In this document: positions 1-64,000 of the stretch, piece after piece
Layout of the letters: each line of letters opens with the position of its first letter
Numbering within the stretch: the first letter of the stretch is position 1
Assembly (NCBI GenBank): GCA_038231275.1
Contig: JBBRLQ010000015.1
Coordinates: 96,001-160,000 of the forward strand
Reading direction: 5' to 3'
Origin: Polyangiales bacterium
Lineage (GTDB): Bacteria > Myxococcota_A > Polyangia > Polyangiales > Polyangiaceae
DNA: 64,000 nt
The notes under the pieces: generated by a model
What the model was told of the DNA's origin: nothing
Seen by the model: the letters and a program-made list of their open reading frames with translations, nothing else
Databases searched by the model: none
Made by a program: the position numbers and the translations under genes

Positions 1-426
1 GGGCACCTTGATCGGACGCTTGTCGGTGCCGAGGTATGGGTGACCGTCGGGCGTGGTGAGCGTGCCGTCGGTCGCCACCTTCACGCCGCCGACGCGCGTG
101 TATCGCTCGCCTTGCGGCGTCTTCACCGTGAACATCCCGTCGCCGCGGATCGCGACGTCGAGAGGCCGACCGGTCTGCGTGATCTGCCCGGGCGACATGT
201 CGGGCGCGACGGCGTCGACGGCCGAATAGCGCACGTTCCGCCACTGCCCCTTCTGCACCGCGGCGTTCGCGCGCGCGGTGCTCGCGCGCGAGAGGATCTC
301 CTTGAACATCGGGCGATCGGCGCGGAAGCCCGGCGTCGACGCGTTCGCGACGTTGTTCGCGGCGGTGTCGAGCACCGCCATCTGTCCCACGGCGCCCGAG
401 AGCGCGCTCCAGATCCCGTCGCTCAT
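1..426 (-). CDS. flgF: Flagellar basal-body rod protein FlgF (runs off window edge)
   Basis: Not in ORF track; manual translation from ATG at 426: MSDGIWSALSGAVGQMAVLDTAANNVANASTPGFRAD...GQITQTGRPLDVAIRGDGMFTV...ERYTR; ATGA overlap with fliA stop. Confidence 0.85.
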   Translation of the reverse strand, partial: MSDGIWSALSGAVGQMAVLDTAANNVANASTPGFRADRPMFKEILSRASTARANAAVQKGQWRNVRYSAVDAVAPDMSPGQITQTGRPLDVAIRGDGMFTVKTPQGERYTRVGGVKVATDGTLTTPDGHPYLGTDKRPIKVP

Positions 427-1151
427 CGCTTCTTCACCTCACGGAGGGGCGGGGTCGGCTTCTTGGACTCGATGTGCGCGCGCATGCGGAGAATGGCCTC
501 GCTGTGGAGCTGGCACGCGCGCGACTCGGTCACGCCGAGGATCGCTCCGATCTCTTTCAGGCTGCACTCGTCCTGGTAGTAGAGGCCTACGACGAGGCGG
601 AGGCGCTCGGGCAGGTAGTCGACGGCGTCGGCGATGCGATCGACGAGCTCGTGCTGCGACGCGATGACGTCGGGCGCTTGGAACTCGCCCTCGCGCGGCG
701 ACGCGACGTCGACGAGCTCGAGCTGCGTGACCTCGGCAGCGGAGACCTGTGCGAGCAAGTCCTGGTAATCGTCGAGCGGCAACCCGAGCTCGCTCGCGAT
801 CTCCGGCTCCTCCGGCGCGCGGCCGAGGCGCAGCGAGAGCTCGCGGACCGCCGCGGTGATCTGGCGAGACGCGTTGCGCATCTTGCGCGACATCGGATCG
901 AGGCTGCGCAGGTAGTCGAGGATGGCGCCGCGGATACGGTGCGACGCGTAGGCCTCGATCTCGTGCTCCGGCATGTCGGGGCCGCAGCGTCGCAGGGCCT
1001 CGGCGAGGCCGACCCACCCGGCGCCGAGCAGATCGTCGAGCGCGACCTCGCGCGGGAGCTTGCGCACCATCCGCATCGCGATGCGGCGGACCATGGGCAT
1101 GTACCGCTCGTACGAGCGCTTCGTGACCGGCGTGGCGGGCTGCGCGCTCAT
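423..1151 (-). CDS. fliA: Flagellar sigma factor sigma28
   Basis: DDLLGAGWVGL, RIRGAILDYLR, LYYQDECSLKEIGAILGVTESRACQLH; start reset to ATG overlapping flhF stop. Confidence 0.95.
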   Translation of the reverse strand: MSAQPATPVTKRSYERYMPMVRRIAMRMVRKLPREVALDDLLGAGWVGLAEALRRCGPDMPEHEIEAYASHRIRGAILDYLRSLDPMSRKMRNASRQITAAVRELSLRLGRAPEEPEIASELGLPLDDYQDLLAQVSAAEVTQLELVDVASPREGEFQAPDVIASQHELVDRIADAVDYLPERLRLVVGLYYQDECSLKEIGAILGVTESRACQLHSEAILRMRAHIESKKPTPPLREVKKR

Positions 1152-2284
1152 GCCATCACCGGGAAGAGCGCCTGGAGCAGCGACTCGACGGTGGCGTCCT
1201 CGATGTCCTCGGGGACGCGCGGTCCCTTGCAGAGGTGGACGAGCGGGATGTTGCCGCGGAGCGCGGCGTGGACGGTGCCGCCGATTTGGTCGGTCTCGTC
1301 GAGCTTGGTGACGACGAGCCCCGTGGGCGTGCACGTCTCGTAGACCGAGTGGAGGCGCTCGACGTCGCGCGCGCGAATCATCGCGGGCACCGTGAGGAGC
1401 ACGTCGATCGCGCGATCCTTCGCGGAGCGCAGGCACTCGGCGAGCATGCCCATCGCGACGCGGTCGCTGGGGGCGCGGCTGGCGGTGTCGACGAGGACGA
1501 CGTCGGCGCGCTCGCACTTGGCGAGTGCGGCTGCGAACTGCTCGCGGTCGTTGGCGACCCAGAGAGGAACGCCCATGAGCTCGACGAAGCGGCGCATCTG
1601 CTCGACGGCACCGACGCGGTACGTGTCGAGCGTGATGACGGCGACCGAGCGTTCCTTCTCGAGGTGCGCGCGGGCGGCGAGCTTGGCGATCGTCGTCGTC
1701 TTGCCGACGCCCGTGGGACCGACGCAGGCGACGAGGCGGCGGCCGGGCTCGTCGACGGGACTACCCTTCACCGTGAGGCGAGAGGCGATGCGATCACGGA
1801 GCCACTTGCGGAGCTCGGCGCCGCCCTTGCCCAGCTTGCTCGCCCCTTGCGCGAGCTCGGTGGCGAGCGCGCCCTCGACTCCGACTGCGTTCAGCATCGC
1901 GACAGCGCGACCGCGCGGGCGCGTCGCGGTGGCGAGCTCCTCCAGCATGGCGCGAACGGCGCGGAGCTCGGCTTCCATCGTGGGATCGGCGCGCGGCGGC
2001 GTGGGCGTGGTCAGCGCCTTCGGGGGAAGCGGTGTCGCAAAGGCGGGGGCTCCCCCGCGGCGAAGCACCTCACGAACGAACGGGGCGGGCGTGCGGCTCG
2101 ACGACGGCGCACTGCGCTCTCCGCTCGTACCGGCGCGCACCTCGACGAACGAGGTCCCGAAGCCGCCGGCCTTCCCGTTCGTCACGTGCCGCGTCGACGC
2201 GATGACCGCCCGCGGCCCGTATGCGGCCTTCACGGCGGCGACCGCCTCTGCGACGTCTCTTCCTCGGAATGTCTCGAAGTTCAT
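1148..2284 (-). CDS. flhF: Flagellar SRP-type GTPase FlhF
   Basis: GPTGVGKTTTIAKLAA, DTYRVGAVEQ, TKLDET, GPRVPEDI. Confidence 0.95.
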   Translation of the reverse strand: MNFETFRGRDVAEAVAAVKAAYGPRAVIASTRHVTNGKAGGFGTSFVEVRAGTSGERSAPSSSRTPAPFVREVLRRGGAPAFATPLPPKALTTPTPPRADPTMEAELRAVRAMLEELATATRPRGRAVAMLNAVGVEGALATELAQGASKLGKGGAELRKWLRDRIASRLTVKGSPVDEPGRRLVACVGPTGVGKTTTIAKLAARAHLEKERSVAVITLDTYRVGAVEQMRRFVELMGVPLWVANDREQFAAALAKCERADVVLVDTASRAPSDRVAMGMLAECLRSAKDRAIDVLLTVPAMIRARDVERLHSVYETCTPTGLVVTKLDETDQIGGTVHAALRGNIPLVHLCKGPRVPEDIEDATVESLLQALFPVMA

Positions 2285-2305
2285 GTGGGCTTACCTCACT
2301 CGGAA

Positions 2306-4432
2306 TCACGCAGCGGCGGCGCGTATCGAAAGGGACTCGAAGGGCCGGATGGTCGTTTGGCTCTCGATCTCGCGGAACGAGAGGACGGAGAGGGTCGGGC
2401 AGCGGCGCTCCGCGAAGGCGCGGACGTAGCGACGCAAGTCGGGGCTCGTCACGAGGACCGGCGTGCGGCTGGCGGCGCGCATACGGGCGACCGATGCTTC
2501 GACCGCGAGGCCGAGCCGGCGCATGTCCTCCGGATCCAAAGCGCCGCCTGCGCCCGACGCGAGGTCGCGAAGCGAGCGGCGGAACATCTCCTCGATGCCC
2601 GGGTCCAGGACGAGCGCCGAGAGGATGCCGTCCGGTCCGCGGAAGTGTGCGCTGATCTGACGTGCGAGGCGTTGGCGCACCATCTCGGTGAGCTGCTCGG
2701 CGTCCTTGGTCGCGGGGGCGATCTCGATGAGGCCCTCCACGATGGTCCGCAGATCGCGGATGCTCACGCTCTCGCGCAGCAGATTGCGGACGACCTTCAG
2801 CACGTCTCCCATGGAGAGCAAGTTGGGTACCAAGTCGTCGACGAGCTTGGGCGTCGTGCGCGAGAAGACGTCGAGAAGGTGCTGGAGGTCGGTGCGGCCG
2901 ACGAGCTCGGCGGCGTGCGTGCGAACGAGCTCGCCCAGATGTGTCGCGATGATCGTCGCGTGATCGACCACCGCGTACCCGAGCGCCTCAGCCATCTCGC
3001 GATCCCGCGTCATCACCCAGCGCGCCGGCGTGCCGAAGACCGGATCGGTGCCCGCCTCGCCCGCCATCTCCGGCGCGGTGCCCGAGTCGTTCATCGCGAG
3101 CAGGCGCCCCGAGCGGAGCTGCGTGCGCGCCACTTCGGTGCCGAGCATCATGAAGCGGTACTCGGACGGCGCGAGCTCCAGGTTGTCGCGGATGCGAACG
3201 GGCGGAAGAATGACGCCCAGATCGAGGGCGTATTGACGCCTCAGCGAGCCGATGCGGTCGAGGAGGCTGCCTCCGTTGCTCCCGTCGACGGCGGAGATGA
3301 GCTCGTACCCCACCTCGAGCGCGAGCGCGTCGAGCGGCAGCGAAGACTCTATCTCCTCGGCCGGTGTCGGCGCCGCCTTGACCTCGGTCGGCTCGGCCGA
3401 CTTGTCACCGTCGACGGTCTTCATCTTCCACGCGCGCGCGCCGAGCGCGGTAGCGAGCGCGAGGAAGGGGAACGCCGGCATCCCCGGGATGAGCGCGAAG
3501 AGCGCCAAGACCCCGGCGGTCAGACCGACAGCGCGACGACTCCCCAGCATCTGCGTCGACAGCGCGCGGCCGATTTGCTCGCCGGCAGCGGAGCGCGTCA
3601 CGACGACGCCAGACGCGGTGGAGATGAGGAGTGAGGGGATCTGCGACACGAGCGCGTCGCCGACCGAGAGGATCGAGAAGGTCTCCGCCGCGTGCGCGAT
3701 GTCCATCCCCGACGCGACGCCGATGAGGAGACCGCCGACGAGGTTGACGAACGTGATGAGGAGGCCCGCGACCGCGTCGCCGTGGACGAACTTGCTGGCG
3801 CCGTCCATCGCGCCGAAGAAGTCGGCTTCGCGCTCGACGTCTTTTCTGCGCTTTTTGGCGATCTCCGCGTTGATCAGGCCCGCGTTCAGGTCCTGATCGA
3901 TCGCCATCTGCTTGCCGGGCATCGCGTCGAGGGTGAAGCGCGCGGCGACCTCGGCCACGCGTCCGGCGCCCTTCGTGATGACGACGAAGTTGATGATCAC
4001 GAGGATCATGAACACGACGAGGCCGACGACCACGTTGCCGCCGACGACGAAGCGCCCGAACGTCTCGACGACGCGACCGGCCGAGCCGTTGCCCTCCGCG
4101 CCGTGGAGGAGAATGAGGCGCGTCGTGGCGACGTTCAGGCTGAGCCGAAGCAGCGTGGCGACGAGGATGACCGTCGGGAAGACGCTGTACTCGAGCGCCT
4201 GCTCGATGAAGAGCGCGATGAGGAACACGCTCACCGCCACCGCGAGGCTGATCGCCAAGAGGCCGTCCAGGAGGAACGGCGGCAGCGGGATCACCATCAC
4301 GAGGATGATGCTCAGGAAGGCGATGGGGACCGCCAAGGATCCGACGCCCACCTTGCTGGCTGCGGTGGCGTTCGCGGTGGCGGCGGAAGTGGACACGAGG
4401 GCTTGGGCTCGTCGTTGCGATCCACGTGCCAT
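2306..4432 (-). CDS. flhA: Flagellar export gate protein FlhA
   Basis: RVAEVAARFTLDAMPGKQMAID, FFGAMDGASKFV; start could be a downstream GTG. Confidence 0.97.
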   Translation of the reverse strand: MARGSQRRAQALVSTSAATANATAASKVGVGSLAVPIAFLSIILVMVIPLPPFLLDGLLAISLAVAVSVFLIALFIEQALEYSVFPTVILVATLLRLSLNVATTRLILLHGAEGNGSAGRVVETFGRFVVGGNVVVGLVVFMILVIINFVVITKGAGRVAEVAARFTLDAMPGKQMAIDQDLNAGLINAEIAKKRRKDVEREADFFGAMDGASKFVHGDAVAGLLITFVNLVGGLLIGVASGMDIAHAAETFSILSVGDALVSQIPSLLISTASGVVVTRSAAGEQIGRALSTQMLGSRRAVGLTAGVLALFALIPGMPAFPFLALATALGARAWKMKTVDGDKSAEPTEVKAAPTPAEEIESSLPLDALALEVGYELISAVDGSNGGSLLDRIGSLRRQYALDLGVILPPVRIRDNLELAPSEYRFMMLGTEVARTQLRSGRLLAMNDSGTAPEMAGEAGTDPVFGTPARWVMTRDREMAEALGYAVVDHATIIATHLGELVRTHAAELVGRTDLQHLLDVFSRTTPKLVDDLVPNLLSMGDVLKVVRNLLRESVSIRDLRTIVEGLIEIAPATKDAEQLTEMVRQRLARQISAHFRGPDGILSALVLDPGIEEMFRRSLRDLASGAGGALDPEDMRRLGLAVEASVARMRAASRTPVLVTSPDLRRYVRAFAERRCPTLSVLSFREIESQTTIRPFESLSIRAAAA

Positions 4433-4444
4433 CGCCCGAACGGT

Positions 4445-5509
4445 TTAGCCCCAGACGACGCGATTCTTCAGGCGGTACACGAACGCCAGGACCTCGGCGA
4501 CGGCGGCGAACAGATCGGCGGGGATTTGACGCCCGACTTTGACGCGCTTGGCGATCGCGCGGGCGAGCGGCTTGTTCTCGACGACGGGGACGCCGGCGTC
4601 CTTCGCGAGTTGGCGCATGAAGAGCGCGACCTCGTCGAATCCCTTGGCGACGACGACTGGAGCGCCGTCCTGCGGGCGATAGCGGAGGGCGACGGAGATG
4701 TGGGTGGGGTTCGCGACGATGACGTCGGCGGACTTGACCATCTTGGCGAGGCCGCGTCGGAGCCGCTCACGTGCACGCGCGCGCATCTTCTGCTTGTGGC
4801 GCGGATCGCCTTCCTGCTGCTTCATCTCGTCCTTGATCTCTTGACGGCTCATCATGAGATCCTTCTCGAGCTTGACGCGATTCCAGAGGTAGTCGGCGCC
4901 GGCGAGGACCGTGAGGGCGACCGTCGCGCGAATGGCGACGTTCTCCGCGGTCTGGCCGACCGCCGACGCCGCGGACACGAGGCTCACGCTGGACATGCGC
5001 ACGAGGAGCGGAAACGCGTCGCGGACGACGCCGTAGGTCATCCACGTCACGACGCCGATGCGCCCGAGCGCGAGGAGGGTCTCGACCGTCGCGTGCTTGG
5101 GGCTGACGAGCATCTTGAGGCGGCTCATCGGATCGAGCCGATCGGCCTTGGGCATCACGAGGTCCAATCTCGGGTGAAATCCCGCCTCCGCGAAGCCGAT
5201 CGTGAGGCCGCCGAGGGTGGCGGCGATGGTCACGGGGACGAGCACGACGAGGAAGATGCTGCCCAGCCGCATCGCGACCGCCTGAACGTCGCCGTGGACG
5301 AGATCGAAGGGCTCGCCGAAGCAGCGCGTCGCGTAGTCCTTCACGTAGAGCGCCGCCATCGGCCCCATCGTCACGAGGAGCAGGATCACCGCGAGCGTCG
5401 CCGCGAGGCCCCCGGCGTCCCTCGCGCGCGCGAATTGGCCCTGTTCGCGCGCGCGCCGGCGCTTCTCCGGTGTCGGCTTCTCGGTCTTGCTCTGGTCGTC
5501 GGAGGCCAC
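4445..5509 (-). CDS. flhB: Export switch protein FlhB
   Basis: KTEKPTPEKRRRAREQGQ; NPTH autocleavage site. Confidence 0.96.
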   Translation of the reverse strand: MASDDQSKTEKPTPEKRRRAREQGQFARARDAGGLAATLAVILLLVTMGPMAALYVKDYATRCFGEPFDLVHGDVQAVAMRLGSIFLVVLVPVTIAATLGGLTIGFAEAGFHPRLDLVMPKADRLDPMSRLKMLVSPKHATVETLLALGRIGVVTWMTYGVVRDAFPLLVRMSSVSLVSAASAVGQTAENVAIRATVALTVLAGADYLWNRVKLEKDLMMSRQEIKDEMKQQEGDPRHKQKMRARARERLRRGLAKMVKSADVIVANPTHISVALRYRPQDGAPVVVAKGFDEVALFMRQLAKDAGVPVVENKPLARAIAKRVKVGRQIPADLFAAVAEVLAFVYRLKNRVVWG

Positions 5510-5512
5510 GGG

Positions 5513-6286
5513 CTACCCTCCGAGCGCCCCGACCAGCCCCTCGATGTGTCGTCCGACATGGGACAGCTGGACGATCATCTCGCGCGCCATGTCGGGCAAC
5601 GCCACGACGAGCGCGATCGTCCCCGCGACGAGGGAGAACGCGAAACCGACGCTGAAGATCTGCATCGCCGGCGCGGCGCGCGAGATGAAGGCGAGCGCCA
5701 CTTGGACCATCAGGAGCACGGCGACCAGCGGCACGCCGAGCCGGAGCCCGGCCTCGACGGTCTGCGCCGTGAGCTGGAGCATCGGCATCGCGGCACGCGG
5801 CGCGTCGACAAGCGTACCGGGCGGAAGCACGCGGTAGCTCGCGAGGAGCGACGCGACGAGGACGCGATGAAGACCGAGGAGAAATCCGAGGAGGAGCGCC
5901 ATGAGGCGGAACATGCGCGTGAGCCCCGACTCGCTCGACTGCGTGTGGGGATCGAACAAGGAAGCGGCGCCGAAGCCGATCATGGGCGACGTGAGATCTC
6001 CCGCGATCTCCACGACCGCCAGCGCGCATCGCGCGACGAAGCCCATCGCGAGGCCCACGAAGAGCTCGCTCGGCACGGCGAGGACCATGTTCCCGAGCTC
6101 CTCCACGCCGATCGGCGCCGGCGCCGCAGCGCCATGCGCGACGACCGCGAGGAGCAAGACCAACGCGACCTTTATGCGCATCGGCGCGTCCTGACCGAGC
6201 ATCGGCGCGATGATGACCAGGCCGGCGCTTCGCGCGGTCTCGAGCGCGAAGACGGCGCCCTCCCGGGGGAGAGCCTCGAGGGTCAT
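5513..6286 (-). CDS. fliR: Export protein FliR
   Basis: Hydrophobic; RAAPAMQIFSVGF; position in fliPQR-flhB. Confidence 0.93.
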   Translation of the reverse strand: MTLEALPREGAVFALETARSAGLVIIAPMLGQDAPMRIKVALVLLLAVVAHGAAAPAPIGVEELGNMVLAVPSELFVGLAMGFVARCALAVVEIAGDLTSPMIGFGAASLFDPHTQSSESGLTRMFRLMALLLGFLLGLHRVLVASLLASYRVLPPGTLVDAPRAAMPMLQLTAQTVEAGLRLGVPLVAVLLMVQVALAFISRAAPAMQIFSVGFAFSLVAGTIALVVALPDMAREMIVQLSHVGRHIEGLVGALGG

Positions 6287-6552
6287 TTGATGATTCCGGA
6301 GATCGCCCGAATGCTCTGCCGCGTGTAGTCGACGAGGCCGGTGAGGATCATCGGTCCCATGACGACCAGCGTGGCGGCCACCGCGATGAGCTTCGCGAGG
6401 TAGCTCACGCTCGCCTCGTTGACCTGCGTGGCCGTCTGGAAGACGCCGACGATGAGCCCGACGATGAGCGCGGCGAGGAGCACCGGCCCCGCCGCCTGCG
6501 CGGCGATCAGCATCGCGTTTCGGAGAAGATCGATGGCACCATCGGTCGTCAT
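6283..6552 (-). CDS. fliQ: Export protein FliQ
   Basis: GLIVGVFQTATQVNEASVSYLAKL; 89 aa from ATG overlapping fliP stop. Confidence 0.94.
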   Translation of the reverse strand: MTTDGAIDLLRNAMLIAAQAAGPVLLAALIVGLIVGVFQTATQVNEASVSYLAKLIAVAATLVVMGPMILTGLVDYTRQSIRAISGIIK

Positions 6553-7211
6553 CGGAAGCTCCGGAGGAGAGATTCGACGACGAGGCTCCATCCGTCGGCG
6601 AGCACGAACAGCAGCATTTTCACGGGCAAGCTGATGGTCGTGGGTGAGACGAACACCATGCCCATGCTCATGAGCAGCGACGCGATCGCGATGTCGACGA
6701 CGAGGAACGGCAAGAGCACCATGACGCCCATCTGGAAGGCCGTGGTGAGCTCGCTCACGACGAACGCGGGGATGGCGATGTGCATCGGCACGTCCTCGGG
6801 CTTGTTCGGGAGCGGCGTCTGCGTCGCCTCGTAGAACACCGCGAGATCGCTCTGTCGGGTCTGCCGCAACATGAACGTCTTGAGCGGCACCGTCGCGAGC
6901 TCCGCGGCTTGCAGCTCGCTGATCTGACCGTGCATGAACGGATCGACCGCCTGCGCCTGCATCTGGCGCGCGACCGGCGCCATCGTGAAGGCCGTGAGGA
7001 AGAGCGCGAGGCCGACGATGACTTGCGTGGGCGGCGTCTGCTGCGTGCCGATGCCCTGGCGCACGAAGGAGAGGACGACGATCGTGCGAACGAACGACGT
7101 CGACGTGAGGATGATCGCCGGAAGGAGCGAGAGGAGCGTGAGGACGGCGAGGATCTTGAGCGACGGCGCGAGGCCACCTTGCGCGCCGATGAGCTGGGCC
7201 CAGTCCTTCAC
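6549..7211 (-). CDS. fliP: Export protein FliP
   Basis: TSFVRTIVVLSFVRQGIGTQQTPP, PAFVVSELTTAF, LPVKMLLFVLADGW. Confidence 0.96.
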   Translation of the reverse strand: MKDWAQLIGAQGGLAPSLKILAVLTLLSLLPAIILTSTSFVRTIVVLSFVRQGIGTQQTPPTQVIVGLALFLTAFTMAPVARQMQAQAVDPFMHGQISELQAAELATVPLKTFMLRQTRQSDLAVFYEATQTPLPNKPEDVPMHIAIPAFVVSELTTAFQMGVMVLLPFLVVDIAIASLLMSMGMVFVSPTTISLPVKMLLFVLADGWSLVVESLLRSFR

Positions 7212-8056
7212 GACTTCCTCTTCACAGCGCGGCGGCGGAGCCCCGAGACCTGGCCCTCGAGCGGCGCGACGGAGGCCGCGGCCGGCACGGCGGCGACGAG
7301 CGCCTCGAGCGAGCGGAGCGCGGCGGTCGTGGTCGTGGTCGTAGCAGGCACCGACGAGAGGCGATTGCTGTTCGCTGGCGAGCGGCGCTCGTACGTGTCG
7401 GTGGTCTCTGCGGCGATCTGGAGCGCGGCGTCGCTCGGCGGAGGTGCTGACGTGCGCGCGCCCTTCAGCGCGTCGAGCATCGCCTGGAACGGACGCGGCG
7501 ATGCGGCGGGCTTGGGACGCATCGTCGGCGCGGCGTCGTCGAACTCGTTCACATCACGGCGCTGGGCGGCGCCGCGCGGCGCGTCGGTGACACGGCCGGC
7601 CCACGCGATGCGGTGAACGGAGCGGTCGGTCACGCCGAGGAGCAAGAGCCGTCCGTTGACTTGCGTGAGCACCACTTGCGCGCGCGGCGAGACGCGGACC
7701 GTCTCGACGATCTGGAGGCGCGAGGTCGTGGGGGCCACGAGCCGCGTCTGCTTGCGACGGCGCATGTAGAACGCCGCGCCGCCGATTCCACCGACGGCCA
7801 AGAGCAATAGGATCGATCGCCACGACGAGCGGGGCGCTTCGGGTTTGCCGACGGCGGCAGGCGCGGGCGAAGGAGGCGCGAGCCAGGCCGGAGGGGCAGG
7901 CGTCGCATCCTGGATCGTAGCCGGAGCCGGAGTCGCGATCGGAGCCGGAGTCGCGGTCGCGGGCGGCGTCGCGGTCGGGTCCGTCGCCGCGGCGGCGAAT
8001 GGGGTCGTCAAGAGCGCGGTGACGAGCGCCAGCGTGCTGGCGGTGCCGGCCTTCAC
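7208..8056 (-). CDS. fliO: FliO with long Pro/Ala-rich extensions
   Basis: TM helix then LQIVETVRVSPRAQVVLTQVNGRLLLLGVT; between fliN and fliP. Confidence 0.8.
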   Translation of the reverse strand: MKAGTASTLALVTALLTTPFAAAATDPTATPPATATPAPIATPAPATIQDATPAPPAWLAPPSPAPAAVGKPEAPRSSWRSILLLLAVGGIGGAAFYMRRRKQTRLVAPTTSRLQIVETVRVSPRAQVVLTQVNGRLLLLGVTDRSVHRIAWAGRVTDAPRGAAQRRDVNEFDDAAPTMRPKPAASPRPFQAMLDALKGARTSAPPPSDAALQIAAETTDTYERRSPANSNRLSSVPATTTTTTAALRSLEALVAAVPAAASVAPLEGQVSGLRRRAVKRKS

Positions 8057-8415
8057 GAGCCGCCCCGCGAACGGTCGCGGACCTGCTCCGCGGTGAGAAC
8101 CTCGGTGACGCGGATGCCGTAGTGATCGCCGACGACCACCGCCTCGCCACGCGCGATGGGGCGGTTGTTGACGTAGATGTCGAGCGGCTCGTCGCTCGCC
8201 TTGGAGAGCTCGAGGACCGCGCCGGTGCCGAGCCGGAGGATCTCGGCGATGCGCATCTTGCGGCGCCCGATCTCCACCGTCACCTCGACCGGCACGTCCA
8301 TGACGAACGCCAAGCCATCGTTGGCTGCGCCGTTGTCGTCCTGCGCGGTCGCTGCTGCGGCGTTCGGCTCGTTCGGCACCGGCTGCTGGGAATCGCTCAT
8401 CGTCATCGCCTCCAC
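8053..8415 (-). CDS. fliN: C-ring protein FliN
   Basis: SpoA domain DVPVEVTVEIGR...IARGEAVVVGDHYGIRV. Confidence 0.95.
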   Translation of the reverse strand: MEAMTMSDSQQPVPNEPNAAAATAQDDNGAANDGLAFVMDVPVEVTVEIGRRKMRIAEILRLGTGAVLELSKASDEPLDIYVNNRPIARGEAVVVGDHYGIRVTEVLTAEQVRDRSRGGS

Positions 8416-8431
8416 TCGGGGAAGCGAGAGT

Positions 8432-9307
8432 TCACTTTCCGTGCCGCGCTCGAATCTCTACGGCGAGCTGGCCGCGCGATGTAATGGGGGAAACCAGGAA
8501 CTTCTCGATGCCCTCGATGCGGAGCGCCACGGCGTCGTCGACGGCGGTAGTCAACCGGATGACGTCGCCCGGCTTGAGCGACAAGACACGCCGAAGGCCG
8601 AGCGACACGCGACCGAGCTCGGCGACGAGCTCCAGCGGAACCTCGGGCAGCGCGTCGCCGATGCGCGGATCGACCTCGGCGGCCTCGCGCGCCTGCGACT
8701 CGCGCACGGAGTCGTCGAACGCCTTTGCGCCGATCGTGAGGACCAGCGCGGTCGGCACACCGGTGCCGTCGACGTCGCACACGGCGCGAAAGCCGGTCGC
8801 CGCCTTCCCCGACTCTTTGCGGGGTTCCTCGTTCGTGATCGCGACATCGAGGCGCGCGACCTGCGCGATGGCCGTGCCGAGGTCGGCGGCGAGCGACCGC
8901 GCGATGCGGCCAACGAGCGCGCGCTGCGGCGACGTCAGCTCGGCGCCGAGCGAGCCGGGTGTAGGCGCGCCGCGCCCACCCAGCGATCCCTCGAGCACCA
9001 TCCCGATCGCTTGCGAGCTCAGGGTCAACGTCGCCCACGCACCGCCGGCGCCCGCGAGGTTCACGGTGAAGCTCGGCGCGTCGTCGAGACCCTCCGCGAG
9101 CGCGTCGCGTGCGGCCATCTCGACGGCGCGCGGGAGAATGCGCCCTTTGAAGCGCGTGAGGAACGGCAGGCTCCGGCGCGCGGCCCTCGCGAACGCCGCC
9201 GCCACCGCGTCCATCGCGCCGTAGGCGTTCGGCGAGAAGTGCTCGCGCGCCGCGAGGTCGAGCTTTCGCACCTCGCCGTTCTGGGCGAGGGGCTCTCCCT
9301 CGGTCAT
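8432..9307 (-). CDS. fliM: C-ring switch protein FliM (divergent, no N-terminal CheY-binding motif)
   Basis: C-terminal SpoA domain (VPLELVAELG...LKPGDVIRL); between fliL and fliN. Confidence 0.8.
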   Translation of the reverse strand: MTEGEPLAQNGEVRKLDLAAREHFSPNAYGAMDAVAAAFARAARRSLPFLTRFKGRILPRAVEMAARDALAEGLDDAPSFTVNLAGAGGAWATLTLSSQAIGMVLEGSLGGRGAPTPGSLGAELTSPQRALVGRIARSLAADLGTAIAQVARLDVAITNEEPRKESGKAATGFRAVCDVDGTGVPTALVLTIGAKAFDDSVRESQAREAAEVDPRIGDALPEVPLELVAELGRVSLGLRRVLSLKPGDVIRLTTAVDDAVALRIEGIEKFLVSPITSRGQLAVEIRARHGK

Positions 9308-9879
9308 TGGACCACGTACTCCGTGATCAGCATCTTTTTGCCGTGCTTCTTCCCGAACACCTTGAGCACGCGGATGCTCAGCTCCTTGCGGATCTGCTCG
9401 AATTTGGCGTGATCGGTGACCTCTTCGTAACTGAGCGTACGGAGGTAGGTGATCTCGGCGTCCTTCGCGCGCATCACGAAGACCTTGACCTCCTCTTCGG
9501 GGATCTCGGCCTTCACCTCGATCGCGATGGCGATCTTGAGGTGGTGCGTCTCGCCGGTGGAGTCGCGGAGATCGACGACGGCGGCCTCGAGGCTCGTGAG
9601 CCCGTGAGACTCCTTCTTGCCCTTCTCGGCCTCGTCGCCCTCGTCTTCCTCTTCGGCGGGGTCGCCGTCCTCCTTGGGAGGGGCGTGCGCCTTGGGGGGT
9701 TTCGGCGGCGCGGGGGCGCCGGCGACGCGGGGGCCGATGATCGGCGAGAGCGCGGCTCCTGCGACGGAGCTGACGCCGACGACGACGAGCAGCCCCACGA
9801 TCGCGAGGAGCTTGCTCTTGCCCTTGCCGGCGGCCGGCGGCGCTTCTTCCTTCTTCTCTTCTTTTTTGGCGTCGGACAC
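9304..9879 (-). CDS. fliL: Basal body-associated protein FliL
   Basis: N-terminal TM, VVDLRDS..HHLKIAI, C-terminal MLITEYVVQ. Confidence 0.88.
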   Translation of the reverse strand: MSDAKKEEKKEEAPPAAGKGKSKLLAIVGLLVVVGVSSVAGAALSPIIGPRVAGAPAPPKPPKAHAPPKEDGDPAEEEDEGDEAEKGKKESHGLTSLEAAVVDLRDSTGETHHLKIAIAIEVKAEIPEEEVKVFVMRAKDAEITYLRTLSYEEVTDHAKFEQIRKELSIRVLKVFGKKHGKKMLITEYVVQ

Positions 9880-9883
9880 GGGG

Positions 9884-11182
9884 TCACCGCTTCAGGTTCA
9901 CGACCTCCTGGAGCATCTCGTCGGCGGTCGTGATCGTCTTCGAGTTGGCGGAGAAGGCGCGTTGGTGTGCAATCAGATCGACGAACTGGGTGGCGAGGTC
10001 GACGTTCGACTGCTCGAGCGCGCCCCCGCTGACGGCGCCGCGACCGCCGGAGCCGGCGGTGCCGACCGCGGCGTCGCCGCTCTCGCGCGTGGCGATCCAG
10101 AGGTTGTGGCCCGCGCGGCCGAGGCCCTCGTTCGAGCGGAATTTGGCGATGGCGAGCTGCCCGATGTCGAGCTTCTGGCCGTTCGTGTAGGTGCCCTTCA
10201 CGACGCCCGTGCCGTCGACGCTGATGCCGGCGAGGTCGCCCGACGCGTAGCCGTCTTGCGACTGGTTCGACACGGACGAAGGCGACGCGAACTGCGTGCT
10301 GCCCGTGAGGCCGGTGCCGCCGGTGGCGATGGGGGTGCCGAAATCCACCGTGATCGCCTGGTTCGGGTTCGCGCCGTTGAAGTTGGCGGAGATCGCCGTG
10401 TTGGTCGCCACCGTGTTGAGCGCGCCCGCGCTCGTGAAGGTGAGCGAGCCGCTGCCGATCTCGACGTTGGTGCCCGGCGTGCCGCCGGCGAGCTGCCCAC
10501 CGTCGACGACCGCGTGGTAATCCCAGGCGTTCGCCGCGGTCTTGACCATGTAGACGTCGACCGCGTGCGCGTTGCCGAGCGAGTCGTACACCTGCATCGA
10601 CGTCGAGAAGTTCGACGTGGTCGACGGCTGCGTCGGATCCCAGGGGACCGCGGGCACCGTCGCGTTCGCGTCGAGGTTGGCGGTGATGCCCATCTTGGTC
10701 GTCACAGCCGGCGAGAGCGCCGCGGTGTTCACCTGGAGACCGCTCACGCTCGCGGCGAACTTGCCGCCGCCGAGGGCCTTGTACCCCTGGAGCTGCATGC
10801 CATCGAGGTTGGTGATGTCGCCCTTCGCGTCGATCTTCATCTGACCGGCGCGCGTGTAGAACTGGCCTTGAACGCCGTCGACCGTTCCGCCGACGACGAA
10901 GAAGCCGTCGCCAGAGAGCGCCATGTCGGTGGCGACGCCGGTGTTCGACAGGCTGCCCTGCGTGAACATCTGCTCGACCTGCGACATCGCGACGCCGGAG
11001 CCGGGCAGCGCGGTCGGCGTGCCGGCCGTGACGCTGTGCCCGAGCATGTCGGCGAAGATCGCGCGCTGCGACTTGAAGCCAACGGTGTTGGAGTTGGAGA
11101 TGTTGTCTCCAACCACCCCGAGGGCCTCGCCTTCGGCCGTGATCCCGCTGACACCCGTGTACATCGTCTTGAGAATCGACAT
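9884..11182 (-). CDS. flgE: Hook protein FlgE
   Basis: GDNISNSNTVGFK, YTRAG, LEQSNVDLATQFVDLIAHQRAFSANSK. Confidence 0.97.
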   Translation of the reverse strand: MSILKTMYTGVSGITAEGEALGVVGDNISNSNTVGFKSQRAIFADMLGHSVTAGTPTALPGSGVAMSQVEQMFTQGSLSNTGVATDMALSGDGFFVVGGTVDGVQGQFYTRAGQMKIDAKGDITNLDGMQLQGYKALGGGKFAASVSGLQVNTAALSPAVTTKMGITANLDANATVPAVPWDPTQPSTTSNFSTSMQVYDSLGNAHAVDVYMVKTAANAWDYHAVVDGGQLAGGTPGTNVEIGSGSLTFTSAGALNTVATNTAISANFNGANPNQAITVDFGTPIATGGTGLTGSTQFASPSSVSNQSQDGYASGDLAGISVDGTGVVKGTYTNGQKLDIGQLAIAKFRSNEGLGRAGHNLWIATRESGDAAVGTAGSGGRGAVSGGALEQSNVDLATQFVDLIAHQRAFSANSKTITTADEMLQEVVNLKR

Positions 11183-11203
11183 CTTCGCCTCCGTTACGAG
11201 CCT

Positions 11204-11902
11204 TTATTTACCGGCGTTCACGCTGATGAGATCGCTGGCCGGGGCTTCGACGCCATTGTCGAGCACGAGCTTCGCGTAACCGTTCGAGTAGTTCACCGAC
11301 TTGAGAACGCCGGTCGTTTCTTGCGACGCAGAGACAGGAGCGCCTGCGGCGTTCTTCGCGTCGATCTGCACGGTGTAGTTGCCCTTGGGCTGGGTCATGC
11401 CGTTGTCGTCACGGCCATCCCAGGCGGCGTTCACCAGGCCGGCCTGGTGAGCTCCTACTTGCAGGGTCCGTACCGTCTTGCCCGACGCGTCGTGGATCGT
11501 GACGGTGACCTTGTCGGCGTTGTCGCCGAGCGTGAAGTGAACCGGCTGCGAGAAGCCCGTGCCGTCGAGCGCAACGGACGAGCCCTTCACGGTGACCGAT
11601 TTTCCGACGAGGTTCGCGACGTCGGTGTTCGCGATGCCCTGGTTCTGCGACGCGAGGAAGTCGAGTCGCTTGTTCGTGCCCATCGTCTGCTCGAGCGCCG
11701 AGAACTGCGCGAGCTGCGAGACGAACGCCGTGTCGTCCATCGGCTTCAGCGGATCCTGGTGCGAGATTTGTGCGACCAGGAGCTTCATGAAGGCGTCTTG
11801 GCCGAGGGCCTGGTTGGCCTTTGTGGCCGAGCCGAGCGCGCCGGCCAGGTCGGCCGCCTGCGCACCGCTCGTGCTCACGTTGCTTGTGGGGTTGATTGCC
11901 AT
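11204..11902 (-). CDS. flgD: Hook cap protein FlgD
   Basis: LGQDAFMKLLVAQISHQDPLKPMD, WDGRDDNG; start reset to MAINPTS. Confidence 0.95.
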   Translation of the reverse strand: MAINPTSNVSTSGAQAADLAGALGSATKANQALGQDAFMKLLVAQISHQDPLKPMDDTAFVSQLAQFSALEQTMGTNKRLDFLASQNQGIANTDVANLVGKSVTVKGSSVALDGTGFSQPVHFTLGDNADKVTVTIHDASGKTVRTLQVGAHQAGLVNAAWDGRDDNGMTQPKGNYTVQIDAKNAAGAPVSASQETTGVLKSVNYSNGYAKLVLDNGVEAPASDLISVNAGK

Positions 11903-11909
11903 GGGTTCC

Positions 11910-12515
11910 TCAACCGACGACGTCGAGCGCGCTGGAAGCTTCGTTGCCCACATCGGGCGCGGAGTCGCTCTTGGCGCGCTTCGTCTTGGTCGTGAGAGAC
12001 CTTTGAGCAAATGCGGTGCCGCCGCTGCGAACGGCCACGACGACCGAGGCGACCTTGATTCCGGCGCCGTACATCGACGAGAGGAGGGACGCGCGTTGGG
12101 TCTCCACAGCGACCCTCGCCACGGTGTCGGCGACCTCGAAAACGACCCGAACCGCGCCATCTTCGCGCTCGACGGTGATCCGCATCGGGCCGAGCTCCGC
12201 GTGCGTGACCTCGCTCACGAGCGACGTCCGCTCGGCGGGCGAGGAGGGTGTCATGGCGGCGGCGGTCGTCACGGCGCCGTCGACGGGTCGCCAAATTTCC
12301 GCCGGTCGGCCGAGCGTGACGCCGGGTGTGGGGCGTGAGGATTGCGCGGTCGCTGTGGTCTCGAGCCGGACAACCGGAGCCGGGGCACAGTCGACCCGCG
12401 CACACATCGTCATGAGGAGGGCGAACTCCTCGTCCACGCGCGAGTGCCGCGGCGCGGTCTCGCCGCCGTCGTCCGGCGTCTTCTCAGCTACGGCCAGGAT
12501 CGCTCTGTCTTTCAT
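11910..12515 (-). CDS. fliK: Short FliK-like hook-length control protein
   Basis: C-terminal HAELGPMRITVEREDGAVRVVF resembles FliK T3S4 domain; canonical slot between fliJ and flgD. Confidence 0.65.
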   Translation of the reverse strand: MKDRAILAVAEKTPDDGGETAPRHSRVDEEFALLMTMCARVDCAPAPVVRLETTATAQSSRPTPGVTLGRPAEIWRPVDGAVTTAAAMTPSSPAERTSLVSEVTHAELGPMRITVEREDGAVRVVFEVADTVARVAVETQRASLLSSMYGAGIKVASVVVAVRSGGTAFAQRSLTTKTKRAKSDSAPDVGNEASSALDVVG

Positions 12516-12958
12516 GATCCGTCCCTCGACACGCGCGCGGCGGCCTCGTCGTCCACGATCCGCTCGGCGCGGCGCGCTTCATCGACGTCGCCGCGCGCGA
12601 GGCGGGCGAGGACGAGCTTGAGCCGCTCGATTTTTTGCTGCGCCACGGTGACCGCGGCGTTGGCCTCGGCGACGGCTCGATCGGCCGCCGCGCGCGCCAT
12701 GAGGGCTCTCTCCTCGCGGACGCCGCAGGTGGCGAGCCACGCCTCGCGGACGCTCCAGTCGTCGGCGCTGCCGCCGCGCACCAGATCGGCCTTCGCGTCA
12801 CGGGCCGCGCGCTTGCGGGCGCGTGCCTCTTCCAAGTGGGCTTGCGCGACGTCGGCGCGACCGCGCGCCTCCTGAAGGGCCGCGGCGCACCGCGCGAGAT
12901 CGTCCTCCCATACGCGCTGAACGCGTTCGAGGCGCTTTCTCCGAACCTTCGAGCTCAC
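12512..12958 (-). CDS. fliJ: Export coiled-coil protein FliJ
   Basis: 148-aa helical ORF from GTG overlapping fliI stop; ends RRAERIVDDEAA. Confidence 0.8.
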   Translation of the reverse strand: MSSKVRRKRLERVQRVWEDDLARCAAALQEARGRADVAQAHLEEARARKRAARDAKADLVRGGSADDWSVREAWLATCGVREERALMARAAADRAVAEANAAVTVAQQKIERLKLVLARLARGDVDEARRAERIVDDEAAARVSRDGS

Positions 12959-14268
12959 GCGCCGACCGTCTGACGTGCCAGCGCGGCGATCGCCTGGAGC
13001 GTCTGCTCCATCGGCGTGTGCTCCTCGACGCTCTGTCTGAGGAACGCGTCGATGTGCGGTCCCATGCGCAGCGCCGCGTCGACGTCGGGATCGCTGCCCG
13101 CGACGTACGCGCCGACGCGCACCAAATCCATTGCCTCTTGGCGCGTCGCGAGCAGCTCGCGGAGGAGCGTCGCGGCGCGGAGCTGAGGTTGCGCCATCAG
13201 GTTGGGCGCGAGACGAGAGACGCTCTGCAGCACGTCGATCGCAGGGAAATGCCCGCGTTCCGCGAGGGATCGCGACAAGACGATGTGACCGTCGAGGATG
13301 CTCCGGGTCGCGTCCGCCACCGGATCGGTGAGCTCGTCGCCCTCCACGAGGACGGTGTAGAGCGCCGTGATCGTCCCTTCGCCTGCCGCGGTCCCTGCGC
13401 GCTCGAGGAGGCGCGGGAGCGCGGCGAAGACGCTCGGCGGATACCCCTTCGTCGCGGGCGGCTCGCCGGTCGCGAGCGCGGCCTCGCGCTGCGCCATCGC
13501 GTAGCGCGTCACCGAATCCATGACGAGGAGGACGTTCTTGCCGCGATCGCGGAAATACTCGGCGATCGCGGTGGCCGCCTCGGCGCCGCGCGAGCGAACG
13601 AGGGGCGGTTGATCGCTGGTCGCGGCGACCACGACGGAGCGCGCGAGGCCTTCGTCGCCCAGCGTGCCGCGCACGAAGTCGTTCACCTCGCGGCCGCGCT
13701 CGCCGACGAGCCCGATGACGTTCACGTCGGCGGTGGACGACCGGCAAATCATGCCGAGCAGCGTGGATTTTCCGACGCCGGCGCCCGCGAAGATGCCGAC
13801 GCGCTGCCCGCAGCCGAGGGTGAGGAGCGCGTCGATGGACCGCACGCCGGTCGAGAAAATACGGTCGATCGGCCGACGGGAGACCGGCGGCGGCGGCGCG
13901 GCACGGACGGGCGCGCGGGTGGCGAGGTCGGGCGGCGGGCGATCGTCGAGCGGCCGACCGAACGCATCGACGATGCGACCGAGGAGCGCGTCACCCACAC
14001 CGACGCGCGTGCCTCGATCGAGCCGAACCACGCGTGCTCCCGGACGAACACCGGCGACGCTGCCGAGCGGCGTCGCCACGAGTCGCCCCGCGCGAAAGCC
14101 GATGACCTCGAGATCGAGCCCGCCGTCGGCGATTTGGAGGATGTCCCCGACCCCCGCCTTGAGCCCCCCGACCTCGACGAGGAGGCCGACGACCTCGACG
14201 ACCACGCCGGACGGCTGATGGGCCGTCGCGTTCGACGCCGCGTGGATGTACCGCTCCAACGAGATCAC
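12955..14268 (-). CDS. fliI: Export ATPase FliI
   Basis: GAGVGKS, LVGERGREV, MDSVTRYAMAQRE; start reset to GTG overlapping fliH stop. Confidence 0.97.
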   Translation of the reverse strand: MISLERYIHAASNATAHQPSGVVVEVVGLLVEVGGLKAGVGDILQIADGGLDLEVIGFRAGRLVATPLGSVAGVRPGARVVRLDRGTRVGVGDALLGRIVDAFGRPLDDRPPPDLATRAPVRAAPPPPVSRRPIDRIFSTGVRSIDALLTLGCGQRVGIFAGAGVGKSTLLGMICRSSTADVNVIGLVGERGREVNDFVRGTLGDEGLARSVVVAATSDQPPLVRSRGAEAATAIAEYFRDRGKNVLLVMDSVTRYAMAQREAALATGEPPATKGYPPSVFAALPRLLERAGTAAGEGTITALYTVLVEGDELTDPVADATRSILDGHIVLSRSLAERGHFPAIDVLQSVSRLAPNLMAQPQLRAATLLRELLATRQEAMDLVRVGAYVAGSDPDVDAALRMGPHIDAFLRQSVEEHTPMEQTLQAIAALARQTVGA

Positions 14269-14987
14269 GGGACCAGCGCCTCGAGCACGTGGTAGAGGCG
14301 CGTCTCGACCGACTCGTCGACGCGCCCGAGCTCCGTCTCGACGATGCACTCGCGCGGCCCGAGGGAGGGATCGATCTGCACCTCGCACCTCGGCGCGTCT
14401 CTGCGGAGTGTCTCGGTGAACTCCATGACGATGTCGTCGTCGAGCGCCGCCCCGAATTTCACGACGATCTTGTCCTTCTCGTCGAGCGCCTTGATCCCCT
14501 CGCGCGCCAGGCCCAGGAGGAGGCCAGGATCCATCGCGATTTCGTGGGCGATCACTTGACGCGCGATCGTCACGGCGAGCTCCACGAGCTGGCGCTCGGT
14601 CTGCGAGAAGATCACCTCGCGCAGTGAACCTATGTCGGCCAGGGCTTGCCGCAGCGCCGCGAGGCTCTCGAGCTCGGCGTTGCTCGGCGCCGGGACCTCG
14701 TAGATCGAAGGGCTCGCGAGCTCTGGCTGCGGGGTCTCGTGGGGGACCACCGAGAGGTGGGCCGGCGGCGTCGAGAGCGCGACCGCGGGCGGCGCCATCG
14801 ATGGAGGGCGAGGGCGTTCGCTCGGGCGCGGCGGCGGCGGGAGAGTGACGCGCTGCTGCGTGCGGCGACCGAGGATCGCAGGCGCTTTCCCGAGCCACGC
14901 CGGCGCCGCAGGGACAGCCTTCGGGGATCGGTCGGCGAGGACCAGGCGCTTGGGCTTGTCGGGAAGCGGCGTCTTAGACCATCGCAT
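14265..14987 (-). CDS. fliH: FliH
   Basis: LVELAVTIARQVI, DPSLGPRECIVETELGRVD; between fliG and fliI. Confidence 0.88.
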   Translation of the reverse strand: MRWSKTPLPDKPKRLVLADRSPKAVPAAPAWLGKAPAILGRRTQQRVTLPPPPRPSERPRPPSMAPPAVALSTPPAHLSVVPHETPQPELASPSIYEVPAPSNAELESLAALRQALADIGSLREVIFSQTERQLVELAVTIARQVIAHEIAMDPGLLLGLAREGIKALDEKDKIVVKFGAALDDDIVMEFTETLRRDAPRCEVQIDPSLGPRECIVETELGRVDESVETRLYHVLEALVP

Positions 14988-15954
14988 CGCCGTCGCCTCC
15001 GAGCGAGATGGTCCCCTCGGATTCCAGGCGCATCGCCGTCTCGATGATCTCGCGCTGGGCGGCCTCGACGTCGACGAGGCGAACTCCGCCGAGCGCCGAA
15101 AGATCGTCCTTGAGGAGCTCGGCGGCGCGCGACGACATGCTGCCGAAGATCTTCGCTTTGACCTCTTCCCCTGCGGTCTTGAGCGCCAGAACGAGCTTGT
15201 CGCTCTGGACCTCCTTCAGGAGCATGCGAAGCTGGCGCGCGTCGAGGACCTTCAGATCCTCGAACGTGAACATGGCGCGCCGGATCTCGCCGGCGACCTC
15301 CGGCATCGTGTCGGTGAGCCCGCTGAGGAGCTCCGCCTGCTGCTCCTTCGGGAGCTTGCGCACGAGGGCGGCCGCGCGCGCGACGCCGTCGACCGACATC
15401 GACGCCTCGGCCTCGGCGGCCGGCAAATCGGCGGCGATCGCCTTGGCGACCTCTTCGAGGAGGCCGGCGGGGACCTCGGTGATCGAGCCGAGGCGAGCGA
15501 GCGTGTCCATCTGGAGCTGCGGCGGAAGGGTCTCGAGGATCCGCGCCGCGCGGGTGGCGTCGAGCTGCGAGAGGACGGCCGCGATGAGCTGCGGATGCTC
15601 TTGCTCGAGCGCGGCGGCGAGCGCGGCGACGTCGGCAGTGGCGAGCTGCGAGATCGCCGACTTGGGCGCGTCGACGAAGATCCCTTCGGAGCGCGCCTCG
15701 CCGAACGAGCGCGCCGCGAGTCGGCGGAGGTAGGTGACGCCACCACGCGGGACGGCGATCGCCTGGTTTGCCTTCTCGACGAACTCACGATGAACGTCGT
15801 CGATCGAGCTTGCCGGCACCGCGCGCATCATCGCGGCGACCTCGCGCAGCTTGCGCAGGTCGCCGTCCTCGAGCTCCGCGACGATCGGCGCGGCGATGTT
15901 CTCGTCCAGCGACAAGAGCATCAGCACCGCTTTCTCCGGACCGGTCAACGGCAT
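14974..15954 (-). CDS. fliG: Rotor protein FliG
   Basis: LTGPEKAVLMLLSL, EHPQ, MFTFEDL, VEAAQREII. Confidence 0.96.
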   Translation of the reverse strand: MPLTGPEKAVLMLLSLDENIAAPIVAELEDGDLRKLREVAAMMRAVPASSIDDVHREFVEKANQAIAVPRGGVTYLRRLAARSFGEARSEGIFVDAPKSAISQLATADVAALAAALEQEHPQLIAAVLSQLDATRAARILETLPPQLQMDTLARLGSITEVPAGLLEEVAKAIAADLPAAEAEASMSVDGVARAAALVRKLPKEQQAELLSGLTDTMPEVAGEIRRAMFTFEDLKVLDARQLRMLLKEVQSDKLVLALKTAGEEVKAKIFGSMSSRAAELLKDDLSALGGVRLVDVEAAQREIIETAMRLESEGTISLGGDGDAMV

Positions 15955-15970
15955 GGCTTTCTTCTCTGTA

Positions 15971-15986
15971 AGCAATTCGCGATCCG
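15971..15986 (-). promoter_or_regulatory. Possible internal sigma54 promoter for fliG
   Basis: CGGATCGCGAATTGCT (GG-N10-GC) in the fliF-fliG gap; -24 element imperfect. Confidence 0.5.
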
Positions 15987-16029
15987 GGAGGGGGTGGCGA
16001 GTCGTGCTGCGCACGAAGTGCGGGAGCTT

Positions 16030-17658
16030 TCAGAACTGCGGGGTGGCGACGACGGCGGCGGCGGTCGACGGCGCGTTTAGCCATTCCTTCAGGATGACCG
16101 CGGCGGTCGCGGGGTCGGCGAGCGCGACCTCGAGGGCCTTCTCGCGGGTGAGCTCGTTGGCGGCCTTGCCGGCGGTGAGCGCGCGCGCGGCGACGTCACC
16201 TTCGAGCTGCGCGGGGGTCTCGCCGGCGGCGAGCGCTCTGGCCGCCTCGATCTCGAGGGCGCCCTTCTTGTTCTTGGAGCCACGGCGCCAGAAGAGCACG
16301 AGGATCGCGAGGGCCACGACGCCGGCCGCGCCGGCCGCCGCCCACATGTAAAACGGCTTTTTTGCCCGCGGATCGACGACGGGCACGACCGCGCCGGCGT
16401 CGGCCGTCGCGAACTGCGCGCTCTCGATCTGGAGCACGTCGCCGCGCGCCGCGTCGAAGCCGACCGAGCCTTTCACGAGCGACGCGAGGCGGTCCATCTC
16501 CTCCTTCGAGCGAGGGAGGTACTTGCCATTGTCGTAGGTGCCATCGACGAGCATCGCGATCGAGAGGTGCGCGAGCGTGCCGGGGGGCAGCGTCGTCTTC
16601 TGGGTGACGCGATCGACCTCCCAGTTGCGCGTCCAGCTCGTGCGCCACGCGCTGCCGGCGGCGGGGACCTCGGGCGCGGGGGCAGGAGAGTCGGCGCGGT
16701 TCGACTGCGCGCCGGGCACGCCGGCGACCGTCGCACCCTCGGTTCCGCTCTTTTCTTCGGTCTTTTGCTCGCTGCGGAGCGCGGTCTTCGTGGGCTCGTA
16801 GTGCTCTTCGGTCTTCTCGCGGGAGGACGTGTCGAGCGACGCGGAGATGCGCACGTCGCTCTTGCCGGGGCCGACGACGCGCTCGACGATCGCGCGCGCC
16901 TTTTCCTCGAGCGATCCGGCGACCTCGCGCTCGCGCTCCTCCTGGGCCTCGCTGTCCGCGCCATGCGAAGCGTCAGCGCGTGGACGGTGGAGCGTCATGC
17001 CGTCCGCGCTCACGATGGAGACGCGGTCCTCGGCGAGGCCCGGCACGGCGGCGGAGACGAGGTGGACCACGCTGGCCACCTCCCCCTTGCTGAAAGAGCG
17101 CCCCGCGCGCAGGCGCAGGACGACCGACGCGCTCGCGGTCTGCTTGGAAATGGCGAAGACGCTCTGTTCGGGCAAGACGAGGTGGACGCGCGCGGCCTGC
17201 ACCGCGCCGATCGTGCCGATCGTGCGCGAGAGCTCGCCCTCGAGCGCGCGACGGAGGTTGATGCGCTGCTCGAACTCGGTCGCGCCGAGGCGCGATTTGT
17301 CGAAGAGCTCGAAGCCGACGCCGCCGCCGCGCGGGAGTCCGGCGCCGGCGAGCTCGAGGCGGAGCTCGTGGACCTTCTCCTCGGGGACTTGGACCGCCGT
17401 GCCGCCCGCCTCCACTTTGAAGGGGATTTTCAGCTCTTTCAGCTTACCGGCGATCGCCGCGGCGTCCTCGGCGGACATGTCGGTGAAGAGGTACGCCCAG
17501 TTCTCGCGGCCCGAGAGCGTGCTCACGAGGATGCCGGCGACGATGGTGCTCGCGACGACGATGGCGAGCGCGACGCGCTTGGCGGTGGACATCTTCGCCC
17601 ACAGCGCCATGGCCTGCTTCAGGATCGCGATGAGTCTCTCGTTCACTTTGATTTCCAC
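16030..17658 (-). CDS. fliF: MS-ring protein FliF
   Basis: GVGFELFDK, RRALEGELSRTI, ASASVVL, GFDAARGD; two TM segments. Confidence 0.97.
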   Translation of the reverse strand: MEIKVNERLIAILKQAMALWAKMSTAKRVALAIVVASTIVAGILVSTLSGRENWAYLFTDMSAEDAAAIAGKLKELKIPFKVEAGGTAVQVPEEKVHELRLELAGAGLPRGGGVGFELFDKSRLGATEFEQRINLRRALEGELSRTIGTIGAVQAARVHLVLPEQSVFAISKQTASASVVLRLRAGRSFSKGEVASVVHLVSAAVPGLAEDRVSIVSADGMTLHRPRADASHGADSEAQEEREREVAGSLEEKARAIVERVVGPGKSDVRISASLDTSSREKTEEHYEPTKTALRSEQKTEEKSGTEGATVAGVPGAQSNRADSPAPAPEVPAAGSAWRTSWTRNWEVDRVTQKTTLPPGTLAHLSIAMLVDGTYDNGKYLPRSKEEMDRLASLVKGSVGFDAARGDVLQIESAQFATADAGAVVPVVDPRAKKPFYMWAAAGAAGVVALAILVLFWRRGSKNKKGALEIEAARALAAGETPAQLEGDVAARALTAGKAANELTREKALEVALADPATAAVILKEWLNAPSTAAAVVATPQF

Positions 17659-17665
17659 CGTTGCG

Positions 17666-17998
17666 CTAGATGTTCATGCGCCAGAGATCGTTGAACGCCT
17701 CGACGAGCTTGTTTCGGACGTTGGCGACGAGCTTGAGCTCGATGTCGGCCTGCTTCACGGCGATCATCGTGCCGTGGATGTCGTCGACGGCGCCGGACGC
17801 GAAGTTCTGGGTCTTCACGTCTGCGACGTGGGACGACATGTTCGCCGAGGCGACGGCGTCCTTCAGCAGATCGGCAAACGGAATGCCGGGCGAGGACTGG
17901 ACACCGCCTTGGAGCCTCGGGACGAGGTTCTCCGTGCCGACGTTCGGCGTGTCGATCGGGAGCGCTCCCGAGCCGACCGGCGCCAGCGGCACCGTCAT
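17666..17998 (-). CDS. fliE: FliE
   Basis: FADLLKDAV...VRNKLVEAFNDLWRMNI; ATG overlaps flgC stop. Confidence 0.93.
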   Translation of the reverse strand: MTVPLAPVGSGALPIDTPNVGTENLVPRLQGGVQSSPGIPFADLLKDAVASANMSSHVADVKTQNFASGAVDDIHGTMIAVKQADIELKLVANVRNKLVEAFNDLWRMNI

Positions 17999-18417
17999 TT
18001 GCCGATCCCGAGCGCGCTGTGCGCCATGCCCTTGATCGACTCGATCGACGTGACGCCGGCCTCGTAGGCGCGCGAGGCGGTGATCATGTTGACCATCTCT
18101 TCGACGACGTTGACGTTCGGGTAGGAGACGTACCCCTGTCCGTTCGCGTCCGGGTGCCCCGGCTCGTAGACGAGCTGCGCGGGGCGCTGGTCTTGCGCCA
18201 TCTGCGTGACACGTACGAGCGTCACCGCGCTCGCGCCCGGTCCACCCGACAGCGGCGTCGCTTGGAACACAGGGTCGATGCGCTTGTACGGTCCGCCGCC
18301 CTCGGTGCGCGTGCTGCGCGCGTTGGCGAGGTTCGACGCGATCGCGTTCATCCGCGTGCGCTCGGCCGAGAGGCCCGAGGCCGCGACTTCCATTCCCGTG
18401 AAGATCCCGATGGTCAT
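17995..18417 (-). CDS. flgC: Rod protein FlgC
   Basis: ASNLANA, YEPGHPDA, PNVNVVEEMVNMITASRAYEA. Confidence 0.97.
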   Translation of the reverse strand: MTIGIFTGMEVAASGLSAERTRMNAIASNLANARSTRTEGGGPYKRIDPVFQATPLSGGPGASAVTLVRVTQMAQDQRPAQLVYEPGHPDANGQGYVSYPNVNVVEEMVNMITASRAYEAGVTSIESIKGMAHSALGIGK

Positions 18418-18434
18418 GGTATTTCCCGCCCGAT

Positions 18435-18827
18435 TCAGCCGTGTCCGTCGTTCGCCGCATAGGAGAGGTCCCCGAGCTCGGCGGCCACGAGCGTGGAGAT
18501 GACGTCGTAACGAATCTGGTTCGCCGCGACCTTCGCGGCCTCGCGATCGAGCGACACGAAGTTGCGGTCATTTCCCGCGCCGGCGGTCGGATCTTCGAAG
18601 ACGCGACCGCTGACTGGCATTCCGGACTCCGGAAGTTCGATGTGCGAACCGTTCGTGCGCTGCAAGGAGACCTGAAGCACCCCCTGAAACCCTTCGACGC
18701 GCGCAAGGTCGCGCGGAACGTAGTTCGGTGTGTCCACGTTCGACACGTTCGACACGAGGACGTTGTGGCGCTCGAGGTGGTAATCGAGCGCCTGATGCAG
18801 CGTCCGGATGTCGGCGAAGATGTCCAC
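18435..18827 (-). CDS. flgB: Rod protein FlgB
   Basis: RHNVLVSNVSNVDTPNYVPRD, DRNFVSLDRE. Confidence 0.94.
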   Translation of the reverse strand: MDIFADIRTLHQALDYHLERHNVLVSNVSNVDTPNYVPRDLARVEGFQGVLQVSLQRTNGSHIELPESGMPVSGRVFEDPTAGAGNDRNFVSLDREAAKVAANQIRYDVISTLVAAELGDLSYAANDGHG

Positions 18828-18839
18828 GCACGGACACTG

Positions 18840-18855
18840 AGCACGAGCCGTGCCG
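18840..18855 (-). promoter_or_regulatory. sigma54 promoter of the flgB operon
   Basis: CGGCACGGCTCGTGCT, GG-N10-GC. Confidence 0.8.
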
Positions 18856-18974
18856 TCCCGAAGGGGATCGGCGGCGGCCAGTCGCGTCAGAAGCCCGATG
18901 GCGGAGCGTCGGATTTCCGTCGCTCGGGCCCTGCGTCAACCGTCTAACGACGCGATAGCCAATGCGCCGACGCT

Positions 18975-18990
18975 TGGCGCGCAGCTTGCT
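18975..18990 (+). promoter_or_regulatory. sigma54 promoter upstream of the activator gene
   Basis: TGGCGCGCAGCTTGCT. Confidence 0.75.
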
Positions 18991-19126
18991 CTACTCCGTC
19001 ATCGAAGCGTCGGCGGGAAACTGTCGGCAGAGGGTGCGCGCTGACGGTGGAAACCACCCGGCAAGGCCGGTGGGGGGACCCGTGCGACGCAAGGGCTTGT
19101 TTTAACGACCGAGAAGGAGACTTCCC

Positions 19127-20320
19127 ATGGCCATGCCGAGCAACGCGCCCGCCAAGCTTTACGACGACGACTTCGTGGACGACTACGATCGTCCCTCCGG
19201 TGTGATGCCCGTCCCGAACTTCGAGGGGCGGAGCACGCCGAGCGCGGCGCGCCCCGGCTCGATGGCGCCTCCGTCGACGGTGCAAGCCGCGGTCGCCGCG
19301 ATTCGCATGTCGAGCCGGCCGCCGGCGATGCCCGTCGTCATGCCGCGCCCGACCAGCATGGTCGACGTCATGGGCGAGTCGGAGCAGATCCTGGACGTGT
19401 ACCGCATGGTGGACCGCGTCGCGCCGAGCATGTGCACGGTGTTGATTACGGGCGAAAGCGGCACGGGCAAAGAGCTGGTCGCTCGCGCCGTGCACCGCGC
19501 GAGCCCCCGCGCGGAGAAACCGTTCGTCGCCGTCAACTGCGGCGCCATCCCCGAGAACCTCCTGGAGAGCGAGCTCTTCGGCCACGCGCGCGGAGCCTTC
19601 ACCGGCGCGCACGCCACCAAGGCCGGCCGCGTCACGATCGCGCAGGGCGGCACGCTCTTCCTCGACGAGATCGGCGAGCTCCCCCTCTCTCTTCAGGTGA
19701 AGCTCCTGCGCGTCCTCCAGTCGCACGAGTACTCGCCGGTCGGCGACACCCGCACCCTGAACGCCGACGTGCGCGTCGTCGCTGCCACGAACATCGACCT
19801 CGAGGCCGCGGTCGAGGCTGGCAAATTCCGCGAGGACCTCTACTACCGCCTCAACGTCATCCACGTCGCCCTCCCGGCGCTGCGCGATCGTCCCGACGAC
19901 ATCCCGGGCCTGGTGAACCACTTCGTCGTCCAGGCCGGCAAGCGCGTCGGCAAGCCGACCCTCGCCATCTCTCCCGCCGCGATGCGCCTCTTCTCGAGCT
20001 GGTCGTGGCCCGGCAACGTGCGCGAGCTCGAGAACATCGTCGAGCGCGCGGTCATCCTCTGTACGGGCAGCACCATCGAGTGCTCGGATCTGCCGCCGCG
20101 CGTCCGCGGCCTCGGCGCCGAGAAGCGCTCCAACAACGATCTCCCCGACGCCGGCCTCGATCTCCGCCGCGCCGTCGAGACGTTCGAGAACGATCTGATC
20201 CGACAGGCGCTCGAGCGCACCAGCTGGAACAAGAACCAGGCGGCGCGCCTCCTCGGCCTGAACCGAACCACGCTGGTCGAGATGATCAAGAGGAAGCGCC
20301 TCGCCAGCGCGACCGGCTGA
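19127..20320 (+). CDS. sigma54-dependent enhancer-binding protein (FleQ/FlrA-like, no receiver domain)
   Basis: [37 protein letters not shown], Fis-type HTH; N-terminus is about 80 aa low complexity. Confidence 0.92.
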
Positions 20321-20329
20321 AAACGCCGC

Positions 20330-20345
20330 TGGCCCGCCGCTTGCT
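20330..20345 (+). promoter_or_regulatory. sigma54 promoter of flbD-motA
   Basis: TGGCCCGCCGCTTGCT. Confidence 0.8.
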
Positions 20346-20371
20346 CTAGCTGAGCGTTGGAGGAGACAACC

Positions 20372-20686
20372 ATGGTCGTGCTCTCGCGCTTGAACGGCCA
20401 GCTGGTCGCCATCAACCCCGATCTGGTCCTTTGGATCGAGGTCCTCCCCGACACGACCATCTCGATGGTCGGCGGCGACAAGATCCTCGTGCGCGAATCC
20501 CTCGACGAGGTGATCGGTCGCGTGATCGCGTACCGCGGCGCGCTCGGCAAAGTCGAGGCGATCCGGCCCGGCGCGCTCACCGGCGCGCTCGCCTTGGTGA
20601 AGAACTCGCGCGGCTCGACCCGGCCACCGCCCCCTCCGCGTTCGCTCTTCCCTGCGCTCCAGAGCGAGCCGCCGCCGCGCAAGTGA
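20372..20686 (+). CDS. flbD: Small flagellar protein, FlbD/SwrD family
   Basis: MVVLSRLNG...INPDLV..IE..PDTTISM..G.KILVRES; SD GGAGG; upstream of motA. Confidence 0.88.
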   Translation: MVVLSRLNGQLVAINPDLVLWIEVLPDTTISMVGGDKILVRESLDEVIGRVIAYRGALGKVEAIRPGALTGALALVKNSRGSTRPPPPPRSLFPALQSEPPPRK

Positions 20687-20699
20687 GGATGTAAACGCC

Positions 20700-21479
20700 A
20701 TGGATCTCGCATCGGTCATCGGGCTCATCGTCGCACTCGGGTTCATCCTCGCGGGCAACGCCATCGAGGGCGGAAGGGTCGCGCAGATCGCGCAGCCCAC
20801 CGCCGCGATGATCGTCATCGGCGGGACGATCGGCGCCACGATGGTGCAGTTCCCCATGTCCACCTTCATCAACGGGATGAAGGCCATCAAGGGCGTGTTC
20901 CTCACCAAGCCGAGCCGCGACGCCAAGCTCGTCGAAGAGATCGTCGGCTACGCGGCCACCGCGCGGCGCGACGGAATCCTCGCCCTCGAGCCGCTCGCGC
21001 CGAAGGCCAGCGATCCCTTCCTGGTCCGCGCGCTCATGATGGCGATCGACGGCGCCGACAGCACGGCGATCCGCGACGCGCTCGAGCAGTCGATCCACAA
21101 AGAAGAGGAAGAGGGCGAGGACTGCGCGAAGGTCTTCGAGACCGCCGGCGGCTATTCCCCGACGATCGGGATCATCGGCGCCGTGCTCGGCCTCATCCAA
21201 GTCATGCAGAACCTCTCGGACATCGCGAAGGTCGGCGAGGGCATCGCTACCGCGTTCGTCGCCACGATCTACGGCGTCGCGTTCGCCAACCTCGTGTGCC
21301 TGCCCATCGGCGGCAAGCTGAAGCTACGCACCCGCGAGGCCGTCGCGCTTCGCGTCCTGATGCTCGAAGGCGCGCTCGCCATCCAGCAGGGCATGAACCC
21401 GAAGCTCGTGAAGGAGCGCCTCTCCAGCTTCGCGCACGACCACGGCGATCACAAAGAGGCCGTGAAGGAAGCCGCGTAA
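20700..21479 (+). CDS. motA: Stator protein MotA
   Basis: ARRDGILALE, GGYSPTIGIIGAVLGLI, IATAFVATIYG. Confidence 0.96.
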   Translation: MDLASVIGLIVALGFILAGNAIEGGRVAQIAQPTAAMIVIGGTIGATMVQFPMSTFINGMKAIKGVFLTKPSRDAKLVEEIVGYAATARRDGILALEPLAPKASDPFLVRALMMAIDGADSTAIRDALEQSIHKEEEEGEDCAKVFETAGGYSPTIGIIGAVLGLIQVMQNLSDIAKVGEGIATAFVATIYGVAFANLVCLPIGGKLKLRTREAVALRVLMLEGALAIQQGMNPKLVKERLSSFAHDHGDHKEAVKEAA

Positions 21480-21493
21480 GACGCCGCCGACTC

Positions 21494-21509
21494 CGGCGCG
21501 CTCCTTGCT
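21494..21509 (+). promoter_or_regulatory. sigma54 promoter of motB
   Basis: CGGCGCGCTCCTTGCT in the motA-motB gap. Confidence 0.7.
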
Positions 21510-21521
21510 CTAGCTCTCTTC

Positions 21522-22376
21522 GTGGCAAGGAAGAAGAAGCACCCGGAGCACGTGAACCACGAGCGGTGGTTGGTCAGTTACGCCGACTTCATCACGCTGC
21601 TCTTCGCGTTCTTCGTGGTCATGTTCGCGGTCTCGCAGGTCGACTCCAAGAAGCTCGGCCGCTTTTCGGAGTCGTTCGAGCGCGCGCTCGAATCGAACGC
21701 CTTCAACTCGAAAGGCAAGGGCCTCTTGCCCGCCGAAGGGTCGAAGAAGAAGCCGCTCCAGGTCAGGGACCCGAAGGCGCCGTCGCCCTTCAAGACCGGC
21801 GTCTTGCCGGGCGAAAAGGCTCAAATTCGCGCCAACCTCGACAAGCGCGCGAAGCTCGCGCGCGTCCTCAACGGCCTCACGATCCTCGACATCCACGGCG
21901 AGCTCGTCCTCCGTCTGCCCGAGCGCCTCATGTTCGCGGTGGGGGACGCGCAGATCTCCGACGACGGGCGCGAGGCGTTGGGCCTGATCGCCGACGAGGT
22001 CGCCACGCGTCACGTGCGCCTGCGCATCGAGGGACACACCGACAACGCGCCGATCCGCACGGTGCGGTTCCCGTCGAACTGGGAGCTCTCCACGACGCGC
22101 GCCACGAGCGTCGTCGCGTTCCTCATCGACACGAAGAAGATCGACCCGGCGCGCCTCGCGGCGGCGGGCTACGGCGAGTATCACCCGGTCTCCGAGAACG
22201 ACTCCGTCGAGGGGCGCGCGATGAACCGGCGCGTCGACATCGTCGTCGTGGCCGAGGACGACCCGCCCGCCGACGCGCCCGCGACGCCCGAGCCGGAGCC
22301 CGAGCCGGTGCCCGCACCGTCCAGGAACGTGAGCCCGGCGGCCGACGTCCCTAAGCACAAGGAGCCAGCAGAATGA
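21522..22376 (+). CDS. motB: Stator protein MotB
   Basis: ERWLVSYADFITLLFAFF with conserved Asp; OmpA-like domain IEGHTD, SNWELS, NRRV. Confidence 0.96.
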   Translation: MARKKKHPEHVNHERWLVSYADFITLLFAFFVVMFAVSQVDSKKLGRFSESFERALESNAFNSKGKGLLPAEGSKKKPLQVRDPKAPSPFKTGVLPGEKAQIRANLDKRAKLARVLNGLTILDIHGELVLRLPERLMFAVGDAQISDDGREALGLIADEVATRHVRLRIEGHTDNAPIRTVRFPSNWELSTTRATSVVAFLIDTKKIDPARLAAAGYGEYHPVSENDSVEGRAMNRRVDIVVVAEDDPPADAPATPEPEPEPVPAPSRNVSPAADVPKHKEPAE

Positions 22377-22885
22377 CGGCGAGGAGCGTCATAGGCGCGG
22401 CGGCGGCCCTCCTGCTGCTCGCGCTGTCCACCGAGGCGGCGGCGCAGGAGCTGGTGCTCGGCGCCAACGTTGGCGGCGGCACCGGCCTCGAGGGCGGCGA
22501 CCCCGGCAGCGGACAGATGCGCTTTCGTCGGGCGAGGTCGCGCATCGTCGGACAGCTCGAGATGCGCGTCGACGACGACAAGAAGAACGGGATCGGCGTC
22601 GCCGTCTTCGCGGAGGTCGAGCCGGCGGCCGGCATCGGCGGGAGCGTTCGCTACCTGCGCTTCCTCGGCCCGCACGTCTACCTCTTCGGCGGACTCACCG
22701 GCGTCGGCGCTCCGCACACGCTCTTCGGCGGCGAGCTCGGCGCGCAGGTCCAGATTCCGATGGGCGAGACGATGGGGCTCTTCGTCGAGCCGTCCTTCGC
22801 CGCGCTCCCGCTCGGCACCGATCTTCCTCAGGATCACGTGCTCGTCTGGGGACTTCTCACGATGGGGATTCATGCAAACCTCTAG
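22373..22885 (+). CDS. Exported hypothetical protein, possible small beta-barrel
   Basis: Signal peptide, alternating hydrophobic/Gly strands; ATGA overlap with motB. Confidence 0.6.
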   Translation: MTARSVIGAAAALLLLALSTEAAAQELVLGANVGGGTGLEGGDPGSGQMRFRRARSRIVGQLEMRVDDDKKNGIGVAVFAEVEPAAGIGGSVRYLRFLGPHVYLFGGLTGVGAPHTLFGGELGAQVQIPMGETMGLFVEPSFAALPLGTDLPQDHVLVWGLLTMGIHANL

Positions 22886-23240
22886 GTTTTTCAGGCTCTC
22901 CGTCTCTCTCTTGGCCGCCGTGCTCTGCGCCGTGACCGCCAGCGGCTGCATCGACGGCTCTACGTGCCTCCGCAACTCGGACTGCCCCGCCGCCGACGTC
23001 TGCTCGATCGGCGCGTGCATCGTCGCTCCGTCCGACGGCGAGGGGGGTCTCGACGAAGGCGGCGTCGGTGAAGCCGGCGCAATCGCCGAGACCGGCACAC
23101 AGTCCGACAGCAGCTCCGGTGTCGACGCCACGCTCTCCGACGCCGGCCACGGCGACTCGGACGCCGCGGCCACCGACGCGGCCGACGACGGCGCGAACGA
23201 CGCAGCCGACGACGGCGCCGCAGACGCCGCGAGCGAGTGA
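22872..23240 (+). CDS. Cys-rich lipoprotein with acidic Asp/Ala tail
   Basis: Lipobox TASGC, C-x4-DC-x5-C-x4-C motif, DAA/DDG repeats. Confidence 0.65.
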   Translation: MQTSRFFRLSVSLLAAVLCAVTASGCIDGSTCLRNSDCPAADVCSIGACIVAPSDGEGGLDEGGVGEAGAIAETGTQSDSSSGVDATLSDAGHGDSDAAATDAADDGANDAADDGAADAASE

Positions 23241-23243
23241 TCG

Positions 23244-23259
23244 CGGCACGCGGCGTGCA
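23244..23259 (+). promoter_or_regulatory. sigma54 promoter of the flgG operon
   Basis: CGGCACGCGGCGTGCA. Confidence 0.8.
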
Positions 23260-23287
23260 ACTCGTGAAGCGAAGCTAGGAGAGTCCG

Positions 23288-24073
23288 ATGTTCCGCTCCC
23301 TCGATATCGCCGCTACGGGCATGGCCGCACAGGAATCGCAGCTCGACGCGATCTCCAACAACCTGGCGAACGCCAACACCGTCGGCTACAAAAAAATCCG
23401 CGCCGACTTTCAGGACCACATTTACCAGACGGTCCAGGCGTCCGGCGCGCAGACCAGCGGCACCACGCAGTCACCCACCGGCCTCCAAGTCGGCAGCGGC
23501 GTGCGCATGGTCGCGACGACGCGCCAGTTCAGCCAGGGGGCACTGACCACCACTGGCAACCCCCTCGACATCGCGATCGAAGGGAACGGATTTTTCGTCG
23601 TGCAGCAGCCCGACGGCACGCCCGCCTACACGCGCGCCGGAACGTTGAAGACGGACTCGCAAGGCCGTCTCGTGACCGCCGAAGGAATGCCCATCGAGCC
23701 CTCGATCGTGATCCCGCCCGACGCGGTCGGCGTGACGATCGGCTCGGAGGGTCAGGTCTCGGTCTCGATCAAGGGGCGCACGGCGCCCACGCTGGTCGGA
23801 CAAATCACGGTCGCCAACTTCGTGAACCCTGCGGGCCTCTCCGCCCTCGGGCACAGCTTGCTCCAGGCCTCCGCCGCGAGCGGCGATCCCCAGGTCGGCA
23901 ACCCCGGCACCGACGGCCGCGGCACGCTGCTGCAGAACACGGTGGAGCAGTCGAACGTCGAGGTCGTCCAGGAGATGATCGGCCTCATCAGCGCGCAGCG
24001 CACCTACGACGTCAACTCCAAGGTCGTGCAGGCCGCGGACGAGATGCTCCGCAGCGCCACGCAGATGCGGTGA
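23288..24073 (+). CDS. flgG: Distal rod protein FlgG
   Basis: SNNLANANTVGYKK, FQDHIYQ, EQSNVEVVQEM. Confidence 0.97.
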   Translation: MFRSLDIAATGMAAQESQLDAISNNLANANTVGYKKIRADFQDHIYQTVQASGAQTSGTTQSPTGLQVGSGVRMVATTRQFSQGALTTTGNPLDIAIEGNGFFVVQQPDGTPAYTRAGTLKTDSQGRLVTAEGMPIEPSIVIPPDAVGVTIGSEGQVSVSIKGRTAPTLVGQITVANFVNPAGLSALGHSLLQASAASGDPQVGNPGTDGRGTLLQNTVEQSNVEVVQEMIGLISAQRTYDVNSKVVQAADEMLRSATQMR

Positions 24074-24078
24074 CCCAA

Positions 24079-24825
24079 ATGAAGAAGATCCGCCTTTTTT
24101 CGCATGCGACCGCGCTCGCCGTGGTGCTCGCGGCGTCGTTCGTCGCGGCCGACGAGAGTCGAACCGTGTCACGCGCGCGCTTGAAGGTGAGCGATCTGGT
24201 CCGCGCGTCCGACGAGATCGGGAGCGTGGACCTCGGGCCGGCGCCGCCCCCAGGCGCGAGCCGACTCGTCGCGCGCGCGGAGATCGAGGATCACATCCGC
24301 GCCTCCGGGATGGACCCCAAGGGAATGAAGCTCCCCGCCAGCATTCGCGTCGTGTCGGCGTCGATGCGCTTCACCCCCGAAGCGCTCGCGAAGGCCGCGA
24401 CGCCCGCGATCGTGAAGGCACTGCCCCCCGGCGTGACGCTCTCGCGCGTCGAGCCCTCGCGCGATCTGGTGACCCACCCGGGCACCACCGTACGCCTCGC
24501 GACCGTCCCCAAGCTCCCGCGCCAGAAGGGCCCGAGCCAATCGTCGGCGATGCTCGAGCTCGTGACCGAGGACGGCGTCGTCACCAAGCTCCCCGTCGCC
24601 ATCTCCGTGGACATCAGCGACGCCGCGGCCCACGCCGACGTGCCGCGCGGCGGCCGGCTCGAGGTCTATTACGAGCGCGGCGCGATCAAGATCGCCACCA
24701 CCGGCGTCGCGCTCTCGGATGTCGACGTCGGCGAGACCACGCAGATGAGCCTCGTCGCGACCGGCCGGGTCGTACGCGCGAAGATCCTCTCGCGAGATCG
24801 CGCGGAGATCCTGGAAACGAATTAA
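24079..24825 (+). CDS. flgA: P-ring chaperone FlgA (divergent)
   Basis: Signal peptide; C-terminal VPRGG...GAIKIATTGVAL.D..VGE...TGRVVRA; between flgG and flgH. Confidence 0.75.
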   Translation: MKKIRLFSHATALAVVLAASFVAADESRTVSRARLKVSDLVRASDEIGSVDLGPAPPPGASRLVARAEIEDHIRASGMDPKGMKLPASIRVVSASMRFTPEALAKAATPAIVKALPPGVTLSRVEPSRDLVTHPGTTVRLATVPKLPRQKGPSQSSAMLELVTEDGVVTKLPVAISVDISDAAAHADVPRGGRLEVYYERGAIKIATTGVALSDVDVGETTQMSLVATGRVVRAKILSRDRAEILETN

Positions 24826-25530
24826 ATGAAGCGCCCGTTCGCCATCTCCCTCGCCTTGCTCCTGCCGCTCGCGTCCGTCGCCTGCGGGCCGGCGCACATC
24901 AAGCCGTTCACAGCGAAGAACCGCACGTACACGCCTGGGAAATACGCCATCGCGCAGGCCGACGCGAAGCCGCAGACCGGCTCGCTGTTCAGCGAGGCCG
25001 GCACCGGGATGCTGCAGGACACGCGCGCCATCCGGGCCGGCGACATCGTCATGATCAACATCGACGAGACCACCAACGCGCAAGGCGCCGCCAACACGAC
25101 CACGAGCAAGACCGACAAGCGCGAGCAGGACATCACCGCGATGCTCGGCCTCGTGCCCGCGATCAAGAAGGCGCACCCCGACATCGATCCGGCGCAGCTC
25201 ATCTCGCTCGCCGCGCAGGCCGACTTCGCGGGCGACGGCAAGACGAGCCGCAAGGGGCAGCTCCAGGGATTGCTCGCCGTCCGCGTGCGCGAGCAGATGC
25301 CGAACGGCGACCTCTACATCGAGGGCACCAAGGTCGTCATGCTCAACACCGAGGAGTACCACCTGTACATCTCCGGCATCATCCGCTCCGCCGACATCGC
25401 GCGCGACAACACGGTCGCCTCGAGCCGCATCGCGGACGCGCAGGTGGAGTTCACCGGCCGCGGCGATCTCGCCGACACCACCGAGAAGGGCTGGCTCGGC
25501 AAAATCCTCGACAAGGTGAGCCCTTTTTGA
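24826..25530 (+). CDS. flgH: L-ring lipoprotein FlgH
   Basis: Lipobox SVAC, GSLF, PNGDLYIEG, SSRIADA. Confidence 0.95.
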   Translation: MKRPFAISLALLLPLASVACGPAHIKPFTAKNRTYTPGKYAIAQADAKPQTGSLFSEAGTGMLQDTRAIRAGDIVMINIDETTNAQGAANTTTSKTDKREQDITAMLGLVPAIKKAHPDIDPAQLISLAAQADFAGDGKTSRKGQLQGLLAVRVREQMPNGDLYIEGTKVVMLNTEEYHLYISGIIRSADIARDNTVASSRIADAQVEFTGRGDLADTTEKGWLGKILDKVSPF

Positions 25531-26663
25531 TGAAACGCATGCATTTTACACGCATTCCGCGCCTCGCCGCTCTCCTGCTGACGCTCCTCGCGATCCTCGG
25601 GGTCGTGAGGCCGGCGAAGGCCGACCGCATCGGCGATCTGTGCGAGGTCGTCGGAGCGCGCGAGAACCAGCTGCTCGGGTACGGCATCGTCACCGGCCTC
25701 AACGGCACCGGCGACGACGCCTCGGCGCCCTTCGCGACGCAGTCGCTGCTCGCGCTCATGCGCCGCCTCGGCGTGCAGATCGATCCGGTGCAGCTGCGCC
25801 TGAAGAACGTCGCCGCTGTCCTCGTCACCGCGACGGTCCCGCCGTTCTCGCGGCAAGGCACGCACCTCGACGTGACGGTCTCGTCGGTCGGCAACGCGCG
25901 GTCGCTGCAAGGCGGCGTGCTGGTGCAGACGCTGATGATGGGCGCCGATCTCCACGTGTACGCCGTCGCGCAGGGTCCGCTCGTCCTCGGCGGCTTCGAA
26001 GCGAAGGGCGGCGGGAGCAGCATCAAGTCGAACTCCACCAGCACCGCGCGTGTGCCGAACGGTGCGCTCATCGAAAAGGAGATCACGACGACGTTCGCGA
26101 AGGACGACGTCATCCTCCTGGCGCTGCGGAGAGCCAATTTCGCGACGGCCGCGCGCATCGTCGAGGCGGTCGACAAGGAGCTCGGCCCCGGCAGCGCGAG
26201 CGCGACCGACTCGGGGGCGGTGAAGGTGAAGCTGCCCGCCAGCCTGAAAGGTCAGCCGGTGCAGGCGCTCGCGAAGCTCGAGCAGATCGACGTCATCCCG
26301 GTCAACGCCGCGCGCGTCGTCATCAACGAGCGCACCGGCACGATCGTGGCGGGGGGCGATGTGCGCCTCATGCCGGTCGCCATCGCGCAGGGCGGAATCA
26401 CCATCGTGATCAAGGAGACGCCCCAGGTCTCGCAGCCCGCTCCGTTCAGCAAGGGCACGACCGTCGTGACTCCACTGACCGATATTCAGCACTTCGAAGG
26501 CAACGACAAGGCGCCGACCCTCACGTACCTCGACGCCGCCGCGTCGCTCGCCGACGTCGCCCACGCGCTCTCCACGCTCGGCGTCACGCCGCGCGAGCTC
26601 GCGAGCATTCTCCAGGCGTTGAAGAGCGCAGGGGCCCTCAGCGCCGAGCTGGTGATGCAATGA
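25530..26663 (+). CDS. flgI: P-ring protein FlgI
   Basis: NQLLGYGIVTGLNGTGD, KNVAAVLVTA, VVINERTGTIV. Confidence 0.97.
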   Translation: MKRMHFTRIPRLAALLLTLLAILGVVRPAKADRIGDLCEVVGARENQLLGYGIVTGLNGTGDDASAPFATQSLLALMRRLGVQIDPVQLRLKNVAAVLVTATVPPFSRQGTHLDVTVSSVGNARSLQGGVLVQTLMMGADLHVYAVAQGPLVLGGFEAKGGGSSIKSNSTSTARVPNGALIEKEITTTFAKDDVILLALRRANFATAARIVEAVDKELGPGSASATDSGAVKVKLPASLKGQPVQALAKLEQIDVIPVNAARVVINERTGTIVAGGDVRLMPVAIAQGGITIVIKETPQVSQPAPFSKGTTVVTPLTDIQHFEGNDKAPTLTYLDAAASLADVAHALSTLGVTPRELASILQALKSAGALSAELVMQ

Positions 26664-27004
26664 GCCGCGTCGGTCGCGCCGCCGTCCCCGCGCCTGTGGT
26701 CGCACCTGCCGATGCCCCGGCGCCTGCGCCGTCGCCCGAGGCGGACAAGAAGCTCCACCAAGCCAAGGACGCCGCGCAGAAGTTCGAGGCGATTTTCTTG
26801 CGCCAGATGCTCTCGGGCCTCGAGAAGACCAACAAGATCGGCCAGGGCGGCGGCTCGAAGTCCAGCGGAAGCGCGGGCGGAATCTACGGTTCGATGATGG
26901 TCAACTCGCTCGCCGACTCGATCTCGCAGTCGGGCGGCGTGGGGCTGGCGGACGTCATCTTGCGAGCCCTTCAGGGGACGCCGACGGGAGCGCCAAAGAA
27001 ATGA
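26660..27004 (+). CDS. flgJ: Rod-cap protein FlgJ, rod-binding domain only
   Basis: AAQKFEAIFLRQML...IYGSMM..LAD.ISQSGGVGLADVI; 114 aa from ATG overlapping flgI stop. Confidence 0.85.
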   Translation: MSRVGRAAVPAPVVAPADAPAPAPSPEADKKLHQAKDAAQKFEAIFLRQMLSGLEKTNKIGQGGGSKSSGSAGGIYGSMMVNSLADSISQSGGVGLADVILRALQGTPTGAPKK

Positions 27005-27016
27005 CGCCCGTCAGGC

Positions 27017-27043
27017 TAAAGTCGGTGGGTGGGATGCCGTTCG
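27017..27043 (+). promoter_or_regulatory. sigma28 promoter of flgM
   Basis: TAAA-N15-GCCGTTCG. Confidence 0.75.
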
Positions 27044-27110
27044 CTTCTCGCAAGAGGGGCCCGGCGATAGGGGCCCGGCTTTTGCGTAAGGGACATGGAG
27101 GAGACGAGCG

Positions 27111-27395
27111 ATGAAGATCGACAATAGGGTGCTGAACGCTTACCAGCGAACGGGCGTGACCGGCGTGACCGGGAAGGCCGCCCCGCAAGCGCCTGCCCCC
27201 GCCGCGAAGCACGACTCGCCCAGCGCAGGGGAGGCCACGAAGGTCACCATCAGCGCCGAGGCCCGCGCGCTCGCGAAGACGTCGCCGGATTTCGATCCCG
27301 CGAAGGTCGACGCGCTGAAGTCCAAGGTCGACAAGGGTGAGTACAAAGTGGACAGCCACAAGGTGGCCCAACGTTTGCTGGATAAGCTGGCGTAA
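27111..27395 (+). CDS. flgM: Anti-sigma28 factor FlgM
   Basis: KVTISAEA...KVDALKSKVDKGEYKVDSHKVAQRL. Confidence 0.92.
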   Translation: MKIDNRVLNAYQRTGVTGVTGKAAPQAPAPAAKHDSPSAGEATKVTISAEARALAKTSPDFDPAKVDALKSKVDKGEYKVDSHKVAQRLLDKLA

Positions 27396-27416
27396 CCCTC
27401 CACCGGAGGCACGCCG

Positions 27417-27773
27417 ATGCATGACATCCTCAAAGACCTGGAGCACCTTCTCGTAGAAGAGCGCTCTGCCATTCGCAAGCTCGACACCACCACGATCGAG
27501 CTCGCGGCCACCAAGAAGACCGAGCTCGAAACCAAGCTGAGCGCCGCGATCGCCGCCGGTGAAAAAGCGACGAAGGGGGATCACGAGATCCTCGAGCGCG
27601 TGCGCGCTGCGGCGCGGGCGAATCAGCTCCTCCTCGTGCACGCGAGGGCCTGCGTTCGCGGCGTCGTCGCGCTCGTGAGCGGGAAGATGCCGGACGCGTA
27701 CCCGTCCGTCGCAAACGCCGCGACTCCGGCTGCAGTTGCTGCGCCGGCCGTCCGCGTCAACATGACGGGTTGA
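27417..27773 (+). CDS. flgN: Export chaperone FlgN
   Basis: Helical; LLVEERSAI...NQLLL; between flgM and flgK. Confidence 0.75.
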   Translation: MHDILKDLEHLLVEERSAIRKLDTTTIELAATKKTELETKLSAAIAAGEKATKGDHEILERVRAAARANQLLLVHARACVRGVVALVSGKMPDAYPSVANAATPAAVAAPAVRVNMTG

Positions 27774-29152
27774 CCGTGGGCTTGAACGGCCTGCTCGGTC
27801 TCGCCCGTGACGCGCTGGCGGCGAACTCATTCGCCCTCGACGTCACCGGCCAGAACGTCGCGAACGTGAACACGCCCGGCTACGTCCGCCGGAGCGCCAT
27901 TCTCCAGACACGGATCGCCGGAAATGTGACGTACGGCGGCGTCGACGCGCTCGGCGTCCAGCGCTCCGTCGATCAGTTCGTCGATGCGCGCGTGTACGAC
28001 GCCACCGGCAACGCCGCGAGCGCGCAGACGCGCGACGGGCAGCTCGCCGGCGTCGAGGGCCTGTTCAACGACACCAACGGGACCGGGCTCGGAAGCTCCA
28101 TTTCGGCGCTTTTTGGCTCATTTTCTGCCCTTTCGGCGAGCCCCACCGACGACGCCGCGCGGGCCAACGTGCTCTCGCGCGCCGAAGATTTCGCGTCGCG
28201 CCTCCGCGACACAAGCGCGACGATCCAGACGCAGCGGCAGGACGAGCTCACGCAAGCCGGCGACGTCACCAAGAGCGCGAACGATCTCGCGAGCCAGATC
28301 GCGAAGCTCAACGAGCAGATCAAGGCCGCCGAGAACGTCGGCGGCGACGCGTCCGATCTCCACGACAAGCAGGGATCACTCGTCGGCCAGCTGAGCCAGC
28401 TCGTCGACGTGCACACGTTCACCGACGCGCACGGGCAGCTCGTGGTCCGCGCCGCGGGAGCCACGCTCGTCGAGGGCAACGCCGCGGGCAGCCTCAGCGT
28501 CACCACCGACGCCGCCGGCGCCATGCGCCTCATGATGAACCGTCCGCAAGGCAGCGCGATCGACGTGACCGCGCACTTGACCGGCGGCCAGCTCGCCGGG
28601 CTCAAAGAGGTCCGCGACAACGACGCCACCGCGGTGCTCGCGCGCCTCGACCAACTCGCGAAGGACGTCGGCAACGCCGTCAACGCGCAGCATATGTCCG
28701 GCTTCGGCACCGACGGCTCCACCGGCAACGCAGTATTCAGCGGCACCGGCAGCGCGGCCACGATCGCGCTCGACGCCGGCATGGTCGGTCACCCCGAGAA
28801 GGTCGCCGCCTCGAGCAGCGCGGCCGACGTGCCCGGCGGATCAGGAAACGCGGTGGCGCTCGCCGCGCTCTCGACCAAGCCGATCGTCGGCGGATCCATC
28901 ACGGCGGCCGATGCATACGGCGGCCTCGTGGGTGACATCGGGCAGCGAAAGGCGCAGGCCGCGCAGGACAGCGATCTCCGCGGCTCGATGAAAGCCCAGG
29001 TCGAGGCGATGCGCTCGAGCCAAGAGGGCGTCTCCGTCGACGAAGAGATGATCAACCTCACCAAGTACCAGCGCGCCTACGAGGCGGCCTCGAAGCTCGT
29101 CAGCACCGCCGACCAGCTTCTTCAACAACTGATGAATGAGGTCGGTCGATGA
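27770..29152 (+). CDS. flgK: Hook-associated protein FlgK
   Basis: GQNVANVNTPGYVRR, GVSVDEEMINLTKYQRAYEA. Confidence 0.96.
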   Translation: MTVGLNGLLGLARDALAANSFALDVTGQNVANVNTPGYVRRSAILQTRIAGNVTYGGVDALGVQRSVDQFVDARVYDATGNAASAQTRDGQLAGVEGLFNDTNGTGLGSSISALFGSFSALSASPTDDAARANVLSRAEDFASRLRDTSATIQTQRQDELTQAGDVTKSANDLASQIAKLNEQIKAAENVGGDASDLHDKQGSLVGQLSQLVDVHTFTDAHGQLVVRAAGATLVEGNAAGSLSVTTDAAGAMRLMMNRPQGSAIDVTAHLTGGQLAGLKEVRDNDATAVLARLDQLAKDVGNAVNAQHMSGFGTDGSTGNAVFSGTGSAATIALDAGMVGHPEKVAASSSAADVPGGSGNAVALAALSTKPIVGGSITAADAYGGLVGDIGQRKAQAAQDSDLRGSMKAQVEAMRSSQEGVSVDEEMINLTKYQRAYEAASKLVSTADQLLQQLMNEVGR

Positions 29153-30030
29153 GAGTCAGCGATGGAATGCGGCTCGAGAGCATGACGCAGCAACTCGCGC
29201 AGCTCTCGCAACGCGAGCTCACGGCGTCGCGACAGGCCTCGACGGGAATGCGCCTCAGCGCGCCCAGCGACGATCCGGTGGCGGCGGCGCAGGCGGCGCG
29301 CGTGCAGGCGTCCCTCGACGCGACGGACGGGTACCGGACCACGATCCGCGACGTGCGCGGAGACGTGGACCTCGCAGAGACCACGCTGGCGAGCGCCGGG
29401 GACATCCTTACGCGCGCCGGGGAGCTCGCGATGCAAGGCGCGAACGGCTCGCTGAACGCCAGCGACCGCGCGGCGCTCGGGCAAGAGGTCGCGCAACTGA
29501 AGGACCAGATGGTGACGCTCGCCAACGCGAAGGGCAGCACGGGCTACCTGTTCGGTGGGACGGCGAGCACCACGCCGCCGTTCGACGCCGCCGGGACATT
29601 TGCGGGAAATCCGAACGACCGCGTCGCGGCGGTGGGCGCCAACGTGAGCATGACGGTGAGCGTCAACGGAGCAACGGCCTTCACGGCGGCCGGCGGGCGC
29701 GACGTGTTCACCGAGCTCTCGAACCTCCAGACGGCGCTCTCCACGAACAACGTCGCCGCGCTCTCGCCGAGCGTCGCCACGCTGGACGGCGCGCGCCGCC
29801 AAGTCCTCGCCGCGCGCCTCGACGCCGGCACCAAGCTCGCGCGCCTCGACACCGCCGACGCCGCGCACCAGGCCGGCCAGACGACGCTCGCGACGCAGCG
29901 ATCGGGGCTCTTGCAGATCGATCCTGCGGCCGCGTACACGCAGCTCCAAGCGACGCAGGCCGCCGTCGAGCAGTCCATCGCCGTCGCGCGCAGCACGCTG
30001 GCGACGCTGTCGCAGAACCGATTCGGCTGA
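29149..30030 (+). CDS. flgL: Hook-associated protein FlgL
   Basis: STGMRLSAPSDDPV, YLFGG; follows flgK. Confidence 0.93.
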   Translation: MRVSDGMRLESMTQQLAQLSQRELTASRQASTGMRLSAPSDDPVAAAQAARVQASLDATDGYRTTIRDVRGDVDLAETTLASAGDILTRAGELAMQGANGSLNASDRAALGQEVAQLKDQMVTLANAKGSTGYLFGGTASTTPPFDAAGTFAGNPNDRVAAVGANVSMTVSVNGATAFTAAGGRDVFTELSNLQTALSTNNVAALSPSVATLDGARRQVLAARLDAGTKLARLDTADAAHQAGQTTLATQRSGLLQIDPAAAYTQLQATQAAVEQSIAVARSTLATLSQNRFG

Positions 30031-30033
30031 CGT

Positions 30034-30049
30034 TGGCACCTCCGGTGCA
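30034..30049 (+). promoter_or_regulatory. sigma54 promoter of csrA-maf-flagellin 1
   Basis: TGGCACCTCCGGTGCA. Confidence 0.8.
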
Positions 30050-30075
30050 TCGTTCCTCTCGAAGGAGACGGAACG

Positions 30076-30345
30076 ATGCTCATGATCTCGCGTCGCATCG
30101 GTGAAAGCATCTGCATTGGGGACGACGTCGAGATCGTCATCAAGGAGATCCACCGCCGTACCGTGAAGCTCGCCGTGAAGGCGGGCCCTCGCCAGTTGAT
30201 CCTCCGCGGTGAGCTGCGCGCGTCGATCGAGGCGGCAAACCGCGCCGCCACCACGACCGCGCCCGACTTCCAGCTGCCCGCGCCGGCGGCCGCGGCCGTG
30301 CACGCGTCGGAGCGGCCTCGCACGGTTCCCCCGGGGACGCCGTGA
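30076..30345 (+). CDS. csrA: Translational regulator CsrA
   Basis: MLMISRRIGESICIGDDVEI...ILRGEL with C-terminal extension. Confidence 0.93.
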   Translation: MLMISRRIGESICIGDDVEIVIKEIHRRTVKLAVKAGPRQLILRGELRASIEAANRAATTTAPDFQLPAPAAAAVHASERPRTVPPGTP

Positions 30346-32321
30346 ACGACGCGCCCGCCGGCGCGTTCGCGCGCGCGATGCTGGAAGGGAACGTCGAGGC
30401 CTTGGGCCTCACGGGCCTGAGCCTGCTCGCGCTTCGCGACGCGACCCCACGCGGGCGCTACGTGATCCTCGACGACGGCAGCCCGGCGATCGACCTCGGA
30501 GACATGCTCCTCGATCGCTCGGCCGATCCGCGCGCACACGAGGAGCTCCTCGCGTCGCTCGAGCGCACCGCGCAGGACGTCATCCTCTTGTTCGGCGTCG
30601 GCGCCGGGCACATCGCTCGCTCGCTGCGTGATCGCTCGCGCGCGAGCGTGATCATCTACGAGCCAGACCCCGGCGTCCTGCGCACGGTGCTCGAGGCCGG
30701 CCCCTGCGATCTCGGCGGCGTTCCCGTCGTGTGCGACATGAACGACCTGAAGGCGGTGTGGCAGCGTCACTCGCGCGCGCGTCCGGCGGCGACGACGGTG
30801 CAGACGCCCGGGTACGCCGAGGCGTTCCCCGCGGAGCTGGAGCGCGTCGTCGCGACCGTCCGCGAGATGCTGAACGACGAGCAGTGCGTAGAGAACACAC
30901 GTCGTGTGCGCTTCCGCCAGTGGATTGACAACCTCGTCGCCAACCTGCCGGCGGTCGCCGGCGCGGTGCCGTGCAACTCGCTCCGCGGCCGCTTCGCGGG
31001 GATGCCCGCGTTCGTGGTCGGCGCCGGCCCGTCGCTCGACGTCAACATCGAGGTGCTCCGGGAGGCGAAGAAGCGCGGCCTCGTCATCGCGGTGAACAGC
31101 AGCGCGTCGGCGCTCGCGGCGGCCGGGATCGCTCCGGACGTCATCGTCTGCATCGAGTCCCTCGACCTCTCGGCGAAGCTCGCTGCGCTCCCCTTCATCG
31201 AGGACGTCCCGCGCATCTTCAGCCTCTCGTCGCATCCCAACAACCTCGCGGTCGGAAGCGGTCCGCTCCTGCCGGTGATCGAGAAGCTCCCGGCGTTCGA
31301 GACCGTGAGCGAGCTGCTCCGTGGCCCCGGCGCCGAGGTCGGCGGCAGCGTCTCCACCGTCGCGTTCTGGGTGGCCAAGCTGCTCGGCTGCTCACCGCTC
31401 GTCCTCGTGGGACAGGATCTCGCCTTCACCGGCTACGGCACCTACGCGAAGGGCACGAGCTACGAAGAGAGCCGAGCGGTGGTTGGCGCCGACGGAAAGA
31501 CGCTGGAATTCGTGTGGAACGACGCGATCACCAAAGCGCACGGCACCGCCGCAGGTCCACTCGCGAAGCGCGCCGATCTCGTCATGGTCGACGCGTGGGG
31601 CGGCGAGGGACTCGTGCCCTCGGGCGTCATGTTCGCGTCCTTCCGCGCGTGGTTCGAGGTCGCCGCCGCGGTGTTCGCGGTGACCGATCCCGAGATCACG
31701 CTCGTCAACGCGACCGAGGGCGGCTCGCGCATCCACGGTTTCGCCGAGGAGCGCCTCGCGGATCTCGTCGCGAAGCTGCCGGTTCGTGACGTCCCGCCGG
31801 CCGACGAGCTCGCGCGCCTCGCGCGGAGGGAGCTCCCGGTCACGTCGCGCGAGCTCGCGGGGTGGGCCGAGAAGCAAGCCAACCTCGCGCGCCAGGCGTG
31901 CCGCGCGGCCCGACGCGTCGGCGTCTGCGCCGCGCACGCGATTGACCTGCTCGAGAAAGGCGCCGAACCCGACGCCATGAATCGCGCGTTCGACGCGGTC
32001 GATCGCGCGGAGACCTACCTCCGCAAGACGACGAAGGCCCAACCCTTGCTGGAGGGTCTCGCGTACGCCGAGGTCCAGGCGCGGATGGAGCCTCACGCGT
32101 CGTGCGATGCCTCCGATTCGCGCGCCTCTGCGCTCGCGTCTCTCCGCGACGAGGTCGCGCTCGCCGCGACCCTCGTAACCAACGCCACTCACCTCGAGCG
32201 CGTCTTGCGCACGATCCCCCGAACGCATTCGCCTCGAACCCCCGAAAGGAAGTCACGTCATGGCCATCATCATGCAGACGAACGTTGCGTCTCTCCAAGC
32301 GCAGCAGAACCTGACCCGTAA
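30342..32321 (+). CDS. Maf (DUF115 / MAF_flag10) family flagellin glycosyltransferase
   Basis: FVVGAGPSLD, GGSVST, LGCSPLVLVGQDLAF, VNATEGG; between csrA and flagellins. Confidence 0.85.
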   Translation: MNDAPAGAFARAMLEGNVEALGLTGLSLLALRDATPRGRYVILDDGSPAIDLGDMLLDRSADPRAHEELLASLERTAQDVILLFGVGAGHIARSLRDRSRASVIIYEPDPGVLRTVLEAGPCDLGGVPVVCDMNDLKAVWQRHSRARPAATTVQTPGYAEAFPAELERVVATVREMLNDEQCVENTRRVRFRQWIDNLVANLPAVAGAVPCNSLRGRFAGMPAFVVGAGPSLDVNIEVLREAKKRGLVIAVNSSASALAAAGIAPDVIVCIESLDLSAKLAALPFIEDVPRIFSLSSHPNNLAVGSGPLLPVIEKLPAFETVSELLRGPGAEVGGSVSTVAFWVAKLLGCSPLVLVGQDLAFTGYGTYAKGTSYEESRAVVGADGKTLEFVWNDAITKAHGTAAGPLAKRADLVMVDAWGGEGLVPSGVMFASFRAWFEVAAAVFAVTDPEITLVNATEGGSRIHGFAEERLADLVAKLPVRDVPPADELARLARRELPVTSRELAGWAEKQANLARQACRAARRVGVCAAHAIDLLEKGAEPDAMNRAFDAVDRAETYLRKTTKAQPLLEGLAYAEVQARMEPHASCDASDSRASALASLRDEVALAATLVTNATHLERVLRTIPRTHSPRTPERKSRHGHHHADERCVSPSAAEPDP

Positions 32322-33087
32322 CCAAGGCGCGCTCGCCATGAGCTTCAACAAGCTCTCGAGCGGCTTCCGTATCAACACCGCCGCGGACGACGCCGCGGGT
32401 CTCGCCATCAGCGAGAGCATGAAGGCGCAGATTCGCTCGTACTCGGTCGCCGAGCGCAACGCGAACGACGCGATCTCGATGGCGCAGACGGCGGAAGGCG
32501 CGCTCGGCGAGGTCTCCGGCATCGTGACCCGCATGCGCGAGCTCGCCATGCAAGGCGCGAACGGCTCGCTCCAGACGAGCGACCGCTCCTACCTCGACAC
32601 CGAGTTCCAGTCCCTCAAGGCGGAAATTTCGCGCATCCAGGGGTCCACGACGTTCAACGGCGTGAACCTCCTCCAGCAGACGGCGGCGGCGGTCGACTTC
32701 CAGGTCGGCATCAATACCGCGGCGAACAACCGCATCTCGATCACCTTCGGCGGCGTGGACCTCACCGCGCTCCTCACGGCGACGAACACGCTCGCCGGGA
32801 CCGCCGGCAACTCGCGCGGCCTCTTGACCACGCTCGACAACTCGATCCGCACGATCTCCACCGGACGCGCGCGCTTCGGCGCTGCGATGAACCGCCTCCA
32901 GATCACGACGAGCAACCTCGAGACGATCCGCACCAACACCTCCGCCGCCAACTCGCGCATCCGCGACGTCGACGTCGCCGAGGAGACCTCGATGATGGCG
33001 CGCAACCAGGTGCTCGCGCAGGCCGGCTCCGCCGTTCTCGCGCAAGCGAATCAGCTGCCGCAAATCGCACTCGGTCTGCTCAAGTAG
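32260..33087 (+). CDS. fliC: Flagellin 1 (275 aa)
   Basis: KLSSGFRINTAADDAAGLAISE, SRIRDVDVAEE. Confidence 0.98.
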   Translation: MAIIMQTNVASLQAQQNLTRNQGALAMSFNKLSSGFRINTAADDAAGLAISESMKAQIRSYSVAERNANDAISMAQTAEGALGEVSGIVTRMRELAMQGANGSLQTSDRSYLDTEFQSLKAEISRIQGSTTFNGVNLLQQTAAAVDFQVGINTAANNRISITFGGVDLTALLTATNTLAGTAGNSRGLLTTLDNSIRTISTGRARFGAAMNRLQITTSNLETIRTNTSAANSRIRDVDVAEETSMMARNQVLAQAGSAVLAQANQLPQIALGLLK

Positions 33088-33106
33088 TCTGACGGACCTC
33101 CGTTCA
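33080..33106 (+). promoter_or_regulatory. sigma28 promoter of flagellin 2 (-35 overlaps last codons of flagellin 1)
   Basis: TCAA-N15-TCCGTTCA. Confidence 0.75.
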
Positions 33107-33182
33107 GGAGAGATGCAGCGGCCGAAAGGCTGCCGCCGGGCGCAAGACGCACCCGTAACCATCTCCAAGAAGGAGGCTCACC

Positions 33183-34010
33183 ATGGCTCTCGTCGTTCAG
33201 ACCAACGTAGCGTCGCTCCAGGCCCAGAAGAATCTCGCCACCACGCAGAAGATGCTCGCGAGCAGCTTTACCAAGCTGTCGAGTGGCTACCGCATCAACA
33301 CCGCCGCGGACGACGCGGCCGGCCTCGCCATCAGCGAGAGCATGAAGATGCAGATCCGTTCGTTCGGCGTCGCCGAGCGCAACGCCAACGACGCCATCAG
33401 CATGGCGCAGACGGCGGAAGGCAGCTTGGGCGAGGTCAGCGGCATCCTCGGCCGCATGCGCGAGCTCGCGATGCAAGGAGCCAACGGCTCGCTCCAGACG
33501 AGCGACCGCGGCTACCTCGACACCGAGTTCCAGTCGCTCAAGAGCGAGATCACGCGCATCCAGGGCTCGACCACGTTCAACAACCAGCAGCTGCTGCAGA
33601 CGGCCGCGTCGACGGTCGCGTTCCAGATCGGTATCAACACCGGCTCGAACAACCAAATCTCGATCACCTTCGGCAACCTGAACCTCGCGGCGCTCCTGAC
33701 CACGACGAACAAGGTCGCGGGCACCGCCGGCAACTCGCAGAGCGCGATCAACCAGATCGACGCCGCGTTGAAGACGATCTCGACGACCCGCGCCGTGTTC
33801 GGCGCCGCGATGAACCGTCTGGCGATCACCACCTCGAACCTCCAGACCATCAGCACGAACACGTCGGCCGCGAACTCGCGCATCCGTGACGTGGACGTCG
33901 CCGAGGAGACCTCGGCGATGAGCCGCGAGCAAGTCCTCGCACAGGCAGGCGCTTCGGTGCTCGCGCAAGCGAACCAGGCACCGCAGCTCGCGCTGTCGCT
34001 GCTCCGGTAG
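33183..34010 (+). CDS. fliC: Flagellin 2 (275 aa)
   Basis: Conserved flagellin N- and C-termini; SD AGGAGG. Confidence 0.98.
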   Translation: MALVVQTNVASLQAQKNLATTQKMLASSFTKLSSGYRINTAADDAAGLAISESMKMQIRSFGVAERNANDAISMAQTAEGSLGEVSGILGRMRELAMQGANGSLQTSDRGYLDTEFQSLKSEITRIQGSTTFNNQQLLQTAASTVAFQIGINTGSNNQISITFGNLNLAALLTTTNKVAGTAGNSQSAINQIDAALKTISTTRAVFGAAMNRLAITTSNLQTISTNTSAANSRIRDVDVAEETSAMSREQVLAQAGASVLAQANQAPQLALSLLR

Positions 34011-34044
34011 CCGACGCCGACGAGAGGTCGGCCCACGAACGTAT

Positions 34045-34078
34045 GAAACGCGCGACCGCACCCACGGTCGCGCGTTTC
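34045..34078 (+). terminator. Stem-loop after flagellin 2
   Basis: Perfect 14-bp inverted repeat GAAACGCGCGACCG-N6-CGGTCGCGCGTTTC. Confidence 0.7.
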
Positions 34079-34098
34079 GACGTTTAAGGCGGAAAGTT

Positions 34099-34125
34099 TC
34101 AAGGTTTTCCCACCGACACCGTTCG
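34099..34125 (+). promoter_or_regulatory. sigma28 promoter of flagellin 3
   Basis: TCAA-N15-ACCGTTCG. Confidence 0.75.
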
Positions 34126-34182
34126 GTCTCAATACGAGCCACGCGGCTCGCGCGGGAGCAAGGCTGCTCCCGCATTCGATTC

Positions 34183-34198
34183 ACCTCATGGAGGAGGT
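34183..34198 (+). promoter_or_regulatory. CsrA-type hairpin over flagellin 3 SD
   Basis: ACCTC-ATGGAG-GAGGT, ANGGA in hexaloop. Confidence 0.65.
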
Positions 34199-34203
34199 CC
34201 ATC

Positions 34204-35031
34204 ATGTCCATCGTCGTCCAGACCAACGTTGCGTCGCTTCAGGCCCAGAAGAATCTCTCGATGAACCAGAAGGCGCTCGCCGCGAGCTTCAACAAGCTCT
34301 CCAGCGGGTACCGCATCAACAGTGCATCCGACGACGCGGCTGGTCTCGCGATCAGCGAGTCGATGAAGATGCAGATCCGGTCGTTCTCCGTCGCCGAGCG
34401 CAACGCCAACGACGCCATCAGCATGGCGCAGACGGCGGAAGGCAGCCTCGGCGAGGTGAGCGGCATCCTCGGCCGCATGCGCGAGCTCGCAATGCAGGGC
34501 AGCAACGGCAGCCTCCAGACGGGCGATCGCGGCTACCTGAACACCGAGTTCCAGTCCATGAAGTCGGAAATTTCGCGCATCCAGAACTCGACCTCGTTCA
34601 ACAACATCGCTCTCCTCAAGACCGCCGCCTCGACGGTCGCGTTCCAGGTCGGCATCAACACGGGTGCGAACAACCAGATCTCGATCACCTTTGGCAACAT
34701 CAACCTGGCGGCGCTCCTCACCACGACGAACCAGGTCGGCGGCACCGCCGGCAACTCGTCCTCGGCGCTCACCGCCATCGACAACGCGCTGAAGACGGTC
34801 TCCACCTCGCGCGCGACGTTCGGCGCGGCGATGAACCGCCTCTCGGTCACGACCTCGAACCTCCAGACCGTCAGCACCAACATCTCGGCCGCCAACTCGC
34901 GCATCCGCGACGTCGACGTCGCCGAGGAGACCGCCTCGATGTCCCGCGAGCAGGTGCTTGCCCAGGCCGGCGCGTCGGTCTTGGCGCAGGCGAACCAGTC
35001 CCCGCAGTTCGCGCTGACGCTCCTCCGATAA
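34204..35031 (+). CDS. fliC: Flagellin 3 (275 aa)
   Basis: Conserved flagellin termini. Confidence 0.98.
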   Translation: MSIVVQTNVASLQAQKNLSMNQKALAASFNKLSSGYRINSASDDAAGLAISESMKMQIRSFSVAERNANDAISMAQTAEGSLGEVSGILGRMRELAMQGSNGSLQTGDRGYLNTEFQSMKSEISRIQNSTSFNNIALLKTAASTVAFQVGINTGANNQISITFGNINLAALLTTTNQVGGTAGNSSSALTAIDNALKTVSTSRATFGAAMNRLSVTTSNLQTVSTNISAANSRIRDVDVAEETASMSREQVLAQAGASVLAQANQSPQFALTLLR

Positions 35032-35052
35032 TCGCTCTTCTCGTCTCGCTTC

Positions 35053-35096
35053 GAGCGCGCGCCTGTCCCTCGTGGAACGGCGCGCGTTTTCCTTTT
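35053..35096 (+). terminator. Rho-independent terminator after flagellin 3
   Basis: AGCGCGCGCC...GGCGCGCGTT followed by T-rich tract. Confidence 0.65.
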
Positions 35097-35160
35097 GTCC
35101 ACCCGCAACGGCGGCGCAAGAACGGAGACGCCGGATCGCTCGGGTTCTTAAGCGCCGCGT

Positions 35161-35187
35161 TCAAGGATTTTTCGTCGCCTCCGTTCA
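35161..35187 (+). promoter_or_regulatory. sigma28 promoter of flagellin 4
   Basis: TCAA-N15-TCCGTTCA. Confidence 0.75.
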
Positions 35188-35266
35188 TCTGGGCTACGGG
35201 CCCCACGGGCCTGGCGCGGGCGCAGGGCTGCTCCCGTGAAACGGAACTCATGGAGGAGGCTCACTC

Positions 35267-36095
35267 ATGTCCATCGTCGTCCAAACCAACGTCGCGTCGC
35301 TCCAGGCACAGAAGAACCTCTCCACGAACCAAAAGGCGCTCGCGGCCAGCTTCAACAAGCTGTCCAGCGGCTACCGCATCAACAGCGCGTCCGACGACGC
35401 CGCCGGGCTCGCCATCAGCGAGTCGATGAAGATGCAGATCCGCTCGTTCGGCGTCGCCGAGCGCAACGCCAACGACGCCATCAGCATGGCGCAGACGGCG
35501 GAAGGCAGCTTGGGCGAGGTCAGCGGCATCCTCGGCCGCATGCGCGAGCTCGCGATGCAGGGCAGCAACGGCAGCCTCCAGACGAGCGACCGCGGCTACC
35601 TCGACACCGAGTTCCAGCAGATGAAGTCGGAAATTCAGCGGATCCAGGGGTCGACCACGTTCAACAACGTGAAGATCCTCCAGACCGCGGCGTCGACGCT
35701 CAACTTCCAGGTCGGCATCAACACCGGTGCGAACAACCAGATCTCGATCACGTTCGGCAACATCGACCTCGGGGGGCTCCTCACCACGACGAACAAGGTG
35801 AGCGGCACCGCCGGCAACTCGTCGTCGGCCCTCACCGCCATCGACAACGCGCTGAAGACGGTCTCCACCTCGCGAGCGACGTTCGGCGCCGCGATGAACC
35901 GCCTACAGGTCACCACCAGTAACCTGCAGACCGTCAGCACGAACATCTCGGCCGCGAACTCGCGCATTCGTTGACGTCGACGTCGCCGAGGAGACCGCCT
36001 CGATGTCCCGCGAGCAGGTCCTCGCGCAGGCGGGCGCGTCGGTGCTGGCGCAGGCGAACCAATCACCTCAATTCGCCCTAACGCTTCTCCGATAA
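35267..36095 (+). pseudogene. fliC: Flagellin 4 with +1 frameshift (or sequencing error)
   Basis: 829 nt vs 828 in paralogs; extra T at 35971-35972 gives ATT CGT TGA; the remaining 40 codons continue intact in the next frame to TAA 36093-36095. Confidence 0.9.
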
Positions 36096-36139
36096 GCGTC
36101 GTTCAACCTAAGCAGACGCGTGCCGACCGGCGGTTCGGG

Positions 36140-36155
36140 CGGCACGCGGATTGCT
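36140..36155 (+). promoter_or_regulatory. sigma54 promoter of fliD-fliS
   Basis: CGGCACGCGGATTGCT. Confidence 0.8.
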
Positions 36156-36171
36156 GATCTGAAGAGCACAC

Positions 36172-37530
36172 ATGTCCTCCGTCACTTCCCCCACCATCAC
36201 CTTCGGCGGAGTCGGCTCCGGCATCGACGTCGAGGGGATCATCACGGGGTTGGTCAACGCCAACAAGGCGACGCTCAACTCGCTCAATTCTCGCTCCCAA
36301 GGCTTCAAAAGCGCCGCCTCGACCCTGTCGGGCGTCGGCACCACGCTGTCGAACCTGAAGGCTGCGGCGGACGCGCTGAAGGGCCTGCAGGACGTCGCCA
36401 GCTTCACCGCCACCTCGAGCAATACGGCCGCGATCGTCGCGACGGCCGCGGGCAACGCGCAGCCCGGCAACTACGCGATTCAAGTGAACAGCCTCGCGGT
36501 GGAGCAGCGCACCTACAGCGCCGCCTTTGCATCGAACAGCGATGCGCTCGGGCAGTCCGGCCCCTTGACGATCAACGTCGGCGCCTCTTCCGTGCAAATC
36601 GCCGTCAACGGCTCCGATTCGCTGGCGAGCATCGCCACCAAGATCAACGGCGCCGGTCTGCGTGTCGCCGCGTCCGTCTTCTACGACGGCGCGAAGTACC
36701 GGTTGCAGGTGCGCGGCCTTGACACAGGGGCCGCCAACGCCGTGACGTTCAACGAGACGGGCACTGCGCTCGACCTCAACGGCGACGGCTCGGTGCCCGA
36801 CGGCGGCAAGACCGTCCAGACCGCGAGCGACGCGTCGGTGACCGTCGACGGCTTCACGGTGACGCGCCCGACCAACCAGATCGTGGGGCTGATCCCTGGC
36901 GTGACCATCGCCGTGGCCCAAAAGACCACGTCGCCGGTCAGCGTCGCCATCGCCTCCGATCCGAACGCGCTGGCGGCGAAGATCAACGCCGTCGTCGGCG
37001 CCTACAACGCCGCCGTGAACCAGGTCCACAACATCGCCGGCTACGGGAGCAACAAGCCGCAGGTCGCGCAGCTCGCGGGGGACTCGGCGCTTCGGACGAT
37101 CACGAACAACCTGTCGCAGACGATGGCGCAGGCGCAGCTCGGACAAGGCACGATCGCGACGTTGTCGCAGCTCGGTCTCCAGCAGACGCGCGACGGCACG
37201 CTCCAGTTCGACAGCTCGAAGCTGGCGGCGGCGCTCACGCAGGATCCGACGAGCGTGGAGAAGCTCCTCGGGCGCGCGTCGGGGGCGACGACGGGCGGCG
37301 CGATGGCGAACCTCAGCGATCTCGTGAAGAACATCACCGACTCGGTGAGCGGCGTGCTCACGCTGCGGTCGAAGGCGCTGACCGATCAGGCGAAGAAGCT
37401 CGACGCACAGGCCGTCGCAGAGCAGACGCGCCTCGACGACTACACCAGGAAGCTCCGCACACAGTTCAGCGCGATGGATACCGCAGTCGCCGCGAATCAC
37501 GCGCTCTTGACCCAGCTCTCGAGGATCTGA
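36172..37530 (+). CDS. fliD: Filament cap FliD
   Basis: GVGSGIDVEGII, LAGDSALR, LRTQFSAMD. Confidence 0.95.
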   Translation: MSSVTSPTITFGGVGSGIDVEGIITGLVNANKATLNSLNSRSQGFKSAASTLSGVGTTLSNLKAAADALKGLQDVASFTATSSNTAAIVATAAGNAQPGNYAIQVNSLAVEQRTYSAAFASNSDALGQSGPLTINVGASSVQIAVNGSDSLASIATKINGAGLRVAASVFYDGAKYRLQVRGLDTGAANAVTFNETGTALDLNGDGSVPDGGKTVQTASDASVTVDGFTVTRPTNQIVGLIPGVTIAVAQKTTSPVSVAIASDPNALAAKINAVVGAYNAAVNQVHNIAGYGSNKPQVAQLAGDSALRTITNNLSQTMAQAQLGQGTIATLSQLGLQQTRDGTLQFDSSKLAAALTQDPTSVEKLLGRASGATTGGAMANLSDLVKNITDSVSGVLTLRSKALTDQAKKLDAQAVAEQTRLDDYTRKLRTQFSAMDTAVAANHALLTQLSRI

Positions 37531-37534
37531 TCCG

Positions 37535-37912
37535 ATGCTCAAGACCTCGCAGCGCTACCAGACCGTCCAGATCACCACCGCCAGCCCGGGGGAGCTGCTC
37601 GTCACGGTGTTCGACGGGCTCCTGCGCTTCTTGAACGTGGCGCGCATGGGCCTCGCGAACGGGAAACGCGCGCAGGCGGGCGAGGCGATCGGCAAGGCGC
37701 ACGCGATCCTGACCGAGCTGACGGTGTCGCTCGATCACCAGCACGCGCCGGCGCTCTGCGCGAACCTGACGGCGCTCTACGAGTTCAGCATGGGGCGCCT
37801 GACGCAGGCGAACCTCAAGAGCGATCCGACGAAGATCGACGAGATCATCCGAGTGCTCTCACCGATCCGCGAGGCGTTCACCACGGTGGTCCGCAACGGG
37901 GCCGGCAAGTGA
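37535..37912 (+). CDS. fliS: Flagellin chaperone FliS
   Basis: TASPGELLVTVFDG, ILTELTVSLD, NLTALYEF. Confidence 0.95.
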   Translation: MLKTSQRYQTVQITTASPGELLVTVFDGLLRFLNVARMGLANGKRAQAGEAIGKAHAILTELTVSLDHQHAPALCANLTALYEFSMGRLTQANLKSDPTKIDEIIRVLSPIREAFTTVVRNGAGK

Positions 37913-39204
37913 AGGACGCGCCCGAGTACGTCGACGCGGCGTCGCGAGGGCGTTCGGTCGCAAGAGTCGGCGGGCGGAAGGTCGAGATCGACATCGGTCG
38001 CGTTCGTTCGTATCCGGGTCTGGCGGGCGAGGCGCCGGACACACGCGCATACTACGCACTCGCCACCGAAAAGCTCTCTGGCGCGGCGCGCGTTCTGGAC
38101 GTGGGGACGGGCAGCGGCGCGGGCGCGCTCGTGTTGAAGGCGGCGTTCGCCGAGGTCGTCGCGATCGACGAGGCGCGCGAGGCTGTGGCCTTCGCGCGGG
38201 CGCACGCCGGCGGAGTCATGGTGGTTCACGCGGACGGCGCCGCGGCGCCCGCGAGCGTCACGGCGGACGCGGCGGTGCTCGTCGACGTCCTCGGACACGC
38301 GCGAGATCCCCGCGCGCTCCTTCGCGCCGTTCACGCGCGGCTTCGTCCTGGCGGTCGCGTCGTCGTGGCCGAGGCGCGCGCCTATCCGACCCAGGCGCTG
38401 CGGGCGCCGGCGCGTCGCGCGTTCTCGTCGCGCGCGCTCGCGTCGTTGCTCGAAGCGATGGGCTTCGACGTCGACGAAGAGATCGGCGGGCCCGGCCCGT
38501 TCGTGGCGTTCGTGGCGCACGCGGCGGCCGGGAACGATCCCGACGCGATCGTGCGCGCGGCCTGCAAATTCGGCGAGGGGGACGTCGACGGCGCCCTCCG
38601 CCTATTGGATGAAGCTGCCGCGACCGCGCGCGTCGCCGTTCGAATGGACGCGCTCGTCACGCTCGGGGACGTTCGAATGGCGCTCGGCGACGGCGACGGC
38701 GCGGCGAAGGCGCTCCTCGCCGCGCGCGCCGTCGATCCGAAGGATCCGCGGCCGGTGGCCGGCCTCGCGCGCTTGACGTTGGCGATGGGCGATCGCGTGG
38801 AGGCGGCGGCGCTCGCGCGAATCGCGACCTCGCTCGATCCGGCGTGCTCCGCGGCGGCGTGCGCGCTCGCGATGACCATCGGGGCGCCGGGCGACAAGGA
38901 CAACGCGGCCCTCCGCATCGCCGCGGCGCTGTCGCCCGACGACGAGGCAGTCGCGATGGCGTTCGCGGAGTCTTCGCGCGGTGCGGGCGCGCGCAAGGCT
39001 GCCGTCTTCGCCCTCGAGCGCGCGCGACGCTACGGCGATCCGCTGCCCGTCACGTTCCACGTGCTGCTCGCCGATCTCCTCCTCGAAGAATGCCGCCGCG
39101 AGGACGCCATCCTCGAAGCGCGCCTCGCCGAGGCGGTCTCCCCCGGAGCTCCCGAAGTGGCCGCGCTCTGGAGCCGCGTCCACGGCGGCGCCGCCAGGGC
39201 GTAG
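37909..39204 (+). CDS. Class I SAM methyltransferase-like domain fused to TPR-like helical repeats
   Basis: VLDVGTGSGAG motif I, LRPGGRVVV; Ala-rich helical repeats; GTGA overlap with fliS. Confidence 0.75.
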   Translation: MKDAPEYVDAASRGRSVARVGGRKVEIDIGRVRSYPGLAGEAPDTRAYYALATEKLSGAARVLDVGTGSGAGALVLKAAFAEVVAIDEAREAVAFARAHAGGVMVVHADGAAAPASVTADAAVLVDVLGHARDPRALLRAVHARLRPGGRVVVAEARAYPTQALRAPARRAFSSRALASLLEAMGFDVDEEIGGPGPFVAFVAHAAAGNDPDAIVRAACKFGEGDVDGALRLLDEAAATARVAVRMDALVTLGDVRMALGDGDGAAKALLAARAVDPKDPRPVAGLARLTLAMGDRVEAAALARIATSLDPACSAAACALAMTIGAPGDKDNAALRIAAALSPDDEAVAMAFAESSRGAGARKAAVFALERARRYGDPLPVTFHVLLADLLLEECRREDAILEARLAEAVSPGAPEVAALWSRVHGGAARA

Positions 39205-39253
39205 AACGCACGCGCCCCACCGGCCGGGCTCGGCTGCGTGCTACGCTTTTCAG

Positions 39254-39596
39254 GTGCACTCCGGAGAATTCTCCGATGAAGACTTCTTCCGTGCCCTCGC
39301 CGGAAGCGGCGCGCGCGCGCTCATCGGACGTCGCGCGTTGATTTTGCTCGGCGCGCCCGTGATGACCGCCGACTACGATGCGGAGAGCGCATCGACGTGA
39401 TGGTTGCGCGCGCGGCGACCGCACCCGGCGGCGAGACCCTCGACTTCGAGACAGCGTGGGCGCGGACTACGTCGCGTGGTTTCTTCGCAGGTATCCGACG
39501 CCGCTCGCTCGCCTCGCCTACGCGCGGCGCAAGTACGAGGAAGCGATGCGCACGCAGCGCTACGCGTGCGCCGCCTTGACCCACGAGTCCAAGTAG
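39254..39596 (+). pseudogene. Fragmented nucleotidyltransferase-like gene plus small partner (possible toxin-antitoxin remnant)
   Basis: Three protein-like pieces in different frames: FFRALAGSGARALIGRRALILLGAPVMTADYD; IDVMVARA..GETLDFETAWAR; WFLRRYPTPLARLAYARR; family from recall only. Confidence 0.4.
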
Positions 39597-40177
39597 CTCC
39601 GCGGGTGCCTCTCCCGCCCGACGTGCCGGTAGCCCTCCGGCATCGCTCCGCCGAAGCCGTGGTACGTGACGACGCGCGCCCCGACCCGTGCCCGCGCGAG
39701 GAGGTGCTCCGCGCGGTTCACGTCGAGGACGAAGCGCTGGCGTGACAGCGGCACGGACTGGTCGAGCTGTTCGTCGGCGGTCCAGTTGTTCTCCTCGAAC
39801 GGGTTGAAGAAGTAGAACGCGTCGTACTCCTCCGGGTCCACGTCCTCGAGGCCGCCGTGCTCGAATCGGACACGTGTCACCCCGGCGCGCTCCGCCGCCG
39901 CGCGCGCGATGTCCACGAAGCGCGCGCGGTGCTCGAGGCCGACGATCTCCGTGCCGGTCACCGCCGCTGCGATGATGCAAAACTTCCCGATGCCCGCGCC
40001 GACGTCGAGGATGCGCGTCGTCCCACCGACGGCGAGCAGCGCGGCGGCGCGCGTCGCGACCGAGACCGGCGTCCAATACACCGCCCCGGCGGCGCGAACG
40101 TCCGCGGGGTAGAGCGCGTCGAAGTCGGCGTCGTCGACGTCGCCTCCGCTCCGCAACGTCTCCGCGATCGACGCCAT
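39560..40177 (-). CDS. Class I SAM-dependent methyltransferase
   Basis: YWTPVSVA, ILDVGAGIGKFC, YFFNPF. Confidence 0.8.
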   Translation of the reverse strand: MASIAETLRSGGDVDDADFDALYPADVRAAGAVYWTPVSVATRAAALLAVGGTTRILDVGAGIGKFCIIAAAVTGTEIVGLEHRARFVDIARAAAERAGVTRVRFEHGGLEDVDPEEYDAFYFFNPFEENNWTADEQLDQSVPLSRQRFVLDVNRAEHLLARARVGARVVTYHGFGGAMPEGYRHVGRERHPRSYLDSWVKAAHA

Positions 40178-40227
40178 CGTCACCCGCGAAGCGTAGAGCG
40201 CCTTCTTCCGTGTGTCGCGCGCGAAGC

Positions 40228-41400
40228 TTACGCCGCGCGCTTGATGCGGCGTCGGCTCGGCGTCGTGTCCACGATGTCGCGGAACAGCTTCTGTCGCGGC
40301 GTCGTCCAGAGGAGCGGGTCGCGCAGCTTGTCGAGGAACGACGCGGCGCTGTTCCCTTCGCCGAAGTGCAAGCTCGGCGCGAACCGGCGGGGCAACGACG
40401 ACAGCGCCCGCGCGATGAGCGGCGCGCTCTCGCGGACGTTCACGATCGACGGGCACTCGTAGCGCTCGTTCTGGCGCGTTCCGATGTTCACCGTCGGCAC
40501 GCCGTACACGGGCGCCTCGCGAATTCCGGCGCTCGAGTTGCCGCAGACGACCTTCGCGTCACGCATCAACGTCAGAAAATACTCGAAGCGCATCGACGGA
40601 ATCAGGCGCACCCGCGGGTGATCCTTGATGCGCTCGAGCGCGCGGAGGACGACGTCGCTGCCCGCGTCGTTGTTGGGGTAGATGGCCACCCACGAGAGGT
40701 TGCTCTTCAGGATGCCGGCGACGACGGCGTCGATGTTCTGCGGCAAATCCGCCAGCTCGGTCGTCACGGGGTGGTACGTGAAGATGCCGTATTCCGGAAA
40801 ATCGATGGCGTACTTCTTCCGGACCTCGGCGAGGCTCGGCAGATCGTCCGAGAGCATGACGTCCACGTCGGGCGAGCCGATCGCGAAGACGGCGTCGGGG
40901 TCCTCGCCCATCTGGATGAGGCGGCGGCGCGCGTCGTCGTTGGCGACGAAGTGGACCTGCGCGAGCTTGGTCACCGCGTGGCGCAAGAGCTCGTCGACGG
41001 TGCCCGAACGCTCGCCCCCCTCGAAGTGCGCGACGAGCACGTTGTTGAGCGCGCCGACGATGGCGCCGGCGAGGGCCTCGACGCGATCGCCGTGGACGAC
41101 GATGAGATCGGGTTGGTACTCGCGGACGTAGTGCCCGAGACCTTGGATGGTGGAGGCGACGATCTGATCCATCCCCGGGACGTGGCTCGCGTCCTGGTTG
41201 ATGTACGTGAAGACCTTGGAAAACCCGGCTTTCGTGATCTCCTTCACGGTCGAGCCGTAGCGCGCGAGCATGTGCATGCCGGTCGCGAAGATGGCGTAGT
41301 CGAGATCGCCGGAGACCTTCACCTTCTGGATGAGGGGCTTCAGCTTGCCGAAGTCGGCGCGCGTTCCGGTGAGGAACAGGATCTTCTTCTTGGCGCTCAT
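40228..41400 (-). CDS. neuC: Hydrolysing UDP-GlcNAc 2-epimerase
   Basis: TGTRADFGKLKP, HGDRVEAL, HFEGGERSGTVDE, GNSSAGIREAP. Confidence 0.93.
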   Translation of the reverse strand: MSAKKKILFLTGTRADFGKLKPLIQKVKVSGDLDYAIFATGMHMLARYGSTVKEITKAGFSKVFTYINQDASHVPGMDQIVASTIQGLGHYVREYQPDLIVVHGDRVEALAGAIVGALNNVLVAHFEGGERSGTVDELLRHAVTKLAQVHFVANDDARRRLIQMGEDPDAVFAIGSPDVDVMLSDDLPSLAEVRKKYAIDFPEYGIFTYHPVTTELADLPQNIDAVVAGILKSNLSWVAIYPNNDAGSDVVLRALERIKDHPRVRLIPSMRFEYFLTLMRDAKVVCGNSSAGIREAPVYGVPTVNIGTRQNERYECPSIVNVRESAPLIARALSSLPRRFAPSLHFGEGNSAASFLDKLRDPLLWTTPRQKLFRDIVDTTPSRRRIKRAA

Positions 41401-42428
41401 GCGACGTCCTTCCACGACAGCTGCGCGTTCTTCGGGAGCGCTCGCCCCGCGCGTCGTCCGAGGACCTTCTCGAAATCTGCCGCGCGGATCTCGCCGGTGC
41501 CGGGGCGCTTCACCCACACGTTGTCCATCGAGAGGGACTCGCCCTCCGCGACCTCGCGGATCGTCACGACCGAGGCGTACGCGAACGCGATCGTCGGCTG
41601 CTCCTCGGCGAGGATCTCCTTCGACGCGCCCATCGCCTGCCAGATCGCCTTGCTGCCGACGACGAGCTCGTGGAGCTCACGCGGATCGATCGAAATCGAG
41701 ACATCGGGACCGGGCCACGTCTTGTCGCTCGTGAAGTGCTTCTCGAGGATCGTCGCGCCGAGGGCGACGGCGCCGAAGCAGGTGTAGTTGCCGAGCGAGT
41801 GATCGCTGAGGCCCACGAGCGCGTCGGGGAACGCGCTCTTCAGGACCGCGAGGCCGCCGAGGCGGACCTTGTCGTACGGCGTCGGGTACATCGACGTGCA
41901 GTGCAGCAACGCGAACGGAACGCCAGCCTCGCGGAGGATCGCGACCGCAGGCGCGACGGAGGCGACGTCATTCATGCCGGTGGAGAGGATGATCGGCTTC
42001 CCGTAGCTCGCGATGTGACGGATGAGGGGGTAGTTGTTGCACTCCCCCGAGCCTATTTTGTAAGCCGAAACACCCATGCTCTCGAGGCGCACCGCGGCGG
42101 CGCGCGAGAACGGCGTGGAGAGATAGAGGAGGCCCTTTTGTTCGACGTACGCCTTGAGCTCGCGCTCCTCGGCCTCGTCGAAGGCGCAGCGATCCATGAT
42201 GCGCCAGATGCTCTCTTTCGCGTTGCCGGGGATGACCTCGTTGGGGATCATCTCGTCGTCGATGACGTGCGACTGGAACTTCGCGCACTCGCAGCCCGCC
42301 GCGGCGGCGTCGTCCACCATGCGCTTGGCCTTGGCCATGTCGCCTTCGTGGTTGATGCCGATTTCGGCGATGACGAGCGGCGGTTGGTCGGGGCCGAGAC
42401 GCCGGCCGTTCAGATCGAATGTGCGCAT
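41397..42428 (-). CDS. neuB: N-acetylneuraminate synthase
   Basis: IAEIGINHEG, VIPGNA, STPFSRAAA, KIGSGECNNYPL, LSDH, WVKRPG. Confidence 0.94.
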   Translation of the reverse strand: MRTFDLNGRRLGPDQPPLVIAEIGINHEGDMAKAKRMVDDAAAAGCECAKFQSHVIDDEMIPNEVIPGNAKESIWRIMDRCAFDEAEERELKAYVEQKGLLYLSTPFSRAAAVRLESMGVSAYKIGSGECNNYPLIRHIASYGKPIILSTGMNDVASVAPAVAILREAGVPFALLHCTSMYPTPYDKVRLGGLAVLKSAFPDALVGLSDHSLGNYTCFGAVALGATILEKHFTSDKTWPGPDVSISIDPRELHELVVGSKAIWQAMGASKEILAEEQPTIAFAYASVVTIREVAEGESLSMDNVWVKRPGTGEIRAADFEKVLGRRAGRALPKNAQLSWKDVA

Positions 42429-43135
42429 GGAATCCTCGTCGAAGGCTCGTGTCTTGCGGGCAGCAGGAAATGCTCGCGGTGCGTTCGGAACAGGTGCTCG
42501 GCGATCTGAAAATCGAGCTCGGTGTCGATGTCGCCGAGGGCGTAGAGCGGGTCGGTGACGAGCGGGTGGATGCGCTCGCCGAAGAGCTCTCCGCGATCGC
42601 GCACCATGTCGCCGCGCGACACGTAGACGACGCCGTTCTCGAAGTACGTCTTGGGCATGTCCTGCGAGCGCGTGCCGGGCGCGTAGACGGGGCGGAAGAG
42701 GCCGTCCTCCACGTGCCCCTGCTTCTCGCGGCTCGCCGTGACCGAGACGACCGAGTCCACAGGGTGCGCCATGAACGCGTCGATCGCCGAGCGCACGAGC
42801 GCGTACGGGCGGAGCGGGCAGTTGGGCTGCAAGAGGACGACGCCGAGCGGACGATAGCGGGACGACGCGAGCTCACGGAGCGTGTGCGCGACGACGCTGG
42901 CGGTGGTCGCGAGATCGGTCGACAGCTCGGCGGGGCGCATCATCACCTCGGCGCCGGTCGCGCGGGAGATCTCGGCGATCTCGGGATCGTCCGTCGACAC
43001 GACGACGCGCTCGATCTCGGGCACGGCGTGCGCGAGGGCGATCGAGTAGTGGATGAGCGGGAAGCCGCAGAAGTCTCGGATGTTCTTGCGCGGCAGGCGC
43101 TTGCTTCCGCCGCGCGCGGGGATGAGGGCGATCAT
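42410..43135 (-). CDS. neuA: Acylneuraminate cytidylyltransferase
   Basis: IPARGGSKRLPRKNI, VVSTDD, LLQPNCPLR, DIDTELDF. Confidence 0.92.
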   Translation of the reverse strand: MIALIPARGGSKRLPRKNIRDFCGFPLIHYSIALAHAVPEIERVVVSTDDPEIAEISRATGAEVMMRPAELSTDLATTASVVAHTLRELASSRYRPLGVVLLQPNCPLRPYALVRSAIDAFMAHPVDSVVSVTASREKQGHVEDGLFRPVYAPGTRSQDMPKTYFENGVVYVSRGDMVRDRGELFGERIHPLVTDPLYALGDIDTELDFQIAEHLFRTHREHFLLPARHEPSTRIPCAHSI

Positions 43136-43941
43136 GAGCGTCCCTTTTGTTGCAAGGTCCGCGCGAGGAGATCGTCGGCCTCGGCGTCGTCGGACTTGCC
43201 GAGGATCTGGAGCGCCGAGCGGGTCATGTGATCGGCGAGCGCGAGCGCGTCGAGCGCGCGGGCGGGGTCGGCGTCGGCGGGCGCGTCGGGAGCGACCGTC
43301 GGCGGCGCGTGAGGGCGGCCCGGCTGGCCGAGCGCGCCGAATCCCTGGTCGAGCGCGCGCGACGACAGCGATGCGACCGCACGCGTGTAATCCGCCTCGG
43401 AGCCCGTGTAGTACCCCTCGCGCTTGAGCGCGTGCGCGAAGCCCGCAGCGTCGCCGGCGCGCACCGCCTCGAACGCGTGCGGGAAACGCGCGCGCAGCGT
43501 CTGGAGGTAGTCGGTCGCCCCTTCGGTGGCCGAGCCGTACGCCCGGAATTTGTCCTGGATCGTGCGCTCCGTGGCGCCATAGCCCTCCTTGGTCGTGTAG
43601 GAGGTCGACAAGCCCGAGGGCCCCTGCCCTTTGATGCCGCCGAAGTTGTGGTTCATCATCGCGCGGCCGCCGCCGGTCTCGAGCGACCACTGCGCGACGA
43701 GGAGCGACAGCTGCTTGGCGGTGGGCGCGCGTCCGGTGACGGTCTCGTACGCGCTCGACAGCGCGCTCGCCGCCTCGTCACCGCCGAGCGGCGTGTGCTC
43801 CGGAGCGACGGCCCCAGGACCCCTCGCCGCCCTCGCGAGCGCCACGCCGAAGCCTCCGCCGCCGCGCTCGATCCGAGGCGGCGGCGCAGGGGCCTCCGCG
43901 TCACGGACGAGCGACGCTTGCAGCGGCTGCACGACGGGCAT
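43132..43941 (-). CDS. GH73 (FlgJ-type) peptidoglycan hydrolase domain protein
   Basis: AQWSLETG, NFGGIKG, TKE, FRAYGS, GYYT. Confidence 0.8.
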   Translation of the reverse strand: MPVVQPLQASLVRDAEAPAPPPRIERGGGGFGVALARAARGPGAVAPEHTPLGGDEAASALSSAYETVTGRAPTAKQLSLLVAQWSLETGGGRAMMNHNFGGIKGQGPSGLSTSYTTKEGYGATERTIQDKFRAYGSATEGATDYLQTLRARFPHAFEAVRAGDAAGFAHALKREGYYTGSEADYTRAVASLSSRALDQGFGALGQPGRPHAPPTVAPDAPADADPARALDALALADHMTRSALQILGKSDDAEADDLLARTLQQKGRS

Positions 43942-43952
43942 ACCCGCCGCGT

Positions 43953-43968
43953 TGCAACCCTCAGGCCG
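43953..43968 (-). promoter_or_regulatory. sigma54 promoter of the GH73-neuABC operon
   Basis: CGGCCTGAGGGTTGCA. Confidence 0.65.
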
Positions 43969-44230
43969 CGGACGCCTCGCACATCATGAACACTTCGGCG
44001 ACGACAGAAGCTCCCCATCATCGTCGTCAGCCGTCACCCCGCGGACTCGCTGCAGCGGCAGTTCGTGAAGAACATCTTCCTCGGCGAGAGCCGGCTGATT
44101 CTCTGCCTCGACCTCGCCCGTGTGATCGAGGACGACCCGCAGGCGGGCGACGGATCGCGCTGAATTCGGGCCGATCCAAGACCGCCGCGACCGCATCGCG
44201 GTCTTCACGACGGTCTGAGCAGGCGCTCGA

Positions 44231-44941
44231 TCAGCGGGCGCGGATGACGCGGCGGTGGATGCCGCTGCGTGGTCCGTTGGGATCGGCGGAGAACGAGGTG
44301 TACGCGGTGGGGGAGTCGTCCGCCCACTTCACCTCGACCGGCTGTCTGCGGGTGGCGTTGTGATCCTTGCAGCGCCCGCGGGCGCGCAGGAACGGATCGA
44401 ACGTCGCCACTTCGCAGACCTCGCACAGGCCGAGGTACGACTCGTACTCCTCTGCAGTGCACAAATAGTCGGCTGCCCAGAGCGACAGGATGCGGTCGCG
44501 GAGGCGCGAGCCCGGCACGTCGACGGGGATCCAGCCTTCGTTGAGCGCCTCGTCCTCGCAGCGCACGACGAGACCCCGACGCCACGCATCCCACGCGCTC
44601 ACCGCGCCGCCCTCCGGGTGCATCGACGTGCGGAGCAGCTCGCGGGCGGAGGCGATGGCGTCGTTCACGACCACCGCGAGTCGCACGGAGTCGACCACCG
44701 CCCCCGGCTTTACTTCCGGTCGATCCAGCCCGACGACCAACTGAGACGAGGTTCGCGTGATCTCCGCGTACGGCCCGGCCAGCCACGCGGCGAGCTCGTG
44801 CTTACCCCAGCGCGGCGCGCCGTTCGAGAACGCGAGCAGCGCCACGCGGCACGCGCGCGTCACGCCGAGCGTGCGAAGCGACCTCGGGAGCGTGAAGATG
44901 GTCTGCGTCTCGACCGTGTGGGCATGAGCGACGGCGTGCAT
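44231..44941 (-). CDS. Hypothetical protein with C-terminal CxxC...CxxH motif
   Basis: CEVC...CKDH; start set by sigma54 motif upstream. Confidence 0.65.
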   Translation of the reverse strand: MHAVAHAHTVETQTIFTLPRSLRTLGVTRACRVALLAFSNGAPRWGKHELAAWLAGPYAEITRTSSQLVVGLDRPEVKPGAVVDSVRLAVVVNDAIASARELLRTSMHPEGGAVSAWDAWRRGLVVRCEDEALNEGWIPVDVPGSRLRDRILSLWAADYLCTAEEYESYLGLCEVCEVATFDPFLRARGRCKDHNATRRQPVEVKWADDSPTAYTSFSADPNGPRSGIHRRVIRAR

Positions 44942-44953
44942 GCCGTCTTCAGT

Positions 44954-44969
44954 TGCACGTTGGAGGCCA
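44954..44969 (-). promoter_or_regulatory. sigma54 promoter of the hypothetical gene
   Basis: TGGCCTCCAACGTGCA. Confidence 0.65.
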
Positions 44970-45074
44970 GCGAAGGAGCCACGAATTTGACTGCTCTCCT
45001 TGAGGCTCAGAGGCGGCAACGACGAAACCTTGACGTCGAGAGCTTGACGGTGTCGAAAAAACGTCGGCCTCGCC

Positions 45075-45101
45075 TCAAGACTCGGCAGGATCGGCCGTTC
45101 G
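45075..45101 (+). promoter_or_regulatory. sigma28 promoter of the histidine kinase
   Basis: TCAA-N15-GCCGTTCG. Confidence 0.7.
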
Positions 45102-45121
45102 ACCTACGGAAGGAGTGCTCC

Positions 45122-45907
45122 ATGGCATCGCCGACGAGGCTCGCACCCAGGATCGAGAGGCATGATTCCCGCGCCGAAAAGCCCGACAGCGGCGTGTACG
45201 CCGTGGTGAGGCCGCGCGAGGAGACCGTCTCGGCCTACGCCGCGCACGACGCCAAAAACATGCTCGGCGTCCTCGCGAGCAACGTCGACTTCTTGCGAGA
45301 GGCCATCCGGACACACAAGGAACAGGGCGACATCTTCGCCGCGCTCGACGATCTCGAGGGCTGCGCCCGGCGGCTCGCCTGCATCATGGAGCAGGCGATC
45401 GAGCCGAAGGCCGCGATGGACGCGTTCAAGCCGCGAAAGACACGCGTCAACGTCGTGACGGTGGTGCAAGGCATCTACCAGCAGATGCGACATCAGGCGT
45501 CGGAGTCCGACGTCCGCCTCGAGGTGCGCGTGCAGTGCGACGCGACCGCCAACATCGACGCTGCGCTGATGGAGCGCGTCCTCGGCAACCTCGTCGACAA
45601 CGCGCTCCGGTTCACGCCGCGCGGAAAGGTCGTTCGCATCGGGTGCGCGCTCGCGGGCGACGAGATCGAGCTGACGGTGACCGACGAGGGACCGGGGCTG
45701 GATCCCAGCCACATCGACCGCATCTTCGAGCCCTACTTCACGACGGGCGCGGGCGCGTTCCCAGGAGAGTCGGCGCACTCGGGGCTCGGACTCGCGTTCT
45801 GCCGCACGGTCGCGCGCTTGCACGGCGGCGACGTCCACGCCGAGAACGTCCGGGGCGAGGGCGGCGCGACAGGCAGCCGCTTCATCGTGACCTTGCCAGT
45901 CGCCTGA
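45122..45907 (+). CDS. Soluble histidine kinase without sensor domain
   Basis: H-box AHDAKNML, N-box NLVDNALRF, DEGPG, IFEPYFTT, GLGLAFC. Confidence 0.88.
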   Translation: MASPTRLAPRIERHDSRAEKPDSGVYAVVRPREETVSAYAAHDAKNMLGVLASNVDFLREAIRTHKEQGDIFAALDDLEGCARRLACIMEQAIEPKAAMDAFKPRKTRVNVVTVVQGIYQQMRHQASESDVRLEVRVQCDATANIDAALMERVLGNLVDNALRFTPRGKVVRIGCALAGDEIELTVTDEGPGLDPSHIDRIFEPYFTTGAGAFPGESAHSGLGLAFCRTVARLHGGDVHAENVRGEGGATGSRFIVTLPVA

Positions 45908-45984
45908 CGTCACGGGGAGCTTCGTTGCGCGCGTGCGCCCGCTGCGTCTCGCGCGGCGCCGCGGAGTCGTGGTATCCCCGCGCC

Positions 45985-46935
45985 ATGAAGAAGCGCCGCC
46001 TAGGGAGCAGCGATCTTGAGGTCAGCGAGATCGCGCTGGGCTCGTGGCTCACGTTCGGCTCCGGCGTCCCGCGCGCGCAGGCCGAGGCGTGCGTGAAGCG
46101 GGCGTTCGACGTCGGGATCGACTTCATCGACACCGCCAACATCTACGGCCGCGGCGCCGCCGAGACCTTCCTCGGAGAGGCGCTGAAGGGCGTGCCGCGG
46201 AAGTCCTACGTCCTCGCGACGAAGCTGTATTTCCCGATGACGCCGACCGACTTCGGCCTGAGCGCGGCGCAGATCAAGAAGCAGCTCGAGGCGTCGCTGA
46301 AGCGCCTCGGGACCGACTACGTCGATCTCTACCAGTGCCATCGCTACGACTCCGCGACGCCGCTCGAGGAGACGATGCGCGCGCTCGGCGACGTGGTGAA
46401 AGAGGGGAAGGCGCGCTTCATCGGAATGAGCGAATGGACCGCCCCGCAGATCGAAGCAAGCTTCGCGGTCCCCGACGTCGCGCGCTTCGTCTCGAGTCAG
46501 CCGCAGTACTCGATGCTGTGGCGTACGCCGGAGAAGCGCGTGATCCCTACGTGCGAGGCGCGCGGCATTTCGCAGATCGTGTGGTCGCCGCTGGCCCAAG
46601 GCGTGCTCACCGGCAAGTACCTCCCCGGCGCGCCGGTGCCCAAGGGCACGCGCGCGGCGAGCGACTCGATGGGGGGATTTTTGGGCGACGAGTGGCTGAA
46701 CGATCGCGTGCTCACCGCGGTGCAGAAGCTCGTACCGATCGCGACGCGTCGCGGCCTCACGCTCGCGCAGCTCGCGCTCGCGTGGGTATTGCGTCTCCCG
46801 AACGTGGCGAGCGCGATCATCGGCGCGACGCGACCCGAGCAGGTCGAGGACAACGCGAAGGCGAGCGGCGTCGTCCTGACCGAAGAGGATCTACGCGACA
46901 TCGACGCGGCGATTGCGCCGCACGCGCAAACCTGA
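45985..46935 (+). CDS. Aldo/keto reductase
   Basis: FIDTANIYG, LATK, SLKRLGTDYVDLYQCH, WSPLAQGVL. Confidence 0.93.
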   Translation: MKKRRLGSSDLEVSEIALGSWLTFGSGVPRAQAEACVKRAFDVGIDFIDTANIYGRGAAETFLGEALKGVPRKSYVLATKLYFPMTPTDFGLSAAQIKKQLEASLKRLGTDYVDLYQCHRYDSATPLEETMRALGDVVKEGKARFIGMSEWTAPQIEASFAVPDVARFVSSQPQYSMLWRTPEKRVIPTCEARGISQIVWSPLAQGVLTGKYLPGAPVPKGTRAASDSMGGFLGDEWLNDRVLTAVQKLVPIATRRGLTLAQLALAWVLRLPNVASAIIGATRPEQVEDNAKASGVVLTEEDLRDIDAAIAPHAQT

Positions 46936-46951
46936 CCCGCCCGCCGAGGAC

Positions 46952-47635
46952 TCAAGGGAGCGCGCGCGGGTCTTCGAGGATCGCCGCCGTGAACGACGCG
47001 CGCAGGTAAAAACCCCGCGGCACGGTGGGGATGCGCTCGCCCTCGCGGCCCCACGAGACGGTGCGCGCCGCGCCGTCCCGCGCCTTCGGCCTGACTTGGA
47101 GCCACCGTCCGGTGTGCGCTGTGAGCGCCTCGACGTGGCCCAGCGCGATCGCGCCGACGGCGTCGTCGAAGTCCGCGCGGAGCACGGCGTCCTGCTCGGC
47201 GGTAGGCGACCAGAGTCGCGCGCGGCCTATTTTTCTCGCGGAATGCGCGGCGTCGTGGGTCGCGACGAGCGGCACCCACAAGACGCGCGAGAGCTTCTCT
47301 TTCACCCACGACGTCTCCCACTCGACGCGATCGACGTCATCCATCGGGAGCGTGCACACGTAGGTGGACTCGAACGGGCGCCCGCGGTCGTCCGTCGGAA
47401 TGGTCTTCAGCTCGACGCCGAGGGCGGGAAAATCGTGGACCTTGGCGGAGCCGCCGGTCGCGCCGAGCGCGCGCTCGAGGAGCTCCCCCCCTTTTCCCTT
47501 CGTGCGAACGCCCTCCGCGTCGAAGCCGAGCCCGAGCTCCTCCGCGAGATCGCCGAGCGTTCGCCCCTCCAGCGCCGCGGCGCGCTGCACGAGGTCCGTC
47601 TCGTCCGCCGGCGGCTCCGCGCGCTCGCGCACCAT
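46952..47635 (-). CDS. mutH: MutH/Sau3AI family endonuclease, MutH-sized
   Basis: KGKGGELLERALGA, DFPALGVELKTIP (PD-(D/E)xK), LQVRPK, PRGFYLRASFT. Confidence 0.85.
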   Translation of the reverse strand: MVRERAEPPADETDLVQRAAALEGRTLGDLAEELGLGFDAEGVRTKGKGGELLERALGATGGSAKVHDFPALGVELKTIPTDDRGRPFESTYVCTLPMDDVDRVEWETSWVKEKLSRVLWVPLVATHDAAHSARKIGRARLWSPTAEQDAVLRADFDDAVGAIALGHVEALTAHTGRWLQVRPKARDGAARTVSWGREGERIPTVPRGFYLRASFTAAILEDPRALP

Positions 47636-47702
47636 GCGACGACTCTACCCCAAAGGAGGCGCCCGGAAGTACGCGGCGACGCGCCCGCGCGCGGCGATCT
47701 GC

Positions 47703-47729
47703 TTAAGGCATCGGCCCCCGAACCGTTCT
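47703..47729 (+). promoter_or_regulatory. sigma28 promoter of RTX-repeat lipoprotein 1
   Basis: TTAA-N15-ACCGTTCT. Confidence 0.65.
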
Positions 47730-47787
47730 TGCGACTGAACACGAAGTTCCTTGGCCGGCTCGGCGCCGCCCGAGGCCAGGCGCAAAC

Positions 47788-47801
47788 AGACACGGAGGTC
47801 T
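47788..47801 (+). promoter_or_regulatory. CsrA-type hairpin over SD of RTX-repeat lipoprotein 1
   Basis: AGAC-ACGGAG-GTCT. Confidence 0.65.
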
Positions 47802-47807
47802 TTCACC

Positions 47808-49757
47808 ATGCGTTTCACGAAGCAACAGGGATTCACGGCAACGTTCGCGCTAGGCGCTGTTCTCGCCGGCGCCGCGTGCGGCGATGCGGACAGCCCCAAA
47901 CAACAAGGCTACGACGAGTTTGGCGTCTCCGGGTCCGAGCTCGGTGTCGCCGTGCCCACGTGCTCCGGTGGAACCGGCGGCTGGACCTCGACGAACAAGA
48001 CGCTGGCGCTCGCGCTGGTGAACGGCACGTCGAACGTCGTCGTCGTCAACGCGCCAGGCGGCATCCTCAAGGTCAACGGCTACGCGTGCGTGGACACCCA
48101 CGGCACGGTGCTCACCACGACGAACGTGACCAAGATCACGGTCGCCGGCAGCGCGGGCAACGACAAGGTCATCCTCGATACGCTCGCGGGCGGCTTCGGC
48201 GCGATCGTCGCGACGGCGGGCGGCGGCGTCTCGCTGGCGGGCGGCGGCGGCACCGACGCGCTCATGCTCCGCGGCACGGCGGCGGCCGATGCGTACACGA
48301 TGGGCAGCCCCGCCTCGGGCACCGACGTCTACGCCGAGATCACCGGTGACAGGACGGCGGACGTCTACGCGACGGGCTTCGCCTCCGCGACGGTCAGCCT
48401 CGGCGCCAGCAACGACACGTTCACCGGCAACCCGCCGACGGCGGCGGCCTCCGTGATCAGCGGCGCGCGCTTCGTCTCTGCGGTCACGGCGATTCAGCCG
48501 GTCGCGGCGGCGTTCCCGCTCACCGTCTACGGCGGCGACGGCAACGACACGCTCCAGGGCGGAAACGGCGACGACACGCTCTTCGGCGGCGTCGGCGACG
48601 ACACGTTCAAGACGGCCGCAGCGGCGGACGGCGCGGACAAATACTTCGGCGACGCGAACGCTCCCTCGGGCGCGCTCGGCGACACGATGGACTACAGCGC
48701 GCGCAGCATCGCGCTCACCGTCACGCTCGGCCCTGCGCCGACCGGCGGCGCGGCGTACGGCGCGGCGGACGCGAACGACGGCGACGGCGCCGCCAACTCG
48801 GGCGCCGGCGAAAGCGACGACGTCGAGTACTCGGTCGAGAACATCACGGGCGGCTCCGCCGGCGACACGCTGACGGGCAGCACGGCCTCGAACACCATCA
48901 AAGGCGGCCTCGGCAACGACGTCATCAACGGCGGCGCGGCCAACGCATCGTGCGCGGCCGACAAGGACACGCTCCAGGGCGACGACGGCAACGACACCTT
49001 CGACATGACGGCGGCCACCGACTGCGGCGATGTGGTCATGGGCGGCAACGGCATCGACGTCGTCGACTACTCCCAGCGCACCAACGCACTCACGATCACG
49101 CTCGACGTGAACGCGAACGACGGCGAGACGGCCGAGCTCGACAATGTCAAGGACGCCGAGGTCATCGTCGGCGGCGCCGGCAACGACAGCATCACCGGCG
49201 GCACGGGCGACGACGAGCTCCACGGCGGCGCGGGCAACGACGCCCTCGCCGGCGGCGCGGGCAACGACACGCTCGTCGGCGACGACGGCAACGACACCCT
49301 GAACGGCGGTCCCGGCGACGACACGTTCGACGAAGGTCTCGTCGACGCGTACCCGGCGGGCAACGCGGCGGCGGGCTCCCCGCTCCAGAAGGGCCTCGGC
49401 GACGACGTCATCAACGGCGGCGCGGGCACCAACACGGTCGACTACAGCGAGCGCACGGCGGCCCTCACCGTCACGCTCTGCGCCGACGCGAACATCACGG
49501 GCCTCCCGGCCGGCTCCGGCGCCGAGTGCACGGACTTCGACGGCGACCCCGCGCTGACCGAGCACGACAAGGTCACGAACTGCAGCGCGCTCTACGGCGG
49601 CTCCGGCGCGGACACCCTCAGCGGCACCACCACCGACGACTCGCTCTACGGCGGCCTCGGTGACAACGTCCTCGACGGCGCGGGCGGCAGCGACATTTGC
49701 ATCAACGACCCGTCGGTGACCATCACGACGGCTCCCGTGAACTGCGAGATTCTGTAA
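47808..49757 (+). CDS. Ca-binding RTX-repeat (GGxGxDxLx) lipoprotein 1
   Basis: Lipobox LAGAAC; many GGAGND/GGDGND nonapeptides; SD GGAGG. Confidence 0.85.
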   Translation: MRFTKQQGFTATFALGAVLAGAACGDADSPKQQGYDEFGVSGSELGVAVPTCSGGTGGWTSTNKTLALALVNGTSNVVVVNAPGGILKVNGYACVDTHGTVLTTTNVTKITVAGSAGNDKVILDTLAGGFGAIVATAGGGVSLAGGGGTDALMLRGTAAADAYTMGSPASGTDVYAEITGDRTADVYATGFASATVSLGASNDTFTGNPPTAAASVISGARFVSAVTAIQPVAAAFPLTVYGGDGNDTLQGGNGDDTLFGGVGDDTFKTAAAADGADKYFGDANAPSGALGDTMDYSARSIALTVTLGPAPTGGAAYGAADANDGDGAANSGAGESDDVEYSVENITGGSAGDTLTGSTASNTIKGGLGNDVINGGAANASCAADKDTLQGDDGNDTFDMTAATDCGDVVMGGNGIDVVDYSQRTNALTITLDVNANDGETAELDNVKDAEVIVGGAGNDSITGGTGDDELHGGAGNDALAGGAGNDTLVGDDGNDTLNGGPGDDTFDEGLVDAYPAGNAAAGSPLQKGLGDDVINGGAGTNTVDYSERTAALTVTLCADANITGLPAGSGAECTDFDGDPALTEHDKVTNCSALYGGSGADTLSGTTTDDSLYGGLGDNVLDGAGGSDICINDPSVTITTAPVNCEIL

Positions 49758-49797
49758 CCGACTCGCGACACACGACCCTCCTCACGGAAGGTCCGGA

Positions 49798-49837
49798 GCG
49801 CGCGCCGCGGGAAACCGCCGGCGCGCGTCGCCGTTTT
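49798..49837 (+). terminator. GC stem-loop after RTX lipoprotein 1
   Basis: GCGCGCGCCGCGG-GAAA-CCGCCGGCGCGCGT then short T tract. Confidence 0.5.
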
Positions 49838-49882
49838 GTGGGCCACCACGGTGACGATGCGTCAGCACGCTGACGCGCATGA

Positions 49883-51583
<1,701 letters not shown>

Positions 51584-51643
51584 ATTCGGCGCGCGGCCTC
51601 GGTTTCACTTGACGCAGGGGCGTAGGACGTCTTCCCTCGCCCC

Positions 51644-52753
51644 ATGCGTCGCGCCGCCCTCCTCGCCGCCTTCTCGCTCTCCGTTCCCCTCTTCGTCCTC
51701 GCCGCATGCGGCGGGAACGAGCCGCAACCGACGACGCCCCCGCCGATCGCCGAGCCGGCGACCCCGACCCCGACGCCGCCGCCCGTGCCGACGGAGACCG
51801 CCAAGGCGCCCGACCCGCCGAAGCCCTCGCTCGCCGAGCTCCAAAAGACGGCGCTCATGTCGGCAGCGATGGGCCTCAACGGCCACGACGCGAAGAAGGT
51901 CGCCGACGCGTACGCCGACGACGCGATCATCAGCGTCGCTGGCCTCAACGATCTCTCGGGCAAGGCGCAGATTCAGTCGAACATGCAGGAGTGGTTCGAC
52001 ACCTTCTCGAAGGTGAAGGTTGGCTGGAGCCGCGTCTGGACGAAGAACGACCTCATGATCCTCGAGTGGGTCTTGAACGGCACCCACACCGGCGAGCTCT
52101 TCGGCGTGAAGGGGACCGATCAGCCGATCGGCCACCTCGGGCTCAGCATTCTCACGTTCGATCAGGACGGACGCGTGAAGTCCGAGCACCGCTACGGCGA
52201 TCTCGGCACCGTCATGGGCCAAGTCACCGGCAAAGGGGCCAAGCCGATCCCGCAGGTGCCGGCCGCACCCGAGATGGTCGCGTCGACCGGCGCGCCCGAC
52301 GAGGACGGCAAGGCCGAGGCCGCCAAGAGCGTGTACGCCGCGCTCGAGAAGAAGTCCGAGGCCGACTTCCTCGGCAAGCTCTCCGACGACATCGAGTACG
52401 AAGGCCACCTCGGCACCGTGAAGGGCAAGGCCGACGCGAAGAAGTTCTTCGGCGCGTTCACCAAGGCCTTCCCCGACGCAAAGTTCGAGGTCGCGCAGGC
52501 TTGGGGCGTGGGCGACTACGCGATCGTCGAGTACACGCTGCGCGCGACGCACAAGGCGCCGATCATGGGTATGGCGGCGACGAACCGGAAGGTCATCGTC
52601 CACGCGGTCGACGTCTACAAGACGAAGGACGGCAAGGTCGTCCGCGCGCAGACGTACTCGAACGGCCTCGAGCTCATGATCCAGCTCGGCCCCGGCAACG
52701 ACGTGAAGCTGCAGACGACGCCGGCTGGAGCTCCTGCAGCGCCCAAGAAGTAA
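51644..52753 (+). CDS. Lipoprotein with two SnoaL/NTF2-like (ester cyclase) domains
   Basis: Lipobox LAAC; EWVLNGTHTG and AFPDAKFEV...ATHK repeats. Confidence 0.75.
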   Translation: MRRAALLAAFSLSVPLFVLAACGGNEPQPTTPPPIAEPATPTPTPPPVPTETAKAPDPPKPSLAELQKTALMSAAMGLNGHDAKKVADAYADDAIISVAGLNDLSGKAQIQSNMQEWFDTFSKVKVGWSRVWTKNDLMILEWVLNGTHTGELFGVKGTDQPIGHLGLSILTFDQDGRVKSEHRYGDLGTVMGQVTGKGAKPIPQVPAAPEMVASTGAPDEDGKAEAAKSVYAALEKKSEADFLGKLSDDIEYEGHLGTVKGKADAKKFFGAFTKAFPDAKFEVAQAWGVGDYAIVEYTLRATHKAPIMGMAATNRKVIVHAVDVYKTKDGKVVRAQTYSNGLELMIQLGPGNDVKLQTTPAGAPAAPKK

Positions 52754-52759
52754 CGCGCG

Positions 52760-53095
52760 CTACTGCGCCGGCATGAAGGCGAGCGCGACGTACTGCGGTA
52801 CGCCGCGCATCACCGGGCCTTGCTCGTGCTGGAACGGCACGCCGAGGTACGGCGCCCACGTCTGCGGATGATGCACCGTCGTGGCGCACCCGCACGACGA
52901 GCAACGGATCTGGTAGCGCTCCTGGAGCGTGAAGCCGTCGGGACGCGCCGGAGAGAGCGCGCTGCCCTCGGTCTGGTAGAGGCGAAAGGTCAGCTGCCAC
53001 GCCTCGCGCTGGCAGAGCTTGCACGGAAGGTAGAAGCACCCGATGCGGTGCTCCCACGTCGTCTTCTCTTTCGACAGAAGGAAGTACCAGAGCAT
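52760..53095 (-). CDS. Small hypothetical protein with two CxxC motifs
   Basis: CKLC and CSSC; fills gap between genes. Confidence 0.5.
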   Translation of the reverse strand: MLWYFLLSKEKTTWEHRIGCFYLPCKLCQREAWQLTFRLYQTEGSALSPARPDGFTLQERYQIRCSSCGCATTVHHPQTWAPYLGVPFQHEQGPVMRGVPQYVALAFMPAQ

Positions 53096-53207
53096 TCCGG
53101 GCGCCACGATACTCGGCGCGTGGAGGGCGCGCCACACTGGTGCGCGGCGGATACACGCCATTTGTCGGAAAAATGGGCAGTTTCGTGCGATCGCCGGCGA
53201 ACGCGCG

Positions 53208-53223
53208 TGGCCCGTTCGTTGCT
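53208..53223 (+). promoter_or_regulatory. sigma54 promoter of the oxidoreductase
   Basis: TGGCCCGTTCGTTGCT followed by CTAG as in flbD and motB promoters. Confidence 0.65.
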
Positions 53224-53235
53224 CTAGACCTCCTC

Positions 53236-54327
53236 ATGAGGAGTCGATTCTCTGCGGTGGTGTGCGGCGCGGGTGCCGCCGGCGCGATGCACGCGCTCGT
53301 GCTCCGAACGGCCGGCGTCCAGATTCGCGGCGTGTTCGACCCCGATCCCGGCCGCGCGCGCGCGCTGGCGGAGATGCACGGCGCCGAAGTGTTCGCGAGC
53401 GAGGAGGCGCTCTTTCGGTGCGACGCGAACATCGTCTGCGTGACGAGCCCTCCGCCGCTCCACGTCGCGCAGGCCGAGCACGCGGCGCGAGCGTGGTCCT
53501 CCTCGTCGGCGGCGGCGTCGCGGCCGACGGCGGAGCGGATCCTCTTCGTCGAGAAGCCGCTCGCGACGACGCGTGAAGAGCTGACGCGCCTCCTCGAGGT
53601 GCCAGGGTGCGTGCCGATCGTGCAATGGCGCGCGGGACGAGCGCTGCGGGCAGTGCGCGCGGCGATCGCGCAGGGCGAGCTCGGACCGGCGCCGTCGGTG
53701 AGCGCGGATCTCGCGTGGAGCCGCGACGAGGCGTACTTCGCAGCCGGACGCGGCACGCTCGCGCAGTGGGGATGCGGCGTGCTCTTGTCGGTGGGCGTCC
53801 ACGCGATCGACGCGATCGGATGGGCCATGGGACGGCGATTCCGCGCGGCGCACGGCGTCCTCGAGCGCGCGGGGACAGGAGCGGCCACCGAGATCGAGAC
53901 GCGCGCGGCCATGCTCATGGTGTTCGAAGGCGGCGGCCTCGCGTCGGTGCGCGCGACGTTCGACGCTGGACCTGACGCGACGTGCCTCTCGTTCGCGGGC
54001 GGCGGCGTGACCGCGACGATCCGCGGCGGCGAGCTCGATCCTACCGCGAGCTCCGTCGAGTGGGCATGCGCGGACAACGCCCGCCTGACGCGACTGCGTG
54101 CGCTCGAATCGGGCGCGAGCGGCGCGACAGCGCCTCCGCTCCTCGTGCCGTTCCTGATGGACGCCGTCGCGGCGCTCGCGGCCGGCGCCGCCCCCGGCGC
54201 GTGCGACGCGCTCCCCGGCGTGCGCGACGTATGGGACGCGCACGCGGCGATCCTCGACGTCTACGCGATGTCCGCCTCCGCGGCGGTGACGTCGGTAGGT
54301 GTTCGCCCATCCTCTGCAAGTCGATGA
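53236..54327 (+). CDS. Gfo/Idh/MocA family oxidoreductase
   Basis: VVCGAGAAG, SPPPLH, FVEKPLA, GVHAID. Confidence 0.85.
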   Translation: MRSRFSAVVCGAGAAGAMHALVLRTAGVQIRGVFDPDPGRARALAEMHGAEVFASEEALFRCDANIVCVTSPPPLHVAQAEHAARAWSSSSAAASRPTAERILFVEKPLATTREELTRLLEVPGCVPIVQWRAGRALRAVRAAIAQGELGPAPSVSADLAWSRDEAYFAAGRGTLAQWGCGVLLSVGVHAIDAIGWAMGRRFRAAHGVLERAGTGAATEIETRAAMLMVFEGGGLASVRATFDAGPDATCLSFAGGGVTATIRGGELDPTASSVEWACADNARLTRLRALESGASGATAPPLLVPFLMDAVAALAAGAAPGACDALPGVRDVWDAHAAILDVYAMSASAAVTSVGVRPSSASR

Positions 54328-54425
54328 GACCGCGGCGCAGGGGCTCGTCCTTCGGAGGGCGGCAGTTCCTGTCTAAGCGCTGACGATCACGTTCGACGCG
54401 TCGCTCGCGGCCCTCTCTCGCGCGG

Positions 54426-55445
54426 CTATCGGGTGATCCTGAGGAGCCGCGTCGCTCCGCTCGCTTCATGGATCGTCGCGACGAACGCGAAGGGGCCGTC
54501 CACCCCGACGCTGGTGGGGGTCTCGCCAGGGAGCGTCACACGCACCACCGCGCCGCCGCTCGGCCGCAGCGCTAGGCGCGCGCCTTGCGGCTCCGTCCAC
54601 GCGACGCCGATCGCGTCCACCGCGAGGTGTGCCTCGCCGACCCGCGCGCGTGCCTCGCCGAGCGACTCGACGGCGCCTCCGCGCACGTCCGCCCGCCACA
54701 CCTTCTCGCCGCCAATCCAGTACACCCAGCGATCGAAGAACACGAGCGGCCCGCGCGCGGCGTCGGCCCTCCCGAGCACGCGACGCGTCCCGGCTTCGTC
54801 CCGCGTGACGAGGCGCCCGTCGGGAGGGTTCGCGTAGGAATCCGCTTCGATCCAGAGGACGCGACCATGAAGCGCGCCCACGTCCTCCACGTCGTCCTCA
54901 GCGAGCGCCGCGATTTCGACGCTGCCGCCGCCCGACGGCACGCGGAGAATGCGTCGTTTGTCTGCAATATACACATATCCACCGTCGGCGGCGATCGCGC
55001 GAGGCGGGGGACCGGGATTCATTGCGGCGAGGACGCGCGTGGAGCCGCCGTCCTTCGGGACCGCGAGGACGCGCGCGCAGTCCGGAACGTGCGCGCCGCC
55101 GGCGGCATACGCGACGTCCCCTTCGCAGGGGCGCGCCTCGACGACGTACACACGGCCCGCGTCGGAGGCGATGAGCGTGGGCGAAACACCGCCGAGCGGC
55201 GCGTCGTAGAGCGTCGATGCGTCGCTGCCGGTATGGCTCGCGCGCACGACGCCGTGCCACGTCGCGAGGAAGACATGGGACGCATCGACCGCCACCGCCG
55301 CCGCACCACGCTCGGGAAGAACGAGCAGCGTCGCGACGTCGCCATGCGCGCGCGGGGTCTCGCTCGGTCTCCCCATGCACGCGCCGAGCATCGCGCTCAG
55401 CGCGCTCAGCGCGATTGCCGACGCGACGCGACGGAACCGCGTCAC
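54426..55445 (-). CDS. Lipoprotein with beta-propeller-like repeats
   Basis: Lipobox LGAC; repeated VAVD...VY/VPKDGG units. Confidence 0.65.
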   Translation of the reverse strand: MTRFRRVASAIALSALSAMLGACMGRPSETPRAHGDVATLLVLPERGAAAVAVDASHVFLATWHGVVRASHTGSDASTLYDAPLGGVSPTLIASDAGRVYVVEARPCEGDVAYAAGGAHVPDCARVLAVPKDGGSTRVLAAMNPGPPPRAIAADGGYVYIADKRRILRVPSGGGSVEIAALAEDDVEDVGALHGRVLWIEADSYANPPDGRLVTRDEAGTRRVLGRADAARGPLVFFDRWVYWIGGEKVWRADVRGGAVESLGEARARVGEAHLAVDAIGVAWTEPQGARLALRPSGGAVVRVTLPGETPTSVGVDGPFAFVATIHEASGATRLLRITR

Positions 55446-55936
55446 GGGACCTCGACGCGCACGCGCACGTCGGGGCGGAGCTTCAGTGTGCCGAGCATCG
55501 CGCGGTACGGTGTGATGCCGAAGTCCGGTTGATGGAGCGTGATCTCGGCCACGCGAAGCTCGCCTTCCTGGCGCGTCGTGAACGAGATGGAGCGCGTGAC
55601 CCCGTGCAGCGTCAGATCGCCGCGCACGAGGAAGCCATCGCCGGCGCGCTCAACGGAGGTCGAGACGAAGCGGATCTCCGGGAAGCGCGACGCGTGGAGG
55701 ACCTCCTCCGCGATCGTGGCCTCGATCTTCTTGCGGTCGCTGGCCGAGAGCGCAGATGGGTCGTCCTTGCCATGCTTTCGTGCGCACACCACGCGCAGCG
55801 AGCGCGCGTCGAACGTCGCCTCCACCTTGTCGTCCCCATCGCAGCGCACGTCGTGGCGCTCGACCGAAATCCTGAGATCGTGCGCGATCGCGGAAAGGAG
55901 GCCGTCCTTGAAGGTGAAGACCGTGCACGCGCTCAC
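55442..55936 (-). CDS. YceI family protein
   Basis: VLHASRFPEIRF, GDLTLHGVTR, DFGITPY. Confidence 0.85.
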   Translation of the reverse strand: MSACTVFTFKDGLLSAIAHDLRISVERHDVRCDGDDKVEATFDARSLRVVCARKHGKDDPSALSASDRKKIEATIAEEVLHASRFPEIRFVSTSVERAGDGFLVRGDLTLHGVTRSISFTTRQEGELRVAEITLHQPDFGITPYRAMLGTLKLRPDVRVRVEVP

Positions 55937-55945
55937 GGATGTATT

Positions 55946-56833
55946 TTACCTCACCGGCGTAGCGACCGGCGGAAACAGCCTCCGGAACGCCCGCGGCGAC
56001 GACGCGCGGTAAATCGTGTCGTGGTGCTCGGATGGCATCGGCTCGAAGAACCACGTGAGGCCAGGCGGTGCGTCCGTCTTCAGCACACCGGCGAACGCCG
56101 CGATCGCGTCGTTGCGATCGTCGTCGCCGGCCACCGTGAGGAACAAGGTCCGTGCCGGTCTGCCGGGTCCCTTCAACGACGTCGCCGCCCTGCGCACGAG
56201 CTCGCGATCGTTCCACCAGAGGCTGGGGCTGATCGCGATGTACGTGTCGAAGAGCTGCGGCTCGTGTAGGAACGTCTCGACGACGAAGAGGCCCGCGAGA
56301 GACTCGCCGACGATCGCGGTCGTGCCGTCCCCGCGGACCCGGCCGCGCATGGTGGGCATCAGCTCGTCGCGGATGAACGCGCGAAAGTTGGCGGAGCCGC
56401 CGACGCGCGGGGCGATTTTTCGATCGGACTCGACCTGCGTCGGGCCGGTCATGTCGCGCCGGCGCTCCGTGTTCTCGATGCCGACGACGATGACACCGCG
56501 CATGGCGTGCGCGCGCACCGCCGCGTCGATGGTCTCGGTCACGTGAGGAAAGTCCTCCTGCTCACCGCCGTCCGGCATGTAGACGATCGGGAAGGAGGCA
56601 CCCGGCGCGTCCGCGTAGCCCGGCGGCGTGTAGACGTTGATCCGGCGAGCTTCGCCCAGCACCTTCGAGACGAGTGTGAACGTCTCGTGCGTCACGCCCG
56701 CGTCGGGCAGAGGAAGCGGAGCGGCGACCCGAGGAGGCGTGGGTGCCGTCGTTTCGCACGCGAGCGCAGGGAGCAGAGCAAGCAGCAGAGCAAGCAGCAG
56801 GGTGACCAACAGCACGCGTGAGGTCCGGTCCAT
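55946..56833 (-). CDS. Alpha/beta-hydrolase esterase (IroE/Fes-like)
   Basis: VYTPPGY, YMPDGG, GESLAG nucleophile elbow, SPSLWW. Confidence 0.85.
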   Translation of the reverse strand: MDRTSRVLLVTLLLALLLALLPALACETTAPTPPRVAAPLPLPDAGVTHETFTLVSKVLGEARRINVYTPPGYADAPGASFPIVYMPDGGEQEDFPHVTETIDAAVRAHAMRGVIVVGIENTERRRDMTGPTQVESDRKIAPRVGGSANFRAFIRDELMPTMRGRVRGDGTTAIVGESLAGLFVVETFLHEPQLFDTYIAISPSLWWNDRELVRRAATSLKGPGRPARTLFLTVAGDDDRNDAIAAFAGVLKTDAPPGLTWFFEPMPSEHHDTIYRASSPRAFRRLFPPVATPVR

Positions 56834-56965
56834 TTTCCCGGCGAGTCTACTCGACCTCAAGCGATCGCCGTCGCACGTGGCACCACATCCGTTGCGTCCC
56901 GCCCGACAAGGGGGAAAATGCAGCTACCCCGCGCGCGTGTAGTGTGCCAATCCTCACGGAGCCCC

Positions 56966-58336
56966 ATGACCTCGAAGAACCTCCTTTTTGCGCTTTTGCT
57001 GGTGTTGCCGTCGTGCAGCTCGTCCAAGTCCACCACTCCGGCCACGCCGGCGGACGACGGCGGGACGATCCCTCCGGTCGACGCGGGAGCCGACGCCGCC
57101 ACCGATCCGTGCGCGGGCGCGACCGGTCCTTGCAAGGTCTTCGCGGCTGGCGCCAAGGAGAGCGACATCGCCAACGCCATCGCGACCGCCACGACGGGCA
57201 GCACCTTCGTCTTCGGCGCCGGGCTGTTCGCGTTCACCAACACGCTCACGTTCACGGCGAAGAACGTGACGGTGATGGGCGCCGGGATGGAACAGACCAT
57301 CTTCGACTTCAAGGGCCTCGTCTCCGGCTCGAGCGGCACCGGCGTCGACGTCCTCGACGGCTCCGACGGCTTCACGATCAAGAACCTCGCGGTGCGCGAC
57401 ACGTTCAAGAACGGCATCAAGGTGAAGGGCTCGACCGGCGTAACCTTCCAGGGCGTCAAAGTCTCGTGGACCAACCCCGACGCGAAGACCCACGGCGACT
57501 ACGCGCTCTACCCGGTCTTCTGCAAGAAGGTGCTCGTCGAGAACTGCGACATCTCCGGCTCGTCCGACGCCGGAATCTACGTCGGCCAATCGCAGACGAT
57601 CATCGTGCGCAACAACGTGTCGCACGACAACGTCGCCGGCATCGAGATCGAGAACTCGTACGACGCCGAGGTCTACAAGAACACCGCCAAGAACAACACG
57701 GGCGGCCTCCTCGTGTTCGATCTCCCGGGCAGCGGCAACCAGCACGACGGGCACAACGTCCACGTGCACGACAACATCGTCGACTCGAACAACACGCAGA
57801 ACTTCAACGCCACCGGCAGCACCGTCGCGCAGGTTCCGGCGGGCACCGGCACGTTCGTGCTCGGCACGCGCGACGTCGAGATCGACCACAACACGTTCAC
57901 CAACAACGGGACGACGCCGTTCTCGGTGGTCAGCTACTACGTCTCGAGCCCGAGCTGGACGCAGTCGCAGGATCCGCTCTACCACCCGGTGTCGAAGCGC
58001 GTGTACTTCCACGACAACACGATGACCGGGAATGGGAAGGACGCCGATCTCACGACGCAGCTGGGCCTCCTGTTGTCGTCGGGGCGCTCGGTGTACCCGC
58101 ACGGGAACGTGCCGGAGGTCCTCGTCGATGGAATCTCCGATCCGAACGACGTCGTCCCCAGCGCGCCGGCCGGCAACCCGACGTACGTGTGCCTCGGGAA
58201 CAACGGGACCGTCGACTTCGCGAACCTCCATTTCGACCAGCTCAAGCCGGACGGGTCGAATTTCGCGCAGGGTCTGACGTTCGACGCGACGGCCTACAAC
58301 TGCACGCTCCCGGCGCTCCCCGCCGTGACCTTCTAG
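56966..58336 (+). CDS. Parallel beta-helix lipoprotein
   Basis: YALYPV, GSSDAGIYVGQS, NVAGIEIENS, NNTGGLLVFDLP. Confidence 0.85.
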   Translation: MTSKNLLFALLLVLPSCSSSKSTTPATPADDGGTIPPVDAGADAATDPCAGATGPCKVFAAGAKESDIANAIATATTGSTFVFGAGLFAFTNTLTFTAKNVTVMGAGMEQTIFDFKGLVSGSSGTGVDVLDGSDGFTIKNLAVRDTFKNGIKVKGSTGVTFQGVKVSWTNPDAKTHGDYALYPVFCKKVLVENCDISGSSDAGIYVGQSQTIIVRNNVSHDNVAGIEIENSYDAEVYKNTAKNNTGGLLVFDLPGSGNQHDGHNVHVHDNIVDSNNTQNFNATGSTVAQVPAGTGTFVLGTRDVEIDHNTFTNNGTTPFSVVSYYVSSPSWTQSQDPLYHPVSKRVYFHDNTMTGNGKDADLTTQLGLLLSSGRSVYPHGNVPEVLVDGISDPNDVVPSAPAGNPTYVCLGNNGTVDFANLHFDQLKPDGSNFAQGLTFDATAYNCTLPALPAVTF

Positions 58337-58345
58337 AGGAGTCCC

Positions 58346-59512
58346 GTGCGAAAGGAAGCGGCGCTCTTCGGCGTGCTCGCGCTCGCGGCGTGCGGCGGCT
58401 CGCTCTCGATTCGGCTGCCGGACGGAGACGACGGCGGCGCGGATTCGGGTGGGCCTTCGCTGCCGACGCCGCAGCCTCACGCGATCACGCCGGGCTGTAC
58501 GCCAGGCGGCGACGGCTCGTACCTGACGACGCCGTACCCGACGCTCGACGCGTATTGCATAGTCTCGCTCGTGAACGGCACTCCGACCTACGGCTCGGGC
58601 ATCGTGCCGTATGATCTGAACACCCCGCTCTTCAGCGACTACGCGGTGAAGCGCCGCGCGGTGTACTTGCCGCCCGGGAAGACGGCGACGTACAGCGCGA
58701 ACGAGATCTTCGAGTTCCCGGTCGGCACCGTGCTCATCAAATCGTTCGGCTTCCCCGACGACGCGCGAAAGGCCGCGCCGATCATGAAGTGGATCGAGAC
58801 GCGCCTCATCGTGCGCGTCGAGGGCGGCTGGAAGGCGTACGCGTACCTCTGGGACGACGCGCAGCAGGTGGCGACCTACAACCCGGGCGGCCGCGCGCTG
58901 CAGGTGTCGTGGATCGACGCGACCGGGACGAAGAAGGAGCACGGGTACCTGCAGCCGTCGCAGACGCAGTGCCAGCAGTGCCACGAGGACAGCGGCACCG
59001 TCACGCCGATCGGCCCCAAGGCGCGCAACTTGAACCGCGACTTCGCGTACGGCGACAAGACCGAGAACCAGCTCGCGCGCTGGACGAGCGCCAAGATCCT
59101 GACCGGCGCGCCCTCCGATCCGACGACCGCGCCAAAGCTCGCGGTGTGGGACGACGTCGCGCACTTCGCAGTGGATCAACGCGCCCGCGCGTACCTCGAA
59201 GTGAACTGCGCGCACTGCCATGACGCGGTCGGCTCCGCGAGCACGAGCGGCCTCTTCTTGTGGGCGAGCGAGACCGATCCGACGCGCTACGGCGTGTGTA
59301 AGGAGCCGCTGTCCGCGGGCGGGAGCGTCGGCGCGCGTACGTGGGACGTGGTGCCGGGCGATCCCGACGCGTCGATTCTCTGGTTCCGAATGGCGGCCAC
59401 GCAGCCGGGCATCGCGATGCCGCAGATCAGCCGCGACGTCGTCGACAAAGAGGCCGTCGCCCTCATCCGCGACTGGATCACTGGCCTCCCGAAGGCCCCC
59501 TGCAACAAATAG
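58346..59512 (+). CDS. SO2930-family diheme c-type cytochrome lipoprotein
   Basis: YDLNTPLFSDYAVKRR, IETRL, CQQCH, CAHCH, IGPKARNLN. Confidence 0.85.
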   Translation: MRKEAALFGVLALAACGGSLSIRLPDGDDGGADSGGPSLPTPQPHAITPGCTPGGDGSYLTTPYPTLDAYCIVSLVNGTPTYGSGIVPYDLNTPLFSDYAVKRRAVYLPPGKTATYSANEIFEFPVGTVLIKSFGFPDDARKAAPIMKWIETRLIVRVEGGWKAYAYLWDDAQQVATYNPGGRALQVSWIDATGTKKEHGYLQPSQTQCQQCHEDSGTVTPIGPKARNLNRDFAYGDKTENQLARWTSAKILTGAPSDPTTAPKLAVWDDVAHFAVDQRARAYLEVNCAHCHDAVGSASTSGLFLWASETDPTRYGVCKEPLSAGGSVGARTWDVVPGDPDASILWFRMAATQPGIAMPQISRDVVDKEAVALIRDWITGLPKAPCNK

Positions 59513-59556
59513 CGAGCGCGTTGCACCGGCACCGAAGTGCGCTATCTGTTCGCCTC

Positions 59557-59871
59557 ATGAAGCTGAACCCGTCCTGGTCCCGCCTCCTCGAGAGCTACAA
59601 GCTCGATCACCAGAACCCCAAGAACCAGGCGTGCCACAAGGTCGGGATCCCGATGATCGCCGCGTCGATCCCGCTTGCGTTCACCGTCGTCGGCCTGCCG
59701 CTCGCGGCCGGGCTCTTCTCGGTCGGGTGGACGTTCCAGTTCGTCGGCCACGCGTTCGAGGGCAAGAAGCCGTCGTTCGTCGAGGACAAGCGCGCCCTCG
59801 TCATCGGGCTCATGTGGTGGGCCGAGAAATCGGGCCTCCTCGAGCTCGAGACCACCGCCGCCGCCGCGTAA
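59557..59871 (+). CDS. DUF962 (Mpo1-like) membrane protein
   Basis: DHQNPKNQACHKVGIP, QFVGHAFEGKKPSF. Confidence 0.85.
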   Translation: MKLNPSWSRLLESYKLDHQNPKNQACHKVGIPMIAASIPLAFTVVGLPLAAGLFSVGWTFQFVGHAFEGKKPSFVEDKRALVIGLMWWAEKSGLLELETTAAAA

Positions 59872-59926
59872 TCCCTGGGGTTTTCGGTTCGCGAAATTTC
59901 AGAGGGCGAGCGCCGACTCGTACCTT

Positions 59927-60250
59927 ATGGAAGCCAATCTCGTCGCCGTCGACTCTCCCACCTCGAACGAACGCCTCGCGGCCTTCTTCGCCCATGCGGG
60001 CACGTTCGTCGCGTGGACGATCGCGCCGCTCGTCGTCTACTTGATCAAGCGCGGTGAGTCGCGCTTCGTCGAGTACCAGGCGCTGCAGGCGCTGCTCTGG
60101 TCGCTCGGCGGCACCGTGATCAGCCTCGCCACGTGCGGCCTCGCGATCCCGGTCTTCATGCTCTTCCACGTGCTCGCGGCCATCAAGGCGGCCAACGGCG
60201 AGACGTACGAGTATCCGATAGTTTCCGACATCGCGAAGAAGCTCATGTGA
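59927..60250 (+). CDS. DUF4870 family membrane protein
   Basis: PLVVYLIK..SRFV..QALQAL, AAIKAANGETYEYP. Confidence 0.8.
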   Translation: MEANLVAVDSPTSNERLAAFFAHAGTFVAWTIAPLVVYLIKRGESRFVEYQALQALLWSLGGTVISLATCGLAIPVFMLFHVLAAIKAANGETYEYPIVSDIAKKLM

Positions 60251-60272
60251 CGCGGAGCGACCCGAAGCTTGG

Positions 60273-61469
60273 CTACGGCAGGATCTTCGCGAGCGGCGCG
60301 ACCCATACTTGGCCGACCGCGTCGCCGTTCAAGCGGTACGCGAGGGCGCGCGGGTTTGACATCACGCACATCGCGTCGGGGACGAAGAGCTGGCCGGTGC
60401 CGAGCTGCACAGCCGTGAGCGTTCCCTTCACGACGTCGTAGCCCCAGATGCCGACGGCGCTCGCGTAGAGGACGGTGTCTCCGTCGGCCGCGATGCGCGC
60501 GATGAAGGTGTGCTCGTTGGCGGGCGATCCGCGGAAGATCGGCGGGATCGCCTTCGCCTCGTCGGCCAGCTCGACGCGCGACGCGTTGTCGTAGCCGCGG
60601 TAGAGGCGAATCGACGGCACCGGGCCGGTGCGCGCATACGAGACGACGAGCCCGCTCGCGATCGGCAGCGTGTCGTACGTCGTGAGGCCGCCATCGAAGA
60701 CCACCGACGTCGTCGTCTTCGCCGCGACGTCGACGACGTACAAGGGATACGGCGGGTTCACGTCGCCGGGGATGACCACCTTGCCGTTCGCGTAGCTGCT
60801 CGGCGGCTGCGGCGTCGAGAGCACGGTGGAGACGTCGTCGGTCTGGCCATTGGAGGCGGTCCACTTGCGCGCCTTGGTGCCGTTCAGCGCCACGCCGCCG
60901 ACGTTCTGATCGAGGCGCAGCACGCCGGTGGCGTCGGCGAAGTAGTTGTACGCGTACGGCAAGCTCGTGACGAGCGTGGCGGGCTGCGTCGCGTCGTACA
61001 CGTCGAGCGCGGTGTACCCGGCGTGATCGGCCGCGATGAACGCATCGGACGCGAACGGCGTGCGACGCGGCGCCTTGAAGCCGTAGTCGAGCTGCTTCTG
61101 CGTGTCGTAGCGCCACGAGTGCATCGTGCCGCCTTGATCGCGCCACACGACGTTCGACGCGCTGCACGTGATCGTCGAACCCTGCGAGGTGAGCGGCCCC
61201 GGAATGCGGAGCGCGGTGAGGCGCGCGGCCGCCGCGGCGAATGTTTCGGGACCCGTGGCCGGTGCATCGGTGTCGCTCGCGTCGGGGAGCGGAGAGCCGC
61301 CCGAGTCTGGTTCACCCCCGTCGGGCGTGACGATCGGCGCTCCGTCGGCGCTCGTCCCCGCGTCAGGATCTGCCGCCGACGTGCCGGTGCGAATGTCCCC
61401 ACAGCCTGCCGCGAGCAGCAGCACCACCACCACCAAGGACAGAGACGAACGACCGTTGGCGAGGCGCAT
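60273..61469 (-). CDS. Hypothetical beta-rich lipoprotein
   Basis: Lipobox AAGC, DAG-rich linker, GC3-biased codons. Confidence 0.65.
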   Translation of the reverse strand: MRLANGRSSLSLVVVVLLLAAGCGDIRTGTSAADPDAGTSADGAPIVTPDGGEPDSGGSPLPDASDTDAPATGPETFAAAAARLTALRIPGPLTSQGSTITCSASNVVWRDQGGTMHSWRYDTQKQLDYGFKAPRRTPFASDAFIAADHAGYTALDVYDATQPATLVTSLPYAYNYFADATGVLRLDQNVGGVALNGTKARKWTASNGQTDDVSTVLSTPQPPSSYANGKVVIPGDVNPPYPLYVVDVAAKTTTSVVFDGGLTTYDTLPIASGLVVSYARTGPVPSIRLYRGYDNASRVELADEAKAIPPIFRGSPANEHTFIARIAADGDTVLYASAVGIWGYDVVKGTLTAVQLGTGQLFVPDAMCVMSNPRALAYRLNGDAVGQVWVAPLAKILP

Positions 61470-61538
61470 GACGCCCTCTCCCGTGACACGAAGGAACCCC
61501 AATGACAACCGAATCGCCATAAAATAGCGCGAAAACGC

Positions 61539-62456
61539 CTATTTCTGCGGCGTCACGGGGAAGACGAGCGCGAACGAGCGCGGGCCGGTCGTGAAGAGGA
61601 GCGTCTCCTTCGAGTGCGCCTCTTTGCGGTAGTGCGGGTACCAGGGCTGCGCGCGCCAGGCGTCGGTGTCCTTCACGAGCTCGGGGACGATGAGGTCGAG
61701 CTCGACGTAGCGGCCGCCGGTCTTGGCGACGAGCGCGGGGCCGAAGCTCCATGCCTCGTGACCGGGCCGCGGCGCCGCGTCGTTGTGCATCGCGCCGCCG
61801 TACGCCACGATCATCCGCGAGGCCGACGCGTCGTCGCCGCTCTTGTCGAGGAGCGCGCCGACGTCGCGGGCCGTGAGGCGCGCGATCATCGACAGCATCG
61901 CGTCGATGTCGCCGCCGCCGGCGTCGAGGATGCGCTCGTACTCGTCGCACCCGGGGACGAGCGCGTGGGGCATCACGCCGAGCTTTTTCGCGGCGTCGCC
62001 GAGGAGCATGAATTCGTTCTGGTTGGTGGGGGCTTGGGTGGCGGTGACGTCCTTCTGCTGCTTTTGGACCTTCTCCACCTTCTTCACGCACGCAGGGTTT
62101 CCGACCCAGAGCTCGATGACGAGATCGCTCGCCCGTCCTCCGAGCGCCGGGAGAAGCCCGTCGGTGAATCGCTTGGTCGCCGACGTGACGTTCTCTACGT
62201 CCTTCTGCGCGTGCGTCTCGCCAACCGCGAGCACGCGCGGGTTCTCGGCGAGCACCTTGGCGAACGCCTCCGCCGGCGACGCGAGGACCGCGCACGGCAT
62301 CTCCGCGTCGCACGAACCGGTCGCGAGTGCCGCGCTCGAAGACGCGCCCGCGCTCGGACCAGGCGCACCCGGTGCGACGCTCGAAGCCCGCGAGCACGCG
62401 ACGGAGAGGGTGGATGCGGCTGCGAATGCGACGGAGAGAATGGCCGTGATTCGCAC
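61539..62456 (-). CDS. Hypothetical exported protein
   Basis: Lipobox-like SVAC; VLAVGETH and YGGAMHND motifs. Confidence 0.65.
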   Translation of the reverse strand: MRITAILSVAFAAASTLSVACSRASSVAPGAPGPSAGASSSAALATGSCDAEMPCAVLASPAEAFAKVLAENPRVLAVGETHAQKDVENVTSATKRFTDGLLPALGGRASDLVIELWVGNPACVKKVEKVQKQQKDVTATQAPTNQNEFMLLGDAAKKLGVMPHALVPGCDEYERILDAGGGDIDAMLSMIARLTARDVGALLDKSGDDASASRMIVAYGGAMHNDAAPRPGHEAWSFGPALVAKTGGRYVELDLIVPELVKDTDAWRAQPWYPHYRKEAHSKETLLFTTGPRSFALVFPVTPQK

Positions 62457-62513
62457 ACCTGCATGGTACACGGACGTCGAGCGAATCGCCGCGCCGCGTG
62501 GCACAATCACATC

Positions 62514-63380
62514 GTGACGAGCCCCACGCCGCGCGCGCCGCGAAGACCCGAAGGGTGGGTCGCGCCGGGACCACCGCCGGTCGGCGATCGCGGGCGCGCC
62601 GATCTCGCGCCGACCGACGACGAAGATCTCTCGCTCCTCTCCGGCGACTGGCGCGTCTTCCAACAGAAGCGCGGGCACCGCTGGTCGCTCGACGATCTCG
62701 TGACCGCCGCCATCGCCGCGTGGGCCGTCCCGAAGCCGCCGGCGCGCGCGCTCGATCTCGGTTGCGGCATCGGCTCCGTCCTCATGATGATCGCGTGGCG
62801 ATTTCCGGAGGCGAAGGTCCTGGGGATCGAAGCGCAGGAGCTCTCGCTAGGGATGGCGCGTCGCTCGCTCGCGTGGAACGGCGCCGACGCGCGCGTCGAG
62901 GTCCGTCACGGCGATCTGCGCGATCCGGCGACGCTCCCGGAGGGCGCCACGTTCGATCTCGTCACCGGCACGCCGCCGTATTTCCCGATCGGCGAGGGCG
63001 TCGAATCGGACAGACCGCAGTGCGCGCCGTGCCGCTTCGAGCACCGCGGCGGCGTCGAGGACTACTGCGAAGCGGCGGCGCGCGCCCTCACCCCGGACGG
63101 GCTCTTCGTCATGTGCGCGGCGTCGGGCGAAGCGGAGCGTGTACGAGAAGGAGCGAGGACGGCGGCGCTCGACGTCACGGCGATCCGCGAGATCGTCCCG
63201 CGCGAGGGAAAGGCTCCGCTCGTCACCGTCTTCACGCTGACCAAGCAAGCGCGCGGCGGTGGCGCGGGGCCCGCAGCCTCGACGCGCCTCGTGGTCCGTG
63301 ACGCGAAGGGGGTCTGGACCACGGAATTTGCGTCCGTTCGTCGTGAGATGGGCATGCCCGACCGCCCACCGCGCGCTTAA
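62514..63380 (+). CDS. tRNA1(Val) A37 N6-methyltransferase-like protein
   Basis: QQKRGHRWSLDD, LDLGCGIG, GTPPYF, CRFE. Confidence 0.8.
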   Translation: MTSPTPRAPRRPEGWVAPGPPPVGDRGRADLAPTDDEDLSLLSGDWRVFQQKRGHRWSLDDLVTAAIAAWAVPKPPARALDLGCGIGSVLMMIAWRFPEAKVLGIEAQELSLGMARRSLAWNGADARVEVRHGDLRDPATLPEGATFDLVTGTPPYFPIGEGVESDRPQCAPCRFEHRGGVEDYCEAAARALTPDGLFVMCAASGEAERVREGARTAALDVTAIREIVPREGKAPLVTVFTLTKQARGGGAGPAASTRLVVRDAKGVWTTEFASVRREMGMPDRPPRA

Positions 63381-63409
63381 GTCCGCCGCCTCCGCGGACG
63401 TACTTCCTC

Positions 63410-63766
63410 GTGGGGACCGTGCTCAGCACCAAACCACCGCCGCAGCGCAGAGAGAAGGTGCACCGTCGTGTCGATGTGCAGCCGGAGGACTTGAAGCACC
63501 TCGACGTGCTCCACAAGATCCTGCGCCTCCTCAACGAGCCGAAGCAGAGCGCGGGGCCGCTCGCGCGCCTCATCGTGCGGATGCCGATCCTCGAGGCGCG
63601 GGTGCGACGCGCCTACCGTGCGCCGCAGTGGTACACGGAGGACGCGTACGGCGAGCCGGATGTCACCACCGTGCTCGTCATGATGGGCAACCGCGGCTTC
63701 GAGGCCGTGCTGCTCGAGCTGCTCGAGGATCTCACGATCCTGAACGGCGAGCTCCAGGGCCAGTGA
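63410..63766 (+). CDS. Small hypothetical protein resembling the N-terminal half of an HDOD domain
   Basis: VLHKILRLLNEP..SAGPLARLI...PILEARV...VTTVLVMMG. Confidence 0.5.
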   Translation: MGTVLSTKPPPQRREKVHRRVDVQPEDLKHLDVLHKILRLLNEPKQSAGPLARLIVRMPILEARVRRAYRAPQWYTEDAYGEPDVTTVLVMMGNRGFEAVLLELLEDLTILNGELQGQ

Positions 63767-64000
63767 CCGCCGCGAGCGGCTTCGACGCGCCTGCTTCCGC
63801 GCGCGTCTTCGCGTGGTCCATCACGCGGCGGTGGATCGCGTGCACGACGCCGTCGCTCCACAGGCGCCAGTAGCTCTCGGGCGTGATGCGCACGTCGACC
63901 CAGCTGCGCGCGACGAGGCGCGTGCGATCTCCTGGCAGGCGCTCGAGCACGAACTGCCCACGCTGGTTTCTCACGTAGCCGTCGAGGTGCGGTTGACGCG
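63732..64000 (-). CDS. Conserved hypothetical protein, 3' part only
   Basis: PHLDGY...RGQFVLERLPGDRTRL...YWRLWSDGVVHAIHRRVMDH; open to window edge. Confidence 0.6.
   Translation of the reverse strand, partial: RQPHLDGYVRNQRGQFVLERLPGDRTRLVARSWVDVRITPESYWRLWSDGVVHAIHRRVMDHAKTRAEAGASKPLAAVTGPGARRSGS

Follow-up and report, generated by a model that had tools for sequence, protein, structure and literature searches.

Campylobacter and Helicobacter use sigma54/sigma28 flagellar hierarchies with glycosylated flagellins, and deltaproteobacteria of the Geobacter type use sigma54 master regulators. The -10 element of sigma28 promoters is usually CCGATA. Bacillus is known for its fla operon order and for a FliW-CsrA partner switch. 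Within the Myxococcota, the cultured Anaeromyxobacter dehalogenans 2CP-C carries a flagellar cluster of 55.7 kb, and Anaeromyxobacter strain K was reported to swim (Thomas et al. 2008, PMC2330069). The cluster was described by these authors as ancestral rather than transferred, and a flagellated myxobacterial ancestor was already proposed (PMC2330069). It is a direct precedent for flagella in the phylum and contradicts the premise of an earlier note on this DNA, that cultured myxobacteria are described as non-flagellated gliders. 'Flagellar assembly' is listed for uncultured Myxococcota MAGs (Murphy et al. 2021, bioRxiv 10.1101/2021.07.06.451402), and the Myxococcota are handled as a motile phylum in a 2026 preprint (10.64898/2026.06.16.732483). 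Eleven of the 120 best FlhA matches are already titled 'flagellar biosynthesis protein FlhA [Polyangiaceae bacterium]' in NCBI. The case that the note named as refuting, a host from a lineage in which flagella are already on record, holds for the phylum and, by annotation, for the family; no paper on flagella in Polyangia was found in the literature search. The novelty premise behind the earlier interest was overstated.

The window (the whole stretch of 64,000 nucleotides that was analysed) is probably chromosomal DNA from an uncultured relative of Sorangium-type myxobacteria (Myxococcota) and carries the resident flagellar regulon of that lineage. Positions 1-43,941 contain about 44 flagellar genes and six flagellin-glycosylation or cell-wall genes as identified using Pfam and NCBIfam (Table 1). 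The flagellar genes specify an external flagellum of the standard diderm type. The products include the export machinery (FlhAB, FliOPQR, and the FliHIJ ATPase complex), the MS ring FliF, the switch proteins FliG, FliM, and FliN, the rod proteins FlgB, FlgC, FlgF, and FlgG with FliE, the P and L rings FlgI and FlgH with FlgA, and the hook proteins FlgE, FlgD, and FlgK. The junction proteins FlgK and FlgL, multiple flagellins, the cap FliD, the chaperone FliS, the stator MotAB, FliL, and FlbD are also encoded. A chance match is impossible for scores of the size obtained with FlhA.

Table 1. Features identified in the window, with position, strand, and supporting evidence
Feature	Position	Strand	Evidence
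flgF, proximal rod protein, N-terminal 142 aa	1..426	-	NCBIfam TIGR02490 FlgF E 4e-35; truncated by left window edge (orthologue in close relative L001, full 250 aa)
fliA, sigma28	423..1151	-	NCBIfam FliA/WhiG 204 bits vs cutoff 189.6; start at 1151 overlaps flhF stop (ATGA)
flhF, SRP-type GTPase	1148..2284	-	TIGR03499 202 bits vs cutoff 174; P-loop GPTGVGKT
Export gate flhA, flhB, fliR, fliQ, fliP, fliO	2306..8056	-	Pfam FHIPEP E 1e-252 (FlhA), Bac_export_2 E 2e-97, Bac_export_1, Bac_export_3, FliP, FliO
fliN, fliM, fliL	8053..9879	-	Pfam FliMN_C, FliL
flgE (hook), flgD (hook cap; likely start 11902), fliK (11910-12515)	9884..12515	-	Pfam FlgE_D2, FlgD, Flg_hook (FliK, 31.4 bits vs cutoff 29.8)
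fliJ (weak)	12512-12958	-	E 0.045, profile positions 3-121 of 123
fliI, ATPase	12955-14268	-	ATP-synt_ab E 4e-88, T3SS_ATPase_C; Walker A GAGVGKST
fliH	14265-14987	-	Pfam FliH
fliG, fliF (MS ring), fliE, flgC, flgB	14974..18827	-	FliG N/M/C domains, YscJ_FliF, FliE, rod domains; FlgB TIGR01396 67.6 bits vs cutoff 59
sigma54-dependent activator without receiver domain	19127..20320	+	Sigma54_activat E 1e-72, HTH_8; GAFTGA
flbD, motA, motB (stator)	20357..22376	+	FlbD, MotA_ExbB, MotB_plug, OmpA; MotB Asp22
Two proteins of unassigned role: first, 170 aa with signal peptide; second (about 22887-23239), small and acidic with lipoprotein-like signal	22373..23239	+	Sequence and GC3 phase; start of first overlaps motB stop; weak OMP beta-barrel match of first (OMP_b-brl E 6e-4, under cutoff)
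flgG, flgA (24070-24825), flgH (L ring), flgI (P ring), rod-binding FlgJ-like ORF (26660-27004)	23288..27004	+	Pfam FlgH E 1e-49, FlgI E 2e-123; ChapFlgA 26.2 bits vs cutoff 23.8; Rod-binding 32.3 bits vs cutoff 25.1
flgM (anti-sigma28), candidate flgN (27417-27773), flgK, flgL, csrA	27111..30345	+	FlgM, FlgK_D1, Flagellin_N, CsrA; flgN match weak, E 0.015
Maf/PseD-like flagellin modification protein (MptE-like domain)	30342..32321	+	PF01973 E 1e-31; NCBIfam PseD domain E 8e-21, well under model cutoff
Three intact 275-aa flagellin genes	32260-33087, 33183-34010, 34204-35031	+	Flagellin_N, Flagellin_C; alignment
Flagellin 4, frameshifted	35267..36095	+	Alignment to flagellin 3
fliD (filament cap), fliS (flagellin chaperone)	36172..37912	+	FliD_N, FliD_C, FliS
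Methyltransferase-TPR protein	37909..39204	+	Methyltransf_23, TPR_19; start overlaps fliS stop
Methyltransferase	39560-40183	-	Part of 39560..43941 operon
NeuC-like hydrolysing 2-epimerase	40228-41400	-	Epimerase_2; NeuC TIGR03568 393 bits vs cutoff 236
NeuB-like synthase	41397-42428	-	Pfam NeuB; NCBIfam NeuB 359 bits, short of cutoff 400
CMP-sugar transferase	42410-43135	-	CTP_transf_3
Glucosaminidase	43132-43941	-	Pfam Glucosaminidase; operon reaches to 43,941
261-aa sensor-less histidine kinase	45122..45907	+	Exact sigma28-like motif at 45075-45100

The locus resembles that of Anaeromyxobacter 2CP-C, a high-GC myxobacterium with a single large flagellar cluster (more than 30 genes; PMC2330069). 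Anaeromyxobacter belongs to the class Myxococcia, which is not the class of the host, and the two systems were compared by their descriptions. A chemotaxis block sits between motAB and the fli genes of Anaeromyxobacter (PMC2330069), whereas the cluster presented here is without che genes. The genes fliK, flgA, flgJ, fliJ, and flgN are missing from the Anaeromyxobacter annotation (PMC2330069); here FliK, FlgA, and the rod-binding FlgJ are detectable, and FliJ and FlgN weakly so. The systems of the Campylobacter, Helicobacter, and Geobacter type are matched by a sigma54 activator clustered with FliA and FlgM, by -24/-12-like sites before structural operons and sigma28-like sites before most flagellins, and by multiple flagellins, a Maf/PseD-like protein, and a NeuB/NeuC/CMP-transferase pathway. 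The differences are the activator without a receiver domain, a -10 element of CCGTTC rather than CCGATA, FlhF without an adjacent FlhG, and sugar genes that match NeuC and NeuB best in NCBIfam, not Pse. As in Bacillus, there is a single long operon in the order flgB-flgC-fliE-fliF-G-H-I-J-K-flgD-flgE-fliL-M-N-O-P-Q-R-flhB-flhA-flhF-fliA, FlbD is present, csrA adjoins flgK and flgL, and fliW is found in relatives. In contrast to Bacillus, the system is that of a diderm with P and L rings, the operon is without che genes, and fliW is apart from csrA.

The sigma28-like motif TCAAG-N15-CCGTTC is exact upstream of flagellins 2, 3, and 4 and appears with one mismatch upstream of flgM; it is also exact directly after fliA in the related loci L003 and L007. 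The sigma54-like -24/-12 elements appear in 8 flagellar upstream regions versus 0.96 expected; the promoter tests were post hoc and were made on GC-rich sequence. The histidine kinase, which lies beyond 1..43968, possibly belongs to the flagellar regulon, and its relative at L008:14891-15694 has a similar motif upstream. The sigma54-dependent activator is a candidate master regulator of the cluster and would probably activate transcription of the structural operons at the -24/-12 promoters. When the hook-basal body is finished, FlgM would probably be exported, and the FliA so freed would transcribe flagellins 2-4 and flgM from the TCAAG-N15-CCGTTC promoters. Flagellin translation is probably tuned by CsrA and FliW, the latter predicted just beyond the window, where fliW is found in L001 (just past the position of the left edge). 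The NeuC/NeuB/CMP-transferase operon probably provides a sialic-acid-like nonulosonic sugar, which would be placed on flagellin by the Maf-type transferase.

The genes might have been kept with no swimming organelle, either as a relic in early decay or as an export or adhesion apparatus repurposed without chemotactic control, and gliding is the motility described for cultured relatives (PMC13104615). This explanation is considered unlikely. A dN/dS of 0.146 was obtained versus L001 (14 genes, 4,145 codons; dS 0.49), and the values range from 0.083 to 0.309 across all 14 genes, which include hook, switch, and FliA and leave out motAB and filament genes. Intact motifs are present in FlhB (NPTH, residue 267), FliG (EHPQ and MFxF), FliI (Walker A and B), FlhF (P-loop), the sigma54 activator (Walker A, GAFTGA, and ESELFGH), and MotB, in which the critical membrane-proximal Asp of the stator is found. 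The stator, both rings, the junction proteins, the filament cap, and three of the flagellins are intact. Compared with flagellin 3, flagellin 4 has gained one base near 35968-35971, which breaks the gene, and the frame ends at 35974. The C-terminal 40 codons persist in the next frame up to 36095; since they differ from flagellin 3 by synonymous changes only, either the break arose very recently or the assembly is wrong at this point. At 291 aa, FliM is short, its sequence is divergent, its middle domain is barely recognised by Pfam (FliM domain, 12 bits), and the canonical CheY-docking peptide is absent from the N-terminus in five of five clade members examined. This peculiarity is conserved across the clade and is therefore no sign of decay. 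No flhG, fliW, or che genes are found within the window; chemotaxis genes, flhG, and rpoN are absent both from the window and from the 20 kb around flhA of relatives.

The nearly full gene set, the intact catalytic motifs, and the promoters described in the earlier note were all recovered. Its 'complete' system applies to the structural set only, because of flagellin 4, the divergent FliM, and the absent flhG, fliW, and che genes; flgF is in addition cut by the edge, and the four flagellins claimed are three intact genes and one frameshifted gene. Up to 19 adjacent gene pairs have a 4-bp start/stop overlap, which the note had seen as ATGA in many genes; the count varies with the chosen start codons and comprises 10 ATGA, 7 GTGA, and 2 TTGA.

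All nine MAG loci share the order fliI...flgD-flgE-fliL-M-N-O-P-Q-R-flhB-flhA-flhF-fliA as far as each extends, and FlhA identity falls to 65% among these nine species. The FlhA clade (SH-aLRT 100) has a long stem of 0.62 and deep internal structure, and representatives beyond the clade reach at most 52% identity. Among these, the nearest with a label is a protein titled 'Myxococcota bacterium'; support for joining the clade to other Myxococcota is modest (SH-aLRT 85) and depends on a single labelled sequence. The tetranucleotide correlation between cluster and flank is 0.985 (0.992 and 0.979 within each region), the RSCU correlation is 0.985, and GC3 is 0.904 versus 0.906. A genomic island that a myxobacterium had recently received from some flagellated donor phylum would fit the single 44-kb block with its sugar-modification operon at one end, and the nearest named neighbours of the FlhA clade in trees come from several phyla. 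Such an acquisition is highly improbable given the shared gene order, the isolated and deep FlhA clade, a composition and codon usage equal to those of the flank, and borders at which no integrase, transposase, or genuine tRNA is found. Gene order, dN/dS, the FlhA clade, and composition all agree with the long residence argued for previously. As judged from the sequences, the flagellar system is under purifying selection and old in the lineage, and vertical inheritance of the cluster from an ancestral myxobacterium with flagella is most likely.

Among the best 360 matches to FlhA and two flank proteins, all 26 with an organism label are Myxococcota or "Deltaproteobacteria". The labelled matches are 13 of 120 for FlhA (11 Polyangiaceae, 1 Myxococcales, and 1 Deltaproteobacteria), 7 of 120 for the flank MutH, all Myxococcota, and 6 of 120 for the flank beta-helix protein, all Myxococcota or Deltaproteobacteria. 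Nine of the 10 GTDB loci are MAGs labelled Myxococcota or Deltaproteobacteria, and the best FlhA is 93% identical. These labels support the proposed Myxococcota/Polyangiales host, in a large environmental clade labelled Polyangiaceae, Sorangium, or Myxococcales, a placement that rests on submitters' labels of MAG records. Both flank proteins of the window are on a single 213,206-bp contig. MutH is expected mainly in Gammaproteobacteria; the flank MutH is an equivalog whose nearest clusters in the Atlas are Pseudomonadota. A chimeric or mis-binned contig with a flagellar half from another organism, or a mislabelled clade, all relatives being MAGs with submitter labels, is nevertheless the least probable explanation, as the closest labelled MutH relatives are six Labilithrix sp. 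and one Myxococcales bacterium (61-63% identity), the beta-helix orthologue P0415 (81%) is on a 119,095-bp NCBI contig, the length of the L001 flagellar contig, composition is uniform across the window, and the labelled FlhA matches are on contigs of 466-553 kb (one unlabelled match is on a 1.37 Mb contig), so single-gene mis-binning is no concern. The contig is therefore unlikely to be chimeric.

Because the resident flagellar system appears to be under selection, old, and likely vertically inherited, the host probably swims at least part of the time. Flagella in a "gliding" group are unusual, yet precedent exists. With a nearly complete and well-kept set of flagellum genes here, in one of many such environmental genomes, swimming probably occurs in part of this "gliding" group.

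Coding frames were chosen from the GC content of the third codon position, and the genes were then identified using Pfam and NCBIfam. The GC content is even across the window at about 64-73%. A near-complete flagellar regulon spans positions 1-43,941 and consists of about 44 flagellar genes together with six modification or cell-wall genes. The long minus-strand operon carries, in order, flgB, flgC, fliE, fliF, fliG, fliH, fliI, fliJ, fliK, flgD, flgE, fliL, fliM, fliN, fliO, fliP, fliQ, fliR, flhB, flhA, flhF, fliA and flgF. The divergent plus-strand genes begin with a sigma54 activator that has no receiver domain, then flbD, motA, motB and genes for two secreted proteins without an assigned role. 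These are followed by flgG, flgA, flgH, flgI, a rod-binding FlgJ-like ORF, flgM, a candidate flgN, flgK, flgL, csrA and a Maf/PseD-like gene, and then by four flagellin genes, fliD, fliS and a methyltransferase-TPR gene. The coordinates of individual features are collected in the table.

Coordinates of the features discussed (window positions unless a related locus, L001 to L008, is named)
Feature	Position	Strand	Remark
Operon flgB to flgF	18,827 to 1	-	flgF exits the window at position 1
flhF-fliA overlap	1148-1151	-	ATGA
fliM	8432-9307	-	about 290 aa
fliM orthologues compared	L001:4908-5783; L004:4330-5175; L007:2229-3089; L008:5233-6060		
Two proteins between motB and flgG	22373-23239	+	
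Rod-binding FlgJ-like protein	26660-27004	+	114 aa; after flgI
csrA	30076-30345	+	
Region before flagellin 1, with a sigma54-like site	32035-32260	+	site with two mismatches; about 210 nt upstream of the start, within the maf gene end; a lead only
Flagellin 4	35267-36095	+	premature stop at 35,974
tRNA-Glu(CTC) call	38386-38469		84 nt; ARAGORN
Sugar operon	39.5-43.9 kb	-	glucosaminidase, CMP-sugar transferase, NeuB-like, NeuC-like, methyltransferase
Glucosaminidase	43132-43941	-	head of the nonulosonic-acid sugar operon
Histidine kinase without sensor domain	45,122-45,907 (with motif, 45075-45907)		261 aa
MutH	46,952-47,635		
RTX-repeat protein	47703-49757		probable start ATG 47,808
Second RTX-repeat gene	49961-51583		next gene
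Beta-helix protein	56,918-58,336		
fliW, hybrid PAS histidine kinase with receiver domain, second sigma54 activator	L001:14795-18493		beyond the window's left edge
HDOD-domain proteins after the flagellar operon	L004:14552-16609; L005:5877-8546; L008:16272-18212		receiver-GGDEF-HDOD fusion in L008
Kinase directly after flgF	L008:14891-15694 (with element, 14820-15694)		29% identical to the window's kinase

All five export-gate proteins (FlhA, FlhB, FliP, FliQ and FliR) score above their Pfam cutoffs, FlhA with 840 bits. FliF, FliG with its three domains, and FliN are clear by Pfam for the MS ring and switch, as are FlgI (E 2e-123) for the P ring and FlgH (E 1e-49) for the L ring. The axial proteins found are FlgB, FlgC, FlgF (cut at the window edge), FlgG, FliE, FlgE, FlgD, FliK, FlgK, FlgL, three intact flagellins and FliD. 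The FlgA chaperone matches ChapFlgA at 26.2 bits against a cutoff of 23.8, and MotA_ExbB, MotB_plug and OmpA domains are present in the stator. The flagellar parts are standard, and no new kind of machine is encoded.

Two features of the layout are noted separately. The first protein between motB and flgG, whose start overlaps the stop of motB, is a secreted protein of 170 aa with a weak outer-membrane beta-barrel match; the second is small, acidic and Asp/Ala-rich with a lipoprotein-like signal. Both could be motor or envelope accessories. The functions of FlgJ are split between the rod-binding protein and a separate glucosaminidase 16 kb away.

The catalytic motifs and the many overlapping genes described in the earlier note were both recovered. 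FlhB has an intact NPTH motif, the autocleavage site, and the EHPQ and MFxF motifs of FliG, Walker A and B of FliI, the P-loop of FlhF and GAFTGA of the activator are intact as well. MotB has an Asp at residue 22, ahead of the membrane helix, the proton-binding residue of the stator. A 4-bp start/stop overlap can be read in up to 19 adjacent gene pairs. The dN/dS ratio, a check proposed earlier, is 0.146 against L001, the closest related locus (14 genes, 4,145 codons; dS 0.49), with every gene at or below 0.31, which indicates purifying selection. This selection is the only, and an indirect, indication that the flagellum of this uncultured lineage may be assembled and rotating. The observation of a complete system holds for the structural set: the regulon is near-complete and the structural parts of a diderm flagellum are found. 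Flagellin 4 is frameshifted, no che genes or flhG are seen in the window, and rotation is predicted from the genes.

The assignment of the host to Myxococcota/Polyangiales was borne out by labelled relatives, for the cluster genes as well as for those of the flank. Searches with Pfam, Rfam and ARAGORN found neither rRNA or genuine tRNA genes nor ribosomal-protein genes in the window, so the host placement rests on organism labels, whose lineages were checked in the NCBI taxonomy. A GTDB scan with FlhA returned 10 loci, nine of them (L001-L009) from metagenome-assembled genomes (MAGs) titled Myxococcales, Sorangium sp., Polyangiaceae, Myxococcota, delta proteobacterium or Deltaproteobacteria bacterium, with identities of 65-93%; Acetobacter supplies the tenth, at 40%. 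The gene order of the window is kept in 9/9 MAG loci as far as each extends. Among the best 120 of 8,000 FlhA matches (90%-level clusters from a search of 5.8 billion proteins), 13 are labelled: 11 as Polyangiaceae bacterium, one as Myxococcales and one as Deltaproteobacteria, on contigs of up to 553 kb. One unlabelled match among the same 120 lies on a 1.37 Mb contig. Neither the GTDB scan nor these best 120 matches include a flagellar protein from Anaeromyxobacter. For the genes at 45-64 kb, whose best-match taxonomy the earlier note wished to see, the best 120 matches of MutH include seven with labels (six Labilithrix sp. and one Myxococcales bacterium), and those of the beta-helix protein include six (Polyangiaceae, Polyangiales, Myxococcaceae twice, Anaeromyxobacter and Deltaproteobacteria). 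All labelled matches of the three proteins, among the best 120 each, are thus Myxococcota or 'Deltaproteobacteria'.

MutH is full-length and scores 258.6 bits against the NCBIfam equivalog cutoff of 243. The family is expected mainly in Gammaproteobacteria, and the nearest MutH clusters in the Protein Atlas are from Pseudomonadota (a lead only). A gammaproteobacterial origin of the flank was nevertheless rejected, since the closest relatives with a label are MAGs of Labilithrix sp. and Myxococcales. From these sequences, mismatch repair of the MutH type seems to be resident in this branch of the Polyangia. A flank protein without a family scores below 0.9 to Myxococcota clusters in the Protein Atlas, again a lead only. 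The tRNA call of ARAGORN falls inside the methyltransferase-TPR ORF; the Rfam scan of the window gave 0 matches, and the call is therefore probably a false positive.

A chimeric join between cluster and flank was considered as an alternative source of the association. Cluster and flank agree in tetranucleotide composition (r 0.985) and codon usage (r 0.985), both like within-region controls, and in GC3 (0.904 versus 0.906), and no sign of chimerism was found. The MutH and beta-helix proteins of the window are recorded on one contig of 213,206 bp. For the beta-helix protein, an orthologue with 81% identity is recorded on an NCBI contig of 119,095 bp, and the L001 contig is also exactly 119,095 bp; this equality of length, and nothing further, implies that cluster and flank are linked in an independent MAG too.

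Recent transfer of the cluster was weighed using FlhA. When 1.84 billion representatives were searched exhaustively, the window FlhA and its Polyangiaceae-, Sorangium- and Myxococcales-labelled MAG relatives fell into one 50% cluster, and the next matches had at most 52% identity. Both a FastTree phylogeny (157 rows) and a quick IQ-TREE phylogeny (38 rows) give this clade support of 100 and a long stem, and divide it into two deep subclades. Its sister is a pair of FlhA sequences, P0122/P0125; the next group (SH-aLRT 85) includes a 'Myxococcota bacterium' sequence, and the proteobacterial-type FlhAs form a separate group. Organism labels are available for 9/30 representatives of the nearest outgroups, namely Nitrospira, Nitrospinota, Wallbacteria, a Parvibaculum MAG, 'Myxococcota bacterium', Dadabacteria, Acidithiobacillus, E. 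coli and Rickettsiales. The long residence argued for in the earlier note fits the uniform composition, the deep, long-stemmed FlhA clade and the 52% ceiling on outside matches, which stop short of proving vertical descent.

The motor switch protein FliM is short and lies in the canonical gene position. It matches FliMN_C; the middle domain scores only 12 bits in Pfam, and TIGR01397 is weak (80 bits versus a cutoff of 219.6). The protein is conserved in five clade members and begins directly at the conserved core, with at most about 12-22 residues before it in 5/5. A CheY-docking peptide of the LSQxEID type was not found in the FliM N-terminus of any of these five. No che genes or flhG were found in the window or the related loci. 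In the window and all nine related loci, flhF is directly followed by fliA, with no MinD-like flhG between them. The csrA gene is in the window and fliW is not; in L001 fliW adjoins flgF, at a position just outside the window on the left, and in L004 and L005 it comes after fliA. The second sigma54 activator of L001 is 61% identical to that of the window. The HDOD-domain neighbors of the flagellar operon in three loci hint at motility control of the cyclic-di-GMP type.

The sigma54 activator, FliA and FlgM are all encoded among the flagellar genes, and rpoN is not in the window. The element TCAAG-N15-CCGTTC, spaced like the sigma28 consensus, stands without mismatch before flagellins 2-4, where it ends 77-80 nt ahead of the ATG; a one-mismatch copy precedes flgM, and exact copies lie just 3' of fliA in L003 and L007. 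In post hoc tests with consensus motifs, sigma28-like motifs with at most two mismatches occur 46 times in the window versus 18.1 ± 4.5 in shuffles (46 reached in 0/100), and sigma54-like -24/-12 sites 61 times versus 46 ± 6.6 expected (61 reached in 1/100). Eight sigma54-like sites, before flgB, the activator, flbD, motB, flgG, flgM, csrA and fliD, lie in upstream regions on the correct strand that total 2,020 nt, versus 0.96 expected. These promoter-like sites are suggestive of a hierarchy in which sigma54 would act before sigma28.

The exact sigma28-like element also ends 21 nt before the ATG of the histidine kinase in the flank, followed by a strong Shine-Dalgarno sequence, and the related kinase of L008 stands behind a TAAAG-N14-CCGTTC element. 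The first RTX-repeat protein, if translated from its probable start, begins like a protein with a signal peptide or like a lipoprotein. That ATG is preceded by a sigma28-like motif with one mismatch, which ends 79 nt before it, a spacing as for flagellins 2-4.

Compared with flagellin 3, flagellin 4 carries a one-base insertion that leads to the premature stop. Read in the next frame, the final 40 codons remain intact, and their only differences from flagellin 3 are synonymous; the break is therefore either very recent or an assembly error; a recent frameshift could possibly mark a site of slippage or phase variation. Among the four copies, flagellin 1 diverges most; it lacks a sigma28-like motif and may be under another sigma factor than the others. 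The maf gene end overlaps the flagellin 1 start by 62 nt. The Maf-type protein is MptE-like (Pfam, E 1e-31) and adjoins the flagellin genes. By NCBIfam, NeuC scores above its cutoff, NeuB just below, and a PseF-like transferase (E 1e-42) below its own cutoff. With the Maf-type transferase and the NeuB-, NeuC- and CMP-transferase-type enzymes all encoded beside the flagellin genes, a gene set for Maf/nonulosonic-acid flagellin glycosylation is present and the modification itself is predicted.

Myxobacteria are described in textbooks as surface gliders without flagella, and this picture underlies most studies of their motility, predation and development. The novelty that the earlier note drew from it is overstated. 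Thomas et al. (2008; PMC2330069) describe a flagellar cluster of 55.7 kb in the cultured Anaeromyxobacter dehalogenans 2CP-C and swimming of strain K, argue for ancestry over transfer and propose a flagellated myxobacterial ancestor. Murphy et al. (2021; bioRxiv 10.1101/2021.07.06.451402) list flagellar assembly for uncultured Myxococcota, and a 2026 preprint (10.64898/2026.06.16.732483) calls the Myxococcota a motile phylum. A FliO study mentions Myxococcota FliO variants, and flagella receive only a brief mention in a study of 46 Myxococcota bins from activated sludge. The flagellum of the window is therefore another case of a known thing. In the literature searched (main texts), none of the papers deals with flagella in Polyangia or Polyangiaceae, and promising-looking papers had flagella only in their references or for other taxa. 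Flagella in this clade are already visible in database annotation and are under-discussed in print.

A joint reading is offered tentatively, at a little under an even chance. A large, widespread and undescribed Polyangiales-type clade would consist of swimmers that keep an ancestral myxobacterial flagellum, lost several times in cultured Sorangium- and Myxococcus-type relatives. The motor would be wired unusually, with FliM lacking the CheY-docking peptide, FlhF lacking a neighboring FlhG, and a sigma28 regulon that reaches an orphan histidine kinase and an RTX-repeat surface protein. Such wiring would point to control by a logic other than classical chemotaxis. A selectively kept flagellar regulon is common to many uncultured Polyangiaceae-labelled genomes, and a sizeable environmental branch of the Myxococcota probably swims as part of its ecology. 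The value of the finding is ecological and evolutionary rather than mechanistic: it lends support to the proposal, made in 2008, that the myxobacterial ancestor was flagellated and that flagella were then lost repeatedly, and it suggests liquid or motility-based enrichment as a route to culturing these organisms.
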